DNA from: an uncultured delta proteobacterium
GTDB lineage: Bacteria; Desulfobacterota; Desulfobacteria; Desulfobacterales; UBA2156
Length of the DNA: 64,000 bases
NCBI GenBank assembly: GCA_963736855.1
Contig: CAVTQK010000008.1
Location: 71,835-135,834, forward strand
Reading direction: 5' to 3'
The notes under the pieces are model-generated. The model did not search any database and was not told where the DNA came from. It was given only the letters and a program-made list of their open reading frames with translations. This document shows, one piece after another, positions 1 to 64,000 of this stretch (the first letter of the stretch is position 1; every line of letters begins with the position of its first letter). The position numbers were made by a program, and so were the translations under genes.

Positions 1-459
1 TATATGTATGGGGGATACATAGACAAATTCCTGGGGGATGGGGTGATGGCCATCTTTGAACACGGAAAAACGCTCCTTCCTTCCATAGCGCTGAACACCG
101 TAAAATGCGGACTTGACATTCTTCGCGCACTGAAGCACAAAAACTATAAGTTAAAAAAACACTTTAAAGCCAAACAAAATATCCAAGTCCGAATCGGAAT
201 CAGCACCGGTGAGATTTACGCCATGCTGCTGGGAAACTACATCAAGACCGAATTCACCTACCTGGGAAACTCTGTAAACCTGGCTTCCAAGCTTGAAAAA
301 CAGGCGGCCGGCCACATGGTTCTCATCGACGAAAAAACGCGAGAGCTGGCTGAGGAAGAGATCTTATCCGAGCCTGTGCCGGTCACGATTCCGGGGATCG
401 GGGAGACCATCGCCCATCGCGTGGTCCGTCTCAAACGCAAAATTGAAAGGAGCCCGTAA
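1..459 (+). CDS. Adenylate/guanylate cyclase (class III) domain protein, 5'-truncated by the window edge
   Basis: Motifs DKFLGDGVMAIF, VRIGISTG and TYLGNSVNLASKLE; frame is open from base 1. Confidence 0.85.
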   Translation, partial: YMYGGYIDKFLGDGVMAIFEHGKTLLPSIALNTVKCGLDILRALKHKNYKLKKHFKAKQNIQVRIGISTGEIYAMLLGNYIKTEFTYLGNSVNLASKLEKQAAGHMVLIDEKTRELAEEEILSEPVPVTIPGIGETIAHRVVRLKRKIERSP

Positions 460-460
460 C

Positions 461-940
461 ATGGTTCGAACAGAGATTTCCCTTTTCATGAAAAATGTTC
501 CCGGGGAGCTCGGAAAGCTCGCCTCCCTTTTCGCCGGTGAAAACATCAACATCGATGCTCTCACGATTCAGGACGCTTCCGCCTATGTTCAGGAGCTGTT
601 CAGGGCACGGGGAAAATCCCTCAAGCGGATCGCATCGGTTGCAAGCTACAATTCCATGAGAAAAGACTCCGCCGAGTTCGCCCTGATCCGTCTTTTGGTG
701 AATCAGACCGACAAGGCTATTGATCTGCTCTCCAAATACGAATATGTCTTCGATATCATGCCGGTCATTGCCATCGAATTGGATAACCGACCCGGCGCAT
801 TGGCTGAAGTGACGACCAAATTTGGGGAAGAAGGAATCAATATCAACTATGTCTATGGATCCGTCTCCTCCCCGGATCAAAAGTGCCTGTTCGTTTTCTG
901 CCCGGAAGACATCGAGCTTGCCTCCAAAATTTTCCAATAG
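461..940 (+). CDS. Tandem ACT-domain protein
   Basis: NVPGELGKLASLFAGENINI and DNRPGALAEVTTKFGEEGININYVY; AAGGAG RBS before ATG 461. Confidence 0.8.
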   Translation: MVRTEISLFMKNVPGELGKLASLFAGENINIDALTIQDASAYVQELFRARGKSLKRIASVASYNSMRKDSAEFALIRLLVNQTDKAIDLLSKYEYVFDIMPVIAIELDNRPGALAEVTTKFGEEGININYVYGSVSSPDQKCLFVFCPEDIELASKIFQ

Positions 941-1001
941 GCCGCAAACTCCGGGTGAGTCGAAACCCGATTGGCAGGTAAAGGAGGGGTTCGCACCGAT
1001 C

Positions 1002-1682
1002 ATGAATACGATTCATCAAATGACGATTCTTGCCATCGATGATGATCCGACCAGCCTCCGGTTTATCGAAAAGATTTTGAAACATGAAGGATATCAAAAC
1101 ATCCGGACATGCAGCAATGCTGCCGATGGCTGTCAATGGGTGAAAAAAAAGGCCCCGGATTTGATACTCCTCGATCTGATCATGCCGGACATGGACGGTT
1201 ATCAATTTACCAGGCACATCCGGAAAAACGATGCCACCCGGGATATCCCCATCCTGGTGGTCACCGGCGGCGCGGCAGAAGCCAACGAGGCAATTGAAAA
1301 GAGCTTTCAGGCGGGTGCAACGGATTTTATCACCAAACCCATCAACACCACCGAGTTTTTCGCCCGGATTCGTTCCGCTTTGTCCATCAAACAGGCCCAT
1401 GACCGGATAAAGGAAGAGCTTTTCAGACGACAAACAGCCGAGAAGAAAAATAGGAAACTCATCGCAGAGCTCAAAGAAGCCTTAGCCAAAGTTAAGAAGC
1501 TTTCCGGATTGCTCCCTATCTGTGCTTCCTGCAAGAAGATCCGGGATGACCAAGGGTACTGGAACCAGATCGAAAATTACATCCGCGAACACTCCGAAGC
1601 CGAATTCAGCCACAGTCTTTGCCCGGAATGCGTCGAGAACATGTATCCGGGCCTCTCAAAATCAACCGATAAAAAATCATGA
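1002..1682 (+). CDS. Response regulator (REC plus coiled coil plus C-terminal LPICASCKKIRD...SHSLCPEC domain)
   Basis: IDDD, LDLIMPDMDG and TKP receiver motifs; AAGGAGG RBS. Confidence 0.85.
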   Translation: MNTIHQMTILAIDDDPTSLRFIEKILKHEGYQNIRTCSNAADGCQWVKKKAPDLILLDLIMPDMDGYQFTRHIRKNDATRDIPILVVTGGAAEANEAIEKSFQAGATDFITKPINTTEFFARIRSALSIKQAHDRIKEELFRRQTAEKKNRKLIAELKEALAKVKKLSGLLPICASCKKIRDDQGYWNQIENYIREHSEAEFSHSLCPECVENMYPGLSKSTDKKS

Positions 1683-1751
1683 CCCTCCCGGGGCGGTTCC
1701 TCCGTAAAACGCTCTATTCTTCTTTCCGGTCCATTTGAAAAGGAGTGATTC

Positions 1752-2951
1752 ATGCCTTTTCCGAATCCGGGCTTTTCCCGATGGCTTTTAAAAGTACGAC
1801 GTGAGTTCCACATGCATCCGGAGCTTTCTTTTCAGGAGGAAAAGACCACCGAGGCAATCGTCAAAATCCTCAAGGAGCTTAAGCTTCCGGTCACCACTTT
1901 TGAAGACCTTCCCGGTGCTGAAGCCTTGATCCAGGGGGCTCGAAACGGACCCACCGTGGGGCTGCGAACCGACATCGATGCTCTCCCGATCCAGGAACAA
2001 AACAATGTCTCCTATCGATCCAGAAATGAGGGGGTCATGCACGCCTGCGGTCATGATGGCCATACCGCCATGGTTCTCGGTGTGGCCAAAAGGATACAAG
2101 AAGAAGGCCTGGCCAAGGTCTTTACCGGAAATGTCAAACTCCTCTTTCAACCCGCCGAAGAGCGGGGCGCCGGCGCCAGGGCCATGATCGAGCGGGGAGT
2201 TCTGGAAAATCCTCACGTGGATGCGTTGTTTGCCGGGCACGTAACGCCGGACCTTGCTGCCGGTGAGATAGGAATCTTCAAGGGTGTGGGCTTTGCATCC
2301 GCAGATCGGTTTGAAGTCCTAGTCACCGGGAAAGGGGCTCACGGTGCCAGGCCCGAAGAAGGGATCGATCCCATCGTGGCCGGTGCACAATTGGTGGGGG
2401 CACTTCAAACTATCATCAGCCGGAATGTCAAGCCCTCAGAAGCGGGCGTGATCACCGTCGGAAAATTCATTGCCGGGAGTGCCGCCAACATTATACCGGA
2501 AAGTGCGCACCTGGAAGGGACGCTTCGCACCCTTTCCGAATCGATCCGGCGGCATCTCATCCGGCGCATCGAAGAAATCGTGTCCGGGATCGAAAAAGGT
2601 TTCCGGGTGAAATGCCGGCTGCAGTTTCACGGCGAAACCCCCCTTTTGTCCAACGACGCCCGGATCGTGAATCTCCTATTCAAAGCCGCAAGACGTGTCG
2701 TGGGGGAAGAAAAGATTCGGTGGATGCCGCCGAGCATGGGGTCGGAGGACTTTTCCTTTTTTGCCAACGAGCGCCCTTCCGCCTTGATCCGCTTTGGATG
2801 TGCCAAAGGAAAAGGGAAGACCGCTTATGGTCTTCATAACCCTCGCTTCGACATGGACGAATCCGTCCTGGAGATCGGTTGCACCGTCTTTCTCGAAGCG
2901 ATTCGACTGAGCCTTGAGGAAGGGGGCTTAGAAAGCGCGCTTGTCCTGTAA
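1752..2951 (+). CDS. M20D family amidohydrolase
   Basis: HMHPELSFQE, RTDIDALPI, MHACGHDGH, FQPAEE, SEDFS, LHNPRF. Confidence 0.9.
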   Translation: MPFPNPGFSRWLLKVRREFHMHPELSFQEEKTTEAIVKILKELKLPVTTFEDLPGAEALIQGARNGPTVGLRTDIDALPIQEQNNVSYRSRNEGVMHACGHDGHTAMVLGVAKRIQEEGLAKVFTGNVKLLFQPAEERGAGARAMIERGVLENPHVDALFAGHVTPDLAAGEIGIFKGVGFASADRFEVLVTGKGAHGARPEEGIDPIVAGAQLVGALQTIISRNVKPSEAGVITVGKFIAGSAANIIPESAHLEGTLRTLSESIRRHLIRRIEEIVSGIEKGFRVKCRLQFHGETPLLSNDARIVNLLFKAARRVVGEEKIRWMPPSMGSEDFSFFANERPSALIRFGCAKGKGKTAYGLHNPRFDMDESVLEIGCTVFLEAIRLSLEEGGLESALVL

Positions 2952-4082
2952 AATGTGATTGGAAATGACCACGCGCTGGATTTCCGATGTGCCTTCATAA
3001 ATCGTGAAGACCCGAGCGTCCCGGTAGAACCGCTCCACCGGATATTCCTTGATAAAGCCATACCCTCCATGGATCTGGAGGGCCTTTGCAGTCACCCGGT
3101 TGACCATCTCCGAGGCAAAAAGCTTGGCCATGGAGGCCTGGGCCGTAAAGTTCTCGTTACGGTCCTTCATGGCTGCAGCCGACAGCATCAACTGGCGGGC
3201 GGCTTCGATCTCCGTGGCCATGTCGGCGATCATCCAACGGATTCCCTGAAACTTCGAGATAGGCTGGCCGAACTGTTCCCTCTCTTTGGCATATTTCACC
3301 GATGCATCCAGGGCTGCCTGAGCCACGCCCACCGACTGGGCTGCGATTCCGATCCGGCCGGAGTCCAACGCGGTCATGGCGATGGTAAACCCCATTCCCT
3401 CTTCACCCAGCCGATCTTCGACCGGTATGCGGCAGTCATCGAAGATGAGATCGGTGGTGTCGGAAGCGCACAGGCCCATCTTGTTTTCCATTGATCCGGC
3501 GGTAAAGCCCGGCGTCCCCTTTTTCACCATGAAGGCGCTGATACCCTTGTGTCGGGCCTCAGGGTCGGTCTTGGCGGTCACGATGATCAGACCGGCATTT
3601 TTTCCGGTGGTAATGAACCGCTTGGTGCCGTTGAGGATGTAATGCCCGCCGTCCCGCCTTGCCGAAGTGGTTTGTCGGGACGGATCGGAACCGGCAAGGG
3701 GCTCGGTAAGGGCGAAAGCACCGATGAAATCCCCCCTGGCCATGGGTCTGAGATACTTTTGTTTCTGATCCTCGGTCCCGAAACGCAGGATGCTTTCACA
3801 GACAATGGAATTGTGCACGGACATTACCACGGCCGTGGAAGCGCAGGCGTAGGCGACCTCGGACAGGGCCAACACATACGCCACGGCATCGGCCCCGGCT
3901 CCATCATACTCGGCGGGGACCATCATCCCCATCATGCCTAACTCCGCTAATTTTTTAAGATTTTCAGCCGGAAATTCCCGGGTCTTATCGCGCTCCATGG
4001 CGGTGGGAAGGATTACTTCCCGGGCAAAATCGCGCACCATGGATTGAATCATGATCTGCTCATCCGTCAATTTGGATACCAT
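2928..4082 (-). CDS. Acyl-CoA dehydrogenase (butyryl/short-branched-chain type)
   Basis: FALTEPLAGSD, QIHGGYGFIKEYPVERFYRDARVFTIYEGTSEIQ. Confidence 0.93.
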   Translation of the reverse strand: MVSKLTDEQIMIQSMVRDFAREVILPTAMERDKTREFPAENLKKLAELGMMGMMVPAEYDGAGADAVAYVLALSEVAYACASTAVVMSVHNSIVCESILRFGTEDQKQKYLRPMARGDFIGAFALTEPLAGSDPSRQTTSARRDGGHYILNGTKRFITTGKNAGLIIVTAKTDPEARHKGISAFMVKKGTPGFTAGSMENKMGLCASDTTDLIFDDCRIPVEDRLGEEGMGFTIAMTALDSGRIGIAAQSVGVAQAALDASVKYAKEREQFGQPISKFQGIRWMIADMATEIEAARQLMLSAAAMKDRNENFTAQASMAKLFASEMVNRVTAKALQIHGGYGFIKEYPVERFYRDARVFTIYEGTSEIQRVVISNHILQDKRAF

Positions 4083-4154
4083 CTCCCCTTCCTTTGCGTA
4101 TACTGTCCCTACCGGATTCCCGCCAACCTATCCATTGCCGCCTTCGCAAGTCCT

Positions 4155-4706
4155 TCAGGGGTTGTAGATGACCACTAAAAGCTCTGCCTGTTCCTTCCCG
4201 ATGTTTCTTAAGTTGTGCCTGATCCCGGAATTGAAATGGAGCGATTCATCCTTTTCCAGGATATTGATGTGCTCTCCCACACTGACCTCCATCTTACCGG
4301 ACAGGACATACACGAACTCCTCCCCTTCATGCTGGTAGCCCACCCCTTTATGGGCCTGCATGGGCTCTACAATGATTCGAAAGGCTTTGAGATGCTTGTT
4401 TTCTGCACCCGGCGTCAGGGTCGTATAGGCGTAGTTGTCTGTGCGCGTGGTGTAGGCTTTGATCCGCTTCTTCAGCGTCGATTCCTGTTGTCTTAAAAAA
4501 AATCCGCAATCGATTTCCATAGCCCTGGCAATGGTCAGCAGGGTTCCTACCGGCGGCGTGATCTTTCCGGATTCGACTTTCTTAAGATAGTCGATGGAGA
4601 ACCCGGTTTCGTTGGCCAGCCGATCATGGGTCATCTTTTTTTGGGTTCGGATTTCCTTGATCTTTTCTCCGATACTCGCTGAGGTATCGGTTTTGGTTTT
4701 AGGCAT
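4155..4706 (-). CDS. XRE-family transcriptional regulator with cupin domain
   Basis: N-terminal HTH (IGEKIKEIRTQKKMT); cupin HEGEEFVYVLSG...H. Confidence 0.88.
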   Translation of the reverse strand: MPKTKTDTSASIGEKIKEIRTQKKMTHDRLANETGFSIDYLKKVESGKITPPVGTLLTIARAMEIDCGFFLRQQESTLKKRIKAYTTRTDNYAYTTLTPGAENKHLKAFRIIVEPMQAHKGVGYQHEGEEFVYVLSGKMEVSVGEHINILEKDESLHFNSGIRHNLRNIGKEQAELLVVIYNP

Positions 4707-4763
4707 GCTGCCTCCTCATCCCGTTTTAAAGGATTTTTCAATTTTCCGGCAATGGCACAAAAA

Positions 4764-5615
4764 TCAGGCATACTCGTAAAAACCTCGCCCGCTCTTCTTC
4801 CCCAGCCAACCGGCCTCCACATACCTTCTCAAAAGAGGGCACGGCCGGTACTTGGAATCGCCCAACCCTGCATGAAGCGTCTCCATGATGGCCAGACAGG
4901 TATCCAGCCCGATCAGGTCAGCTATTGCCAACGGCCCCATAGGGTGATTCATTCCCAGCTTCATCACCGTATCGATATCCTCCCGGGTCCCCACACCATG
5001 ATACAGGCAGAAGATCGCCTCGTTGATCATGGGCATCAGGATCCGGTTGGCGATGAATCCGGGGTAGTCCTCGGCTTTGGCCGGTGTCTTCCCGAATTTG
5101 ACGGCCAAATCCCAGGTCGTCTTCAAGGTCTCATCAGAAGTCGTTATGGCGGGGATCACTTCCACCAGCTTCATGATGGGAACCGGATTCATGAAATGCA
5201 TCCCGATGACCTTCTCGGGCCTCTTCGTTTTGGCGGCAATGCGTCCGATGGGAATCGATGAGGTATTCGTGGAAATGATCGCATGAGATGGGCAGACAGC
5301 ATCGAGATCCTGGAAGATCTTAAATTTGATCGATTCGTGCTCCGTCGCCGCTTCCACTACAAAATCGGCTTTGCCAGCCGCCTGGATATCGGTGGAGGTC
5401 CGGATGCGGCCGACGATGGCGTCCATTTCATCTGAGACAAGCTTTCCCTTTTCCACGCTTTTTGAAAGGAAGCGCCGGATGGCGCCCATTCCCCGATCGA
5501 TAAATTCCTGGCGGATGTCCGTCATGATCACCTGAAGTCCGCTGACCGCCGCCACCTGGGCGATTCCGCTTCCCATCTGCCCGGAACCCACTACACAAAA
5601 GGTCTTGATCTCCAT
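4764..5615 (-). CDS. hbd: 3-hydroxybutyryl-CoA dehydrogenase
   Basis: GSGQMGSGIA, GMHFMNPVPIMKLVE, PMGPLAIADLIGLD, GWLGKKSGRGFYEY; start moved to ATG 5615 with RBS. Confidence 0.9.
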   Translation of the reverse strand: MEIKTFCVVGSGQMGSGIAQVAAVSGLQVIMTDIRQEFIDRGMGAIRRFLSKSVEKGKLVSDEMDAIVGRIRTSTDIQAAGKADFVVEAATEHESIKFKIFQDLDAVCPSHAIISTNTSSIPIGRIAAKTKRPEKVIGMHFMNPVPIMKLVEVIPAITTSDETLKTTWDLAVKFGKTPAKAEDYPGFIANRILMPMINEAIFCLYHGVGTREDIDTVMKLGMNHPMGPLAIADLIGLDTCLAIMETLHAGLGDSKYRPCPLLRRYVEAGWLGKKSGRGFYEYA

Positions 5616-5639
5616 GATCTTCTCCTTATTTTTCAAGTT

Positions 5640-6824
5640 TCATGAACCGGTACGCTTCACCACCATCGCCACAGCCTCTCCGCCGCCCAGGCAAAGGCTG
5701 GCGAGGCCAATGCGTTTTTGGGACCGCTGCATTTCGTAAAGGAGCGTTACGAGGACCCGGCATCCGCTGGCACCGATGGGATGCCCCAGAGAAACACTTC
5801 CTCCGTTCACGTTGACCTTGGAAGGATCGAGCCCCAGCTCCCTCAAGACGGCCATGGTGGAACCGGAAAACGCCTCGTTGACCTCGAACAGGTCCACATC
5901 GGCAATTCCGATCCCTTCCTTTTTAAGGCACTTGGGAATGGCCCAGATGGGAGCCACCAGGACATACTTCATATCGATCCCGAAGGCTGCCTGGGCCCCG
6001 ATGGATGCGATGGGTTTGCATCCCATGGACTCGGCCGTTTCTCTGGCCATCACCACCACTGCCGCCGCGCCGTCGCTGATGACCGAAGCATTTCCGGCAG
6101 TGGTCAATCCATCGGTCTTAAAGGCCGGCCGCATGTTGGCCAGGACCTCGTATGGGGTTTCCCGAGGGCATTCATCCTCTTCAAAAAAGATGCTCTGTCC
6201 TTTTTTTCCTTTGATCGGAACCGACACGATTTCCTCTCTGAATCGCCCCCTTTCCTTCGCATCCAAAACCCTGCGATACGACTCGGCCGCATACCGATCC
6301 TGCTCTTCACGGGTCACACGATATTTTTCCGAGCAAAGCTCGTTGGAGATCCCCATATGGAAGTCGTTGACGATATCCCACAGTCCGTCGTGGACCATAT
6401 GATCGTCTACGGTGCCCGCTCCCATCCGGTATCCAAAACGGGCCTTTTTGAGGAAATACGGGGCCATGCTCATGTTCTCCATGCCGCCGGCCACTACCAC
6501 GTCGGCATCCCCCACCGCAATGGCCTGGGCCGCCAGCATCACGGCCTTGAGGCTCGACCCACAGACCTTATTGACGGTAATGCACTCGGCTTCCCAGGGC
6601 ATCCCCGCCCTGACCGATGCCTGTTTAGCCGGATTCTGGCCGTATCCGCATGGAAGGACCTGACCCATGATGACTTCATTGACATCCTGTTTCTCGATCC
6701 CGGCCCGCTTAATCGCCTCTTCGATCACGACGGCTCCCAGATCCGTGGCTCCAACATTGCTGAGAGACCCGTTAAAGCTCCCCAACGGGGTTCGAACTGC
6801 ACTGACAATGACTGCTTCACGCAT
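5640..6824 (-). CDS. Acetyl-CoA C-acetyltransferase (thiolase)
   Basis: NKVCGSSL, NEAF, GHPIGASG, LCLGGG. Confidence 0.93.
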   Translation of the reverse strand: MREAVIVSAVRTPLGSFNGSLSNVGATDLGAVVIEEAIKRAGIEKQDVNEVIMGQVLPCGYGQNPAKQASVRAGMPWEAECITVNKVCGSSLKAVMLAAQAIAVGDADVVVAGGMENMSMAPYFLKKARFGYRMGAGTVDDHMVHDGLWDIVNDFHMGISNELCSEKYRVTREEQDRYAAESYRRVLDAKERGRFREEIVSVPIKGKKGQSIFFEEDECPRETPYEVLANMRPAFKTDGLTTAGNASVISDGAAAVVVMARETAESMGCKPIASIGAQAAFGIDMKYVLVAPIWAIPKCLKKEGIGIADVDLFEVNEAFSGSTMAVLRELGLDPSKVNVNGGSVSLGHPIGASGCRVLVTLLYEMQRSQKRIGLASLCLGGGEAVAMVVKRTGS

Positions 6825-6881
6825 GCGATTCTCTCCTTTATTTGGTCGATGGGTACCCTGTGGGTATTCGATTCTTTCAGG

Positions 6882-9800
6882 TTACATATTCCGTCGATAT
6901 TTACCGCCGACATCATATAGGGCTCGGGTGATTTGGCCCAGGGTGCAGCAGCGGACGGTGTGCATCAGCTCCGTAAAAATATTTTTTCCGGAAAGCGCGG
7001 TATCCTGAAGACGCTTCAGGGCGAACGGTGCTTCGGCCTCGTTTCGTTTACGAAAATCCGCAACCCGCTTTAACTGCGACTGCTTTTCCGCCTCCGTGGC
7101 TCTCGACAGCTCCAGATTTTCACTAAGCTGTTCCAAATCGGCATCCGGATCCCGGAATGTGTTAACGCCGATGATGGGCAGCTCTCCCGTGTGCTTGAGC
7201 TTTTCGTAGTAAAGGGATTCTTCCTGGATCTTGCTCCGCTGATACCCGGTCTCCATGGCTCCCAGGACTCCGCCCCGCTCCGAGATCCTATCGAACTCGA
7301 CCAATACGGCCTCTTCCACCAATCGGGTCAGTTCCTCCACAATGAAACTGCCTTGGTTCATATTTTCGTTTTTAGTCAGTCCCCACTCCCGGTTGATGAT
7401 CAGTTGAATCGCCAACGCCCGTCGCACGGACTCCCGGCTCGGGGTTGTAATCGCCTCATCAAAGGCGTTGGTATGGAGGCTGTTGCAGTTGTCGTAAATG
7501 GCGCACAAGGCCTGCAATGTGGTACGAATATCGTTGAACTGGATTTCCTGGCTGTGCAGGGACCGTCCCGAGGTCTGGATATGGTACTTAAGCATCTGGG
7601 AACGGTCGGAGCCGCCGTATTTGCGTTTCATAGCGATGGCCCAGATGCGACGGGCCACCCGACCGATGACGGTGTACTCCGCCTCCATACCGTTGGAAAA
7701 GAAGAAGGAAAGGTTTGGAGCAAAACTGTCCACCGGCATCCCCCTGGAAAGATAATACTCCACGTAAGTGAATCCATTTGCCAGCGTAAGGGCGAGCTGG
7801 GTGATAGGATTGGCCCCGGCTTCCGCGATATGATACCCGGATATCGATACGGAATAGAAATTGCGGATCCCGTTTTCAATAAAATATTCCTGGATGTCTC
7901 CCATCATCTTCAGGGCAAACTCAATGGAAAAGATGCAGGTGTTTTGCCCCTGATCTTCCTTTAGGATGTCCGCCTGCACCGTTCCCCGCACACTGGAGAG
8001 AACGGTACGACGAATCGCTTCATGCTCCGCCGCCGCAGGCGGCCTTCCCGATTCGACGACGAATTTATCCACCTGCTGCTCGATGGCTGCGTTAAGGAAC
8101 ATGGCCAGCATCATGGGTGCCGGCCCATTGATGGTCATGGATACGGAGGTGTTGGGGGCGATCAGGTCGAATCCGGAATAAAGCACCTTCACATCGTCGA
8201 GGGTACAAATGGAAACTCCGGATGTCCCTATCTTTCCATATACATCGGGTCTTGTCTCCGGGTCGAATCCATACAGAGTGACCGAGTCAAAAGCCGTGGA
8301 CAAGCGCTTGGCTTCGTAAGCTCCCGACAGAAGCTTAAACCGTAGGTTCGTGCGCGCCGGGTCTCCTTCCCCTGCGAACATCCGCGTCGGATCCTCGTCC
8401 GTCCTCTTCAGCGGGAAAACACCGGAAGTGTAGGGAAACCGGCCGGGTACATTCTCTTCCCTGAGCCATCGATAGATTTCACCCGGGTCTTCGAACTGGG
8501 GCAGACAAATCTTGGGTATTTTCTGATGGCTCAACGACCGGGTGTAGAGAGGCACCCGAATCTTCCGATTCCGGACTTCGTAGACAAGGGCATCCTTTTG
8601 GTAAGTCTCGCGTATAGTTTCCCAGTCCGAAATCAGCCCCCGGGTCTCTTCTTTGAGTCGTTTTTCAGCCTTGGCGATTTCCTCTTTCAACTTTGAAAGC
8701 AACATGGAAGTTTCGGCATCCTGAGTCCCGCGCTCAATGGCCGCTTCCGCCTCATTAAGGTGCCATCGGCTTCGTAACGCTTGGGCCTGCTCCCGGGTTT
8801 CGGAGTGATAGACTCGCACCGTATCGGCGATACCGCTTAAATAGCGTGTCCGTTCGGGAGGAATGATGACAGTCTTGGAGGTGGAGGTTTTGGCGAGAGG
8901 TCTGGGAAGCCTTGATTTAAAAACAATTCCGGCTTTTTCGGCAATACCATCGAGAATGGCATGATACAAAGCAGTCACTCCGTCATCGTTAAACTTGGAC
9001 GCGATGGTTCCGAAAACAGGCATCTCTTCAGGAAGGGTATTCCACGCTTTCCGATTCCGCTGAACCTGCTTGCTGACGTCCCGGACCGCATCCTCACCTC
9101 CTCTTTTTTCGAACTTATTGACTGCCACCAGGTCTGCAAAGTCGAGCATATCGATCTTTTCCAACTGAGTGGCCGCCCCGAATTCCGCCGTCATGACATA
9201 AAGAGATAAATCCACCAGATCTACGATTCTGGAATCTCCCTGCCCGATTCCCGCAGTTTCCACGATTACCAGATCATACCCCGCCGCCTTTACCGCATCG
9301 ATGGCTTCGGGAAGCACTTCCGGGATCTCGGTGAAGGAGCGCCTGGTGGCCAAGCTTCGCATGTAAACCCTCGGATTTCCGATGGCGTTCATACGGATTC
9401 GGTCTCCCAGCAAAGCGCCACCCGTCTTACGACGGCTCGGATCGCAGCTGATGATGGCCATGGCGATCTCCGGCATATCCAGGAGCATCCTCAAGATCAC
9501 CTCATCGGTCAGAGATGATTTGCCCGCGCCTCCCGTTCCGGTGATCCCCATAACCGGGACCACGCGGGTGCCGATCCGTTCTTTCATTCGCTCTTTCAGC
9601 TCAGCCAGCCGCCCGTTCCCCTCTGCCCGGGCCTTTTCTAAGGTTGAAATCAGGTTTGCCGTCACCCCTTTGTTTTCCGGAGACAACCGAGCAAAATCAA
9701 AAGGCTCGTTTTTCACCGTAGAAAAATCGATGCTTTTGACCATGTGGTTAATGATCCCCTGGAGCCCCCATTTCGCGCCGTCTTCAGGGTGATAGATCTT

Positions 9801-10160
9801 GGCGACTCCGTAAGCCTCAAGCTCCTTGATTTCATGAGGAACGATGACGCCGCCACCGCCGCCGAATACCTGGATATGAGAGGCTTCCCTCTCCCTGAGC
9901 AAATCAATGAGGTACTTGAAAAATTCGATGTGACCGCCCTGGTAGCTTGAAACACCGATTCCCTGTGCGTCTTCTTCTACAGCCGCATCCACAATTTCTT
10001 CCACGGAGCGGTTATGCCCCAGATGGATGACTTCCACTCCCGTATCCTGAAGGATCCGACGCATGATATTAATGGATGCATCATGGCCGTCGAAAAGCGA
10101 AGTCGCGGTGATCACCCGGACGCAATGTCGAGGTATGTACGGTTCAAGTTCCGGATTCAT
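6882..10160 (-). CDS. icmF: Fused isobutyryl-CoA mutase / MeaB-like GTPase
   Basis: B12-binding [22 protein letters not shown]-loop, NKFE, mutase TIM barrel; 1092 aa architecture matches IcmF. Confidence 0.92.
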
Positions 10161-10223
10161 GCTTCCTCCTGCCTCCCGTTGCCGGTTCGATATCGGCGGT
10201 TCAGTCGCTGTGTTTGAAATCTA

Positions 10224-10895
10224 TCAGCAAGATCGGCCCACAAGGTTTAAAATAAACCGGGTCTGGTACTGTATATACTCTTCAATGGAATAATGTCGGG
10301 CTAAAAACCACCTTCGAAACGTCCACATATGCCCCAGAACCGAAATATTGTGGGCGGCGATTTCTAAAGACCGCTCGTCCATTCCGGGGATTTCTCCGTT
10401 TTCCGCCAGTCGCGCAAGGACTTCAACGAAGATCCCGGTGATTCTCAGCTCGTTTTCCAGGACTTTTTTTTGCCACTGGGCGGGAAGCGACCGGGTCTCC
10501 TGGTAGATCAGCAGGATGAAATCGCTCATACGGTGACACACCAAAAAATACTCCCGGATTACCTCCATTAAAGTTTCCTTCCCCTTGCCGTCCCGATTCA
10601 TGGCTTCGGCCACCCCCCGCTCCACTTCTTCATGAATCGATTCGCACACGAGATAAAGGACATCCTCTTTTGAAGCGATATATTCGTACAGGGATCCGAT
10701 AGAAACGCCCGCGGCACGGGCAATTTCCCGAGTGGTTGTTTTATGGAAGCCATTTTGGATGAAAAGCCCCACCGCCGCATCAGCGATCTGACGGCGCCGG
10801 CGCTTAACCAGTTCCAGGTTCTTGATCTGGGTGGGTATCGTTTCGGACCCGTTGGGAGAACCTACGTTTGATGAAACCGCTTTAGTTTCCGGCAT
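10224..10895 (-). CDS. TetR/AcrR-family transcriptional regulator
   Basis: GFHKTTTREIARAAGVSIGSLYEYIASKEDVL HTH; alternative start at 10928. Confidence 0.9.
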   Translation of the reverse strand: MPETKAVSSNVGSPNGSETIPTQIKNLELVKRRRRQIADAAVGLFIQNGFHKTTTREIARAAGVSIGSLYEYIASKEDVLYLVCESIHEEVERGVAEAMNRDGKGKETLMEVIREYFLVCHRMSDFILLIYQETRSLPAQWQKKVLENELRITGIFVEVLARLAENGEIPGMDERSLEIAAHNISVLGHMWTFRRWFLARHYSIEEYIQYQTRFILNLVGRSC

Positions 10896-11006
10896 ATGTC
10901 CATCCCTTCGGCAATGGATTCGACCCATCAGGGTTCAATTCCCCGGCCGTTCGAACAGGCTTTTGAATGGCGATGGGTTTATCCCTGTCCTGCAGCTCTT
11001 GGATTT

Positions 11007-11026
11007 ATGACTGAGCGCTCGGTCAT
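11007..11026. promoter_or_regulatory. Palindromic operator ATGACTGAGCGCTCGGTCAT (copy 1), putative TetR site
   Basis: 20-bp palindrome with one mismatch, repeated 100 bp downstream, in the divergent intergenic region beside tetR. Confidence 0.7.
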
Positions 11027-11069
11027 TATTTACCATTGAAAAGCAGGCCTGTCAAGGCCGAAAAAAGTA

Positions 11070-11098
11070 TTGACACGTTCATATCCATCCAATAGACT
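11070..11098 (+). promoter_or_regulatory. Sigma70-type promoter for the enoyl-CoA hydratase operon
   Basis: TTGACA-17 bp-TAGACT. Confidence 0.7.
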
Positions 11099-11108
11099 AA
11101 TATAAAGC

Positions 11109-11126
11109 GACTGAGCGCTCGGTCAT
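11109..11126. promoter_or_regulatory. Operator copy 2 GACTGAGCGCTCGGTCAT
   Basis: Identical 18 bp to copy 1, just downstream of the -10 box. Confidence 0.7.
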
Positions 11127-11229
11127 GATTTGGTTATAAACCGGTTTCCAGGATAGTATCGCCTGGAAGACGCTTTTTTGGATTCAGAGATTGGCGGATC
11201 TTTTTTCAGCCATCGGAAAGGAAACATAT

Positions 11230-12012
11230 ATGGACCCAGACATTCTCCTGGTGGAAGAAAGAGAACAGACGGCAATTTTGACACTGAACCGGCCGGAAGT
11301 CATGAACGCCTTTAATTTTCCGCTTCTTTATGCCCTGCGCAACGCCGTAGAGGCACTCAGGACCCGAACCGATATCCGGGTAATCATTGTGACCGGCGCA
11401 GGAGACAAGGCATTCTGTTCCGGTGCCGACTTAAAAGAACGTGCCTCCCTTTCCCCGCTGCAGGTCAAGGAATTTATTTACACCATCCGGAACCTTTTTA
11501 CCTTTATCGAATTTTTAAACAAACCGGTGATTGCAGCCGTCAACGGCCTCGCCCTGGGCGGCGGAACCGAACTCGCCCTGGCCAGCGATATACGCATCGC
11601 ATCCGACAATGCCACGTTGGGGCTTACCGAGACCCGGCTGGCCATCATCCCCGGCGCCGGCGGGACCCAACGGCTTCCGCGGTTAGTCGGAAGGGGAAAG
11701 GCCAAAGAGCTGATCTTTACCGGGCGTCGGGTCGGCGCCGAGGAAGCGCTTCGTATCAACCTGGTCAACCAGGTCTGTAAGGCGGACGACCTCGTGGACG
11801 AATGCATGAAGATGGCCGCTATGATCTGCGAAACCGGCCCCGTTGCCATCGAACAAGCCAAATACGCCATCAACTATGGCCTGGAATCAGCCATTCACAC
11901 CGGGTTGGCCATCGAATCCAATGCCTATTGGGTGACGATCCCCACCGAGGATCGCACCGAAGCCCTGGCCGCATTCCGCGAAAAGCGGAAGCCTCAATTC
12001 CGGGGGAAATAG
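11230..12012 (+). CDS. Enoyl-CoA hydratase/crotonase (methylglutaconyl-CoA hydratase-like)
   Basis: LNRPEVMNA, FCSGADLKER, ALGGGTELALASD, ETRLAIIPGAGGTQRLPR. Confidence 0.88.
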   Translation: MDPDILLVEEREQTAILTLNRPEVMNAFNFPLLYALRNAVEALRTRTDIRVIIVTGAGDKAFCSGADLKERASLSPLQVKEFIYTIRNLFTFIEFLNKPVIAAVNGLALGGGTELALASDIRIASDNATLGLTETRLAIIPGAGGTQRLPRLVGRGKAKELIFTGRRVGAEEALRINLVNQVCKADDLVDECMKMAAMICETGPVAIEQAKYAINYGLESAIHTGLAIESNAYWVTIPTEDRTEALAAFREKRKPQFRGK

Positions 12013-12055
12013 ACAGCGATTTGGGAACACCGCCCTTGAAAGGAAAACGGAGATT

Positions 12056-13207
12056 ATGAGCGAACACGATCTAAGGAAAATCTTTCCCCGAATGCCCAAG
12101 AAAGTGACGATTGGGGATATCACCGTGCGTGACGGTTTCCAGCATGAGGAAAAGTTTATCTCCACGGCAGCCAAGATCTTCTATATCGAGGAGATGGTTT
12201 TTTCCGGATGCCGCAACCTGGAAGTAACGAATCTGGCCAATCCCAAAATCATGCCCCAGTTCAGGGACGCCGAAGAGATTCTGACCTACCTGAGAAGCGA
12301 CGAATTTAAAAAAAAATGCGAAAAGCGGAAGATTAACGTCGAGGATATCTGCTTCACCGCAGTCACCATCCGGGAGCCGTCGGTGGACCGGGCCATACGC
12401 CTGAAAGAAAAAGGGATCGGACCGGACCGGCTCTTGATGATGGTCTCCACGGAAGAAGAGCACCACTTCGCCAATTCAAGCATCACACTGCCCGAATACT
12501 GGAAAGAGGCCGAACGCTGCATCAAGAAATGCACCGACGCCGGGATGAAGATGTGCGGAACCGTAAGCACCATCTGGGGAAGCCCCATCGGAGGCGCCAC
12601 CAAGCTGGAAGACGCGGTGGAATTCACCAAGCGATGGCTTTCCATCGGCGCAGGCGATATCGAACACGCCGATCACGACGGCAGCGCTTCGGCACCCGAA
12701 GTCTACCGTTACTACTCTATGATCCTGGATGCACTCCCCGACACCCAACTGCACATCGCCCATTTCCATGAAACCAAGCGCATGGCCTCGGCTTCCATCC
12801 TAGCCGCCCTCCAGGCTGGGATCGCCCAATTCGAAGCCACATTGGGCGGACTGGGCGGCCAGCCATCCAACTTCATGGATGACTGCCCCGTGAAGGGGAC
12901 CGGCGATTATTACTATGATGACCCGCGATATGTAGGCCTCGTCACCCTGGAAGACACCCTCGTCCAGATTGACGAAATGGGAATCGAACACGGGTTTGAC
13001 GTGGATCGGGTCCTCTGGATCGGCAAACAAATGGAAAAGACCATCGGTCGGCGCCTGAGATCCGAAGCGGTGATCAACGGCCGCACGCAAAAGGGAGGGC
13101 ATATGAAGTACGCCAGGCCCGGCCTGAAAGAACGAAAAGCCAAATTCGGCGAAACCCCGGGCCAGAAGATCCCTTCGGAATGGCCTGCCAAGGCCGTCCT
13201 GCCGTAA
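12056..13207 (+). CDS. HMG-CoA lyase-like DRE-TIM metallolyase
   Basis: TVRDGFQHE, HFHET, GGLGG; next to the enoyl-CoA hydratase. Confidence 0.78.
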   Translation: MSEHDLRKIFPRMPKKVTIGDITVRDGFQHEEKFISTAAKIFYIEEMVFSGCRNLEVTNLANPKIMPQFRDAEEILTYLRSDEFKKKCEKRKINVEDICFTAVTIREPSVDRAIRLKEKGIGPDRLLMMVSTEEEHHFANSSITLPEYWKEAERCIKKCTDAGMKMCGTVSTIWGSPIGGATKLEDAVEFTKRWLSIGAGDIEHADHDGSASAPEVYRYYSMILDALPDTQLHIAHFHETKRMASASILAALQAGIAQFEATLGGLGGQPSNFMDDCPVKGTGDYYYDDPRYVGLVTLEDTLVQIDEMGIEHGFDVDRVLWIGKQMEKTIGRRLRSEAVINGRTQKGGHMKYARPGLKERKAKFGETPGQKIPSEWPAKAVLP

Positions 13208-13267
13208 CGGTTCCGCACCTATTGATGTGCCACTTTGTGGGACGGCATTCTACGTGTCGCCTTTTTT

Positions 13268-13292
13268 AGGGTCGGGTTTTAAACCCGACCCT
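13268..13292. repeat. Perfect 12-bp inverted repeat, REP-like
   Basis: AGGGTCGGGTTT-T-AAACCCGACCCT; no U-tract follows on either strand. Confidence 0.55.
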
Positions 13293-13306
13293 GCGGCGAG
13301 AAACCC

Positions 13307-13342
13307 TTGACACCCTAACATTATAAAATTATACCTTTATAA
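13307..13342 (+). promoter_or_regulatory. Sigma70 promoter of gntR with overlapping inverted repeat TTATAAA-N8-TTTATAA
   Basis: TTGACA-17-TATACC; inverted repeat 13321-13342. Confidence 0.55.
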
Positions 13343-13356
13343 AAAAGGGGGGTTGC

Positions 13357-14118
13357 ATGTGCCCAGGGAACACTTCCATTGCTCTATACTACCGGGTGGC
13401 TGAAACGCTTAAGGGGCGGATCGCATCCTGCCGTTATAGCCCGGAGACCATCCTGCCGCCGGAAAACAATCTGGCACAGGAATTCAACGTCAGCAACATC
13501 ACCATCCGAAAGGCCATGGCGCTTTTGGTGGAGCAGGGATTGGTAGCCCGTCGGCGTGGAATCGGCACCCAGGTTGTCGATTTGAGAGAAGACCGGATCC
13601 CATTAAAAATCACGGGTAATTTCAGCGACTGGGTCGATTCGGCCATCAACCGGAGCCTCAGGCTGGAAGTCGAGGTCTTGGGAATCTCGGTGGTTTCCTG
13701 CCCTTTTTCTATCGCCGACAAACTCGGCCTTCCAAACAAATCACCTATATGGGAGTTGAAGCGTCTGAGAAAGCGGAACGGGGAAGCCACCTCTTATTAT
13801 CTGAATTACACCCCAACTGCCCTGCTCCATGGCGCCTCGAAAAAGGATTTTACAAAAGAATCCTTCATAGACATTTTTCAAAGAAAAACCGGCTTGCGCG
13901 TTGCGAAAATCTCACAGCAGGTGGAAGTTGTCGTAGCGGACCTGGATGTGGGCGCAGTTTTGGGCGTCAGCTTCGGTGCTCCTATTTTTTTCGTGACCAA
14001 CACCTACTTCACACCGGAAAACACACCCCTTTGGGTCACTCAAATGTATTTCAGGGGAGACCGGTACGTTTATCAGGGGCACATTCACCTTGAAGGTCAA
14101 AAGGCTAAGGGAGGGTAA
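13357..14118 (+). CDS. GntR-family regulator (HutC/UTRA subfamily)
   Basis: LPPENNLAQEFNVSNITIRKAMALLVEQGLVARRRGIGT; C-terminal FRGDRY. Confidence 0.88.
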   Translation: MCPGNTSIALYYRVAETLKGRIASCRYSPETILPPENNLAQEFNVSNITIRKAMALLVEQGLVARRRGIGTQVVDLREDRIPLKITGNFSDWVDSAINRSLRLEVEVLGISVVSCPFSIADKLGLPNKSPIWELKRLRKRNGEATSYYLNYTPTALLHGASKKDFTKESFIDIFQRKTGLRVAKISQQVEVVVADLDVGAVLGVSFGAPIFFVTNTYFTPENTPLWVTQMYFRGDRYVYQGHIHLEGQKAKGG

Positions 14119-14124
14119 GCATCC

Positions 14125-14313
14125 ATGGCGTGGATTCGAATGCCAGGAATCGAAGGGCTGGTTTATCAGCCGGAATCAGATCCATCGGCACCCCGCAAGC
14201 ACGACTGCACTGATTGTTTCGTATGCCAGATGTGCAGCGATAGCCGATGCGTTGAATGCCGAAAACAACAGGCGGGTGATGCCTGTCACCCGCCCGCTCA
14301 AGATACTCAATAG
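14125..14313 (+). CDS. Small Cys-rich hypothetical protein
   Basis: 62 aa, KHDCTDCFVCQMCSDSRCVEC; GGAGGG RBS; 6 bp after the gntR stop. Confidence 0.55.
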   Translation: MAWIRMPGIEGLVYQPESDPSAPRKHDCTDCFVCQMCSDSRCVECRKQQAGDACHPPAQDTQ

Positions 14314-14451
14314 AAACCGTTTAAAGAATCCGCTTCAGTGACCCCCGCTTCCTGAAATCCCGCTGGCCGCAACGATCAGGATCAAGTCCTCCAGCAACGC
14401 TATAACCAGGCGCCGATATCCATGAAAGGAAACACACCGGCGATTATTTTT

Positions 14452-14643
14452 GATGAAATCGTAAAAAAGGCTAATTTTTCTCGCGCCGCAAGTCTTTTCG
14501 GAAGATCCAAAGGGTTTCGCTAAATCTCAAGAACTCGGCACAAGTGCATCAAACAGCTTGAGATTTTTAACGCTCAACCCTTTTGCCTCTCTTTTTCCGA
14601 AAAGACTTGAATGGCGCTCACAAAACCTTTTTACGAAGCCATC
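14452..14643. mobile_element. Non-autonomous MITE-like element, copy A
   Basis: TIRs GATGAAATCGTAAAAA / TTTTTACGAAGCCATC; flanked by ATTTTT direct repeat; near-identical copy at 40159-40347. Confidence 0.8.
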
Positions 14644-14746
14644 ATTTTTCTTTCAATAAATTTTCTTTCCCAACGCGTAAAAAGCAGGTATAGTACTGTT
14701 TTTTAAATCTTCTTTGGACTATCGAAACAAGACTGGATATACCGTT

Positions 14747-16339
14747 ATGGCCAATGGGAAGGAATGGAAAATCGTTTTTATCGACGATGAAGAGGATATT
14801 CGGCAAGTGATGCAATTGACGCTGGAGGACGCCGGATATCAGGTATTTCCTGCACCGGACGGTAGAACAGGCCTGCAATTGTGCCGTGAGGTGCTCCCAC
14901 AGATTGTGATCACCGACATCCGCATGCCGGGGATGGACGGCCTCCAGGTCCTCGAAGCCCTCAAAACAGAATCTCCCGACATCGAGGTGATCGTTGCAAC
15001 CGCCTTTGGAGAAATGAACCTTGCCATTAAAGCGCTTCAACTGGATGCTTCTGATTTTATTACTAAACCAATCGGCGACGAGGCCTTACGTCTTGCCTTG
15101 AAGCGCGCCAAAGAGCGCCATCTTTCCAGAAAGCAGGTCAGAGATTACACTGCTATTTTAGAAAAGGAGAACGCCAAAACCAGCCAGGAGCTTTTTAAAA
15201 GCCTGGCATTCCAGAGGAATTTAATTGAAAATTCGATGGACGGCATCCTTGGCTCGGATGAAAACGAAATCGTCGTTATTTATAACCACAGCCTTGAGGG
15301 AACGCTTGGTTTTTTAAAGGAAAAAGTCCTTCATAAAATGACACTAAAACAATTCTTCCCGGCAGAAAAATTCGAAGACTTCAAAAAGAACCTGTTCAGC
15401 AGCGCTTACGGGGGCGAAAATCGACTCATGCTTTATGAAACCAATCTGATCGAAAAATCCGGTCGCGAAATACCGGTTCAGGTTTCCGCCAGCCTGCTTT
15501 CGGATCAGGGTCAAGACAAAGGACTGGTCTGTTTTTTCAGGGACCTTCGTCAGATCCGCAAACTCGAACAGGAGTTTTCCGATCAGGCGCGGATTCTGCA
15601 TCAGGACAAGATGATGTCTCTGGGACGGCTGGCGGCCAGCGTTGTTCACGAAATCAATAATCCATTGTCCGGAATCTTGAACTACCTCAGGCTGATGAAC
15701 CGAATTTTGAGTCAAGGCCCCTTGTCGGAAGAGCGGCAAAATAAATTTCAACGCTATGTGGAATTGATTGAAAAGGAAACCGATCGGTGTTCCCAAATCG
15801 TTTCAGGTCTGCTGAGTTTTTCACGTCGCTCCCCCCCCTCTTTCGGAGAGGTCCGGATGGAAAAAGTCCTTCGTCTCTGTATTCTTCTCAGCAAACATAA
15901 GCTCGAATTGAGCAATATCCGTCTTGAAATCGATATCGAGTCTGATCTGCCGCCTTTAAACGGAGATTTCAATCAGCTCCAGCAGTGCATGATCAATCTC
16001 ATTTTCAATGCCGTGGATGCCATGCAGGACGGCGGGATATTGACGCTTAAGAGCTTTCTTAACAGGAGCAACCGCAAGGTCGTTGTCACCTTCCGTGATA
16101 CGGGTCAAGGAATTCCTCCGGAAAATCTTCCCCATATTTTTGAACCTTTTTTTACCACCAAGAAAGAAGGTTATGGAACCGGACTGGGTCTTTCCACCGT
16201 TTACGGGATAATCGAGCGGCATCAGGGAACAATCGGCGTCGAAAGTCATGTTGGAAAGGGGACCATCTTCACCATCGAACTGCCGGCTTCCGGTTCGAAT
16301 CCTGAGGATGGGAAAAACCGTTTCATTCAACAGGGCTGA
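14747..16339 (+). CDS. Hybrid REC-PAS-histidine kinase
   Basis: IDDE/TDIRMP receiver, PAS, H-box [23 protein letters not shown]. Confidence 0.9.
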   Translation: MANGKEWKIVFIDDEEDIRQVMQLTLEDAGYQVFPAPDGRTGLQLCREVLPQIVITDIRMPGMDGLQVLEALKTESPDIEVIVATAFGEMNLAIKALQLDASDFITKPIGDEALRLALKRAKERHLSRKQVRDYTAILEKENAKTSQELFKSLAFQRNLIENSMDGILGSDENEIVVIYNHSLEGTLGFLKEKVLHKMTLKQFFPAEKFEDFKKNLFSSAYGGENRLMLYETNLIEKSGREIPVQVSASLLSDQGQDKGLVCFFRDLRQIRKLEQEFSDQARILHQDKMMSLGRLAASVVHEINNPLSGILNYLRLMNRILSQGPLSEERQNKFQRYVELIEKETDRCSQIVSGLLSFSRRSPPSFGEVRMEKVLRLCILLSKHKLELSNIRLEIDIESDLPPLNGDFNQLQQCMINLIFNAVDAMQDGGILTLKSFLNRSNRKVVVTFRDTGQGIPPENLPHIFEPFFTTKKEGYGTGLGLSTVYGIIERHQGTIGVESHVGKGTIFTIELPASGSNPEDGKNRFIQQG

Positions 16340-16389
16340 GCCGGAACGCGGCATCGGATTCATGGGCCAAAACCAAGGAAGCAGCCTCC

Positions 16390-18129
16390 ATGAGTAGAAC
16401 ACACAAAAATCCCGGAAGCATGGTATCGTCCGAGGCGTGGTTGGAGATCATGGACGAATTGAATCTCGGGGCTTTTACTGTCGGCGTCAACCGACAGGTG
16501 ACCTCCATGAACCATACCGCCCAGGCGCTGCTCGGAGTAAAAAACTCGGAGGCCTTGGGCAGAAATTGCAGGGAAGTTTTTATGGGTGTCCCCTGTTTGG
16601 CCAAATGTCCGTTTAGAGGTCCTAACGAACCCGGTACCAGAGAACCCCTCATTCAATTGACAAACGATAATGATATCATCCACTGGACGACACGGATGGC
16701 GACCCCCACTTTCGGTCCCGACGGTAAGGTTGTCGGATGCATGACCATCCTGCAGGATCATTCTCCGATTACGGATCTGATCGATCGCATCCATCACGAA
16801 GAACAGAACACGAAGATCATCCTCGATAACCTGGACGTCGGCATATTCACAGTTGATCGCGGCGGGTATATCACTTTTTTCAATACGGAAGCCGAAAAGA
16901 TCGTCGGCTATAGTCGCCGTGAGGTCTTAGGTCAACCTTTTGCCATGATATTTAAAGACTCGAGGTCCCAGGAAATCGGTTTATTGAACGACACGATTGC
17001 CGATGGGAAAACCCGCAGCAACAGGCGTGGAGAAATGATCACCCGAGACGGTGCCCCCATTCCCGTCCGCATCAATCTGATGGCGCTGATCAACGAAAAA
17101 GGAACGGTCGTCGGGGGGTTGGCCACTTTCCACGATCTCACGTTGGTCCAACAGCTCAAACAAGCCACCCGGCAACATTACACATTCCATGATATGATCG
17201 GTAAAAGCCCTGCGATGGAAAAAATATTTGAAATGGTCAATGTGGTGGCAAAAACCGATGCCACCATTTTGATTGAGGGGGCCACGGGTACCGGGAAGGA
17301 TCTTCTGGCCCGAGTGGTTCATTCCATCAGCCGCAGGGCGGATAAACCCTTTGTCAAGGTCAATTGTGCGGCCATACCGGACAACTTGCTTGAATCGGAA
17401 ATGTTCGGCTATGTCAAAGGGGCCTTTACCGGAGCTGAAAAAGACAAGATCGGACGCTTTCAAGAAGCCGACAACGGAACTATATTCCTGGATGAAATCG
17501 GAGATCTTCCGTTGCCGTTGCAGGCCAAACTGCTTCGGGTATTGGAAGACAAAGAGTTCTATCGATTGGGCAGCCGGCATACGGTCAAAGTCAACGTGCG
17601 CATTATCTCCGCTTCCAATAGGAACTTGCCCCAACTTGTCGAGAAGCGCCTGTTCCGGGAAGACCTTTTTTATCGATTGAACCTGTTTCGCATCGAACTC
17701 CCGGAATTGAAGGATCGCAGGGTGGACCTGCCGTTGCTGATCGGCCATATTTTAAGACACCTGAGTTCCGCCATAGGGATTCGCCCGCCGACAGTCTCCG
17801 AAACAGTGATGGGACTCCTGCTGAACTACAGCTATCCGGGCAACATGCGAGAACTGGAAAATATCCTGGAGCATGCCCTCATTATATGCCGGGAAGAGAC
17901 GATCCAATCGGAACATCTTCCGCAATATCTTCGGTTTTCCCACACCGAGCAGCAGAATGCCTTTCCCGAGAGCCCGAAAAGTGCACCTTTTTCCGAGAAA
18001 AAGGAACGCAGTGAAATTATTTCCATGCTTGAACAATACCACGGGATGCGTTCGGAAGCAGCACGGGCTCTGGGCATCAATCGAACCACATTATGGCGTA
18101 AGATTAAAAAATACGGCATCCGCCCTTAA
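16390..18129 (+). CDS. Sigma54-dependent activator with two PAS domains (no receiver)
   Basis: GATGTGKD, ESEMFGYVKGAFTGA, FLDEIG, PGNMREL, Fis-type HTH. Confidence 0.92.
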   Translation: MSRTHKNPGSMVSSEAWLEIMDELNLGAFTVGVNRQVTSMNHTAQALLGVKNSEALGRNCREVFMGVPCLAKCPFRGPNEPGTREPLIQLTNDNDIIHWTTRMATPTFGPDGKVVGCMTILQDHSPITDLIDRIHHEEQNTKIILDNLDVGIFTVDRGGYITFFNTEAEKIVGYSRREVLGQPFAMIFKDSRSQEIGLLNDTIADGKTRSNRRGEMITRDGAPIPVRINLMALINEKGTVVGGLATFHDLTLVQQLKQATRQHYTFHDMIGKSPAMEKIFEMVNVVAKTDATILIEGATGTGKDLLARVVHSISRRADKPFVKVNCAAIPDNLLESEMFGYVKGAFTGAEKDKIGRFQEADNGTIFLDEIGDLPLPLQAKLLRVLEDKEFYRLGSRHTVKVNVRIISASNRNLPQLVEKRLFREDLFYRLNLFRIELPELKDRRVDLPLLIGHILRHLSSAIGIRPPTVSETVMGLLLNYSYPGNMRELENILEHALIICREETIQSEHLPQYLRFSHTEQQNAFPESPKSAPFSEKKERSEIISMLEQYHGMRSEAARALGINRTTLWRKIKKYGIRP

Positions 18130-18247
18130 TTCAACGTCTGTGTGGTGTTTCATAATATGTTGCATATATGTTGCAAAATAGGGTTTCATAATTAATAACT
18201 TATTAGGATTATTAATTATTCTTTTATCACTCCCTATTCCATTCCCA

Positions 18248-18281
18248 TTCCATATGTTGCAATAATTTGCAACATATGGAA
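18248..18281. promoter_or_regulatory. Perfect 15-bp inverted repeat, putative sigma54 enhancer (UAS)
   Basis: TTCCATATGTTGCAA-TAAT-TTGCAACATATGGAA about 80-110 bp upstream of the -24 box; extra ATATGTTGCA half-sites at 18155 and 18166. Confidence 0.7.
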
Positions 18282-18359
18282 GTTAGTGAAGCTGCCCCCC
18301 TGATCCATTTTTCATTCAACATCCTGTTATCATATCGGAATTTTCCGATATGGGCTTCC

Positions 18360-18375
18360 TGGCACACTCCATGCT
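18360..18375 (+). promoter_or_regulatory. Sigma54 (-24/-12) promoter of the Hdr-like operon
   Basis: TGGCACACTCCATGCT, GG-N10-GC, directly downstream of the activator gene. Confidence 0.8.
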
Positions 18376-18447
18376 TTCATTCTTCCGCATCGAATCCTGA
18401 AAGCCCCCGAAACGGGCGAACACTTTTTTAATTGCACAGAGGTCATT

Positions 18448-18897
18448 TTGACCCCCGAGCCGGTGAAGAAAAAGATCCTCGTCGTCGACGATGAGCTGAA
18501 TATGCGCATTTTTCTTTGCAACCTCTTATGCAACCGGGGTTACGAGGCCATCGATGCCGCGGACTGTGTGGAGGGAATGCAGAAAGCAAAAGCGGAAAAA
18601 CCGGCGCTCATCATTCTTGATGTCATGATGCCCAAAGAGAACGGTATTCAGATGTATCGTGAACTCAATGATGATGAGAAGCTTAAACATATTCCGGTGG
18701 TGATGTTGTCGACAATCGATAGAAAGACATTCTCTTATTACCACAAATTCCGAACTGTAACCCAGGAAAAGGGTTTTCTTGCACCAAGTGCCTATCTGGA
18801 AAAACCGTTCGAGGCCGAAACTCTGATCTCGCTGGTAAACCGCATGATATTTTCAGGGAAAGGCCATTTGGCCGATTCCACGGGTGAGTCAACTTAA
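18448..18897 (+). CDS. Single-domain response regulator
   Basis: VVDDE, LDVMMP, EKPF. Confidence 0.85.
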   Translation: MTPEPVKKKILVVDDELNMRIFLCNLLCNRGYEAIDAADCVEGMQKAKAEKPALIILDVMMPKENGIQMYRELNDDEKLKHIPVVMLSTIDRKTFSYYHKFRTVTQEKGFLAPSAYLEKPFEAETLISLVNRMIFSGKGHLADSTGEST

Positions 18898-18971
18898 AAA
18901 AGGCAAGGGTGTTTAAGCCGAAAGCGGATTTGAGAACGTTGAATCAAAACCGGAAAGAGCGGTCTGAAACG

Positions 18972-21260
18972 ATGAATGAAAACGTCGATGCCAAACTGTA
19001 TCAAGAGGTGGCCCAATTCGGGGCGATGGACATGGAGGTCTGTATGCAGTGCGGCACCTGTAGCGCATCCTGTCCTCTGTCCAGCGGAAATAATCCGTTT
19101 CCACGAAAGATATATCGATATCTTCAGCTTGGAATGAGGGACAAGCTCCTCAAGTCTTCAGAGCCCTGGCTGTGCTATTACTGCGGAGAGTGCAACAAGG
19201 ATTGCCCCCGGGGTGCCGAGCCGGCCGAGACAATGATGGCAACTCGCCGCTGGTTAACCACTCAGTACGACTGGACCGGACTTGCAAAACGGTTATACAT
19301 CTCCGAAAAGTGGGAATTCGGTGCATTGGGTTTTGTTTCGCTCTTGATCATTTTGCTTTTCACTTTTTTCCATGGACCGATAATCACCGATCGCGTTGCA
19401 GTGAATTCCTTTGCGCCCGTCTTATGGATTGAAATCGGCGATTTGGTCATGGCCGCGATTCTGTCGACATTTCTGCTGTCAAACGCCTTCAGAATGTTTC
19501 GATTTATCATGGATGGCACGAAGGTGCCATTCTGGCTCTATATAACGCAAGCCAAAGCCTTTGTCCTGCATTTTTTAACTCAGAAACGCTGGCGGGAATG
19601 CGGAGAGGACCGGAGCCGATGGTTGAAACACTTTCTCCTAGTCAGCGGTTATTTGACCATGATGTCCCTGATCATTGTTTTCATCCGCTGGTTTCAGGTG
19701 GACGACAGCAGCTGGCATTTTACAAGTCTTTTCGGCTACTATGCTACCGGTGTCCTGCTTTATATTACCGTGGAAATGTTTCGCAGCCGTCGTAAAAAAC
19801 AGGAGACGATTCATCGATACTCCCACCTTTCCGACTGGCTTTTTCTGATTCTTCTGTTTTTCACCACATTAACCGGCATCCTGATGCATCTGATCCGCAT
19901 AGCCGGATGGCCCATGGGAACCTATGTCATGTATGTCATCCATCTTGCCGTGGCAGTCCCCATGCTGGTCATTGAAGTCCCATTCGGCAAATGGTCTCAC
20001 CTCTTCTACAGGCCGCTTGCGGTGTTTCTGGCAACCGTCAAGGAGAAGGCGTCCAAAGAGTCGAGCATCGATGTCGAAGATGTGAAGGCCGAGATCGGCG
20101 AAACCTTCCTGACATGCCTGCAATGCGGCACCTGCACAAGCGTCTGCCCGGTGAACCTGATTTCATCGAACAGCCCCCGCCAGATCCTGCGTCAACTCAC
20201 GATGAAAACCGGCACTGAACAATCCGTCGACCAGGCTGTCTGGAGCTGCGTCACCTGTAACGCCTGCGGGGTCAGCTGTCCACGCGGAATACAGATGATC
20301 GACGTAATGAAGGCGGTCAGAGAACTCAACGTCGCCGCCGGAAAAATCCCCAAGGTTTTCAAGGAGCCTCTAAACAGTCTGAAAGAAAACGGCAATCCTT
20401 GGAACGGGCTGCGCGAAAGACGGATGGAATGGGCGGAAGGTGTCAATCTTCCCGCCTTCAGGCCCGAGCATGCGTATTGCCTTTTCACATGCTGTACCAC
20501 GGCATATGATCCTGCGAATCGCAATGCCGGGAAAGCCCTTCCCCGGCTCCTCGAATACGCGGGTGTTTCTTTCGGCACTCTCGGAATAGAAGAAAACTGC
20601 TGCGGCGACCAGTCCCACAAGATGGGAGCGCAAGCAATCTTCTCTGATCTGGCCCGGAAAAATACCGAGCTTTTTTTACATGCCGACGTCCGAAAGATAC
20701 TGACCGTTTCGCCCCATTGCCTGAACGCCTTTAAAAACCTTTACACCGATTTGAGAGGTTTCGTCGAAATCGAGCACTATTCAGAACTCCTGGACCGGCT
20801 CATCGAGGAGGGCCGGTTGAAACCTCTCCTGGAAGTAGCGTCCACCGTCACCTACCATGATCCGTGCTATCTGGGACGTCACAATAGTATCTACGAGGCG
20901 CCTCGCAGGATTTTGCAAAGCATTCCGGGTCTTAAGCTGGTCGAGATGACAAACAACAGAGAGTGCAGCCTGTGCTGCGGGGGTGGAGGCGGCGGGGCAT
21001 GGATAAATTATCCATCTCGTCATAGCCCCGGCGTCTTGAGGGTCAAAGAGGCTCTGGGAACCGGCGCCGAGATGATTGCCACCGCATGCCCCTTTTGCAT
21101 CCGTATGCTCGATAACGCGATACGGGAACTCGGCGTCGCAAAGGAAATTGCCATCTGTGACCTGGCCGAATTGCTGTTACAGTCGGTTGTAGTGAGGGAT
21201 GAAACAACCGTGATGGGACATATCGATTTGGGCATAAACCGGGAGGTCTGTCATGTCTGA
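18972..21260 (+). CDS. Membrane QmoC-like (HdrC ferredoxin plus heme-b transmembrane domain) fused to an HdrD/GlpC-like 2x[4Fe-4S]+CCG domain
   Basis: CMQCGTCSASCP, CYYCGECNKDCP, hydrophobic helices with His (KWSHLFYRP), then CLQCGTC/CVTCNAC, ENCCG, YHDPCYLGR, LCCGGGGG, TACPFC. Confidence 0.8.
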   Translation: MNENVDAKLYQEVAQFGAMDMEVCMQCGTCSASCPLSSGNNPFPRKIYRYLQLGMRDKLLKSSEPWLCYYCGECNKDCPRGAEPAETMMATRRWLTTQYDWTGLAKRLYISEKWEFGALGFVSLLIILLFTFFHGPIITDRVAVNSFAPVLWIEIGDLVMAAILSTFLLSNAFRMFRFIMDGTKVPFWLYITQAKAFVLHFLTQKRWRECGEDRSRWLKHFLLVSGYLTMMSLIIVFIRWFQVDDSSWHFTSLFGYYATGVLLYITVEMFRSRRKKQETIHRYSHLSDWLFLILLFFTTLTGILMHLIRIAGWPMGTYVMYVIHLAVAVPMLVIEVPFGKWSHLFYRPLAVFLATVKEKASKESSIDVEDVKAEIGETFLTCLQCGTCTSVCPVNLISSNSPRQILRQLTMKTGTEQSVDQAVWSCVTCNACGVSCPRGIQMIDVMKAVRELNVAAGKIPKVFKEPLNSLKENGNPWNGLRERRMEWAEGVNLPAFRPEHAYCLFTCCTTAYDPANRNAGKALPRLLEYAGVSFGTLGIEENCCGDQSHKMGAQAIFSDLARKNTELFLHADVRKILTVSPHCLNAFKNLYTDLRGFVEIEHYSELLDRLIEEGRLKPLLEVASTVTYHDPCYLGRHNSIYEAPRRILQSIPGLKLVEMTNNRECSLCCGGGGGGAWINYPSRHSPGVLRVKEALGTGAEMIATACPFCIRMLDNAIRELGVAKEIAICDLAELLLQSVVVRDETTVMGHIDLGINREVCHV

Positions 21261-24200
21261 ACGCATCGGATTTTATATATGCCACTGCGGCATCAATATC
21301 GCTTACCGGGTCAGGGTTCAGGAAGTGGCCGAGTATGTGGCGAAATTGCCGAATGTGGCAATCTCAAGGGATTACCTTTTCATGTGTTCCGATCCCGGCC
21401 AGGAACTCATTGAAAAAGATATTCGAGAGCATCACCTCACCCGCGTTATCGTGGCTTCCTGTTCTCCGCGGATGCATGAAAAAACCTTCCGGGCAGCTTG
21501 CCAGAGGGCGGGGCTCAACCCTTACCGGGCGTTTCATATGGTATGCGTGCGCGAACATGTTTCGTGGGTCACCGAAAGTGAAGACGAAGCCACCGAAAAG
21601 GCCAAAAATCTGGCCAGAGCCGGTATCTTGCGTGTGGTGCATCAAAGCGATTTAACCCCTGCCACATTCCCGGTATGCACCAATACCCTGATTGTGGGAG
21701 GAGGAATCGCCGGCATGCAGGCAGCCCTTGATGTGGCCAAGGCCGGATTTAAAGCCTATCTGGTTGAACGACAACCCACGATCGGCGGGCACATGCTCCA
21801 GTACGACAAGACCTTCCCCACCCTTGACTGCGCGGCGTGTATCGGCACGCCAAAAATGGTCTCCGTGGGTCAGGAATCCCGGATCCGATTGCTGACTTAC
21901 AGCGAAGTTGAAAACGTCAGCGGCTTCATCGGCAACTTCAAGGTAAGCGTCCGACGAAAAGCCCGCTACGTCGAAACGAATTGCACCGGATGCGGCGAGT
22001 GTGAAAAGGCCTGCCCCATCGATTTTCCCAATCTCTGGGATGTGAACACGAAAACCCGGAAGGCAATCTATCGGCCTTTCCCCCAGGCCGTACCGATCAC
22101 CTACTGCATCGATAAATACGACCGCGCTCCCTGTGTTCAGACCTGCCCGGCCGGAACCAACGTGCAAGGTTACGTCGCGCTGATAAAGGCGGGCAAATAC
22201 CGGGAAGCGTTGAGCCTGATCATGGAACACCTGCCCTTGCCCGGAACCCTGGGCCGCGTCTGCCCGGCACCGTGTGAACACGTCTGTCGCAGATCCGAAG
22301 TGGATGAGGCCGTCGCCATCCGCGATCTGAAGCGATTTGCAGCAGACCAGGTGGATCTTCTGGAATTGCCGCTGCCGGATATCCAAGACCGGCCTGAAAA
22401 AGTGGCCGTGATCGGATCCGGTCCGGCCGGCCTCACGGCGGCGCATTACTTGCGGCTGAAAGGCTACCAGATCACCATTTTTGAGGCACTTCCGGTACTG
22501 GGAGGCATGCTCCGTGTGGGCATCCCCGACTACCGGCTTCCTCCGGAAATCCTGGATCGTGAAATCCAAAACACGCTCCGAATGGGAATCCAGACCCAGA
22601 CGAATCAGAAGTTTGGGGTCGATTTCTGTCTCGACGACCTCAGAAAACAGGGATTTAAAGCTATCTTCCTTGGAATCGGCGCCCACCGCAGCCTGAAGCT
22701 GGGCGTTCACGGCGAGGAAGATTTCCAGGGCGTGATGGATGCGGTCGATTTTCTCAGGGAAGTAAATCTGGGCCGCCGGGAACCTCCCGGCAAACGGGCG
22801 GCGATCATCGGCGGGGGCAATGTGGCCGTCGATGCCGCTCGGGCCGCTTTGAGAACCGGTTGTGGACAAGTGGATATCGTCTATCGTCGCAGCAGAGAGG
22901 AGATGCCCGCTTATCTGGAAGAAATCGAAGGAGCCCTCGCCGAGGGTGTGAAAATCCATTTTCTGACAGCGCCGATCTCGATCCGGGGGGAAGGCGGCAG
23001 GGTCGTCGGGTTGGAATGCATCCGGACCGAATTGGGCCCCCCTGATGAAAGCGGGCGGCGGCGTCCTGTACCGGTGAAGGGTTCCGAGTTTATTATCGAA
23101 TCCGATGCGATCATACCTGCCATCGGGCAGCAACCCGACTTTGACTGGCCGGTGGAAAAACAGATCGTGGAACTCACGAGGCGCAAGACGATATCGGTGA
23201 ATCCGCAAACCATGCAGACCAGCATTCCTGATGTATTCGGAGGAGGCGATGCGGTAAGCGGGCCTGCAACGGTGATCGAAGCCGTAGCCGCAGGCCGAAA
23301 GGCGGCAGAAGCAATCCATTCCTATATCATGGGAGAAGATATGGAAAGCTACGCCAAAAAAGCTGCCGCCAAGGAACCTCTCGGCCAAAATTGGAGAGAA
23401 ATCTCCAAAACCACCCTTAAAAAAGAGAAAGCCCGGCTGCCGCATCGTGATGCATCCGAAAGCGCCGCCTCTTTTGCAGAAGTGATGTCGGGCTTTGGTG
23501 AGACGCAGGCTCGAGAGGAAGCGGCCCGCTGTGTCAATTGCGGCGGATGCTGTGAATGCAAGCTCTGCGTGAGCGCCTGTGAGGCCAAGGCGGTCAACCA
23601 CTCCATGAAGGATGAGATAGAAGAAATCGAGGTGGGTTCCATCATCGTCGCCACCGGTTTCGATCCTCTCGATCCGACACCGATCCGGCAATATGGATAT
23701 GGTCAGCACGCCAATGTCTTTACCAATCTGGAATTCGAACGGTTGTCGAACGCGACAGGACCGACAAGGGGGAAACTGCTGAAACGGGATACGAAGGATC
23801 GTTTAAGATTCACCGAGCCCCCGAAAAGCGTGGCGATCCTTCACTGTATCGGAAGCCGTGACAAGAACTACCATGAGTACTGTTCGCGCACCTGCTGTAT
23901 GTATGCGCTCAAATATGCCCATCTTATTAAAGACAAGTGCGGACACGATACCGAAGTCTACAATTTTTATATCGACATGCGCTGTTTCGGCAAAGGATAT
24001 GAGGAATTCTACAAGCGCGTCCAGAGCGAAGGGGTGCGGATGGTCCGCGGCAAAGCCTCCCGGGTAGATGAAAAGGACGGAATGCTGATCGTCACCGCCG
24101 AGGATACGCTTTCCGACAGAATGCTGAAAATCCCCGTGGAGATGGTAATTCTTTGTACCGCGATGGAGGCACGTCCGGATGCAAACGAAGTGGCGCGCGT

Positions 24201-24633
24201 GTTTGGAATCAGCACTGGAAGTGACGGGTTCTTCCAGGAAGAACATCCCAAACTCGAACCGGTTTCCACCCCCACCGCCGGCGTGTTTCTGGCCGGAGCC
24301 TGCCAGGGACCCAAAGATATCCCCGATACGGTTGCCCAGGCCAAAGGAGCCGCTGCCGAAGCCCTCGCGCTTTCCGCTTCCGGAAAAGTATCGGTTTCTC
24401 CGATGGTTTCTTCCATTGATCCCGACATCTGCATCGGATGTCAGATATGCATCGATCTCTGCGCATACACGGCAATCGAGTTCAATCCCTTGAAAGGGAT
24501 CAGCGAAGTAAACGAGGCCGTCTGTAAAGGCTGCGGAAGTTGCGCCGGCTACTGCCCGAGCGGAGCCGCGCAGATCCGGCACTTTACCAGTAAACAGATC
24601 TTTGCGGAAATCGACGGCATCTTGGCCGCATGA
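21253..24633 (+). CDS. HdrA-family flavoprotein with an inserted GltD/NfnB-like NAD(P)H module (HdrL-type)
   Basis: ICHCGINIA, GGGIAG, KTFPTLDC, insert APCVQTCP...GRVCPAPCE...GSGPAG...GGGNVA, CIGSRD...YCSRTCC, C-terminal ferredoxins. Confidence 0.87.
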   Translation: MSERIGFYICHCGINIAYRVRVQEVAEYVAKLPNVAISRDYLFMCSDPGQELIEKDIREHHLTRVIVASCSPRMHEKTFRAACQRAGLNPYRAFHMVCVREHVSWVTESEDEATEKAKNLARAGILRVVHQSDLTPATFPVCTNTLIVGGGIAGMQAALDVAKAGFKAYLVERQPTIGGHMLQYDKTFPTLDCAACIGTPKMVSVGQESRIRLLTYSEVENVSGFIGNFKVSVRRKARYVETNCTGCGECEKACPIDFPNLWDVNTKTRKAIYRPFPQAVPITYCIDKYDRAPCVQTCPAGTNVQGYVALIKAGKYREALSLIMEHLPLPGTLGRVCPAPCEHVCRRSEVDEAVAIRDLKRFAADQVDLLELPLPDIQDRPEKVAVIGSGPAGLTAAHYLRLKGYQITIFEALPVLGGMLRVGIPDYRLPPEILDREIQNTLRMGIQTQTNQKFGVDFCLDDLRKQGFKAIFLGIGAHRSLKLGVHGEEDFQGVMDAVDFLREVNLGRREPPGKRAAIIGGGNVAVDAARAALRTGCGQVDIVYRRSREEMPAYLEEIEGALAEGVKIHFLTAPISIRGEGGRVVGLECIRTELGPPDESGRRRPVPVKGSEFIIESDAIIPAIGQQPDFDWPVEKQIVELTRRKTISVNPQTMQTSIPDVFGGGDAVSGPATVIEAVAAGRKAAEAIHSYIMGEDMESYAKKAAAKEPLGQNWREISKTTLKKEKARLPHRDASESAASFAEVMSGFGETQAREEAARCVNCGGCCECKLCVSACEAKAVNHSMKDEIEEIEVGSIIVATGFDPLDPTPIRQYGYGQHANVFTNLEFERLSNATGPTRGKLLKRDTKDRLRFTEPPKSVAILHCIGSRDKNYHEYCSRTCCMYALKYAHLIKDKCGHDTEVYNFYIDMRCFGKGYEEFYKRVQSEGVRMVRGKASRVDEKDGMLIVTAEDTLSDRMLKIPVEMVILCTAMEARPDANEVARVFGISTGSDGFFQEEHPKLEPVSTPTAGVFLAGACQGPKDIPDTVAQAKGAAAEALALSASGKVSVSPMVSSIDPDICIGCQICIDLCAYTAIEFNPLKGISEVNEAVCKGCGSCAGYCPSGAAQIRHFTSKQIFAEIDGILAA

Positions 24634-24710
24634 CCAATAAAGGCGAGAGGTTTTCTTGATTCCTGAAAAAAACGAATTCCCTGGGGCATGTAACAGAAAG
24701 GAGTTGAAAG

Positions 24711-25133
24711 ATGAGTGAGTTTGAACCGACGATTGTGGCTTTTTTCTGCAACTGGTGTACTTACACAGCCGCGGACCTTGCCGGCACTTCTCGCCTGAGC
24801 TATCCCCATAATATTCGAATCATACGGGTTATGTGTACCGGCATGGTCGATCCCCAGTATATCATTAAAGCGTTTCTGGAGGGGGCGGACGGCGTATTGG
24901 TGAGTGGATGCAATCCAGGGGATTGTCATTACATCAACGGCAATTATAAGGCCCGGAGGCGGATCAAGCTTCTCAAAGAGATTCTACCCCAATTCGGTTT
25001 TGAAAACGAACGGTTGAGATTAACCTGGATCGGTGCCAGCGACGGGGTTCGTCTAGCTGAGATCATCGGGACTTTTGTAACACAAATCAAAGCCCTTGGA
25101 CCGAGTCAGACAAAGCTTAAGATGGCGATTTAA
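24711..25133 (+). CDS. mvhD: MvhD/FlxD-like [2Fe-2S] subunit
   Basis: FFCNWCTYTAADLAG, RVMCTG, GCNPGDCHY. Confidence 0.88.
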   Translation: MSEFEPTIVAFFCNWCTYTAADLAGTSRLSYPHNIRIIRVMCTGMVDPQYIIKAFLEGADGVLVSGCNPGDCHYINGNYKARRRIKLLKEILPQFGFENERLRLTWIGASDGVRLAEIIGTFVTQIKALGPSQTKLKMAI

Positions 25134-25216
25134 TTAAAAAGATCCCGGGTGTTTAAAATGTTTATCTCTCCCATAGCTTAGATGCCGAATTAAAAACAAC
25201 TTTTCTGGAGGCAGTT

Positions 25217-26359
25217 ATGACCACCATGGCCAAAATCGACCTGAAGGAACAGAATCCTTTGGAAGCCCTGAAGCAGTTCTTCGCAGGAATTCTCAAATTG
25301 AAAGATGTCACGTCTATCCTGGTCCCCCAGCGGCTTCCCACCCGAAACACGATCATGCCGACTCTGGTAACCGATGCCGCCCTGCTGGAAGGCGTTGATC
25401 CCCTTGCGCCGGCCTTCCTGATGAATGCCGCAAGAATCGCTTCCCGGTTGACCCGAAAACCGATGGGCGGAAAAGTGGCGGCGGTGTTGCGCCCCTGCGA
25501 GATACGGGCGTTCATCGAGCTGGTCAAACTGAATCAGGCCCACAGGGAGGAGATTCTTCTCATCAGTACGGATTGCCTGGGCGCATTTCCAAACAAAGAA
25601 TACTTCAAGTTTGCAGCCCAGAACGGAGCAGAAGAAACCCTTCGCTTCTATAAGACCATGCTGGGAGGAAATGCCAGTGAAATGGAAGGATTTCCATTGG
25701 CTCCGGCTTGCAGGGCATGCGAACATCCGGTCTCCGAAAATGCGGACATCCAAATCGGCCTCTACGGCGTCAAGCCCGGCGAATCCATCCTGATCAAGGC
25801 TCAATCCGAAGCCGGGGATGAAATGTTAAAGCAGATGAACCTGTCCGAAACTACTGAACCGACCGGTCGCCAGGCCGCCATTGACACCCTCATCTCCCAA
25901 CGCATCCGTTTCCGAGACGACATGTTCGCCAAAACCCAGGAAGCCATGAATAGCTTCGATAAGATGGGAGCTTATTTTTCAAATTGCGTCAACTGCTACA
26001 ACTGCCGGGTGGCTTGCCCGGTCTGTTATTGCAAGGAATGCGTTTTCGTCACCGACGTATTCAATCATGAACCTTCCCAATATCTTCAATGGGCCGCCCG
26101 AAAAGGGATGATCAAGATGCCCACGGATACCCTGTTTTATCATCTCACCCGACTGGCCCATATGAGTACGGCCTGCGTGGGGTGCGGCCAATGTTCCAAC
26201 GCCTGCCCCAATGACATCCCCGTTATGGAGGTCTTCCGCATGGTGGCCCAGCGCACCCAGCAGGCCTTTGACTATGAAGCCGGGAAGAACCTTGAGGAAA
26301 AGCCGCCTTTATCCATTTTTCTTGCAGATGAGTTTCAAGAGGTTGTGGGTATTTCATAA
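25217..26359 (+). CDS. FdhB/FrhB-like Fe-S protein with C-terminal 4Fe-4S dicluster
   Basis: RPCEIRA, DCLG, ACRAC, CVNCYNCRVACPVCYCKEC, CVGCGQCSNACP. Confidence 0.72.
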   Translation: MTTMAKIDLKEQNPLEALKQFFAGILKLKDVTSILVPQRLPTRNTIMPTLVTDAALLEGVDPLAPAFLMNAARIASRLTRKPMGGKVAAVLRPCEIRAFIELVKLNQAHREEILLISTDCLGAFPNKEYFKFAAQNGAEETLRFYKTMLGGNASEMEGFPLAPACRACEHPVSENADIQIGLYGVKPGESILIKAQSEAGDEMLKQMNLSETTEPTGRQAAIDTLISQRIRFRDDMFAKTQEAMNSFDKMGAYFSNCVNCYNCRVACPVCYCKECVFVTDVFNHEPSQYLQWAARKGMIKMPTDTLFYHLTRLAHMSTACVGCGQCSNACPNDIPVMEVFRMVAQRTQQAFDYEAGKNLEEKPPLSIFLADEFQEVVGIS

Positions 26360-26385
26360 AGCCAAAAAACAAGGGAGATGCAACG

Positions 26386-27706
26386 ATGCCGCAAGAAGCC
26401 ATTCAATTAACCCGGGAAAGACAAAGCCCCTTTATGGACAAAGTGGAAGCGATCCTTCCCGAAGGAGGAAATCTCAATCTGTGTCTGACTTGCGGGGCCT
26501 GTGTTTCGGGGTGTCCGGCCAGCGGTCTGAGCGGAATGGACCCCCGCAAATTCCTGCGCATGGCCGCCTTGGGGATGGATGAAGAAATCCTGAAGAGCAA
26601 CTGGGTCTGGTTTTGCACCTTGTGCCAGCGCTGCATCTATGTATGTCCGATGAAAATCGATATCCCCCAGTTGGTGTATCAGGCCCGTGCGAGCTGGCCC
26701 AGGGAAACCCGTCCCAAAGGGATTCTCGGCTCCTGCGATATGGCGCTGAAAAACGACAGCTGCAGCGCCATGGGAGCCGCTCCCGAAGATTTCGATTTTG
26801 TCGTCAACGATGTGCTGGAGGAATACCGGGAAGCTCAGCCCGAATTCGCCGAAATGGTGGCACCCATTGATAAGGAAGGAGCGGAGTTTTTCCTCAACCA
26901 AAACTCCCGGGAACCCGTGACGGAGCCGGACGAATTGATTCCGTTATGGAAAATCCTCCATACCGTGGGAGCGGATTGGACCTATGGTTCCAAGGGATGG
27001 GGGGGTGAGAACTATTGCATGTTCCTGGCCGACGATAAGTCCTGGGAACACATCACCCGGACGGCTGCAAACCAAACGGACGCTCTGGGATGCAGGGTCT
27101 TTCTCAACACCGAGTGAGGGCATGTCACCTTCTCGGTCCTGGCAGGACTGAAAAAATTTAACATTCCGCACAATTTTGTCGTTAAAAACATCTATGAATA
27201 TTACGCCAAGTGGATCCGCGAGGGAAAACTCAAGGTCAATTCCGATTGGAACAAGGATCTCAAAATTAAATTCACGGTTCAGGATCCCTGCCAAATCGTT
27301 CGGAAAAGCTACGGGGATCCGATAGCGGAAGACCTTCGGTTGGTCGTAACATCCCTCGTAGGGAGAAGAAAACTTTATCGATATGCAGCCGAATCGATCC
27401 AACAATTACTGCTGCGGCGGAGGCGGCGGCTTTCTTCAATCGGGATATAAGGAAGCCCGGCTGGAATACGGCCTACTAAAAGATCGACAAATACAGGAAA
27501 CCGGTGCGACATACTGTATTGCGGGGTGTCATAATTGTCACGCCCAGATTCACGAACTCAGCGAGCACTATGGCGGAGGGTATCAGGTGGTTCACCTGTG
27601 GACCCTGATTTGCCTCTCCCTCGGTATTTTGGGACCCAACGAACGGGAATATCTCGGGGAAGACCTCAAGGAGGTCCTGGTCTTTCATCCGGAATCCGCA
27701 CACTAG
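26386..27706 (+). CDS. HdrD/DsrK-like Fe-S oxidoreductase, probable selenoprotein (UGA at 27115-27117), with a +1 frameshift near 27361
   Basis: Two ferredoxin motifs, then NTE-TGA-GH (ECGH motif); frame stays open to QDPCQ; continues in frame +1 as GEENFIDMQPNRSNNYCCGGGGG...GCHNC. Confidence 0.8.
27133..27151 (+). promoter_or_regulatory. Putative bacterial SECIS hairpin
   Basis: TCGGTCCT-GGC-AGGACTGA stem-loop, G-containing loop about 24 nt after the in-frame UGA. Confidence 0.65.
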
Positions 27707-27782
27707 AAAGTAGATATCTACCTGGTAACTTTCCGGTTAAAAACTTGAAGATAGCAGGATGGATCAAGCGAAAGGATGCATT

Positions 27783-30700
27783 ATGAACAAAAAAATCGGC
27801 ACGGCAATGGTGGTCGGGGCCGGGATCGGTGGAATCCGGGCCGCTCTGGATCTGGCGGAATTCGGATATGGGGTCACCCTGATCGACCGAGCTCCGCACG
27901 TGGGGGGCATCTTGAGCCAGCTCGATTATCAATTTCCCACCGACCGCTGCGGCATGTGTAAAATGCTCCCCCTCGTCGATCGGGACGCATCCTCCCAATA
28001 TTGTCTGCGGAAAGGCTTTTTCCATGAAAATATTCAGGTTCTGCCTTCCACCGAGTTGATCGGGGTGGAGGGGGAGCCGGGGCATTTTCAGGTGACCCTC
28101 AAGCAAAAACCGAGTTGGGTCGATCCTGTCCTGTGTGTGGGATGCGGACTTTGCACGGAAGTTTGTCCGGTGGAAGTTCCGGATGCCTTCAACGCCGGTT
28201 TGTCCAAAAGAAAAGCTATCTATCTTCCGGTTCCCCATGCTATTCCAAATCCCTTTATCATCGATATGGTCGCATGCACCCGGTGCGGAGAGTGTGAGAA
28301 AGTCTGCCCGACCCATGCCATACGCTTATCGGAACAGGATCGTGAAAAGTTCCGTATCCTGGTTGTAGATGACGAACTGATCGTCCGTGATTCTCTCAAG
28401 GAACTCCTTGAAAATGAAGGCTTTTTCGTCAACATGGCCGCTTCCGGTGCAGAGGCGCTGGATCGTTTATCCGAAGCGCCATACCATCTGATGCTCACCG
28501 ACATCAAGATGCCCGGTATGGACGGAGTTGAACTTTTACAAAAAGTTCGGGAAATTTTCCCGGATATAACGGTGATCATGATGACGGCGTATGCAACCGT
28601 CGAAACCGCTGTGGAAGCGATGAAAATCGGAGCCGTCGACTATCTTGTCAAGCCATTTGAACCCGACACACTCATCCCCATGATTCTCAAGAAATACGAG
28701 GATTTTGAAACCGCCGGCGCCGGTCAGATAGAGGTCGGCGCGATCGTTCTCAGCGGCGGCGTCGCTTATTTTGATCCCCGAAGCGGAAAGAACACCCTGG
28801 GATATGGAATTTATCCGAATGTGATGACGAGTATCGAGTTTGAGAGACTATTCAGCGGCAGCGGACCCAGCCAGGGTAGGCTTGTTCGCTTCGATGGAAA
28901 GCCGATCCGGAAGGTGACGTGGCTTCAATGCGTCGGTTCCCGGGATATTCAGATTAACGCCGACTTTTGCTCCAATATCTGCTGCATGTATGCCATCAAA
29001 GAAGCTCTCGTCGCCCAAAGGCAGGCAAACGGAGATCTGGAAGCAACCATCCTGTACATGGACATGCGGACATTCGACAAATCGTTCCAGCGGTACCGGG
29101 ATACTGCCGAGCAGGTCCATGGCATCCGCTTCATCAGAGGCCGCGCGCATTCCGTCACCCAGGATCGCACCAGCGGTGATCTCGTGATCCGTTATGTGGA
29201 TCCAGGCGGTCAAATATATGATGTCGCCCAGGATGCGGTAATCCTTTCCGTCGGCCAGAGGCCGGCCATCGGATCACAGGCATTGGCCGAGCGGCTGGGA
29301 ATTCAGCTCAATCCCTGGGGCTTTTATAAAAATCCGCCTTTCTCCGCCACTCGAACATCTCGGGAAGGAATTTTTGTGGGAGGCTCTTTTTCCGGGCTTA
29401 AGGATATTTCGGATTCGGTGATTCACGCCTCTGCCGCAGCCCTCTCCGCTTCCCGGATTCTTCACACGTCAGGCGGCAGCTTGTCGCCTCAACCAACGCC
29501 AAGCACCGAAATCCGGAATGTGACCAGGGAATTTCCGCGCCTTCTCTTGACCCTTTGCACATGCAAAGGCGCCATCCTTGACGAAACAGTCAAAGCGGCA
29601 CTCAAGACCCATTTCATGTCCAATCCGAATGTGGCCCAAGTGGAGTATGTGGAACAAGCCTGCACTTCTGAAGGATGGACGGGATTGTCGAAGCTCGTAA
29701 AAGATCTGCGCCCGAACCGGGTTCTCATCGGAGCGTGTCTTCCCCAAGGATACACCCGAAAACTCAGGGAACTGAGCATGGAAACAGGGCTCTCTTCCGC
29801 CTTAATGGAAGTGGTCGATATCGGATCGCCGATATTTTGTGCCAACGATGCTCCGAAGAGAAAAGTATGAGCCCACATTGAAACGGATCCTCGAAACCGG
29901 CATCGCCATTCTCAAAGGCGCCGATCCCACCCCGACGGCGTCGACCCGCATCCAGCAGAGTGCGCTGGTGATCGGCGGTGGAATCGCCGGCATGACCGCA
30001 GCCCTTGCCGTCGCCGATCATGGCTATCCCGTGGATCTGGTAGAACAGGATGCACAGCTCGGCGGAAATCTTCGTTGGATCAAAAAAACCATCGAAGGAT
30101 ACGATACCCATTCGCTGTTGGAGGAAACAATTTCCCGTGTGGAAAAGCATCCGAATATCCGTGTGCACACCGAGTCCCATGTCTTAGAGGCCTTTGGACA
30201 TGCAGGAAGTTTTGTGACTAACATTGAAAACGGCGCGAAGGAGATCACAACGATCACGCACGGCGTTGCGATCCTCGCCACCGGTGGAACTGAAGCTCGA
30301 ACCCAATCCTATGGCTACGGCACATCCGAAATCATCGTGACGCAGAAGGAGTTGGAACTCAAGCTTCACGAAAACCGTATAGACGCTGCAAAATTAAAAT
30401 CAGTGGTGATGATTCAATGCGTCGATTCGAGGGAAGAACCCCGTAACTACTGCAGCCGCGTCTGCTGTGTATCGGCGCTGAAAAACGCGCTCTATCTTAA
30501 GGAAAAGAATCCGACCTGCAAAATCACCATTCTCTATAGGGATCTGATGGCCTACGGCTTCTCCGAAACCTATTATACTCAGGCTCGACGCGCCGACATC
30601 CTCTTCATTCAGTATGACCTGAAAACCAAACCCGCCGTCGTTTCGATGGATGACGGCATCCGAGTCAACGCCCACGAGCCGATTCTCGATCGCCCAATTC

Positions 30701-31200
30701 AAATAGAAGCGGACCTGATCGTTCTGGCGACCGGCATTGTGCCGACGCTCCCGGTGCCCCTCGCTCAGGCTTTCGGGGCCCCGATCGATCCGGACGGCTT
30801 TTTCCAGGAAGCGGAATCGAAATGGCGGCCGGTCGATTCCCTCAAAGAAGGGGTTTTTGCCTGCGGTATCGCCCATTCTCCCCGATCAATCACCGAATCC
30901 ATCGTAACTGCGGAAGCGGCCGCCCAGCGTTCCCTCCGGATCCTGAATCAGAAGAGTATCCCAACAAGCAAGGTGACCGCCATCGTCCGTCATAGCCTCT
31001 GCAGCCTTTGCGAGCGATGCATCGAGGCCTGCCCATACGGCGCTAGAACCCTCGATCTGGATCAAACCCAGGTGCAGGTCAATTCCCTGATGTGCCAGGG
31101 TTGCGGGACGTGTGTTTCGACCTGCCCGAACGGAGCTTCGGTATTGGAGGGATTCCGAAAACAACAGATGTTCGAGGTCATCGATGCGGCGCTCATTTGA
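27783..31200 (+). CDS. Tandem HdrA-like flavoprotein with an internal response-regulator receiver domain; split by a +1 frameshift near 29830-29870
   Basis: GAGIGG...QFPTDRCGMC, ferredoxins, REC (VDDE, TDIKMP, MTAY, KPF), CVGSRD...CSNICC; second ORF 29839-31200 has GGGIAG, CVDSR...CSRVCC and ferredoxins. Confidence 0.8.
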
Positions 31201-31371
31201 AAGGTTGAATCCGCCGGCAGATCTTCTGGAAGGAGAAGGCCGTGATTTGGATGCGGAACCTGCATGACGCTTCTTTCTGTACTTTCATCATTGATGTGAC
31301 TCTCCATGATGTTCGGTGTCTGATTTTTTCATAGGATCCATTTCTCCGAATACAAAACCGGGGATGTGAAA

Positions 31372-33682
31372 ATGTTGACACGACTGAAAAGCATCCGTCA
31401 TAGGCTTGCGGCAAAGCTGATCGTGATGCTGGGAGCAGTCTTCCTCGCAACCTTCACCCTCTGGTCGCACTACAGTCTCAACTACCAGAAAAAGCGATTG
31501 ATGGATTACCATATTGAAAGTGCGGATCGGCTGGCCAATACCATCAAGCTGGGAGCCCACTACTCGATGATGTTCAACAACCGGGAGGAGATCAACCAAA
31601 TTATCAAGAACATCTCCACCCTGCCTGATTTCGAATCAATCCGCATCTATACCAAGAACGGGCAAATCAAGTTTTCCAAAAATCCTTCCGAAATTGACCA
31701 GACCACCAATATCAAGAACGAGGCCTGCATCATCTGCCACAGAAGCGATCCCCCTTCGACGCATCTGGAACTGCCCGAAAGGACACGGGTGTTCGATTCA
31801 GGGAAAGGATATCGCCTTCTTGGGGTCATTAACCCGATTTACAACGAACCGATCTGTGCTGCGGCCGATTGTCACGTTCATTCGGAAAAAGAAAAACTAT
31901 TGGGTGCCATGGATGTGGTGGTTTCGTTGAAAAAAACGGATGAGGAAATTCTGCGTACGGAAAACTATTTTATCGGCCTGGCAAGCTTTGGTTTTTCTCT
32001 TCATTTCCGCTATCAGTTTTCTGTTTATTTTAAGGTTTGTCGCTCGTCCCATCAAGAAACTGATAGACGGCGCCAGACGGATCGGCAAGGGGGAATACAC
32101 CGGAACCATTGAAATCAAACAGATCGATGAAATGAGCGAGCTTGCCAGTGCCTTCAACCATATGGCCAGGGAAATCCTCAAGCATGAAACCGATCTGAAA
32201 ACCAAACGACAAGAATATCAGAACCTGTTCGAAAGCGTTCCGTGCCTGATCACGGTGCAGGATAGAAATTTTAAACTGGTCAACTATAACCGGGAATTCG
32301 CCGACATGTTCAATCCCGAACCCGGTGACTACTGCTATCGGGCCTACAAAGGGCGCAATGAAAAATGCGACGTCTGCCCGGTGGAGCAGTCGTTTCAAGA
32401 TGGTCAACTCCATCACGCGGAAGAGACGGGAATTGGAAAAGACGGAAAAGTCATGCACTGGATCGTCAGAGCATCCCCTATCATGAACGATAAGGGAGAA
32501 ATCATCGCCGCGATGGAGATTTCTCTGGACATCACCGAGAGAAGAAACCTGGAGGTTGAACTTGTCAAGTCGGAAGAAAAATATCATGCTATTTTCAACA
32601 ACATCCCCAACCCGGTGTTTGTTCTGGACGAGGAAAACTTTGAAATCCTGGATGCCAATAAGAGTGTCGAGGCCGTATACGGTTACGAAACTCACGAACT
32701 GATACATAGACCGTTTTTGATTCTGTTTCAGGAAAAGGAGAGGGCTCAATATGCCTTCAAACTGCTCGTCTCCAACGTTTTGGACCGGGTCAGGCATCTC
32801 CACAAATCCGGGAAGACCCTCTATGTGAACATCCGCGTTTCTCCCTCCGAGATATCCGGGAAAAAAGTCTTCCTGGTTACCACCAGCGACGTCACCAAGA
32901 GGCTTGAAGCCGAGCAGCAGCTCATTCACGCAGGGAAAATGGCGACCCTGGGTGAAATGGCCACAGGAATCGCCCACGAGCTCAACCAGCCGCTTTCGGT
33001 GATCAAAACCGTCAGCAGCTTTTTTATCGACAAAATCCGGAAAAAAGAGCCGATCGGCGATGATATTCTCTCCACCTTGCTGATCAAGGTGGACAGCAAT
33101 GTGGACCGGGCATCCCGGATCATCAATCACATGCGCCAATTCGCCCGGAAGTCGGAAATCGAGCTGGAATGGGCTCATGTCAACGAAGTCATTGAAAATG
33201 CCCTGGAGATATTCAGCCAGCAGCTTAAGGTCAAGGGGATTGAAATCGTCTGTCGACTCGATCCTGATTTGCCGAAAATTCACGCAGACCCCGGACGATT
33301 GGAGCAGGTGATGATCAATCTCCTGGTCAACGCCCGCGATGCCATCGAAGAAAAGTGGAATATCCGTGGGCGAAGGCAGGAAAAGGATAATATCGAATTG
33401 ATTTCCCGTCGGGAGAAAGGTTGGGTCATTGTGGAGGTGCGCGATAGCGGCAGCGGAATACCGGAACATCTTCTTGAAAAAATATTCGAACCCTTTTTCA
33501 CCACCAAGGAAGTGGGAAAAGGGACAGGTCTCGGTCTTTCCATCAGTTACGGTATCATTACGGAATGCGGAGGGAAAATCGAAGCCGTGAATATCGACGG
33601 AAACGGAGCCTGCTTCATCATGCGGTTCCCCGTTTCGAAGGCTTCCCAATCGGAAATTCCTCCAACACCAACGGGTGTTTAA
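31372..33682 (+). CDS. Membrane sensor histidine kinase (periplasmic heme-c motifs, HAMP, 2 PAS); +1 frameshift near 31985-31992
   Basis: TM1, CIICH and CAAADCH, TM2/HAMP (PIKKL...[13 protein letters not shown]) in the next frame, [20 protein letters not shown]. Confidence 0.8.
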
Positions 33683-33694
33683 AGGATTTATCCC

Positions 33695-34840
33695 GTGACC
33701 CAGGCAGAAGAAAAAACGAGAATACTGCTCGTCGACGATGAAGAAGACATCCGAATCGTTTTGAGCATTGCACTGTCCAGCTCCGGATACGACGTTCTTA
33801 CCGCAAAAGACGGAAATGAGGCGCTCCATGTTTTTGCGGAAACGCATCCACCCATCGTCCTGACCGATATCAAGATGCCCGGCATGATCGACGGCATCGA
33901 ATTGCTTCAGCGAATCAAACGGGAAAACCCGGACGCCGAAGTCGTCATGATCACCGGGCACGGCGACATGGATCTGGCCATTCAAAGCCTGAAAAACGAG
34001 GCGACGGACTTCATCACCAAGCCCATCAATGTGGATGCCCTCAAGGTTTCCTTGAAACGGGTAGAAGAAAAGATCCTCATGAAGAAACAGCTCCGGGAGT
34101 ATACCCAAAAGCTTGAGACCATGATCTTCGAAAAGATGGAGCTTCGGGACCGCCTCTCGTCCCTGGGGTTGATGATCGGATCCATATCCCACGGTATGAA
34201 AGGGCTATTGACCAATATGGATGCCGGTTTATATCTGCTCGATTCCGGCATTTCCAAGAAAAAACCGGATAGATTACAGGAGGGTCTGGAAACGGTCCGG
34301 CAAACCGTCGATCGAATTAAAAAACTGGTCCTGGATATCCTGTTTTACGCCAAAGAAAGAGAGCTGAAAGTCCGATCCGTGAGCATCCATCAGTTTGCGG
34401 AGGATGTAGCAAAGGTGATCGAAAATAAAATCAAGGGGAGCTCCATCGAACTGATCCGCAAGTTCGAGGGGGCACCGAAGGAATTTATGATCGATCCCGA
34501 TTTTTTCCGCACCGCACTGATCAACATCCTTGAAAACGCCGTGGATACCTGTATGGAAGACACAACAAAGCCGGTCCATCAGATCACCTTTGAAATCGAC
34601 GAAAAAGAAGGGGGGTTGGTTGCCAACATCCAGGATAACGGCACAGGGATGGACAATGAAACATTGGAAAAAGCGTTTGATCTATTTTTCTCAACCAAGG
34701 GAACCAAAGGGACCGGCTTCGGGCTCTTCATCACGGACAATATCATCAAGCAACACGGCGGGACCATCAGTGTCAAATCCGCAAAGGGAAAAGGAACTCA
34801 ATTTTGTATCAAAATTCCTTATCCAAATCCGGAACCATGA
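33695..34840 (+). CDS. Hybrid REC-histidine kinase
   Basis: VDDEE, TDIKMP, SISHGMKGLL, DNGTG, FFSTKG, GTGFGL. Confidence 0.88.
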   Translation: MTQAEEKTRILLVDDEEDIRIVLSIALSSSGYDVLTAKDGNEALHVFAETHPPIVLTDIKMPGMIDGIELLQRIKRENPDAEVVMITGHGDMDLAIQSLKNEATDFITKPINVDALKVSLKRVEEKILMKKQLREYTQKLETMIFEKMELRDRLSSLGLMIGSISHGMKGLLTNMDAGLYLLDSGISKKKPDRLQEGLETVRQTVDRIKKLVLDILFYAKERELKVRSVSIHQFAEDVAKVIENKIKGSSIELIRKFEGAPKEFMIDPDFFRTALINILENAVDTCMEDTTKPVHQITFEIDEKEGGLVANIQDNGTGMDNETLEKAFDLFFSTKGTKGTGFGLFITDNIIKQHGGTISVKSAKGKGTQFCIKIPYPNPEP

Positions 34841-34912
34841 ACATGTTTGTAGCATTTTTTTGATGTGACGAAATTTCTATCTCGTCGTTGCCCCGTTTTT
34901 ATTCAATCATTG

Positions 34913-35989
34913 TCAACAGAATGATTCTTCTTGAACGTATCTTGCGACCAGATCTCCCACCTCCCGGGTACCGATTCCCATCTTTCCGGCGTCCATGCTT
35001 TTCAGATGGTTCCGAATCACCTCTTCCACCGCTTTTTCCACCGAGACAGCCGCAAGGTCTTCCCCAAGATAGGATAACATCATTTGCACGGCCATGATGG
35101 CGGCCAGGGGGTTAATGGCGTTTTTCCCCGTATACTTGGGCGCCGACCCGCCAATAGGTTCGAACATGGCGGTCCCCTCTGGATTGATGTTGCCGCCGGC
35201 CGCAATCCCCATCCCGCCCTGGATCATGGCACCCAGATCGGTGATGATATCCCCGAACATGTTGTCGGTGACCACGACGTCGAATCTTTCCGGATTCTTG
35301 ATCATCCACATGCAGATGGCATCGACGTGGGCGTAATCCCGTTGGATGTCCGGATACTCCCCACCCACTTCGTGAAAAGCCCGTTCCCACAGGTCAAAGG
35401 CATAAGTCAAAACATTGGTTTTGCCGCAAAGCGTCAATTGTTTCCGCCGATTCCGCTTTCGGCAACGCTCAAAGGCAAAACGCAGGCATCTTTCCACACC
35501 GTGCCTGGTATTGATGGATTCCTGGATAGCCACCTCGTCCCGGGTTCCCTTTTTCAGGAAGCCGCCTGCCCCCACATAAAAGCCCTCGGTATTTTCCCGA
35601 ACCACATCGAAATCGATGTCTCTCGGGGTCTTGTTCTTTATTGGCGTGTCGACTCCCGGATAAAGCTTTACCGGACGAAGATTGACATACAGATCCAGCG
35701 AAAAGCGTAAATTTAGTAGAATCCCTTTTTCCAGGATCCCGGGTTTGACCTCCGGATGTCCGATGGCCCCGAGAAAAACGGCATTCATTTTTCCCAGCTC
35801 ATCGACAGCAGAAGCTGGAAGGGTTTCGCCGGTCTTCAGATACCGTTCACCTCCGAAATCATAGCGGATGAGGTCACATTCAAACCCGGCCCTGTCGGCC
35901 GCCGACGACAAAACCTTCAACCCTTCGGCCACCACTTCCGGACCGGTACCATCCCCAGGTATTACCCCGATGCGATAGGATTTTTTCAT
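34913..35989 (-). CDS. leuB: 3-isopropylmalate dehydrogenase
   Basis: PGDGTGPEV, NLRPVKL, RENTEG, NMFGDIITD, FEPIGGSAP; operon with leuCD. Confidence 0.88.
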   Translation of the reverse strand: MKKSYRIGVIPGDGTGPEVVAEGLKVLSSAADRAGFECDLIRYDFGGERYLKTGETLPASAVDELGKMNAVFLGAIGHPEVKPGILEKGILLNLRFSLDLYVNLRPVKLYPGVDTPIKNKTPRDIDFDVVRENTEGFYVGAGGFLKKGTRDEVAIQESINTRHGVERCLRFAFERCRKRNRRKQLTLCGKTNVLTYAFDLWERAFHEVGGEYPDIQRDYAHVDAICMWMIKNPERFDVVVTDNMFGDIITDLGAMIQGGMGIAAGGNINPEGTAMFEPIGGSAPKYTGKNAINPLAAIMAVQMMLSYLGEDLAAVSVEKAVEEVIRNHLKSMDAGKMGIGTREVGDLVARYVQEESFC

Positions 35990-36480
35990 GCTTTCCTCCT
36001 TTTGGAGATATGCCCCATCAGCCCACCGTCCCGAAGAATCTGTTGCATGAACGGCGGGATCGGATTCGATGTAAAAACGGCACCGGTGGTCAGGTTTCGG
36101 ATCGCACCCGAAGAAAGGTCCACTTCAACCGTATCCCCGTCTGAAACGCCGTCAACGCCCTCGTTGCTTTCTAAAATGGGGAGCCCCATATTGAAAGCAT
36201 TGCGGTAGAAAATCCGGGCAAAGCTCTTGGCGATGATGCATGGCACTCCCTTGGCCTTAATCGCAATCGGGGCGTGCTCTCTGGAGGATCCGCACCCGAA
36301 ATTCGTCCCGGCTACGAGGATATCTCCTGGTTTCATTTCAGATGCAAACCGCGGGTTTTCGTCTTCCATGCAATGGACTGCCAGTGCATCCGGCGCCGAT
36401 TCGTTAAGGTATCGCGCGGGGATGATGGCATCCGTATCCACATTGGAACCGAATTTCCATGCTCTACCCTGAAACCGCAT
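35986..36480 (-). CDS. leuD: 3-isopropylmalate dehydratase small subunit
   Basis: [33 protein letters not shown]. Confidence 0.92.
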
Positions 36481-37768
36481 CGTTTTGCCCTCCCTGCCGA
36501 TCTTCCACTCCCAATTCGGTCGGACCGGCGATTCTCCCCAATACCGCAGAGGCCGCAGCGACGGCGGGATTGGAAAGATAAATTTCGCTTTCCTTATGTC
36601 CCATCCGGCCCACGAAATTCCGGTTCGTGGTGGCCACGACCCGCTCCCCTTCGGCTAAAACACCCATGTGCCCGCCTAAACAGGGACCGCAGGTCGGGGG
36701 GCTGATCACGGCTCCGGCATCAAGGAAAATGTTGAACAGCCCCCGTCGCATGGCCTCCCGGTAAATGACAGGAGTTGCCGGAATGATGATAAGCCTCACT
36801 TGCGGCGAAATTTTCTTTCCCTTGAGCACATTAGCCGCCGAAATCAAATCGGAAAGTCTTCCATTGGTGCAGGAACCGATCACCACCTGGTCGATAGGAA
36901 TATCGCCCACCTGGCTGATGCCCCTGACGTTGCTGGGCAGGTGAGGAAAAGCCACCTGGGGTTCGATTTGGGACACATCTATTTCAATGATTTCTTTGTA
37001 GCGTGCGTCCGCATCGCTTTCGAAAAACCGGTAAGGCCGTTTGGCCCGTCCGTCCACGTACTTTTTCACAATACGATCAGGAATAAAGATGCCGTTCTTT
37101 GCACCCGCCTCGATGGCCATATTCGCCATGGTGAAGCGACCATCCATGGAAAGAGATTCGATGGCCTCTCCGTGAAATTCCATGGCCTGATAAAGGGCGC
37201 CGTCAACTCCGATCTTCCCGATAGTAAACAGGATCAGGTCCTTTCCATCGACCCAGGGTCTGCGCTGCCCAAAGTAGACGAATTTCACCGTTTCCGGAAC
37301 CTTGAACCACAATCTGCCGACCGCCATAACGGCAGCGAGGTCCGTACTCCCCACCCCCGTGGCAAAGGCGCCTAAGGCACCGTAAGTACAGGTGTGACTG
37401 TCCGCACCGATTACGAGGTCTCCGGGCAGAACAATCCCCTGCTCCGGCAATAAGGCGTGCTCAATGCCCGCTTCTCCGACTTCGAAGTAGTGAGTAATTC
37501 CCTGCTCCCGGGCAAATCGGCGCATGAATCGGCACTGTTCAGCGGACTTGATGTCTTTGTTAGGGGTGAAATGATCCGGGACCAGTACCAACCGCTCCCT
37601 GTCGAATACGCGTTCAAGGCCCGTCCGCCGGAATTGCTCGATGGCAATGGGAGCGGTGATGTCGTTCCCCAGGGCCACATCCACCGCAGCGTCGATCAGC
37701 TCGCCGGGTTGAACCTCTTTTTTTCCGGCATGAGCGGCCAAAATTTTTTCGGTAATAGTCATCGCCAT
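36464..37768 (-). CDS. leuC: 3-isopropylmalate dehydratase large subunit
   Basis: [30 protein letters not shown]. Confidence 0.92.
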
Positions 37769-38013
37769 ATTGAACGATCCCTTTCTTTTTCTTCTCCCAT
37801 CTCCCGTTACCTTTCGTCCGGCTTGGATATGCCTTTTTTCCTTGGCAAGGCGTGAAATCCTTTCAGCGGATCTAAGAAAAAATCATAACCGGGTTCCGTT
37901 TTTTTTTCCATTAAAATCATCGGGAGTTACCGATTTCTCCATTTTTATCGATTATAGAGGGCTGCATCCCTGATGCCGGTTATCTGCATTCCAAGACGCT
38001 GCCGAATAAATTA

Positions 38014-38048
38014 TAAAAGTATATTAACATACTTTTAATTATTGTCAA
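38014..38048 (-). promoter_or_regulatory. Promoter of leuCDB with overlapping 9-bp inverted repeat
   Basis: Minus strand TTGACA-16-TAATAT with extended TG; TAAAAGTAT-N6-ATACTTTTA at 38014-38037. Confidence 0.55.
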
Positions 38049-38180
38049 GCAATATTTTTCGGAAGCGGTTATCCACCGGATCTGTTTTTCTCGGTTCCAC
38101 CGAGTGTGCCCCGTTGACAAGGAGGGGACATTTATATATCCCTTTATAAATTTTGGACACAGCTAACAAGGAGACAATTC

Positions 38181-38945
38181 ATGAGTAATTCCTCCCAGGT
38201 TTTTGAAGCGCTTAACCGGGAGCGGCGGGCCCGGTTTATTTTGGACATCTTTCATCGGATTCTCGTCCACTACGCCCTGTGGTTTACGGAAATCCGGCAT
38301 CAGATGGGAATGGAAAAGGCCATGGAAATGCTCGGTATCGCCTGGGAGCGAAGCTACCAGGTTCAGATGCGTCGGCTTTCAAAGCTGCTCGGATTCGGCC
38401 TTGAAAACGACATTCCCGAAGCCTTGCTGAATATGCCCGTCGGTGATCAGCGGCGTTTGCTGGAGGGAATCTCCGCAAACTGGCTGGCCAACGACGGCGT
38501 ATGGTTTCAGGCCGTGGAGTTTTCAAGCGGCATGGTGGACGCCAAAAGATGCAACGACACCTGCTGGGCGCATTTCTCTCCTTTCGAAGCATGGTCCATC
38601 AAGCGCTTTGCATCCATCCCTGAAAACGCGGGTCTCGAAGGACTAAAGATGGCACTGGAATACCGTATTTACGCATTGATCAACCGATATTCCATTATGG
38701 ATGAGGGTCCGAATGCATTTATTTTCCAGATGAATGACTGTCGGGTGCAATCCGCACGGAAGCGGAAAGGCCTGGATGATTATCCCTGCAAATCCGGCGG
38801 CACCGTGGAATATGATTATTTTGCCAAGGCCATAGATCCTTGTATTCGAGTCGAATGCATCGGGTGCCCTCCGGACAAACATCCCGAAGAATGGTTCTGT
38901 TGCTGGCGTTTTTCCATCCCTGAAGCGGATAAAGGAAAAGCCTGA
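38181..38945 (+). CDS. DUF6125-like Cys-containing protein of unknown function
   Basis: NWLANDGVWFQAVE, DCRVQSARKRKGLDDYPCK, CIGCPPDKHPEEWFCCWRF; family recalled from motifs. Confidence 0.7.
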   Translation: MSNSSQVFEALNRERRARFILDIFHRILVHYALWFTEIRHQMGMEKAMEMLGIAWERSYQVQMRRLSKLLGFGLENDIPEALLNMPVGDQRRLLEGISANWLANDGVWFQAVEFSSGMVDAKRCNDTCWAHFSPFEAWSIKRFASIPENAGLEGLKMALEYRIYALINRYSIMDEGPNAFIFQMNDCRVQSARKRKGLDDYPCKSGGTVEYDYFAKAIDPCIRVECIGCPPDKHPEEWFCCWRFSIPEADKGKA

Positions 38946-38962
38946 TCCCTAAGGAGGGGAAC

Positions 38963-39994
38963 ATGAAGGCGATGGTTTTAAGGCAAATCGCGGATATGAG
39001 TCAGAACGCCTCACCCCTTGAGCTTGCCGAACTGCCGATACCGATTCCCGGTAAACATGAAATTCAGATACAAGTAACGACCTGTGGTGTATGTCACACC
39101 GAACTGGATGAAATCGAAGGGCGGAGCCCGCCGGGGGCCTTTCCCATGATCTTGGGGCATCAGATCATCGGCGCTGTGACGAAAAACGGTTCCGGGGCGC
39201 ACCGATTTCGACTCGGCGACCGGGTGGGAGTCGGCTGGATTTTTTCGTCCTGCGGTAAATGTACTTTCTGTAAAACCGGCCAGGAGAACCTTTGTAAAGA
39301 TTTCAAGGCTACGGGGAGGGATGCCAACGGCGGGTACGCCCAATTCATGACGGTTCGTGAGGACTTCGCCTACCCGATACCCGATCTTTTTTCGGACGCT
39401 GAAGCCGCCCCTCTTTTATGCGCCGGCGCTATCGGATTGCGTTCCTTGAGGCTTTCCGGGATCCGAAACGGCCGGAATCTCGGGCTCACCGGCTTCGGCG
39501 CTTCAGCCCACCTGGTGCTTCAAACGGTAAGGAAGCAATACCCCGACACTCCGGTTTACGTCTTTGCCAGGAGCGCATCGGAACAAGACTTCGCTTTGAA
39601 ACTTGGGGCAGCCTGGGCAGGCGATGCCTCTGATCGGCCCCCTGAAAAACTGGACGCCATAATCGATACCACACCGGCATGGAAGCCGGTCGTGGAAGCC
39701 CTAAAGCATCTAAAACCCGCCGGACGACTGGTCATCAACGCCATCCGCAAAGAAGAAAAAGACAAACCGGAACTCCTTCATATCGATTACCCCCGACATC
39801 TCTGGATGGAAAAGGAAATCAAGAGCGTGGCCAACGTAACCCGAAAGGACATCAGCGATTTTCTCGATATAGCCGCCCGGATCCCCATCAAGCCCCATAT
39901 CAAAGAGTTCCCGCTGGAAAAAGCCAACGAAGCCCTCATGGAACTCAAGGGTAAGAAAGTAAAAGGGGCCAAGGTTCTCCGGATCCGCTCCTGA
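38963..39994 (+). CDS. Zinc-dependent alcohol dehydrogenase family protein
   Basis: CGVCHTE, GHQ, CGKCTFCKTGQENLC, APLLCAG, GFGASA. Confidence 0.88.
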   Translation: MKAMVLRQIADMSQNASPLELAELPIPIPGKHEIQIQVTTCGVCHTELDEIEGRSPPGAFPMILGHQIIGAVTKNGSGAHRFRLGDRVGVGWIFSSCGKCTFCKTGQENLCKDFKATGRDANGGYAQFMTVREDFAYPIPDLFSDAEAAPLLCAGAIGLRSLRLSGIRNGRNLGLTGFGASAHLVLQTVRKQYPDTPVYVFARSASEQDFALKLGAAWAGDASDRPPEKLDAIIDTTPAWKPVVEALKHLKPAGRLVINAIRKEEKDKPELLHIDYPRHLWMEKEIKSVANVTRKDISDFLDIAARIPIKPHIKEFPLEKANEALMELKGKKVKGAKVLRIRS

Positions 39995-40158
39995 GGCAGA
40001 TCATCCGGATCATCATGCCGCCGGTTTCGGCCGGTTTATCTTTTTCCCGATTGTGCACTTTTTTATGAGTATGGCTGTCGCCATCTCCACCGCCTCTTCG
40101 ACCAAGAGATAACGTATACCGCTTATTCATAAAAGAAGAGATGAGGTCTTTAATGCTT

Positions 40159-40347
40159 GATGAAATCGTAAAAAGGCTGATTTTTCTCGCGCCGCAAGTC
40201 TTTTCGGAAGATCCAAAGGGTTTCGCTAAATCTCAAGACCTCGGCACAAGTGCCTCAAACAGCTTGAGATTTTTAACGCTTACCCTTTGCCTCTCTTTTT
40301 CCGAAAAAACTTGAATGGCGCTCACAAAACCTTTTTACGAAGACATC
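40159..40347. mobile_element. MITE-like element, copy B
   Basis: Near-identical to 14452-14643; flanks ATGCTT / ATGCAT (imperfect 6-bp duplication). Confidence 0.8.
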
Positions 40348-40652
40348 ATGCATGAAAGGTACTTCTTTTTTAAGGCGGCCGGTGATCAAATCGCAAGAAA
40401 TTTCAATAACATGACTATGAAATTCTCATTGACAGCGCATTCTCCTTCGGATAATCGAAAATCCGTATGCCACCACAACCCGAGCTTACCATATCCTGGA
40501 TTGTAGATGATGATGAAACACAATCCATGCTCTCGCCTGATCCTTCGAAAAAAAGTATATTCTATCGATCCTTTTGTTAGCTCACCGGCACCAAGATGCC
40601 CGAAATGGCAATACCGCCGCATAATTTCGCGTAATATGTGGGAGTAATTCCG

Positions 40653-43600
40653 ATGAGACTCCGAATCGTTGTTTTGATCCTGGCATTGGGAACGATAGCC
40701 GCAGCGGGGATCGGGGGATATTTCTACTTCCAGGCTGAACAAGCATCTGTCATTTCTCATATTGAGGGCGATCTTGCCGCCAGGACCGCGGATCTGAAGG
40801 AACAAATTGTGAATCTCATTTCCGAATATGAGAGAGAGGTCCGCGTTCTGGTCAGATTTGAAGAATTGAAAGGAGCCCTCAAGAACCGGAACCCCGAAGC
40901 CTTGGCTCAAGCCACTCGAATCCTTTCTTATGTTTCAGCACGGCGCTTGGGTGATGTATGTTACCTCATGGACGGAAAAGGGAATACCGTTGCCTCCAGC
41001 AACTATAAAGAACCGGACAGCTTTGTGGGCAATAACTACTCGTTTCGCCCTTATTTCTCAATTGCCATGGAAGGCCGCAACTCCATCTACATGGGGGTGG
41101 GGGTTACTTCGAATCAAAGGGGAGTCTATTTCGGTTACCCGGTCATCGTAGAAGGCAGCGACATACCCTTAGGAGTGGCGGTGATCAAAGCCTCAATTGA
41201 GCATATAGAAGAGATAATCTCCCGTAAAAGGGATGGCATCGTGCTGTTCGTCCACGACAGCGGCTTGATATTCCTGGCCAGCCGAAGCGAGTGGATTCTT
41301 AACACGTTGTGGAGGTTGTCCGATCAGGAATCGGATCGCATTACAGCGACAAAGCAGTTCGGCAAAGGTCCTTGGAAATGGACCGGTTTTGAACAGAAAT
41401 CCTTGAACCGTGCGGTTGATCGTTCCGGCGCTGCTTACCTGCTCCATGAAACCGGGCTTGAAGCATACCCGGATTGGAGGGTCGTGGCGCTTACCAGTTT
41501 CGCTTCGCTGTCCCAACGCACCTCTCCCCCGTGGATGGCAAGGTCCATGTACGGCATCCTGGGCGTTCTGGGTATGGTAACAGGGGGGATGGTGATTCTC
41601 TTCATGCTGGCGCATAGAGATATTCAAAAACGGCAGCAGGCGGAGTGCGAGCTTCTGGCATCCAAGGACGATCTGAGCCAAACGGTGAAAATTTTACAGG
41701 AGACTCTGGCCCAACAGAAACAGACCGAGGAATCCCTCCGTGACAGCGAAGAGAGGTATCGTGCTTTTTTCAACACCTCACGTGACAGTGTATTCATGAT
41801 AACGGCGGACGGCAGGTTCATTGATCTCAATGATGTTGCCGTGGAGATGTTGGGGTATACGCTCAACCAGAGAGAGGAGATACTGAGTAAAAAAACCGTC
41901 GATTTCTACGCTCACCCCGAGAAACGCGAAGCAAATATCGCGATGATTTCAGAAACAGGATTTACCAAAGAATATCCTATCGATCTTCGGAAACGAGACG
42001 GGACGGTTTTACACACGCTGATCACCGCTGTAGCACGGAAAGACCGTCATGGAAATGTCGTGGGATTTCAGGGAACCATTCGGGACATCACCGAGCGTAA
42101 GCGCGCGGAGGAAAAAATTCAGCGTCAAGGAAAGTTGTTGAGTGCCATCAACTCGGTATTGCAGGAGGTGTTGCATGCAAACACCGATGCGGACATGGCT
42201 AGGAATTGTCTTAGCGCGGCCGAGAAGATAACCGGTTCGAAATTCGGATTCATAGGGGAAATCAATCAGGCCGGTCGTCTGGACACTATTGCAATAAGCG
42301 ATCCGGGTCTTACAACCTGTCGCATTCCCGGAGGAGATTCTTTTTCGTTGATCAGGAATATGGAAATAAGAGGAATCTGGGGGTCTGTCCTGAAAAGGGA
42401 ACAGTCCATGAAAGTCAACGACCCTGCCTCTCATCCCGATTCGGCAGGTGTTCCCGAGGGTCATCCTTTTCTCACATCATTCTTGGGAATCCCGCTCAAA
42501 CGATCGGGCAAGACCTTCGGACTGATTGCTCTTGCCAACAAGGACGGAGGCTATGACGACGCTGATGTGGCCGATATGGAAGCGCTGTCCGATGCCTTTG
42601 TAGGAGCCCTGAGCAGAAAACGTGCCGAACAAGACCTCCAAGCGAGCGAGGAGAAATACCGTAGTGTCGTCGAGAATATGCAGGATGTATTCTATCGTGC
42701 GGATAGGGAAGGGAATATCACTATGGTGAGCCCGTCCGGGGCGAAAATGGCAGGTTATGATACTGAAGACCAGATGATCGGGCTGAACATTGCCGGAGAA
42801 TTCTATAAGGATCCTGCCGAGAGGGATCGCCTGCTCGCTCTTCTCCGGGAGAAAGGAACTTTAAGCAATATTGAGATGGAATTGATAAGGAAAGACGGAA
42901 CCCCCGTAACGGTATTATCGAACGTCCATATCTATTACGACAAATCCGGGCAGCCGTCGGGGGTCGAGGGCGTCTTTACCGACATCACATCGCGCAAGCA
43001 GGCGGAGGAGGCTCTAAAAGAAAGTGAGCAACGGTACCGAACACTCTTTGAAGAATCGATAGATGGAGTGTACTCTGTCCTGAGAGACGGAGAGATAACC
43101 GATGCCAACGCATCTTTTTGCAGACTGTTCGGCTATGCGAAAAAGGAGATGATAGGCAAAGATATTCGGGAACTGTACGTTGATTCTGCCGATCGTTCAA
43201 AGTTTCAGGAGGAGATAGAGAAAAGCGGGTTTGTGAAAGACTATGAAGTCAAGTTTCGAACCAGAGCCGGAACAGCGGTTGATTGCCTTCTTAGCTCATC
43301 CGTCTATTACGGCAAAGACGGAAGCATTGCCGGATACAGGGGCATCCTGCGAGACCTGACCATCTACAAGAGACTTCAGAAGCAGCTTCTTCAGGCCCAA
43401 AAGATGGAAGCCGTCGGCACGCTTGCCGGAGGAGTCTCCCACGATTTCAACAACATCCTGCAGGTAGTCATCGGGTTCTCCGAGTTGGTCCTTGCAGACG
43501 AGAGTCTACCTGATCGTTACAGAGATGACCTTGAAAAAGTACTCCAAGCAGGAAAAAACGGCGCGGAGCTGATTCAAAGGCTGCTCATGTTCAGCAGAAA

Positions 43601-44522
43601 AACTGAGCCGAAACCGCTCGATCTCGATCTCAATCAGCGTATTCGTCAGATTCAGAAATTTCTGCAAAGAACCATCCCCAAGATGATTGATATTGAGCTG
43701 ATCCTTGCGAATGACTTGGCGCGCATCCATGCCGACCCGACTCAACTGGATCAAGTTTTGATGAACCTCGCTGTTAATGCCAGAGACGCCATGTCGGAAA
43801 GGGGAAAGCTCGTCATCGAAACTGAGAATGCTTTCATCGATGAGGATTACGCGAGAACGCATCTTGACGCCGAACCCGGATGGTACGTCCTCTTGCATAT
43901 ATCAGACACCGGTTGTGGGATGGACAAGGAAACCGTCGAACACATATTCGAGCCGTTTTTTACCACCAAGGAGATCGGACGGGGTACAGGTCTTGGCCTT
44001 GCGATGGTTCACGGGATCGTCAAACAGCACAACGGTCACATTACTGTCTACAGTGAGGTCGGCAAAGGAACCACCTTCAAGGTCTTTCTTCCGGCTGTAC
44101 AGGACCCAACGGAAACAGTTTTGGAGTCCACGGGTATAATGCCCGCGTTTGGTACGGAGACCGTTCTGTTGGTGGACGATGAAGAGTTTATCAGAAAATT
44201 GGGCGTTCGGATTCTCACCAAACACGGTTACACAGTTCTCCAGGCAAAAAACGGCAGGGAGGCGCTCGATCTTTTCAAGAAGGAACGTACGAATATCGGT
44301 GTGGTAATTCTTGACCTTATCATGCCCGAGATGGGCGGCATAGAATGTCTCAGAGGGCTTCTGAAGATTGATCCAAAGGTGAAAATCCTCGTGGCCAGCG
44401 GGTATGCGGCGGACACTTCGGTGAAAGAGACTATTCAACAAGGGGCAAAAGGGTTTTTCACTAAACCGTTTCGGGTGAACGAAATCCTCCGAGAGGTTCG
44501 CCGGATTTTGGACGAAAACTGA
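40653..44522 (+). CDS. Hybrid sensor kinase (Cache-PAS-GAF-PAS-PAS-HisKA-HATPase-REC)
   Basis: [10 protein letters not shown] Cache motif, TM, PAS repeats, GAF ([15 protein letters not shown]), [10 protein letters not shown]-terminal receiver. Confidence 0.9.
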
Positions 44523-44572
44523 GAGCTCTCAGGATCAAGCTGTCCCTAAGGGCATTATCAAGAGAAAATCAC

Positions 44573-45553
44573 TCAGGGCTTGGAATGGACATCTCCTCGA
44601 TTCGTCCTTTGAACAGACCGGTCGGGCTGGTGGGGATTCCGTGGGATATTTAGGACCAGGTAGGCAGTGAGAGCAGCGCCCAATAGAATCAGCAAAAGAG
44701 CGAGCCGGCGTCTCGGTTTCTTCCTGTTCGAAGGAAAGACGGCGTGTTTCTTCGTATCCGGTTCCTCGTCTCCGCCGATTTCCGGATCATGCGATGTCCG
44801 TGCTTCTCTTTCATGGACATTCAGAATTACCGTCGTAATGTTGTCGTGCCCGCCCCGCATTCGGGCAAGATCGACCAGTTTTTCGGCGGTTTTGGCCGGC
44901 GGAAAAGCATCGGCGATATCGATCATCTCGCGGTCTTTGACCAGTCCGTGCAAGCCGTCCGAGCATAAAAGGATCGTATCTCCGGGTTTCAGTATAAGGT
45001 GGAACAGATCGACGTCTATTGTTTCACTGATTCCCAAGGCCTGAAGTATGATGTTCCGATCCGGATGGTTCTGGATTTCCTCTTCACTGATTTTTCCTTC
45101 TCTGAAAAGCTTTTGAACCAGCGTCTGGTCCTCAGTGATCTGGACAGGGCTTCCGTTGCGAAACAGATACGCCCGGCTGTCTCCTACCTGGGCGACGTAC
45201 GCTTCGCCGACATTTGCCCATACGGCGGTACATGTGGTTCCCATTCCCTTCAGCGACGGATTCGCTTGGGACATCTCATTCAAGAAACGATGGGTTTCTT
45301 CAACTGCATTCACCAGGGCTTCTCCGGGATTCCCGGAAAGGCCCCTTTCGATATATTCTCGGATCTTTTCCACGCTCGTGGTGCTGGCCTGCCGCCCTCC
45401 CGCATGACCGCCCACCCCGTCCGCCACAACTGCAAGGACCCCGAGCGAGCGGTCCGGGTCCTCGGAATTGAATCGATGGATGATAAAAGCATCTTCGTTC
45501 TCCCTGCGCACACAACCGGTATCTGTTTGCCCCACCGCTTCAATTGCCAGCAT
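44573..45553 (-). CDS. PP2C-family Ser/Thr phosphatase with C-terminal membrane anchor
   Basis: RRENED, VADGVGG, MGTT, VGDSRAY, CSDGL, GGHDNIT. Confidence 0.92.
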   Translation of the reverse strand: MLAIEAVGQTDTGCVRRENEDAFIIHRFNSEDPDRSLGVLAVVADGVGGHAGGRQASTTSVEKIREYIERGLSGNPGEALVNAVEETHRFLNEMSQANPSLKGMGTTCTAVWANVGEAYVAQVGDSRAYLFRNGSPVQITEDQTLVQKLFREGKISEEEIQNHPDRNIILQALGISETIDVDLFHLILKPGDTILLCSDGLHGLVKDREMIDIADAFPPAKTAEKLVDLARMRGGHDNITTVILNVHEREARTSHDPEIGGDEEPDTKKHAVFPSNRKKPRRRLALLLILLGAALTAYLVLNIPRNPHQPDRSVQRTNRGDVHSKP

Positions 45554-45585
45554 CAAAAAGCCGCTCCGCTCGCAAAAAGACCGAC

Positions 45586-46206
45586 TTATAATTTCCGGTA
45601 TTTTAAGACCATGGTTCCGATTTGGATCTGGGCGCCATCTTCGATCTCTTTACGGACGATCTTTTCTCCCTGCACCAGTGTTCCCGAAGCGGTATCCAGA
45701 TCCGTCATAACCAGCCGCTCCCCCTCCAAACGCAGGCTTACATGTCGGGGCTCAACACCTTCATCCTGAAAACAAATATCCGCATCCGCCGCGGTTCCGA
45801 TAATGAAGCGACGATTTTCTTCAAAAAGCGTGAACTGCTCCCATTGCTTCATGCCTTGGGTTACCACCAACCATCCATGAATCGGCTTTTCCGTCCGGAT
45901 AAATACCTTTGTCTTTCCTGCATCCTCGACTTTTGCGACCCGGGTTAGAGCTGCTTCGGGATTCAGGGACACAAAGGCAGTTTTCGGCTTCGAGGCCCCT
46001 TTCGCCACTTTCGTAATCTTTGCTTCAACCGCCGAGGCCGGTTTGAAGCTTTTCGCCTGAGTTCTTTTTTCCGTGATAGAATCCTCCGGGAATAAGTCCC
46101 TGGGTGGGTTGGAAATGTGCGCTCCACATCCCGGACAAATCTCAGAATCCACAGGTATGTTTTTCTGGCACTTCGGGCATATCATGGGTTCGATTTGCCT
46201 TTCCAC
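45586..46206 (-). CDS. Zinc-ribbon plus degenerate FHA domain protein
   Basis: CPKC...CPGC; GWLVV...IGTAADADICFQDEGVEPRH...DLDTASGT FHA-like fold. Confidence 0.75.
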   Translation of the reverse strand: MERQIEPMICPKCQKNIPVDSEICPGCGAHISNPPRDLFPEDSITEKRTQAKSFKPASAVEAKITKVAKGASKPKTAFVSLNPEAALTRVAKVEDAGKTKVFIRTEKPIHGWLVVTQGMKQWEQFTLFEENRRFIIGTAADADICFQDEGVEPRHVSLRLEGERLVMTDLDTASGTLVQGEKIVRKEIEDGAQIQIGTMVLKYRKL

Positions 46207-46215
46207 AAAAGGGTT

Positions 46216-48054
46216 TTAAAGCTTTTTCAAATTTTTGGCCGCGAATTCTTTGAGTTTTCGGTGCGGCGCATCCTGAGAAACCTTTTCCAGCGTTGATCGG
46301 AATTTCGGATTACCCGACGCGCCCAAGATATTGCAGAGCCAGGACATGGCATCCACGTGATGTCTATTATCGGGATTTTTTTGATAGCTTGCCAGCAATT
46401 CTCTGTTGGCTAATGCCGCCATGTTCGGATCATGCAAATATTGGCGATAGATGGTTTTAGCCGCCCTCTGTTTATTGACCGGATCCGGCGATTGGAGCAT
46501 GCTAGCATATTGTGCGGACGGTGTTGTGGCTACCTTTGGTTCGGTCGCTTTCGGAGGCGTCGTTGGAGGAGAAACAGCGAGAGGGGGCTTTTGAGGTTCT
46601 GGAGAGATTGCGGGAGTCTCTTCCGGCACAGGCTTTTCCGGAGTTTCCGGCCGAGGTTCCGGAGGAGGTTTCTTTTGAGGACTCTCCGGTACGGGAATTC
46701 GCGGTTTTTCTTTTTCCACTTGCTGGGGTTGGGAAGGTCGCGGCGCTTTTTCCTGATGATCACCAGGATCTTGGGGAGACTTCTCTATTTTTTCAGGAAT
46801 CTTTTCAGGTTTCGGCTTAGGAGGTATGCCTATCTCCTGAGGGCTAGGAAGCAGTTCCTGAGGCAGCGGTTTACTATTGTCGGGCAAGCTGCTGCCGATC
46901 CCCCTTGGCCCGTTTTCACCGAGTTGTCTGGTCGCCAACAGCGAACCCTGGGGTGTCACCGCCGGGATAGTTTGCTGGACCAGGGGAAGCTTGCGGGTGT
47001 CTTCACTCTTTGAATATATCATAAAGAAAACCACCAGCAAGCAAACGATCATCGCTGCTGCCGCAACAAGCAATGCAATTTGTTTCCGTGTATATCGTCC
47101 TACTATGAGCGGGGTTTCCTGAGAGTTGATAGCAGCAATCCACGACTTCAGCCTCTCCAGTAAAGCGTCCGGTTTTGCCCATAACATGCCCTGATCTTTC
47201 GCGGCACGGGTCTGCATATGGGAGAGATCGATTAAGGAGACCCGGTTTAGAGCTTCCCGAAAAGCCTTGGCCGATTCAAAACGGTCTTTGGGTGCCTTAG
47301 CCAGGGCCTTTAAAATAATGTCGCTAAGAATTTTGGGAATGTTGGAATTGATCCCGGTGGGCGGCGGCGGCGGATCCTCGATATGCGCCCGCATGACCTC
47401 ATATTCGGAATCACTGGAAAACGGAACCTGACCGGTCGCCATTTGATAAAGCGTGATCCCCAAAGCATAAATATCCGCAGGATGGCCGATCGGTTCCCCG
47501 CGAATCCGTTCCGGGGACATGTACCAAACGGTCCCCAGAGCGGTACCCGTCCTGGTCATCCCTTTTTCTCCAACGGCCTTGGCAATGCCGAAATCGGTGA
47601 CCTTCACTTGACCCGATTCCGTAATCATAATATTGGCCGGTTTGATGTCCCGGTGGACGATGCCGCGTCCATGCATGAACTCCAACGCCAACAGGACGCC
47701 ATCCATGATGTGAAGTGTTTCTGAAAGAGGCAGCGCCCCGCTTTCCTGCAGCATCTGTTCAAGAGTACGCCCTGGAACGTACTCCATGACGAGAAATGTA
47801 TCGTTATCGTCTTCCAGGTAGTTAAAAATGTTCACCACGTTAGGATGGGAAATCTGTGCCTGGAGCCTGGCTTCCCGGATGAAGCGATCCCGCATCCCCG
47901 CCTCATTTGAATATTCGGGACTCATCACCTTGACCGCCACCTGCTGATCCAGCTTGGTATGTACGCCCTGGTAAACGACTCCCATCCCACCCTTCCCGAT
48001 GAGTCTCAGGATCCGATAGGGACCGATTTCTTTTCCGATCACGTTGCGGATCAT
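46216..48054 (-). CDS. Hanks-type Ser/Thr protein kinase with TM, Pro-rich linker and extracytoplasmic helical domain
   Basis: GKGGMGVVY, VAVK, HRDIKPAN, DFG, YMSPE. Confidence 0.93.
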   Translation of the reverse strand: MIRNVIGKEIGPYRILRLIGKGGMGVVYQGVHTKLDQQVAVKVMSPEYSNEAGMRDRFIREARLQAQISHPNVVNIFNYLEDDNDTFLVMEYVPGRTLEQMLQESGALPLSETLHIMDGVLLALEFMHGRGIVHRDIKPANIMITESGQVKVTDFGIAKAVGEKGMTRTGTALGTVWYMSPERIRGEPIGHPADIYALGITLYQMATGQVPFSSDSEYEVMRAHIEDPPPPPTGINSNIPKILSDIILKALAKAPKDRFESAKAFREALNRVSLIDLSHMQTRAAKDQGMLWAKPDALLERLKSWIAAINSQETPLIVGRYTRKQIALLVAAAAMIVCLLVVFFMIYSKSEDTRKLPLVQQTIPAVTPQGSLLATRQLGENGPRGIGSSLPDNSKPLPQELLPSPQEIGIPPKPKPEKIPEKIEKSPQDPGDHQEKAPRPSQPQQVEKEKPRIPVPESPQKKPPPEPRPETPEKPVPEETPAISPEPQKPPLAVSPPTTPPKATEPKVATTPSAQYASMLQSPDPVNKQRAAKTIYRQYLHDPNMAALANRELLASYQKNPDNRHHVDAMSWLCNILGASGNPKFRSTLEKVSQDAPHRKLKEFAAKNLKKL

Positions 48055-49694
48055 CCTCTCTGGAACAGAAGCGAAATTTTCCCGGATTTTCCGATAAAAA
48101 TCAGGTCACCGGATTGGATCTGTCCCTTTTGAACCTGCCCTTTGGTCACGGAATTGATATAAGTACCGTTTGTACTATTGAGATCCTTGACGATCATTTT
48201 ATCCCCCTCGGGACCTATCCATGCATGCTCCCGAGAGACTTCTTCATCGTCGATCACCAGGTCGTTCTTGACGGCCGCCCGTCCCACCTTCAGACCCAGC
48301 ATCCCGATTTCAAAAGATTTCCCCTGGATGGTGCCACGACCGATCAACCGGCCGAACTGAGAGTCTTTTTCTCCCGATAACGCATCGGAAATATTTGTGA
48401 CTTGCGCCATCGGTTTGATCTTCTCCTGAGCCGTCCGAGGCTTCCGCTTTCCTGCAATCCACAACACAATCGCCATCAGGATGACTCCAACACCGATCAA
48501 AATGGCGATGATCCAACCTGCAGCCATTCCGGAAGGCCGGCGTTGTTCGGATTCCTTGAGGCTGAGCAGCAGTTTTCGGACATCGGGCTGATCGGGCATG
48601 TACACCAGGCAATTCTGGATCGCCTTTTCCGCCGCCCGGTTGTCCCCCCTTGTGTATGCCTCCAACGCCTTTTCCCATTCCACATCGAACAGTCCCCGTT
48701 TTCCCGCATCGATGCCCGCTGCACGAATGAATTCGGCCAGCGTATTCACCGGCACCAGCCAGTTAAATCCGGAGAAAGCCTGACCCTGGGCAAGCCCGAC
48801 ATAGGAGACAATCCCGATGACTTCTCCTTTGGAATTAATGCAGGGGCCTCCGCTGTTTCCCCAGATAATGTTGACATCGGTCTGAATCATCGGAGTCCCC
48901 TTGATGTCGATCTTACTCCCTGAAATCGTCCCGGTATTGATGGTCTGTTCCACCATTTTCGATTCCTGGCTTAACACCTCCGATTGGCCTGCGCTGGGAT
49001 ACCCGATGACATGGACCCGCTCTCCGATCTGCACTTTGCTGGAATCACCGAGCCGGACAGTAGGAAAGTTACGATCTTCGATCTTCAATATGGCGACATC
49101 CTTACCGGTCTTTTTGGTGACCTGGACACCCGGCAAAACATCCTGCACCAGGGTTCCGGCTCCGCCGGGCAGGGGATTGACCGCCGGGCTGTACTCCTTG
49201 ACCTCGGCGGGATATGCCTTCCTGTTGGATAAAACAACCATGAGTTCCTTTTTCAGGATCACCTTGAAATCTTTATATTTTTCATAGAATTTTCCCACCA
49301 GCTGCCGCCTTTCGGCTTCGGAAAACGTCTTTTTTTCCTGAGCCTCGATCTGAGGGATTACCCTGGTCTGTATGAACTTGATTACGGCCGTGGCCTTCAT
49401 CAGATCTTCGTTCGACTCATGGGCCGCCTCTATCACGTGCCCGGCGGTAGCAATGTACCCATCCGGATTCACGATGAAACCCGTGCCGGCTCCGCCGATA
49501 ATCTGATCCCCCCAAATCTGGTCGCCGGAAGCCGGATCGATAATGACGCCCTTAACCAAAGCAAAGACATGGACCACGGCGGGTTTGGCTTTCAGCAGTG
49601 TCACCTGCAGATTCCCTCCGGTGTCGGCATTGGCATGGAAGGCCCAAAATGCAAGGACTCCGATCATCACAGCGGATATTCGAACATGGCGCAT
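48051..49694 (-). CDS. Membrane-anchored trypsin-like serine protease with cytoplasmic FHA domain
   Basis: Signal peptide; TAGHV, DVAILKI and GNSGGP triad; TM; FHA GR...VSREH...STNGT. Confidence 0.87.
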   Translation of the reverse strand: MRHVRISAVMIGVLAFWAFHANADTGGNLQVTLLKAKPAVVHVFALVKGVIIDPASGDQIWGDQIIGGAGTGFIVNPDGYIATAGHVIEAAHESNEDLMKATAVIKFIQTRVIPQIEAQEKKTFSEAERRQLVGKFYEKYKDFKVILKKELMVVLSNRKAYPAEVKEYSPAVNPLPGGAGTLVQDVLPGVQVTKKTGKDVAILKIEDRNFPTVRLGDSSKVQIGERVHVIGYPSAGQSEVLSQESKMVEQTINTGTISGSKIDIKGTPMIQTDVNIIWGNSGGPCINSKGEVIGIVSYVGLAQGQAFSGFNWLVPVNTLAEFIRAAGIDAGKRGLFDVEWEKALEAYTRGDNRAAEKAIQNCLVYMPDQPDVRKLLLSLKESEQRRPSGMAAGWIIAILIGVGVILMAIVLWIAGKRKPRTAQEKIKPMAQVTNISDALSGEKDSQFGRLIGRGTIQGKSFEIGMLGLKVGRAAVKNDLVIDDEEVSREHAWIGPEGDKMIVKDLNSTNGTYINSVTKGQVQKGQIQSGDLIFIGKSGKISLLFQRG

Positions 49695-49806
49695 TTCATC
49701 CTCCTGTCGTTTTATAGGCTCTGCTCAACCGGCAACGCCTTTTTGCGAATCGATTTCCATGGCGATACCGGAGGATCAGGGCTTCTTTTTCCGTTTTTTT
49801 GTCGGG

Positions 49807-51255
49807 TTACTCTCTCGAGGCCAAAGAAAGCGAGGTGACCATCCTCACCATGTGCAATGTTTTCGTGATGGTTCCCCCCACCAGCATACCGTTTTGCAAA
49901 TCATAGATATAGTCTAAAGCATCTCTGGAATTTGCTTCGTGCAGCCGCACACGGGTACCATCGATACCGCTCACGCTGAGCTGCATCCCGGTAAACGGAT
50001 CCCGGTCGAGAACCTGTCCGGACCGAAGCTGTCGAAGCACGCCGGGGAAAATCCAGAGCCCGCCCACCTGACTGGAACCGTTGATGCGTTCCACCTGCCC
50101 CTGCATCGGCTGGGGCATGTTCGCCGGGGCCTGCATCTGGCTTAGCTGGGTGAAATGAATCCAGCCGGCACCCTTGTTTTTGAATTCCAGCCTCATGGTT
50201 ACCGGAAATGAATACACACCGGCGGCGGTTACGTCGGCAGTGTATTTCCCCTGGTAGGTCATACTCCGGGTACTGCCCACCCATTCCGGCACCGGCGCTC
50301 CGTTCCACGGCAAAGGCGTTTCCCGGACCCCCAAAAACTGTATAATCCCGATATAAGTGCTTCCAGCACCCCTTGTCGCACCGGTTTGGGTGCCGACCAA
50401 GACTGGGGGGCTTCCTCCGGTTCCATGCCGAGCGATAAGTAACCCTGTATCGAGATCATAGGTATGGTGACCTGCCTTTCCTTGAAACCGAATTGCATTG
50501 TAAGTGCGATTATTCAAATTATAAGGCATCCGAATGATCCGACCCGACTCCGTGTGCATCTCCTTTACCTGACCGAGAATCTGGGGATGCACCCAGAAAT
50601 CCTTGCATTGCCTCGCTTCCCCTAAATCTCCTAGGGAAGCCATAACACTTATGTCACCGGTCCCCACTTCTTTCCCGAATAATCGGATGTCCAAAGCAGC
50701 CACCTGTTGATCCACATAGGCTACATTAATCTCCATGAGACCCTGACCCCCGGTGCCATAGGTCTCTTTGTCAACATAAGTTTCCCCGGTCGTTTTATCC
50801 TCCCAATAATCTTGCCCTGGTTTCGGCTTTCCTTTAACAAGCTCGCTCGAGGTTCCCGGAGTGTCTGCAAAAGCAACATAGTAGGTTATTCGTACTCCCG
50901 GCTTCAACCACGCAGGCAGATTCAAGTTGACATCGTTTCGGCCGGCCGTCTGTGATTGGCCTCCTCCACTGATGTTCGGAATTTGGGGCTTTTGTTGATT
51001 TTCAATAAACGGCTGTTTCGGACTCTCTTGAAAAGGAAAAACATTCTGGGGTATCGAAGGGTAGTCTGGATACCACTGCTGTGGACTTATTGGATTGTCT
51101 AAGAAGTCTTTTTGGTTGTCATCGAAGAATAAATCCGACTCCGATTGACTCAAATCGCTTGCGGCTTTGGGCTCCGAGGAAAAGGCATAACCCGTCAAAA
51201 ACAGGATTGAAGCCCATAGGAACATCACACATCTCAGACACACCGAGAACGACAT
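49807..51255 (-). CDS. Secreted hypothetical protein
   Basis: 482-aa ORF, signal-peptide-like N-terminus, AAGGAGG RBS, co-oriented with the kinase operon. Confidence 0.7.
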   Translation of the reverse strand: MSFSVCLRCVMFLWASILFLTGYAFSSEPKAASDLSQSESDLFFDDNQKDFLDNPISPQQWYPDYPSIPQNVFPFQESPKQPFIENQQKPQIPNISGGGQSQTAGRNDVNLNLPAWLKPGVRITYYVAFADTPGTSSELVKGKPKPGQDYWEDKTTGETYVDKETYGTGGQGLMEINVAYVDQQVAALDIRLFGKEVGTGDISVMASLGDLGEARQCKDFWVHPQILGQVKEMHTESGRIIRMPYNLNNRTYNAIRFQGKAGHHTYDLDTGLLIARHGTGGSPPVLVGTQTGATRGAGSTYIGIIQFLGVRETPLPWNGAPVPEWVGSTRSMTYQGKYTADVTAAGVYSFPVTMRLEFKNKGAGWIHFTQLSQMQAPANMPQPMQGQVERINGSSQVGGLWIFPGVLRQLRSGQVLDRDPFTGMQLSVSGIDGTRVRLHEANSRDALDYIYDLQNGMLVGGTITKTLHMVRMVTSLSLASRE

Positions 51256-51631
51256 ATCGCCCTCCTTGTCCTATGGGGTTGATGCACTCAGAAGCTGCTT
51301 TCAGAGCGAAACATTCATTACGATAAAAAAGCGCGCCCGCCTAAAGGGCTCTATTCACAAAAGCGACGGATTAGATTTTCTGAAAAACACAGCCCGGGGA
51401 AAAAGTCAACATTTTCATCTGAAAACTTTGATTTTAAAAGGAACAAAATCCTCCCAAGGCTTCCTCTCCGAAATACCGGTTCACCTGCATATTATACCAT
51501 TCATCCCCCGATCGCGCCGTTTTGTCGCCTCTTCGTTTCATCAATCGTGTTATCTTATTACAAAGGACTCGTTCGGCAAGGACCAGGCGATGCAGTATCA
51601 GGGCCGCGAAAGCCTAAAAAGGAGAAACGAT

Positions 51632-52318
51632 ATGTCACTGATAGAAATGGAGGGGATCCGGAAGGACTATCACTTGGGGGAAACAGTAGTGCATGCCCTT
51701 CGTGGAATTGATCTTACCATCGGTGCGGGAGAGTTTGTGGCCATCTGGGGGCCATCAGGATCGGGGAAAACCACTCTGTTGAACCTTATCGGGGCCATTG
51801 ATGAGCCGACGGAGGGAAGCCTTACCATAGCCGGAATCGACGTACATTCCCTGTCGGATAACCGAAAAAGTGAACTTCGCAATGAAACGATCGGATACAT
51901 CTTCCAGGGCTTTAATCTGGTGCCTGTCCTCTCTGCCCTGGAAAATGTCATGCTCCCCCTCCAGATCAAGGGAGCATCCCCAAGAGAAGCGAAAGAGAAG
52001 GCCGGCAATCGACTGAAGGACGTGGGTTTGGCCGAATTCATCCATCACCGTCCTGCCAAGATGTCCGGAGGACAGCAACAAAGAGTCGCCATCGCACGGG
52101 CCCTAGTAAACGATCCTTCCCTGGTGATAGCCGACGAACCGACCGCCAACCTCGATTCCGAAACAGCGCGAACGATCATCTCCATCATGCGCGGCTTAAA
52201 CCAGAAGGATGCCATCACTTTCATTTTCTCGACACACGATCAACGTCTGCTCGATCAGGTCAAAAGGCTTATCCGCTTGGAAGACGGATACATCATCGAT
52301 GGAGGTAAACAGTCATGA
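51632..52318 (+). CDS. ABC transporter ATP-binding protein (LolD/MacB-like)
   Basis: GPSGSGKT, MSGGQQQR, ADEPT; AGGAG RBS before ATG 51632. Confidence 0.92.
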   Translation: MSLIEMEGIRKDYHLGETVVHALRGIDLTIGAGEFVAIWGPSGSGKTTLLNLIGAIDEPTEGSLTIAGIDVHSLSDNRKSELRNETIGYIFQGFNLVPVLSALENVMLPLQIKGASPREAKEKAGNRLKDVGLAEFIHHRPAKMSGGQQQRVAIARALVNDPSLVIADEPTANLDSETARTIISIMRGLNQKDAITFIFSTHDQRLLDQVKRLIRLEDGYIIDGGKQS

Positions 52319-53553
52319 TAAAATGGATACGGCTTGCCTTGCGAAATATCTTGAGAAACAAACGACGCTCCCTTGTGACTCTCCTCGCCATAGGCGTGGG
52401 ATTTGGCGCCATAAGCCTTTTTCGAGGGTATGCCAGCAACACGTACTCGGGACTGAAGATGATGGCGATTCGAGGCGAGGGTCTCGGTCATCTGACAATC
52501 TTCAAGGCCGGTTGGCTGGAAAAAGGAAAACTGGAGCCGGAAAAGTACATGTTCACGAAAGCGGAGATTGAAAAGATATCGAAACTTGTTACGGAAGACC
52601 GTGAGGTTATCCTGGCCACTCCGCAGATCAATCTTACCGGTATTGTATCCAACGGAATCGTTTCCACGGTATTCATAGCCCAAGGCGTTGTTCCTCAGGA
52701 TGAAAAAAGAATCAAAGGGACTTGGGCAGAATTAAGGCCGATCCGGGGCGAAGGATTAAACGAGAATAGATCTTACGGGGTGGAGATGGCACAGGATCTG
52801 GCCAGGTTTCTGAGCCTGAAGCCCGACGGCGATGCCGTGGTGATGGCGCCGACGCTGAGCGGCCAGATGAACGCCCTGGATATTCACGTATCCGGCGTAT
52901 TTGACACGGGCTCTGATGCCACCAACGACAAATACATGCGGCTATCCTTCGGCTTTGCCCAATCTCTTCTGGATACGGAGAAGGCCGACAGAATTGTGGT
53001 GCTCCTGGAAGATACCGAAAAAACCGAGAAGATGCGCATCCTGCTCATGAGCCGGCTTGTGAATGCCGGCATCGCATGTGAAATCAAGACATGGAATGAG
53101 CTGTCTCTGTTCTATTCCAAAGTCCGGGGATTGATCGATATGATGTTTCTCTTCATTTTCTGCATTGTCCTGGTCATTGTGGTCATGAGCACCATCAATA
53201 CCATGGGCATGGCGGTCATGGAGAGGACGCGGGAGATCGGAACTTTAAGGGCTCTGGGACTTAAGAGAAGAGGCGTGTCCTTTCTTTTTGCCATGGAGGG
53301 CGGTCTACTGGGCTTTCTCGGCAGCCTCATGGGGGTAGCACTTCACACGATCGTATGGGCCGTCATTCGACATGTTCATCCGACCTATACACCGCCCGGT
53401 GTTTCGACCCCCGTCCCCTTGAACGTGCACTTCATGCCTGACACCCTGCTCCTTCTGGCACTCTGCTTTATTATTCTTTCACTCCTGGCCGCCATCACCC
53501 CGGCACGCAGGGCAGCGAAACAAAACATCGTCAACGCCCTGGGACATGTATGA
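52315..53553 (+). CDS. ABC transporter permease (LolC/E, FtsX-like)
   Basis: LALRNILRNKRRS, ERTREIGTLRALG, PARRAA. Confidence 0.9.
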   Translation: MIKWIRLALRNILRNKRRSLVTLLAIGVGFGAISLFRGYASNTYSGLKMMAIRGEGLGHLTIFKAGWLEKGKLEPEKYMFTKAEIEKISKLVTEDREVILATPQINLTGIVSNGIVSTVFIAQGVVPQDEKRIKGTWAELRPIRGEGLNENRSYGVEMAQDLARFLSLKPDGDAVVMAPTLSGQMNALDIHVSGVFDTGSDATNDKYMRLSFGFAQSLLDTEKADRIVVLLEDTEKTEKMRILLMSRLVNAGIACEIKTWNELSLFYSKVRGLIDMMFLFIFCIVLVIVVMSTINTMGMAVMERTREIGTLRALGLKRRGVSFLFAMEGGLLGFLGSLMGVALHTIVWAVIRHVHPTYTPPGVSTPVPLNVHFMPDTLLLLALCFIILSLLAAITPARRAAKQNIVNALGHV

Positions 53554-53578
53554 GACCATTAAAGGAGGTACTAAAGAG

Positions 53579-54340
53579 ATGAATTACGGATCATGCACAA
53601 GATGCCTGGCAGCACTGGGCTTACTCGCCATATTTACCATGGGGCTCAATCTTCCCCCAACCTGGGCCATGACCCCGGACGAGATTCTCAGGAAATCCGA
53701 TGAGGCCCGCGGCAACGCAGACGGCATAGAGTGGGAAATCGCTGTGAGTTCCGTGGAGTCGGGCCGCACACAGGAAAGAATCATCCGGGTCAGTGCCCGC
53801 AGTTTCAATTCCCTTGCCGAGTTCATGGCTCCGGCCAATGTGAAGGGACAGAAGATGCTCATGATTGACCGCAACATGTGGTTTGTAAAACCCGGCCTCT
53901 CCAAGCCTGTTCCGATCTCACCCAGGCAGAAGCTTTTAGGCGGCGCAGCCAATGGGGACATCGCATCAACCAACTATGCGGGAGACTATAAGATCACCCA
54001 AACCGATGAAGATACGGTAAACCAGGAACCCTGTTACCTCTTTGATCTGGCTGCTGCCGACAAAAAAGCCACCTATGACCGGATCCGATACTGGATCTCC
54101 AAGGACCGCATCGTCGGGCTAAAAGCAGAATTTTATACCGTCTCCGGGAAGATGTTCAAGACAGCTACCTTTGAATACGACAACCACATGACCATCGACG
54201 GCCGGAAGCGTCCGTTCATCTCCAAGATGGTCATCACGAGCGCCGTCATGAAAGAGGATGTGACCACCATGAACTTTAGCAAGGTTTCCTTAAAGAAGAT
54301 TCCTGACTCCATGTTCAATCTGAACCTGCTGGTAAGGTAG
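53579..54340 (+). CDS. Outer-membrane lipoprotein-sorting protein (LolA-like)
   Basis: Signal peptide; KGQKMLM, ISPRQKLLG, DIASTNY, FYTVSGKMFKT; ABC context. Confidence 0.78.
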   Translation: MNYGSCTRCLAALGLLAIFTMGLNLPPTWAMTPDEILRKSDEARGNADGIEWEIAVSSVESGRTQERIIRVSARSFNSLAEFMAPANVKGQKMLMIDRNMWFVKPGLSKPVPISPRQKLLGGAANGDIASTNYAGDYKITQTDEDTVNQEPCYLFDLAAADKKATYDRIRYWISKDRIVGLKAEFYTVSGKMFKTATFEYDNHMTIDGRKRPFISKMVITSAVMKEDVTTMNFSKVSLKKIPDSMFNLNLLVR

Positions 54341-54371
54341 GATGATTCGGTCAATAACAGGCTGATGAGAT

Positions 54372-55709
54372 ATGAAATCCCTTTCCCTTGCAGTTTGGTT
54401 TTTCCTGACATTCTCGATTCTGTGCCCCTTTGCAGGAATAGCCGGTTCAGACGCAGACACGGAGCCCGTCAATATAGAAAAAACCTTTACGGAGAGGTTC
54501 TCTATGGATTTTCGGGCGCTCGCCTACGGCATCCTCCAGGAACCATCCGATACCACACAGAACCCGGGCAACCGCTTCTTGCAGATGCCGCGTTATCTTG
54601 GCGATCTGGAACTGCGCCCCGATATACGCTTCAATCTCGATCCTCTGGAACTCATGGTAAAACCCAGGATGAGGCTTGAATACAGCGCTTGGGCCGGGAC
54701 AGACATGGATGATCGGGGATCGGAGTGGGATGAAGACGGATATGTCAACGAGTGGCTGGCTCGTCTGAAGTTGCGCGAAAACCTCTTCGCATCCTATGGC
54801 CGGGAGAACCTCCAGTGGGGGCCTTCGTTCCTTTTTTCCCCATCGAATCCGTTTTTTCCCGACAACGGTCGCCGGAATCCCTATATCGAGGTGCCCGGCT
54901 CCGATTTTGCCCGTGTCGTATGGATCCCGCAGAATTCCTGGACCCTTTCCCTCATCGCCAATACAGAGGAAGGCCGCAACAAACCGATCGGCCCGGATCC
55001 TTTTGAGAGGACCTATGCTGCAAAGATCGATTATACCGGAGGCGAGAACTATGCTTCCCTGATCCTGTCGCATAAGGAGTGTGTCGGAAATACCATCGGA
55101 TTTTTCGGCGGACGGACCGTGTCGGATGCGGTCCTTCTCTATGCTGAAGGCAGCATTTCCAAAGGCGGCAGGTCGCTTTATCCGAATGAGGATCCATCGC
55201 CTTTTGGGGCATCTATGCAACAGATATACAAGGACACTTCGGATCTGAAATCGGTGCTCCTTTTCGGGGGCTCCTATACGTTTGAGTCCAAGGGGACCCT
55301 GACCCTGGAATATGCTTATAACGGTCAGGGTTATAGTGATGCCCAAGCAGAGGAATACTATTCCTTGAGACGCAAAGCCGCAGACGCCTTGGATTCACCC
55401 GGTCCGCTGGCGGAGTTGGCGCAGATGACCTTGGGGCAGACTGTCGCTACGGGCCTCAAGTTTATACGAAGGAACTATCTGCTCCTTCAGTATACCCAGA
55501 GCGGCATACGGAATGTCCTCGACCTCACCCTGCGTTGGACCCGGAACCTTGATGACGGCTCTTGTCAATATACGGCCCTTGTGACATGCTCTTTCGGGGA
55601 TCACCTGGAATTCTTCTCCGTGGGTACTGTGAACGGAGGAAGTGAGGATACCGAGTTCAGGAGCTTTTTCGATTATCAGTGGATGATCGGGATGAAATAT
55701 ACCTTTTGA
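54372..55709 (+). CDS. Putative outer-membrane beta-barrel protein
   Basis: Signal peptide, GRENLQWG motif, C-terminal KYTF; follows the Lol-like genes. Confidence 0.65.
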   Translation: MKSLSLAVWFFLTFSILCPFAGIAGSDADTEPVNIEKTFTERFSMDFRALAYGILQEPSDTTQNPGNRFLQMPRYLGDLELRPDIRFNLDPLELMVKPRMRLEYSAWAGTDMDDRGSEWDEDGYVNEWLARLKLRENLFASYGRENLQWGPSFLFSPSNPFFPDNGRRNPYIEVPGSDFARVVWIPQNSWTLSLIANTEEGRNKPIGPDPFERTYAAKIDYTGGENYASLILSHKECVGNTIGFFGGRTVSDAVLLYAEGSISKGGRSLYPNEDPSPFGASMQQIYKDTSDLKSVLLFGGSYTFESKGTLTLEYAYNGQGYSDAQAEEYYSLRRKAADALDSPGPLAELAQMTLGQTVATGLKFIRRNYLLLQYTQSGIRNVLDLTLRWTRNLDDGSCQYTALVTCSFGDHLEFFSVGTVNGGSEDTEFRSFFDYQWMIGMKYTF

Positions 55710-55716
55710 GGCATGA

Positions 55717-56802
55717 ATGGCATCCACACCGCATAAGGCAACGACGGCGCTCGCGATGAAAAGGCATCTGACCGCCGGAAATATACTTCTGGACTATTTC
55801 TATACGATCATCATATCCGTTCTGATAGCGGTATTCCTTCATATCGCCGGTATCTCAAAACCGTTCCTGGCAAATCTTGTCATGTCTCTGTCTTTTGGGT
55901 TTTCCATGTGCACTCTCATCACTATATTGTTCTGGCTCCTGAATCCGAAAATGTTCAGCACTCTATCCGTCAGTCTCATCCTTCTGGCGGGCGTTATCGG
56001 CGGGATGCTTGTCGGTTTACACGTGGGTCCTTATTTCCTCCGACGCTTCTTCTCTCTTGTAATTTATGCAGACGGCGACCATGTCCTGAAAGCGATCGTT
56101 ATGGCCATCTTCTTCGGCGGAACAGCCACCTATTTTTTCTATTCCAATGCCAAACTGAAGCTGGTCCGGGAGGAAGCGGAGAAAGAGAGGATCAACCGTC
56201 TCGCCACTGAAAAGGAAGCCCTTGAGTCCAAGCTGCGAATGCTTCAGGCCCAGATCGAACCCCACTTCCTCTTTAACACACTCTCCAATATCCTGAGTCT
56301 CATCGATACGGAACCGGTAAAAGGCAAGTCCATGCTCATGGATCTGATACTTTACCTTCGTACGTCCCTTTCTAGAACCCTGCCCGATACGACGACACTG
56401 GGACAGGAAATAGATACCATCCAGGCCTATCTGAACATTCAGAAGATCAGGCTTGGGGACAGGTTGCGTTTTAACATCGACATCCCCGAGGCATTGCGGC
56501 AAGACCTTCTTCCTCCCATGCTCCTTCAACCTCTTGTTGAAAATGCAGTCAAACACGGTCTCGAACCCAAAGTTGACGGAGGTGAAGTCACCATAACCGC
56601 AGATGAACGAGGTGATCTCCTTCGGATTGTTGTTGCCGATACGGGTCTCGGCTTCTCTTCATTCAACACGACCGGAGTGGGCATTGCAAATGTGAGAGAA
56701 CGCCTTCGGCTTTTATATGGCGGAAAAGGGCGCCTGCTGCTCGAAGAAAACAAGCCCGTCGGGGTACGGGCCGTTCTGGAGGTTCCCAAAAATGGCTCAT
56801 AA
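55717..56802 (+). CDS. LytS/YehU-type sensor histidine kinase
   Basis: TMs, LQAQIEPHFLFNTL, QPLVENAVKHG. Confidence 0.9.
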   Translation: MASTPHKATTALAMKRHLTAGNILLDYFYTIIISVLIAVFLHIAGISKPFLANLVMSLSFGFSMCTLITILFWLLNPKMFSTLSVSLILLAGVIGGMLVGLHVGPYFLRRFFSLVIYADGDHVLKAIVMAIFFGGTATYFFYSNAKLKLVREEAEKERINRLATEKEALESKLRMLQAQIEPHFLFNTLSNILSLIDTEPVKGKSMLMDLILYLRTSLSRTLPDTTTLGQEIDTIQAYLNIQKIRLGDRLRFNIDIPEALRQDLLPPMLLQPLVENAVKHGLEPKVDGGEVTITADERGDLLRIVVADTGLGFSSFNTTGVGIANVRERLRLLYGGKGRLLLEENKPVGVRAVLEVPKNGS

Positions 56803-57556
56803 AGCCATCATAGCCGATGATGAAAAGGAATTGAGAACCTATTTGAGGTCCCTATTATCAGAGACTTGGCCGGACCTCATCGTCTGCGGGGAGGCTACCA
56901 ACGGCAAAGAAGCCCTTGAAATCGTTGAATCCGAACACCCGGATATCGCCTTTCTCGATATCCGGATGCCCGGGCTCACCGGTATGGACGTGGCAAAACG
57001 CATCGCAGGCTCCTGTCACATCGTTTTCGTAACAGCCTATGATCGGTACGCGGTAGAGGCCTTTGAACGCGAGGCAGTGGACTATCTCCTCAAGCCTGTG
57101 TCCAAAGAGAGGCTCATGCAGACCATAGCGCGCCTTAAAGAACGGATTGAAGCGGCACCTTCGCCGTCACCCCAACTGACCGAAGCGGTTCAGGAACTCC
57201 TCTCGAAACTTCCCGCTCAAGTTGGGCGCGATTACCTGCGCTGGATCAAAACCCAGCACAGAGACTCCATCCGGCTCATACCCGTGGAAGAAATCGACTA
57301 CTTCAAAGCCGATGACAAATATACCCTGGTCATGACCAAGGAAGGGGAATCCCTTATCAGAAAGAGCATCAAGGAACTGGCCGAGGAGCTTGATCCGGCA
57401 CAATTCTGGCAGATACATCGTGGGACCATCGTCAATGTCTCCAGAATCGACAGTGTCAGTCACTCTCTCACCGGACGGGGCATCGTGAAACTCAAGGAAA
57501 GACCCGAGATGCTCACGGTGAGCCGCAATTATCTACACCTCTTCAAGCATATGTAA
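56792..57556 (+). CDS. LytTR-family response regulator
   Basis: ADDE, LDIRMP, TAYD, LLKP; FWQIHRGTIVN, VSRNY. Confidence 0.92.
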   Translation: MAHKAIIADDEKELRTYLRSLLSETWPDLIVCGEATNGKEALEIVESEHPDIAFLDIRMPGLTGMDVAKRIAGSCHIVFVTAYDRYAVEAFEREAVDYLLKPVSKERLMQTIARLKERIEAAPSPSPQLTEAVQELLSKLPAQVGRDYLRWIKTQHRDSIRLIPVEEIDYFKADDKYTLVMTKEGESLIRKSIKELAEELDPAQFWQIHRGTIVNVSRIDSVSHSLTGRGIVKLKERPEMLTVSRNYLHLFKHM

Positions 57557-57648
57557 GACCAAAAGAGGTCGGCGGCTCCACGCGGGCTTTCTGAAGAACA
57601 CATCCTGGATAAAAAACAGCGTTTTCATCCGGAGGCCTTGTCAAACTT

Positions 57649-57801
57649 GATGAACTCGTAAAAAGTCGAAAATCAGATGGCAAAGCAAAAAGTTCAAGTT
57701 CAAGGCGTCGCGAATCCCGTGTGATGAGGCGTACTTATCGTACGTCGGCATCACAACGGGATGAAGCGCAACGCAGAAATTGGACTTTTTACGAAGCCAT
57801 C
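57649..57801. mobile_element. Shorter MITE-like element with the same TIR family and a different interior
   Basis: GATGAACTCGTAAAAAGTC / GACTTTTTACGAAGCCATC; perfect AAACTT direct repeat on both flanks. Confidence 0.8.
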
Positions 57802-57832
57802 AAACTTCACTTTCGTCAAATAGAAAACCCGA

Positions 57833-58738
57833 TCAGGGCTTGACGATATAATGAATGGCCTCCGGAGAATCCGGGTTCGGTGCACTTCCCAGGCCAATCC
57901 ACCCTTCACCGGAAAGCGTTACAGTATCCTTCACCAGAGATTTGGCCTTTTCCCCTACCCTCATCACCCAGGTGCCGTTGGTGCTTTGATCGATCAGAAC
58001 GAACTTACCGCGGCGATATTCCGCTTTGGCATGCGACCGGGATACACGACCATCATTGATCACCATGTCGTTATGGCTGAGTCGGCCCATAGTCGCCGTA
58101 GTATTTATCGAATCGACAACGACACATTTGTTTCCGACGCTAAGATTTAGGGACGCTCCTTGACCTGCCCTTTCAAGGGGCAGCTTGTCCAGCATCACGG
58201 TGACGCAATGCCGCTCCCAAACGATTTCATAGATGCCGATCTCGCCGCGTTTTCCTTTGACCGTCGTCTTTTCGATGAATCGCGCCGTGTTCTTCAAAGA
58301 GGGATGAAGAAGCTTCAGCGTATGTTCGGTCGTCAGGATCTGGCGCTGTTTTGCCAATCCGACCATCCGGGCCGCCATATTCACGGCATCCCCGAAAATA
58401 TCCTCTTCCTCCCTCAGGACTTGTCCAAAGTGGAAACCGGCATGAAGATTTGGAACGGACTTCCCCCATTGATCGCTTTCTCGCATCGAATCCACGGCGC
58501 GGTTCATGGCGATGGCGGCTTTGGCTGCCTGATCGGCGGTGGAAAAACCACACATAACCTCGTCACCGATGGTCTTGATCACCCATCCGCCGATATTCCG
58601 GGCTGCATCAGCCATTCTGGCAATGCATGCTCCTATAAGGACCCGGGCATCCCGGTTTCCCAAAACTTCATAGATATGGGTACTTTGAGCGATATCCGAA
58701 AAAAGAACCGCAAGATTTTCTATCTTCCGCTTTTTCAT
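57833..58738 (-). CDS. Adenylate/guanylate cyclase with C-terminal FHA domain
   Basis: LFSDIAQST, KTIGDEVM, DIFGDAVNMAAR; FHA GR...VSRSH...STNGT. Confidence 0.88.
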   Translation of the reverse strand: MKKRKIENLAVLFSDIAQSTHIYEVLGNRDARVLIGACIARMADAARNIGGWVIKTIGDEVMCGFSTADQAAKAAIAMNRAVDSMRESDQWGKSVPNLHAGFHFGQVLREEEDIFGDAVNMAARMVGLAKQRQILTTEHTLKLLHPSLKNTARFIEKTTVKGKRGEIGIYEIVWERHCVTVMLDKLPLERAGQGASLNLSVGNKCVVVDSINTTATMGRLSHNDMVINDGRVSRSHAKAEYRRGKFVLIDQSTNGTWVMRVGEKAKSLVKDTVTLSGEGWIGLGSAPNPDSPEAIHYIVKP

Positions 58739-58886
58739 GGTCTTCCTAGAAGGTCTGATTCCTGCAAATGAATCGGAGAAAACAGCCGGCTCCTGCTTTT
58801 CTAAAACCTAAATTGATCGAGAAATACTCCAACGATCAAATAAGATCAAGTACCACAATGCAAGATTCGGGGAAAAGAAAATAATA

Positions 58887-59227
58887 GAGGTGATCTATCG
58901 ATATCTTGACTGCGGGGTTTTGCATAATCCCGCCTTTGCGGGACCCGGATTCGATGCAAAGATGGTGGTCATGAATATCTCTTGGCTTTTTCGTGTAAGC
59001 GTCGTGATTTTTGTCCCTCGTGTCATCAAAAAAGGGTGGTGGAGTTCATAGAAGATCCGGATGTGGTCAAAAAAATCCTCAAGCACTTAAACTTGTGGGA
59101 CCTGAAACGACCACCCAGGCCCGTCGCCCATGCCCCGCCTCTGATTGAATTTCCCACATACGACAATACGCCTTCCGTCAAGGATTACGTCGCCGACCCA
59201 GGGTACCCCATGGATTCTTATTTCTGA
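58887..59227 (+). pseudogene. IS91-family (rolling-circle) transposase remnant, internally deleted
   Basis: EVIYRYLDCGVLHN...RIRCKDGGHEYLLAFSCKRRDFCPSCHQKRVVEF zinc-binding domain joined directly to the C-terminal IEDPDVVKKILKHLNLW...HAPP; catalytic core missing. Confidence 0.75.
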
Positions 59228-59251
59228 AAAATCCGTCCGGAGTTGACCCGC

Positions 59252-59278
59252 CCTGCCTGTGCGATGCACGCAGACAGG
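59252..59278. repeat. Short palindromic REP-like element
   Basis: CCTGCCTGTGCGATGCACGCAGACAGG hairpin. Confidence 0.55.
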
Positions 59279-59599
59279 CGGCCTATGCCCGAATCGGTCA
59301 GGATAATGGACTTTTACCGATAAATTTTCGATTGAAAGCGCATACATCTTCGCATAATTGAAACCCCATACGCCACAATAATGGTGTATTCACATATCTT
59401 GGGGTACGGATGATGGTAAAACACAACTCATGCTCGTGCTTAATCCACCCGCAAAAAAAGCGACCTCTATCAACAGATAATCGGGGCTTGGCCAGTTTTT
59501 TATGACTTTTTTCCAGAGCGGGGGAAGGTCTGGATGAATTCCGCAGCATCGGGCGCAGCTACGACTTCCGGGTCGCCCTCCCCCCCGCTCAAGCCGTCC

Positions 59600-59628
59600 T
59601 TGACAGGTCCTGAGGTCCGATTTATGCT
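59600..59628 (+). promoter_or_regulatory. Sigma70-type promoter
   Basis: TTGACA-17-TATGCT upstream of the 59735 ORF. Confidence 0.55.
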
Positions 59629-59734
59629 TCATCATAATGGCTATATGGGTCACTGGGAACAAAGAGGCTCCAAAGATCTCCCCTCGGCCAGCGTAGCCGA
59701 AAAAGAAACCCTTATCCTTCTTTGGAGGCGACCG

Positions 59735-60763
59735 ATGAGGATCCGTGCCTTCGTGACGGCCACAATAATGTCAGTTGTGCTTCTCACCGGCGTGTGTCCG
59801 CGTGCCGAGGCGCAGCGGCGGATCGATGCCGTGTCCACTGCCAGCCTCAGGCCGGGCGATGTGATCGAGCTGAGCGGCGAGTTCACAGCAACGCCTGACG
59901 ATCAGGTTGTCGGGCTGATACGCGACGACAGATGGGAGATGCGACTCGTTGATTGGACCAGTACCCGCATTCTGGCCGAGGTGCCTCCCGAGCTAAGTCC
60001 CGCGACGTACGCTCTCCTGGTGTGGGTGCCGGGAAGCCCGCTCGCCTCCAATCGCATCGATATCACGGTGCTGCCGTACGCTCCGGAGCTGCCTGGCAAT
60101 CTTGAGATCAATCCTCCGACTCCGCGCATCGATCGCGTGCATCCGCGCATCACCGACGGACGCGACGCCGTTCTCTATGGCGAGCACTTCGGGGAGCAAC
60201 GTGATGACATGGGCGTCTGGATCTCGGATCCGCACGGCGCCCGACTATTACAGATCATCGACTGGTCCGACCGTCGAATCCAGGTTCGGACGCCAGCCTT
60301 GCTCGGCCCCCGGGCTGTACAGCCAGGCCGATTCGAGGTAGCAGTCGGCCGGATCGCGCCACCGCCGCCGCAGCTCCTGAGCAATAGTCGCCCGCTCATC
60401 CTCCGAAGGACGCCGCCTCAGGCCTGGGAAGGTAGACTGCGTCGGGTCTTGGGGATTGAGCCACCGGTGATTTCGCTCGGCGTCGAGTTCGACATCCTTG
60501 GCGAGAATCTGGTCCTGCTCCCTGGAGAGACCGTGCATATCGACACACGCGAGCGGCTCGAGGACCTCGCCAACGTGCCGATCGGTCTCGATACTCGACC
60601 GCTTGGAACGGGGATCGACGTGATCGAGGTGAACAAGAATCGCATTCAGTGCCGACTGCGTTACGACCTCGCTCCGGGCCGATATCGGGTGGGAATCATT
60701 CACATGGAAATGGGGTTTTCCAATATTTCGGCGCCCATCGTCTCCGTGCAGGCACCGCACTGA
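59735..60763 (+). CDS. Secreted protein with three Ig/IPT-TIG-like repeats
   Basis: Signal peptide ending AEA; repeated DWTSTRILAEVP / DWSDRRIQVRTP...PGRF / RIQCRL...PGRY; GGAGG RBS; visibly GC-richer than its flanks. Confidence 0.65.
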   Translation: MRIRAFVTATIMSVVLLTGVCPRAEAQRRIDAVSTASLRPGDVIELSGEFTATPDDQVVGLIRDDRWEMRLVDWTSTRILAEVPPELSPATYALLVWVPGSPLASNRIDITVLPYAPELPGNLEINPPTPRIDRVHPRITDGRDAVLYGEHFGEQRDDMGVWISDPHGARLLQIIDWSDRRIQVRTPALLGPRAVQPGRFEVAVGRIAPPPPQLLSNSRPLILRRTPPQAWEGRLRRVLGIEPPVISLGVEFDILGENLVLLPGETVHIDTRERLEDLANVPIGLDTRPLGTGIDVIEVNKNRIQCRLRYDLAPGRYRVGIIHMEMGFSNISAPIVSVQAPH

Positions 60764-60838
60764 ATTCGGCGACTCCGTTTGAGACGTAGTGGGTCTCCCG
60801 GCGTACGCTCGGCTGCTTTCCGCGCGCGATTGTAAAAA

Positions 60839-61183
60839 TCAACCCGCTTTCCGGTAGTAAAACTGCTGATGGGCACTCGCAAAATCCAGGCCTGCCAACA
60901 GCCGGTTTAACCGCCTCCGGTCGATGGCCATTATTTGTTCCGGCCGCCTGGACCACTGGAATCGATGCTCCTCCAGCCTTTTATGCCACAGACAAAATCC
61001 GTTTTCATCCCAGTACAGGATTTTATGAATGTTTTTGCGCCGGTTGCAAAACACGAACAGGTCTCCCGAAAACGGATCAAGACCCATGGCCTGCTCCACT
61101 AGCTCCGGCAGCCCGTTGATGGCCTTGCGCATGTCGGTTGTGCCCAAAGCCAAATACACCCGGATCGCATCTACCGGGATCAT
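60839..61183 (-). mobile_element. tnpB: IS66 accessory protein TnpB (Orf2)
   Basis: TDMRKAINGL, LFVFCNRR, KILYWDENGFCLWHKRLE. Confidence 0.88.
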
Positions 61184-61300
61184 GCCGCCCCCCGCAGCGC
61201 AAGAATCAGTTGCCGCAAGAGACTGGGATCAAACCCGGATCGGATCTTCACTTTGAAATGATTATGAATGACCAAGCACAAGGATCCGTGTGCCGGCTCC
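61180..61300 (-). pseudogene. 3' remnant of IS66 TnpA (Orf1)
   Basis: Minus strand reads SLCLVIHNHFKVKIRSGFDPSLLRQLILALRGAA* with ATGA overlap into tnpB. Confidence 0.55.
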
Positions 61301-61404
61301 TCGGTTCTGGATATCTCGTCCATGATGTCGCCCCCTGTCTTTTTTATGACATTATGCCACGACCTCCAGACCCTGTGAAGATGGAGTTAAATTGACGGAT
61401 ACAT

Positions 61405-62352
61405 TTAACCTGTCGATACTGTGTCTTTTTGTAATGTTTCGCGACGAAAGCGACCTGGAGATTTTCCAATATGTTTACTAAAAACTTTACTAAAAGACGC
61501 TTCAGAACTGTAGCCAACCTGTTCGGCAATTTCTGATATTGAAAGGCTTTTTGCCAAGAGCAGGGAGGAGGCTCTGAAGAGACGCCACTGGGTCAGATAT
61601 TGAAATGGCGAAGTGCCAACCAGATCTTTGAAGCGAAGGGAAAAATTTGCTCGCGACATGCCAGCTGCCTTTGCCAGTGACTCAATTGTCCATGGGTTGT
61701 GGGGGCGGGTGTGAATCAAGTGCAGAGCTTTTCCTATTAAAGGGTCATTAAGGCCGTTTAACCAGTTTTGCTGTTGGTCATCGTTCCTCTGAAGGTAAGC
61801 CCGCAGCACAAGAATGAAAAGAATTTCAGTCAGCCTGTTGATAAGTGCTTGAGCCGCCGGTTTTTCTCTGCTTGATTCGGCAGAAAGAAATGACAGGGTC
61901 GTTTCCAGCCAAGGGAGGGACCTGTTCTCCTCACCTCGGAGATACAGTATCGCGGGAAGGGGGGTGAAGAGGGGGTGAAATGCACTTCTCTCCAGGACAA
62001 AGTGTCCGCAGATGACAGTACTGGCGGCGCCATCGCCGCCGATATGCAAACCCGGCAATGAATCGTTTCCTTTTTGTTCGATTAAGGTTTGCAAGGCAAT
62101 AGGTGTGGAGCCTGGTCTATCCACGAGTATATGTGCGTCTCCCTGAGTCAGTATAATAAGATCGCCGCTTTCTAATGGGAGGTAGTCTGCTGTTTTGTCG
62201 GATTTGACGTAGGCACTGCCTCGGAGCAGAAAATGGAACTGGGCACTGTCAGTCCGGGGAATGGACATGCCCCATGGTGCGCGAGCTTCGGTCCGGCACC
62301 ACAGGCTTCCATGGAAATGGATAGAATTGAGTATTTCTGCTAATGCATCCAA
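61405..62352 (-). CDS. AraC-family transcriptional regulator (cupin sensor)
   Basis: PWTIESLAKAAGMSRANF, VGYSSEASFSKVF; TTG start with AGGAGAGG RBS (ORF track start 62382). Confidence 0.88.
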   Translation of the reverse strand: MDALAEILNSIHFHGSLWCRTEARAPWGMSIPRTDSAQFHFLLRGSAYVKSDKTADYLPLESGDLIILTQGDAHILVDRPGSTPIALQTLIEQKGNDSLPGLHIGGDGAASTVICGHFVLERSAFHPLFTPLPAILYLRGEENRSLPWLETTLSFLSAESSREKPAAQALINRLTEILFILVLRAYLQRNDDQQQNWLNGLNDPLIGKALHLIHTRPHNPWTIESLAKAAGMSRANFSLRFKDLVGTSPFQYLTQWRLFRASSLLLAKSLSISEIAEQVGYSSEASFSKVFSKHIGKSPGRFRRETLQKDTVSTG

Positions 62353-62469
62353 TCTACCTCTCCTATTTGGACGAATGGACAATTAAACGAGAGCAATAGC
62401 CATTGTTCATTGCATTTCTGTTACTATATAGCTAATCAACAACCAAATCAACCAATATAGGAGGAGAAA

Positions 62470-63336
62470 ATGGCACAATCGATTTTTATTTCAGGAGCAA
62501 CAGGCAACATTGGATCACATCTTGTGGACGTACTTAAAAAAATGGGAGCGTCTGTGCGAGCAGGTGCGCATAGTCAAAAGAGCAGGCAGGCACTCGCTGC
62601 AAAAGGTGTTGAAGTGGTGGATATTGATTTCCAGGACAAACAAAGCATTGTCAACGCATTGAAAGGATGCACAAAAGCCTTTTCTCTCAGCCCAATAGCG
62701 CCAAATCTGGCTGAGCAGGGGTTGAATTTTATTGAAGCAGCAAAAGAGAGCGGGGTTGAGTATGTACTTCGTTCATCGGGCATGGGGGCTGACAATCCAC
62801 TGGCAATTTCGCTGGGTCGGGAGCACAGAAAAGTGGAAATTGCGTTGGAATCGTCTGGCCTTGAGTATTCCATTATCCGACCGAACTCATTTATGCAAAA
62901 CTATATCAATTTCACCGGTGAAACGATCAGGAAAGGTAATGCGATGTATCTCCCCATGGGCGACGGAAGAATTTCTCTGATTGATGCTTGCGATGTGGCA
63001 GATGTTGCAGCTGAGATACTTACAAATAGTACGCACGCCGGAATGGCATATACCCTTACGGGCCCAGAGGCGATATCTAACCAGGAGATAGCCGCTCTAC
63101 TCTCAGAGGTTACTGGAAGACAAATTACCTATATTGACATTCCTGTGCAAAAGGCTCGGGAGTCAATGTTGAATATTGGCATGCCTGAAATCATTACGGA
63201 ATGGATTTTGGAGTTGTATGCCATTAATAAAGCAGGCTATACGGCCGAGCTATCGACTTCCGTCAAGGATATTCTGGGAAGAGAGGCGCGAACATTTAAA
63301 ACATTCGCCCACCAAAATGCGCCGAGTTTTATATAA
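62470..63336 (+). CDS. NmrA-like/SDR NAD(P)H-dependent oxidoreductase
   Basis: GATGNIG, IRPNSFMQN, YTLTGPEA; divergent from the AraC gene. Confidence 0.85.
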   Translation: MAQSIFISGATGNIGSHLVDVLKKMGASVRAGAHSQKSRQALAAKGVEVVDIDFQDKQSIVNALKGCTKAFSLSPIAPNLAEQGLNFIEAAKESGVEYVLRSSGMGADNPLAISLGREHRKVEIALESSGLEYSIIRPNSFMQNYINFTGETIRKGNAMYLPMGDGRISLIDACDVADVAAEILTNSTHAGMAYTLTGPEAISNQEIAALLSEVTGRQITYIDIPVQKARESMLNIGMPEIITEWILELYAINKAGYTAELSTSVKDILGREARTFKTFAHQNAPSFI

Positions 63337-63388
63337 ACAGACGGACAAATTTATTTGTTAAGGCAACAAAAATGAAAGGATGAGAATA

Positions 63389-63952
63389 ATGAAAGAAAAA
63401 CTTGGTGCTGTCAATGCCCTGTATCCTACACCCACCACACTTGTGGGTGCCACAGTCAACGATAAACCCAATTTTATCACCATTGCCCATGTCGGTATTA
63501 TGACCCACAATCATATCTCGCTCGGCATGGGAAAAATTCACTATACCAACACCGGAATAAAGGAAAACAAGACTTTCAGTGTCTGTATTCCTTCTGACAA
63601 TCTTGTTGTTGAAACAGACTATTGTGGAATCATGACGGGGAAAAAGACGGACAAAGCAGCTTTATTCGGTGTGTTTTACGGGGAGCTCAAAACTGCGCCT
63701 ATGATACAGCAATGCAGGGTGTGCATGGAATGCCGGCTTGAGCGGATTATTGATTTTCCGACCCACGATGTTTTCATCGGAGAAATAGTTCAGACTTATG
63801 CTGACGAGTCGGTTCTCTCTGACAGAAATATTGATGTTTCAAAATTGAATCCGTTACTGTTTGATATGAATAGCAAAAAATACTGGTCGTTGGGCGGTGA
63901 AATCGCCAAGTGCTGGGATATCGGCAAGCAACTCAAAAGCGGGAAAACCTGA
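63389..63952 (+). CDS. Flavin reductase family protein (flavoredoxin-like)
   Basis: LYPTPTTLVG, DYCGIMTGKKTDK, APMI...MEC, HDVFIGEI. Confidence 0.85.
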   Translation: MKEKLGAVNALYPTPTTLVGATVNDKPNFITIAHVGIMTHNHISLGMGKIHYTNTGIKENKTFSVCIPSDNLVVETDYCGIMTGKKTDKAALFGVFYGELKTAPMIQQCRVCMECRLERIIDFPTHDVFIGEIVQTYADESVLSDRNIDVSKLNPLLFDMNSKKYWSLGGEIAKCWDIGKQLKSGKT

Positions 63953-63960
63953 TCGCACTA

Positions 63961-64000
63961 ATCGGGATAGGGAGGGGCCTCACGGCCTCCCCCCTCCCAC
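63961..64000 (-). mobile_element. 3' end (domain VI) of a group II intron, truncated by the window edge
   Basis: Minus strand GTGGGAGGGGGGAGGCCGTGAGGCCCCTCCCTATCCCGAT: DVI hairpin with bulged A and terminal AT. Confidence 0.75.

Follow-up and report, generated by a model that had tools for sequence, protein, structure and literature searches.

The window, a stretch of 64,000 nucleotides, contains a cluster of 11 genes between positions 14747 and 34840, all on the + strand, in which genes for an electron-transferring enzyme complex are flanked by sensor kinases and a sigma54 activator (Table 1). Re-scanning with Pfam and NCBIfam reproduced the domain calls and gene order first read from the ORF list. 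The lone receiver has the DVU0259 family as its top NCBIfam match, under the cut-off, and the FdhB-like protein gave no Pfam match for the FrhB N-terminal domain. In the heme kinase the Cys-rich PAS domain carries a C-x10-C-x2-C motif, and the REC-kinase has Gly/Ser after the phospho-His where an acidic residue is expected. The preliminary description had noted the absence from the window of aprAB, dsr, hdrB and any hydrogenase or formate dehydrogenase catalytic subunit, and we found none of these among the window ORFs scanned; elsewhere in the genome there are dsrA, aprA, a NiFeSe hydrogenase, molybdopterin enzymes and HdrB-sized CCG ORFs. Scans for sigma70 promoters and terminators returned matches at chance level only.

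Table 1 Features of the locus, with coordinates in the window and the basis of each assignment
Feature	Coordinates	Strand	Basis and remarks
REC-PAS-HisKA-HATPase hybrid kinase (REC-PAS kinase)	14747..16339	+	Pfam
PAS-PAS sigma54 activator without receiver	16390..18129	+	ORF list, Pfam
Enhancer	18158..18274		TGTTGCA repeats at 18158; palindrome TGTTGCA-N6-TGCAACA at 18255-18274
Sigma54 -24/-12 promoter site	18360..18375	+	Motif scan, conservation in relatives
Lone receiver, first gene 3' of promoter	18448..18897	+	Pfam, NCBIfam
QmoC-like/HdrD-like fusion, in place of hdrCB	18972..21260	+	qmoC model, invariant residues
HdrL (type III HdrA) with inserted GltD/NfnA-like module	21253..24633	+	Domain models
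MvhD/FlpD [2Fe-2S] adaptor	24711..25133	+	Pfam
FdhB/ElpB-like polyferredoxin	25217..26359	+	Pfam, matches to solved chains
Selenocysteine HdrD (TmcB/HmcF-like; Sec-HdrD)	26386..27706	+	In-frame UGA at 27115, SECIS-like hairpin; extra base ~27360
Type II (two-FAD) HdrA with internal receiver (REC-HdrA)	27783..31200	+	Pfam, alignment, AlphaFold; extra base ~29857
Membrane heme kinase: periplasmic CxxCH sensor, HAMP, Cys-rich PAS, PAS, HisKA	31372..33682	+	Extra base ~31984
REC-HisKA-HATPase hybrid (REC-kinase)	33695..34840	+	Pfam

An extra base breaks each of three genes, those for Sec-HdrD, REC-HdrA and the heme kinase, which the preliminary description had not noted. Three frameshifts within 18 kb could reflect an operon that is decaying in this genome, with HdrD, REC-HdrA and the kinase inactivated; however a contig of run X1 that is ~99% alike is free of all three extra bases, contigs of runs X2-X4 are free of some, and 5 of the 77 genes tested outside the locus are also frameshifted, including aprA in what is a sulfate reducer. 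Decay is therefore highly improbable and we rejected a pseudogenised operon. As the extra bases are absent from the near-identical contig and from congeners (the relative genome G005 has none of the three) they are probably assembly errors.

Enzyme core and its electron arms

The core of the locus, hdrL-mvhD-fdhB-like-type II hdrA, is that of the known HdrABC/HdrL cluster and is not new. Its order equals that of Sfum_0824-0819 in Syntrophobacter fumaroxidans, where the cluster (Sfum_0819-0824) is described in PMC5947623, and as in the published clusters HdrL, MvhD without MvhA, an FdhB-like Fe-S protein and HdrA occur together (PMC5947623, PMC2702500). The cluster has been detected under sulfate reduction and electron confurcation has been proposed for it (PMC5947623, PMC2702500), and Desulfobacterium autotrophicum HRM2 carries HdrL loci (PMC2702500). 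The window holds an HdrL with an NAD(P)H-binding insert, and MvhD and an FdhB-like protein without MvhA or FdhA. In contrast to the Syntrophobacter cluster it lacks hdrCB and has instead a QmoC-HdrD fusion and Sec-HdrD (PMC5947623). As hdrC and hdrB are missing, the locus is a variant rather than a plain member of the HdrABC/HdrL cluster, with bifurcation or confurcation predicted from its sequence. The available text of the descriptions makes no mention of a receiver in HdrA or of regulators (PMC5947623, PMC2702500), and the distinctive part of the locus is its regulation. Comparison across relatives showed core and regulators to be co-conserved, with FdhB-like, MvhD and HdrL genes adjoining REC-HdrA in 46, 43 and 40 of 50 loci, respectively.

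The GltD module inserted in HdrL resembles that of archaeal type III HdrA, where the GltD motif is GXGXXG (NAD type); here the module instead has the NADP-type GXGXXA form with YRR (PMC12054007). The exact motifs, GGGNVA and YRR (YRRS), are of a type present in 13/13 HdrL orthologues, a count that covers 13 rows only, and this NADP-type motif suggests NADP(H) as the partner of HdrL. The HdrA of the window resembles type II HdrA in having two thioredoxin-reductase domains that keep the equivalents of K409/E356 and in lying beside mvhD and fdhB genes (PMC12054007); K406 and E354 are invariant, K900 is found in 116 and E858 in 97 of the 117 rows aligned, these rows being top matches to the receiver-bearing region, which biases invariance upward. 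The survey that defines these types is archaeal and the term "response regulator" is absent from its available text (PMC12054007). The top sequence and fold matches of both HdrA and the FdhB-like protein are the methanogen complexes HdrABC-MvhAGD, Fdh-Hdr and Elp-Hdr (PDB 5ODC, 7BKB, 8RVU/8RVY), which differ from the locus in that it has no hydrogenase or FdhA subunit; none of the structures compared has a chain joining HdrA and a receiver.

In the fusion protein the QmoC part has two [4Fe-4S] sites, ~5 TM helices and conserved His, and the HdrD part two [4Fe-4S] sites and two CCG motifs; its His and Cys are invariant in 11/11 sequences and its closest solved chain is 9OJN. The receiver-bearing loci with this fusion have no hdrC (0/9), and the membrane fusion is read from these sequences as standing in for hdrCB here.

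QmoABC of sulfate reducers consists of HdrA-like flavoproteins and a QmoC-like heme b membrane subunit. The locus likewise combines HdrA-like flavoproteins with a QmoC-like membrane subunit, but here the QmoC part shares a protein with an HdrD/EtfD-like domain, reaches 236 bits against a qmoC cut-off of 300, and has no linkage to aprA, which sits on contig C15; a true QmoABC was rejected on these grounds.

The Sec-HdrD reading was borne out on each feature of a bacterial selenoprotein: the in-frame TGA at 27115-27117 falls at a Cys-homologous site and is kept in 20/20 distinct orthologous contexts, a hairpin just 3' of it shows compensatory changes among orthologues, and a tRNA-SeC is found in the genome. 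Across the 50 related loci a QmoC part occurs in 9, Sec-HdrD in 13 and HdrC in 36, a distribution that makes the quinone and Sec-HdrD arms optional features of particular lineages. A complex linking NAD(P)H, ferredoxin, quinone and thiol-disulfide pools, as originally proposed, thus fits this variant but not the loci in general.

In the electron path that we propose, the GltD module of HdrL would exchange electrons with NADP(H), and MvhD and the FdhB-like polyferredoxin would pass them on to HdrA, a two-FAD protein in which the Lys/Glu residues of bifurcation are retained at the flavins. From there electrons would reach ferredoxin along one branch, by way of the inserted ferredoxin domain of HdrA; along the second branch the QmoC part would deliver them to menaquinone, or the HdrD parts to a DsrC-type disulfide.

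Probable transcriptional control by a sigma54 activator

The only match to TGGCAC-N6-TGCW in the window is that at 18360-18375. Taken alone it is weak, with at least one match in 15/100 shuffles; however the TGGCAY-N6-TGC form is kept in 12/17 upstream regions of relatives and the TGTTGC enhancer pattern in 14/17, and this conservation supports the sigma54 promoter and enhancer that had been called from the sequence of the window. Three loci (L116, L117 and G029) have neither the enhancer pattern nor a PAS activator in the stretch examined. Genome-wide, the enhancer motif is not enriched, with only 2 matches at ≤1 mismatch in this genome (G000) vs 4 per shuffled genome, and a wider regulon was rejected at the stringency used.

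The first PAS domain of the activator carries the Cys triad C60-x8-C69-x3-C73 with E62 at +2; the triad is present in 17/18 homologous activator ORFs and the acidic +2 residue in 13/17. This is the pattern of OrpR from Desulfovibrio vulgaris (C52/C61/C65 with D/E54), likewise a sigma54 activator, whose PAS domain has three Cys at the x8 and x3 spacing and an acidic residue at +2 and whose regulon lies beside its own gene (PMC8359166). Differences from OrpR lie in the two PAS domains, in the binding site, a TGTTGCA palindrome here as against GGGCGYRTTTTGCGCCC, and in the target, here a redox enzyme operon (PMC8359166). By analogy the activator would act like OrpR but, by target, is no OrpR orthologue. 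Given the triad, it likely senses redox itself through a putative Fe-S cluster and needs no receiver: with a [4Fe-4S] cluster in its PAS domain it would, like OrpR, allow transcription when the redox potential is low.

The preliminary description had reasoned that, with no receiver in the activator, the three kinases must signal to the receivers of the locus. The receiver within HdrA is indeed a plausible target, but with an OrpR-type triad of its own the activator could drive transcription independently of the kinases. That same sensor weighs against a scheme in which the lone receiver would bind the sigma54 activator and so connect the kinases to transcription, the HdrA receiver being secondary. 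In 24/50 loci the gene directly after the sigma54 promoter is that of the lone receiver, and the activator gene lies 50 bp 3' of the REC-PAS kinase gene, as such a scheme would have it; the activator co-occurs with REC-HdrA more loosely than the REC-PAS kinase does however (phi 0.56 vs 0.81, values overstated as related genomes are not independent), and we regard this route as very unlikely.

A receiver inside HdrA

The HdrA receiver lies at ~28350-28709, directly after the inserted ferredoxin, with its phospho-Asp codon at 28500-28502. It has the residues of a phospho-accepting receiver (acidic pair, phospho-Asp, Thr/Ser and Lys), D196, D197, D240, T268 and K290 being invariant in all 117 rows of the same upward-biased alignment, which upholds the proposal that it is a plausible kinase target. 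Its conservation (0.835) exceeds that of most HdrA enzyme domains (0.61-0.80), the first FAD stretch standing at 0.895, and the receiver is decayed in two loci (L121 and L122). In an AlphaFold model of HdrA (pLDDT 83.8, pTM 0.85) the receiver is predicted well as a beta/alpha domain, with the ferredoxin on one side and the remaining FAD domain on the other. REC-HdrA occurs in 98 of 201 genomes of the same order. Our search of the open-access literature returned no description of REC-HdrA or of a signalling switch inside such an enzyme.

Sister operons whose HdrA has no receiver exist, and from these the receiver is judged dispensable for catalysis. In a tree of HdrA sequences, built after three broken rows were dropped, all 48 receiver-bearing rows stand apart from the 16 receiver-less ones, with a node support of 0.199 that was possibly displaced by re-rooting; a single origin of REC-HdrA is suggested.

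Rather than an output, the receiver could be an input or a sink (a phosphate sink or kinase tether) coupling the state of the enzyme to the kinase network, with the true output elsewhere. It is an NtrC-type receiver and clusters with those of Usp-REC-Usp and REC-sigma54 proteins, which share its kinase type and with which it could compete for phosphate, and the receiver-less sister operons have free lone receivers and kinases instead. Most loci are however without a DNA-binding response regulator of that receiver type, and none of the 117 rows departs from the T-A-Y signalling motif or from K-P-F, a conservation that would go beyond the needs of a sink. We consider this role fairly unlikely and favour a receiver that acts on HdrA itself.

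The probable kinase for the HdrA receiver

Co-occurrence across the 201 genomes singles out the upstream REC-PAS kinase, which is found in 90/98 genomes with REC-HdrA and 11/103 others; phi is highest for this kinase, followed by the heme kinase (0.63), the activator and the REC-kinase (0.55), all likewise overstated by relatedness. Among the 98, 8 genomes have no match for the REC-PAS kinase and 26 none for the activator, and the two genomes with a decayed HdrA receiver have no REC-PAS orthologue (best E ~1e-47). The kinase-receiver interface points the same way. In a set of 58 pairs, the 7 regulators whose interface positions most resemble those of the HdrA receiver, and 9 of the 12 highest-ranking, adjoin kinases with a REC-PAS-type DHp and none of the 7 adjoins the heme-kinase type; rho is 0.41 for the REC-PAS type vs 0.07 for the heme-kinase type, these values too being overstated by non-independence. 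For the DHp of the REC-kinase type, which 2 of the top 12 training regulators adjoin, rho is 0.29; it is also with this type, not with the heme kinase, that the receivers of the hybrids themselves correlate. On interface residues and co-occurrence together the REC-PAS kinase, not the heme kinase, is likely to be the HdrA kinase.

A simpler two-component pair, in which the downstream heme/Cys-PAS membrane kinase phosphorylates the HdrA receiver directly, has its proximity to recommend it (within 15 kb on the same contig in 67/98 REC-HdrA genomes), and the kinase body is kept even where the heme sensor is lost (8/34 ORFs). We nevertheless think it unlikely: its DHp interface (NQSVTVSF) is unlike those of the kinases beside HdrA-type receivers, the heme kinase occurs in 26 genomes without REC-HdrA, the heme-kinase/REC-kinase pair has a paralogous copy at a Tmc-like operon without REC-HdrA in this genome, and three loci (L039, L118 and L136) keep REC-HdrA and a REC-PAS-type kinase with no heme kinase in the stretch.

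Overall we lean towards an HdrABC/HdrL-type complex in which QmoC-HdrD replaces HdrCB and HdrA carries a receiver, under the dual control of an Fe-S redox-sensing sigma54 activator and of HdrA phosphorylation. Regulation at both transcript and enzyme level had been proposed at the outset; the first now has a conserved sigma54 site behind it, and the second a plausible target. In this scheme the membrane kinase would feed the receivers of the two hybrid kinases, which is the weakest step, the REC-PAS kinase would phosphorylate the Asp of the HdrA receiver, and the receiver, adjoining the ferredoxin arm, would gate ferredoxin exchange; the REC-kinase type would go with the lone receiver.

HdrA-type flavoproteins set the electron split between ferredoxin and higher-potential acceptors in anaerobes. 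If the receiver gates the ferredoxin arm, a large fraction of the sulfate reducers of sediments (98/201 genomes sampled in the order) would be able to adjust bifurcation within seconds. More tentatively, and with somewhat less confidence than an even chance, a bifurcating HdrA may be switched by Asp phosphorylation through a dedicated series of kinases of which the REC-PAS kinase is the last, such that around half of the sulfate reducers of the order would control bifurcation post-translationally in parallel to the Fe-S sensor acting on transcription.

Among cultured organisms, Desulfonema magnum carries REC-HdrA. Kinase and receiver of the predicted pair are both small and soluble.

Conservation of the locus and its genomic setting

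Open reading frame and domain searches of the window bore out all eleven genes and the domains listed in a preliminary description, and co-conservation in related loci and genomes shows that the Hdr/Qmo-like locus it proposed is real and conserved. Three of the genes are split by one extra base each, near 27360, 29857 and 31984, when compared with the relative G005, whose DNA is 92% identical, and all three extra bases are absent from a contig of sequencing run X1 that is ~99% alike. Outside the locus, frameshifts were found in 5 of 77 genes tested in the source assembly (aprA and four others), although ~8 of the 77 were self-queries unable to reveal a shift. We took the three breaks to be assembly errors and worked with the unbroken proteins of G005 in place of the split ones.

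Genome searches found dsrA, aprA, a NiFeSe hydrogenase, molybdopterin enzymes and tRNA-SeC in the source genome; the organism is a sulfate reducer and its nearest titled relatives carry the label Desulfobacterales or Deltaproteobacteria. The link of an upstream acyl-CoA degradation cluster to the locus looks genus-level, as its last three genes are also adjacent only in two relatives, G002 and G004.

Coordinates of features in the window and in loci (L) fetched from the source genome (G000) and relatives
Feature	Location	Remarks
Acyl-CoA degradation cluster	window 2928-14118	upstream of Hdr locus; acyl-CoA dehydrogenase, 3-hydroxyacyl-CoA dehydrogenase, thiolase, IcmF-like B12 mutase-MeaB fusion, TetR, enoyl-CoA hydratase, HMG-CoA-lyase-like, GntR
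REC-kinase	window 33695-34840	
leuBDC-like genes	window 34913-37768	minus strand, directly downstream of Hdr locus
Eukaryote-like signalling cluster	window 44573-49694, 57833-58738	Ser/Thr kinase, PP2C phosphatase, FHA proteins, trypsin-FHA fusion, cyclase-FHA protein
IS66 tnpB remnant	window 59534-61183	near 61 kb
GcvH-domain protein, M54 peptidase, kinase/REC-sigma54 pair	L019:10143-11721; L027:4717-6542; L113:15743-17284	recur inside or beside locus
Short REC-HdrA	L031:11010-13196 (G019)	stops at 728 aa
Interrupted activator gene	L013:16157-18444 (G005)	insertion of ~550 bp
Second heme-kinase and REC-kinase pair	L133:8875-19264 (G000:C15)	precedes TmcC/TmcB-like membrane complex operon; lone receiver and another kinase further along
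Usp-REC-Usp proteins	L039:15166-16485; L118:17473-18786	adjoin REC-PAS-type kinase; receiver 62-71% identical to HdrA receiver

Composition of the enzyme

Fifty loci encoding REC-HdrA (HdrA with an internal receiver) were compared, L038 being dropped as a probable duplicate and L041 as truncated; stretches were at most ~20-30 kb, and a missing gene denotes absence from that stretch only. FdhB-like (46), MvhD (43), HdrL (40), HdrC (36) and HdrB (35, one from a neighbouring operon) recur, as do, less often, Sec-HdrD (13) and the QmoC part (9). The common order, hdrL-mvhD-fdhB-hdrA-hdrC-hdrB, is that described for the HdrABC/HdrL cluster of Syntrophobacter fumaroxidans, whose proteins were reportedly seen by proteomics only when sulfate was present (PMC5947623); the definition of HdrL comes from Desulfobacterium autotrophicum (PMC2702500).

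REC-HdrA belongs to the type II HdrAs and retains equivalents of K409/E356 in both flavin domains. The HdrD selenocysteine codon is kept in 20/20 contexts, 18 with a 7-9 bp hairpin. The HdrL insert resembles NfnA/NfnB/GltD and contains GGGNVA and YRR, an NADP-type motif by the rule described in PMC12054007. In QmoC-HdrD the Fe-S cysteines and several membrane histidines are invariant (11/11 rows), and the nearest solved chain to its HdrD half is 9OJN, which we take to be mycobacterial EtfD. QmoC-HdrD likely stands in for HdrCB in this operon, as hdrC is absent from all nine QmoC-bearing receiver stretches (≤ ~20-30 kb) although three receiver-less sister operons (L123, L124, L131) carry both. 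Judged by its predicted subunits, this enzyme represents a membrane-linked variant of an already known type, HdrABC/HdrL. The short G019 REC-HdrA is possibly a decaying copy; neither hdrCB nor the membrane kinase was seen near it in the fetched stretch.

Transcriptional control

The -24/-12 site is kept in 12 of 17 upstream regions, and TGTTGCA elements ~105 and 200 bp upstream in 14; a genome scan at ≤1 mismatch found no further site for the TGTTGCA palindrome in the source genome. The activator's first PAS contains C60-x8-C69-x3-C73 and E62, spaced identically to C52/C61/C65 and D/E54 of OrpR, a regulator reported to use a [4Fe-4S] cluster for sensing redox potential (PMC8359166). This triad, present in 17/18 homologous ORFs (the exception being the split G005 ORF), would explain the activator's missing receiver without kinases. 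A term search of the D. vulgaris sigma54 regulome paper found no mention of 'hdr' (PMC4641369).

The HdrA receiver and its candidate kinases

The receiver is inserted directly behind the two-cluster ferredoxin, ahead of the chain's return to the first FAD domain, and clusters with receivers of Usp-REC-Usp and NtrC type. None of the five phosphorylation residues varies across 117 rows, a figure biased by the rows being top matches (the query plus 116 of 120 listed, four near-identical or partial matches excluded). REC-HdrA occurs in 98/201 same-order genomes and 10/400 phylum-wide, where just five candidates per genome were scored. Comparison with solved structures found no HdrA and receiver in one chain, nor did the literature searched describe a receiver embedded in HdrA or dual control.

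Across the same 201 genomes, which include non-independent kin, the REC-PAS kinase accompanies REC-HdrA most closely (90/98 vs 11/103 without; phi 0.81), followed by the heme kinase (86/98 vs 26/103; 0.63) and, with paralogues included, the activator (72/98 vs 18/103; 0.56) and REC-kinase (93/98 vs 45/103; 0.55). Two distant HdrA copies (L121, L122) retain the receiver Asp but no longer have the Thr or the acidic pocket; both genomes lack a REC-PAS orthologue.

Interface positions, chosen from two-component specificity work, were compared over 58 adjacent kinase-regulator pairs from the source genome and fetched loci. When regulators were ranked by likeness to the HdrA receiver, the first seven all adjoined kinases of REC-PAS DHp type, as did nine of the top 12 (two REC-kinase type, one undecided); the 51 non-focal pairs gave rho values of 0.41 (REC-PAS), 0.29 (REC-kinase) and 0.07 (heme kinase), and the lone receiver correlates with REC-kinase type (0.55). 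Both hybrids (REC-PAS kinase and REC-kinase) carry a single receiver signature, consistent with one common phosphate donor, and the pair analysis does not single out the membrane kinase in that role. Read by the H+1 rule, the REC-kinase, which has Gly or Ser following the phospho-His in every orthologue listed and keeps its ATP boxes intact, may act as a phosphotransferase or phosphatase and not as an autokinase. The membrane (heme) kinase would be a more general upstream sensor, since its heme sensor is lost in 8/34 ORFs, its Cys-rich PAS is kept in 34/34, and a paralogous pair stands at the Tmc-like operon.

Follow-up and report, generated by a model that had tools for sequence, protein, structure and literature searches.

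The closest described systems are fused HdrA dimers, namely BamE of the class II benzoyl-CoA reductase of Geobacter metallireducens (bioRxiv 10.64898/2026.04.10.717634) and type II HdrA (PMC12054007), in which the N-terminal thioredoxin reductase (TrxR) half has a conserved Lys and a CxxC motif beside the flavin and the second half lacks the branching apparatus. The passages on these proteins mention no receiver (REC) domain, and the word "receiver" is absent from the text of PMC12054007 available to us. In solved HdrA complexes, the inserted ferredoxin domain is the low-potential exit (PMC13518236), and Lys409 and Glu356 mark bifurcating HdrA flavins (PMC12054007), while the gating of the two electron branches in HdrA-type enzymes has been called unresolved (bioRxiv 10.64898/2026.04.10.717634). 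REC domains on metabolic enzymes are described for enzymatic-output response regulators, such as REC-thioredoxin reductase and REC-pyruvate phosphate dikinase, and these fusions are thought to place the enzyme under signal control (PMC5847659). The protein analyzed here (HdrA-REC) also has a REC on a metabolic enzyme but differs in that the REC lies within the fold of a multi-subunit, bifurcating-type Fe-S flavoprotein. To our knowledge, the known cases of REC joined to a metabolic enzyme are terminal fusions.

In the window (the whole 64,000-nucleotide stretch of DNA analyzed; all features below are on its + strand), the HdrA-REC gene belongs to an operon preceded by a PAS-AAA-HTH sigma-54 activator without REC (16390–18129) and, at 18250–18372, by the palindrome TGTTGCA/TGCAACA and a sigma-54-type promoter GG-N10-GC (~18358–18372), the latter motif recurring in 17 of the 30 related loci examined for it. 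The first gene of the operon encodes a stand-alone REC (18448–18897; best match the DVU0259/DivK family, whose cut-off of 160 bits is not reached at 89.5 bits) and is followed by genes for a membrane QmoC/HdrF-type protein with C-terminal CCG domains (18909–21260), HdrL, that is, an HdrA with a GltD-type NAD(P)H module inside the ferredoxin insert (21253–24633), an MvhD [2Fe-2S] adaptor (24711–25133), an FdhB/FrhB-like Fe-S protein (25217–26359), and an HdrD-type (HdrC+B) protein (26386–27706). The in-frame TGA of the last gene at 27115 is kept in all 36 distinct copies, the genome has a tRNA-Sec, and the codon likely specifies selenocysteine. The same gene set occurs in Locus VIII (hdrL/mvhD/fdhB/hdrA4/hdrD2) of Desulfobacterium autotrophicum HRM2 (PMC2702500), and the Sfum_0819–0824 HdrABC/HdrL cluster of Syntrophobacter fumaroxidans, whose products are abundant with sulfate and were proposed to confurcate, likewise combines HdrL, MvhD, an FdhB-like protein, and HdrA(BC) (PMC5947623). 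The partner of BamE is, in contrast, a tungsten enzyme (bioRxiv 10.64898/2026.04.10.717634), and no family of the tungsten BamBC or BamGHI modules was found among 43 window proteins scanned. The most likely reaction of the complex is a coupling of NAD(P)H, at HdrL, to ferredoxin and to an acceptor of higher potential (HdrD, and quinone via the membrane subunit).

An earlier sequence-only reading had placed a complete REC in frame after the ferredoxin insert of HdrA, and this was borne out by Pfam. Thus, PF00072 matched the frame from 27783 with 111.1 bits (cut-off 30.2) over profile positions 1–110 of 111, at 28356–28685 (residues 192–301), directly C-terminal to the two-cluster inserted ferredoxin domain of half 1 (2×[4Fe-4S], 28113–28334). 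The four motifs named in that reading were all located, with VVDDE (there VDDE) starting at 28362, TDIKMP at 28497, MTAY at 28581, and KPF at 28650, and the REC (28356–28709) has the complete residue set of a phosphorylatable receiver: the acidic pair D196/D197 (28368), phospho-Asp D240 (28500), T268 (28584), Y287, and K290 (28650). A structure prediction, one of the checks proposed, agreed. The AlphaFold model of P0002, an intact orthologue from the same genus, gives no domain contacts and is of low confidence at residues 46–73 and 132–155; in it, residues 188–312 adopt a predicted (β/α)5 fold similar to the CheY-like 3crn (Z 20.3, rmsd 1.8, 123 aligned), and helix 5 continues into a strand returning to the FAD core. 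The REC is of the NtrC/AtoC type, and it is the only part of HdrA-REC matching NtrC-type regulators, the AAA+ sigma-54 and HTH domains being absent. Misassembly of the REC, against which the reading had guarded, is ruled out, as 112 of the 120 best homologues reach full length (at least 1050 aa) and have the REC at the same place.

The assumption that 27783–31200 is one gene frame proved incorrect. It consists of a 5′ part at 27783–29870 (695 aa), containing in order FAD/TrxR half 1 with CxxC (residues 56/59), the inserted ferredoxin, the REC, [4Fe-4S] cysteines, and an HdrA N-terminal-type domain, and a 3′ part of the same gene in another frame at 29839–31200, containing FAD/TrxR half 2 (without CxxC and inserted ferredoxin) and a C-terminal ferredoxin domain; intact relatives measure ~1140 aa. 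Comparison with relatives placed one extra base, which breaks the frame, at 29855–29858. This base is missing from contigs of two public runs (X1 and X4) and from two same-genus genomes, and the split at ~29858 is likely an assembly error. Further extra bases occur near 27360 in the HdrD-type gene and near 31983 in the membrane sensor kinase gene. Three breaks in three consecutive genes within 4.6 kb, when the remaining genes of the operon and 14 ORFs of the same-genus L160 that are free of stops map unbroken, might also denote a recent pseudogene allele, in which hdrD, hdrA-REC, and the sensor kinase gene are truly frameshifted in this strain while the family is functional. We regard this as unlikely, since every break consists of a single additional G that follows A or AA, the genes show neither nonsense codons nor other signs of decay, and the X1 contig, ~98–99% alike to the window, carries none of the three.

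Two TrxR domains in one chain, as in type II/fused-dimer HdrA, were found in P0002. Alignment to 5odc_A placed E354 and K406 (28842–29000) of half 1 at the equivalents of Glu356 and Lys409 at the HdrA flavin, and homologue conservation revealed that half 1 retains both together with the four cluster cysteines and CxxC. The cluster cysteines of the TrxR core, CxxC, and the inserted ferredoxin are thus present, and the N- and C-terminal domains sit on half 2, where CxxC and the inserted ferredoxin are absent, the Glu position is variable, and Lys900 is mostly kept. Half 1 is similar to the N-terminal half of BamE and type II HdrA (BamE being compared by description) and is predicted to be the bifurcation-type flavin half; half 2 may, as in those proteins, lack the branching apparatus but keeps the Lys at the aligned position, unlike the second half of BamE as described. 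The methanogen HdrA structures (5ODC, 7BKB/7BKD, and 8RVU/8RVY) are similar in fold to both halves of the P0002 model (Z 26.9–29.5), and their Lys409/Glu356 and cluster cysteines are matched; however, methanogen HdrA is a homodimer of ~650 aa without REC, and P0002 scores only 520–656 bits with the NCBIfam methanogen HdrA equivalogs NF041778, NF041891, and NF040770 (cut-offs 1100–1400). The GltD-type NAD(P)H insert of HdrL/type III HdrA is absent from HdrA-REC and present in its neighbor at 21253. The suggestion that this module and the REC share one insert region holds roughly: the HdrL module lies between the two cluster motifs of its ferredoxin insert, whereas the REC follows the complete insert.

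Among the close homologues of full length, a sample selected on a REC-containing region, the phospho-residues do not vary (112 of 112). With a REC-free query, which yielded 59 insert-bearing loci, the covered positions gave D240 in 57/57, T268 in 58/58, and K290 in 59/59. Column conservation was 0.80 in the REC versus 0.55–0.76 in the flanking catalytic segments, the first 110 residues being higher (0.84), and the face of helix 4 and strand 5 is nearly invariant. A codon comparison with genome G005 (23 synonymous and 7 non-synonymous differences in the REC, 37 and 35 in the flanks) was dropped because the non-synonymous rate per codon is equal in the two.

Conservation of the Asp, which had been proposed as a check, thus stood in those loci but failed in a lineage of a second order, the Desulfovibrionales, where the insert is retained and the full phospho-site occurs in none of 21 loci. 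The degenerate inserts keep full length in all 21 (137–152 aa), helix 5 is more conserved than in the intact loci (0.71 vs 0.59), and the partner genes are the same. The degenerate-REC genomes form one clade in a FastTree phylogeny, some deep nodes of which are weakly supported, so that the contrast with the intact lineage counts as one event. In P0242, the REC has been cleanly lost from HdrA, and two further stand-alone RECs lie beside the genes of REC-less orthologues; an order-wide search with the P0242 query gave no count of REC-positive genomes, because paralogues also pass. The degenerate inserts and the clean loss show that phosphorylation is dispensable for the enzyme in those lineages, and persistence of the insert without a phospho-site throughout one lineage indicates that it also has a phosphate-independent role. 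An insert that is structural only, acting as a spacer or a steric block on the ferredoxin domain and staying unphosphorylated in the cell, would suit the second order, where 68 of 301 genomes carry an HdrA of this family and the 21 that were examined have all retained the insert but not the full phospho-site; a GltD insert in that region has been predicted to obstruct the access of ferredoxin (PMC12054007). Such a REC would drift, exactly as in the degenerate lineage, whereas the intact lineage conserves all catalytic and kinase-contact residues at 50–60% overall identity, and we find this explanation highly improbable.

The three kinases named in the sequence-only reading as candidate donors are a hybrid kinase upstream of the HdrA operon (14747–16339; REC-PAS-HisKA-HATPase, His at 15647), a membrane sensor kinase (31366–33682, there 31372; periplasmic domain, HAMP, two PAS, HisKA, and HATPase), and a second hybrid kinase (33695–34840; REC-HisKA-HATPase). 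Homologues of the 14747 kinase (E ≤ 1e-90) were found in 47 of 52 genomes with an intact REC, five of which belong to other orders (52–62% identity), but in 0 of 21 degenerate and 0 of 7 REC-less genomes; the five remaining intact-REC genomes all have a kinase with a 14747-type DHp. Furthermore, among regulators of one related family, 48 of 49 bearing the helix-1 signature of the HdrA REC, E-x3-R-x-S-[LFM]-x2-W, adjoin a kinase whose DHp scores at least 53 bits to 14747, compared with 7 of 26 without the signature and 0 of 11 pairs in the window's own genome, and in 62 of 63 pairs the 14747 DHp outranked those of the other two candidates. These signatures point to the 14747 kinase as the best candidate for the direct phosphodonor of the HdrA REC. 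Since the REC is intact in relatives with this kinase and decayed in a lineage where the kinase was not found, it is likely that the kinase acts directly on the enzyme and not on its genes alone; no DNA-binding regulator with a REC was found at the HdrA-REC locus.

Synteny with the 31366-type kinase, also proposed as a check, was seen in 34 of the 43 intact loci with at least 8 kb available downstream and in none of the 21 degenerate ones. As a direct donor, the 31366 kinase was weakened: the receivers paired with its DHp class show a different signature, "EEDIR.V"-type receivers adjoining 31366-type DHp (92–128 bits); full-length 31366-type kinases persist elsewhere in 11 of 21 degenerate genomes; and the intact genomes G791 and G033 gave no match at E ≤ 1e-60. 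Its periplasmic domain contains CxxCH and CX4-5CH motifs, both present in 34 of 37 neighbors, the other three frames being without the N-terminal part. As 14747 orthologues carry an "EEDIR.V"-type receiver, the signatures point to 31366 as an upstream sensor, with the 33695 hybrid kinase as its likely substrate.

RECs of this subtype also occur as inserts in other proteins: between a pair of universal-stress domains in P0285 and in L032, the latter beside a 14747-type kinase, and within a kinase ATPase domain in P0154. These cases could fit a reverse flow, in which the redox conformation of the enzyme would determine how accessible the REC is as a phosphate sink or kinase modulator, and the kinase network would thereby learn the state of the Hdr complex; HdrA complexes do shift domains with redox state (bioRxiv 10.64898/2026.04.10.717634, PMC13518236). 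Against it, a REC is absent from the operon's sigma-54 activator, and none of the other RECs among 71 REC matches in the window's genome has an in-register signature, leaving no evident competing substrate. We consider a reverse flow quite unlikely.

The arrangement of domains, the conservation of the phospho-site, the Lys/Glu marks in half 1, the operon, and the kinase co-distribution are directly observed; beside them we place, with a modest leaning in its favor, the proposal that the 14747 kinase phosphorylates Asp240 of the REC inserted in the predicted bifurcating half 1 and thereby gates the low-potential exit. The membrane kinase 31366 would sense a periplasmic redox signal via its c-type haem motifs and phosphorylate the receivers of the 33695 and 14747 hybrids, which share one helix-1 signature, and the 14747 kinase would hand the phosphate to Asp240. 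The usual shift of helix 4, strand 5, and helix 5 would then displace the ferredoxin domain relative to the flavin/CxxC site or, alternatively, open or shut a ferredoxin docking site. Several observations temper this proposal. The kinase and HdrA lie mostly in one cluster, and joint inheritance could explain their co-distribution; a DHp-only query for 14747 also matches 5/7 REC-less, 2/21 degenerate, and 4/18 background genomes; the window REC has Leu at the signature Trp position (Trp in 51 of 56 covered sequences); and a comparison of 53 genome pairs for covarying positions in the kinase DHp and helix 1 of the REC gave nothing surviving the number of columns tested. In addition, the insert is full length without a phospho-site in all degenerate loci and cleanly lost in P0242, and the Desulfobacula toluolica orthologue HdlA5 (P0335), with an intact REC, was not detected in the proteomes reported (PMC5109826). 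The original idea of a phosphorylatable REC in a bifurcating HdrA is accordingly supported by the invariant phospho-residues, the Lys409/Glu356 equivalents, and a site loss that tracks kinase absence, and qualified by survival of the insert without the site.

Receivers of the NtrC/AtoC type have oligomerisation as their output. The REC may then be phosphorylated to set assembly or location, its contacts joining HdrA to HdrL/MvhD/FdhB or the membrane subunit with the chemistry unchanged. The nearly invariant helix 4–strand 5 face would agree with this, as would the stand-alone REC that opens the operon, the two beside REC-less orthologues, and the three RECs fused to an HdrA N-terminus in P0152; a docking tag, however, needs no internal insertion of one length at the ferredoxin–core junction, and the degenerate lineage retains the same partners. 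This output seems to us fairly unlikely. More tentatively than the gating itself, and with somewhat less than even confidence, we suggest that a periplasmic haem-sensing cascade from 31366 to 14747 phosphorylates an NtrC-derived REC captured in HdrA and in this way acts directly on flavin-based electron bifurcation, that kinases of this class mark out a small regulon at the post-translational level (HdrA, the USP-REC-USP protein, and the kinase with an internal REC), and that Desulfovibrionales losing the kinase froze a pseudo-receiver.

If the gating proposal is true, a bifurcating enzyme would for the first time be seen under the direct action of two-component phosphorylation, and a switch at the low-potential exit would let cells tune bifurcation within seconds, give a reversible handle for trapping bifurcation states, and provide natural on/off and deletion variants for conformational gating. 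Relatives with an intact, a degenerate, or no REC, together with a specific kinase as candidate donor, make the proposal directly testable. What is new here is the kinase assignment and the degenerate lineage. The architecture, which the sequence-only reading thought possibly undescribed, is already in public annotation, and the key to Fig. S3 of PMC2702500 (2009) lists "response regulator receiver domaine" among Hdr domains; the portions of its text available mention neither the domain nor a role for it, HRM2 HdrA4 was not found by name among the homologue matches, and the literature searched yielded no text describing the HdrA-REC fusion. HdrA-REC proteins are often annotated as "response regulator" and are hidden from Hdr surveys by that filing. 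HdrA2 of D. multivorans is 1007 aa long in the published supplement and, by this length, probably REC-less. The family is common, with 751 clusters at E ≤ 1e-80, and is represented in the cultured strains Desulfobacula toluolica and Desulfonema magnum.

The reading frame from 27783 encodes a FAD-binding start, a CxxC motif, and an inserted ferredoxin domain with two clusters, followed by a complete receiver (REC) domain, as the sequence-only reading had placed it in the first HdrA module. A profile search matched residues 192–301 of this frame to PF00072 with 111.1 bits, and the four receiver motifs that had been named were all located, at 28362, 28497, 28581, and 28650. The single feature 27783..31200 is, however, not one open frame, since a stop occurs at 29870 and another frame continues to 31200. 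Contigs of public runs X1 and X4 have one base fewer at 29855–29858, and in X1 the sequence is also one base shorter at 27360 (hdrD) and at 31983 (kinase); compared with same-genus genomes, the window has a single surplus G, following A or AA, at each of the three breaks. An assembly error is the more likely cause, and a real recent lesion the less likely one, which keeps some weight because the breaks are clustered while the other genes compared are unbroken. As the frame in the window is broken, protein-level work was done with P0002, an intact same-genus orthologue of 1138 residues, 85–96% identical by segment to the 5' part of the window gene.

PF00072 was present in all of the best 120 of 5594 matches, and in the 112 of these with at least 1050 residues, D196, D197, D240, T268, Y287, and K290 were kept without exception (112/112). 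Because this set had been chosen with a REC-containing query, a second sample was drawn with the REC-less homologue P0242, comprising 60 loci (40 best new and 20 lower in the list) plus G243. Two of these loci lacked REC and 59 carried the insert, with D240 kept in 57/57, T268 in 58/58, and K290 in 59/59 of the positions covered. Thus, the phospho-Asp (D240), whose conservation had been raised as a point to check, was invariant in both samples. In a phylum-wide sample of 400 genomes, searched with a REC-free segment, 12 other genomes were positive, eight with intact REC and four from one family, of which the three fetched were all REC-less. Named members include Desulfonema magnum QTA93966.1 and Desulfobacula toluolica HdlA5. 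These results show that the REC domain inside HdrA is real and conserved. As to whether the architecture is undescribed, which had been left unsure, it is visible in databases under names that hide it (many members are labelled 'response regulator'), and the text of the key to Fig. S3a in PMC2702500 has a receiver domain among Hdr domains; full-text searches, within the text they covered, found no paper discussing a REC–HdrA fusion. PMC5847659 and PMC4395418 describe RECs on metabolic enzymes and pseudo-receivers, respectively, as known kinds.

The AlphaFold model of P0002 (mean pLDDT 80.3) gave the CheY-like fold at residues 188–312 (3crn; Z 20.3, rmsd 1.8). Residues 5–564 resembled the core of HdrA including the ferredoxin insertion (8rwn; Z 26.9, rmsd 3.1, 404 aligned), and for residues 583–1138 the match was a complete HdrA chain (7bkd; Z 29.5, rmsd 3.8, 552 aligned); the protein is, as modelled, a fused HdrA dimer. 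In alignment to 5odc_A, E354 and K406 of the first half are equivalent to Glu356 and Lys409, proposed marks of bifurcating HdrA in PMC12054007, with Lys409 also so described in a passage of PMC13514486. The second half has neither CxxC nor inserted ferredoxin, and its Glu position is variable, though Lys900 is mostly kept. In overall layout the protein resembles BamE as described in bioRxiv 10.64898/2026.04.10.717634, which has two halves, the second without branching parts. REC lies between the last cluster of the inserted ferredoxin, described in a passage of PMC13518236 as the low-potential exit of methanogen Hdr, and the strand returning to the FAD core.

A decayed insert was found in two proteins, P0174 and P0191, in a search of 50% representatives (clusters named Desulfovibrio/Desulfovibrionales), and 68 of 301 genomes of their order have this HdrA. 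The 21 degenerate loci fetched have inserts of 137–152 residues, none with the full phospho-site set (kept: D197 in 0, T268 in 2, D240 in 12, and K290 in 11). In a tree of the HdrA core built without the insert, REC-less operon orthologues split off first, insert-bearing proteins formed one clade (support 0.996) with the degenerate proteins as a single clade nested in it, and P0242 appeared as a clean loss amid intact proteins. This branching indicates one gain, one decay, and at least one deletion of REC. Helix 5 is better conserved in the degenerate clade (0.71) than in the intact one (0.59), which suggests that this end of the insert may make a mechanical contact. In the degenerate lineage (L161–L180), the HdrL orthologue aligns at both ends only, lacking the NAD(P)H insert, and electron input there therefore differs. 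Three genomes with REC-less orthologues (L142–L147; G064, G104, G139) have two stand-alone REC genes directly 3' of hdrD.

The order HdrL–MvhD–FdhB-like–(HdrD)–HdrA is kept in intact, degenerate, and REC-less loci. Ahead of the operon (18250–18372), a sigma-54-type promoter and TGTTGCA/TGCAACA palindromes are conserved in relatives, the promoter in 17 of 30 loci, and the PAS-type activator encoded there has no REC, so that transcription has its own switch. RECs in the cluster occur only on two kinases, one stand-alone protein (18448–18897) most like the DVU0259/DivK type, which opens the operon in many loci, and HdrA; the hybrid kinase at 33695 is a candidate kinase for the stand-alone REC.

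The membrane sensor kinase downstream of HdrA (31366) adjoins 34 of 43 intact loci with at least 8 kb downstream and none of 21 degenerate loci, but full-length homologues lie elsewhere in 11 of the 21 degenerate genomes. Two haem-type motifs are present in 34 of 37 such neighbours. Receivers of 'EEDIR.V' type, to which the RECs of 33695 and 14747 belong, pair with 31366-like DHp domains. A paralogous pair of haem-type kinase and REC–kinase hybrid lies elsewhere in the genome (G000 C15:82937–86346).

REC helix 1 and the DHp helix determine kinase specificity. Among regulators whose REC is most like that of HdrA, the adjacent kinase had a DHp closest to that of the hybrid kinase 14747 (14747..16339) in 62 of 63 pairs. 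A 14747-like neighbour accompanied 48 of 49 regulators bearing the helix-1 signature E-x3-R-x-S-[LFM]-x2-W, compared with 7 of 26 control regulators without it, most of them near-variants, and 0 of 11 own-genome pairs; the HdrA REC of the window has Leu for the signature Trp. At E ≤ 1e-90, 14747 homologues occurred in 47/52 intact-REC, 0/21 degenerate, and 0/7 REC-less genomes, counts that omit 15 further, fragmented intact-REC genomes and come from non-independent relatives in which the genes travel as one cluster. The DHp alone as query recovered the five missing intact genomes, and also 2/21 degenerate, 5/7 REC-less, and 4/18 background genomes. No covariation signal was found between the 14747-type kinase and the HdrA REC in 53 genome pairs. 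On balance, we infer a cascade in which 31366 would sense a periplasmic signal and activate 14747 via the REC of the latter, 14747 would phosphorylate Asp240, and the resulting conformational change would move or shield the inserted ferredoxin, thereby gating, on or off, the low-potential branch of a probably NAD(P)H/ferredoxin-coupled complex. Among the rival readings, control of complex assembly by REC seems unlikely, a role of REC as a sink reporting redox state slightly less likely again, and a purely structural insert the least likely.

The HdrA-REC subtype is also inserted between two universal-stress domains in L032:10652–11986 (minus strand; REC 72% identical, with an adjoining 14747-type kinase) and P0285; in the hybrid kinase P0154 it interrupts the ATPase domain. 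P0152, an HdrA with three RECs fused at its N-terminus, is an independent fusion.

The HdrD-type gene has an in-frame TGA (27115–27117) within an E-x-G-H motif, likely encoding selenocysteine, given that TGA stands there in 36/36 distinct related copies and the genome has tRNA-Sec. A passage of PMC5947623 describes a Syntrophobacter fumaroxidans cluster with the same gene set as abundant with sulfate; one of PMC5109826 reports HdlA5BC of D. toluolica as undetected. Upstream of the 14747 kinase, 2928–13207 encodes acyl-CoA dehydrogenase, 3-hydroxyacyl-CoA dehydrogenase, thiolase, fused B12 mutase/MeaB, and enoyl-CoA hydratase, a possible NADH source. Genes for a PP2C phosphatase, FHA proteins, a Ser/Thr kinase, and trypsin–FHA and cyclase–FHA proteins are clustered at 44573–51255 and 57833–58738 (both minus strand), and an element of ~90–200 nt (L160:4566–4776) has dozens of copies at 92–100% identity in the genome of the window.
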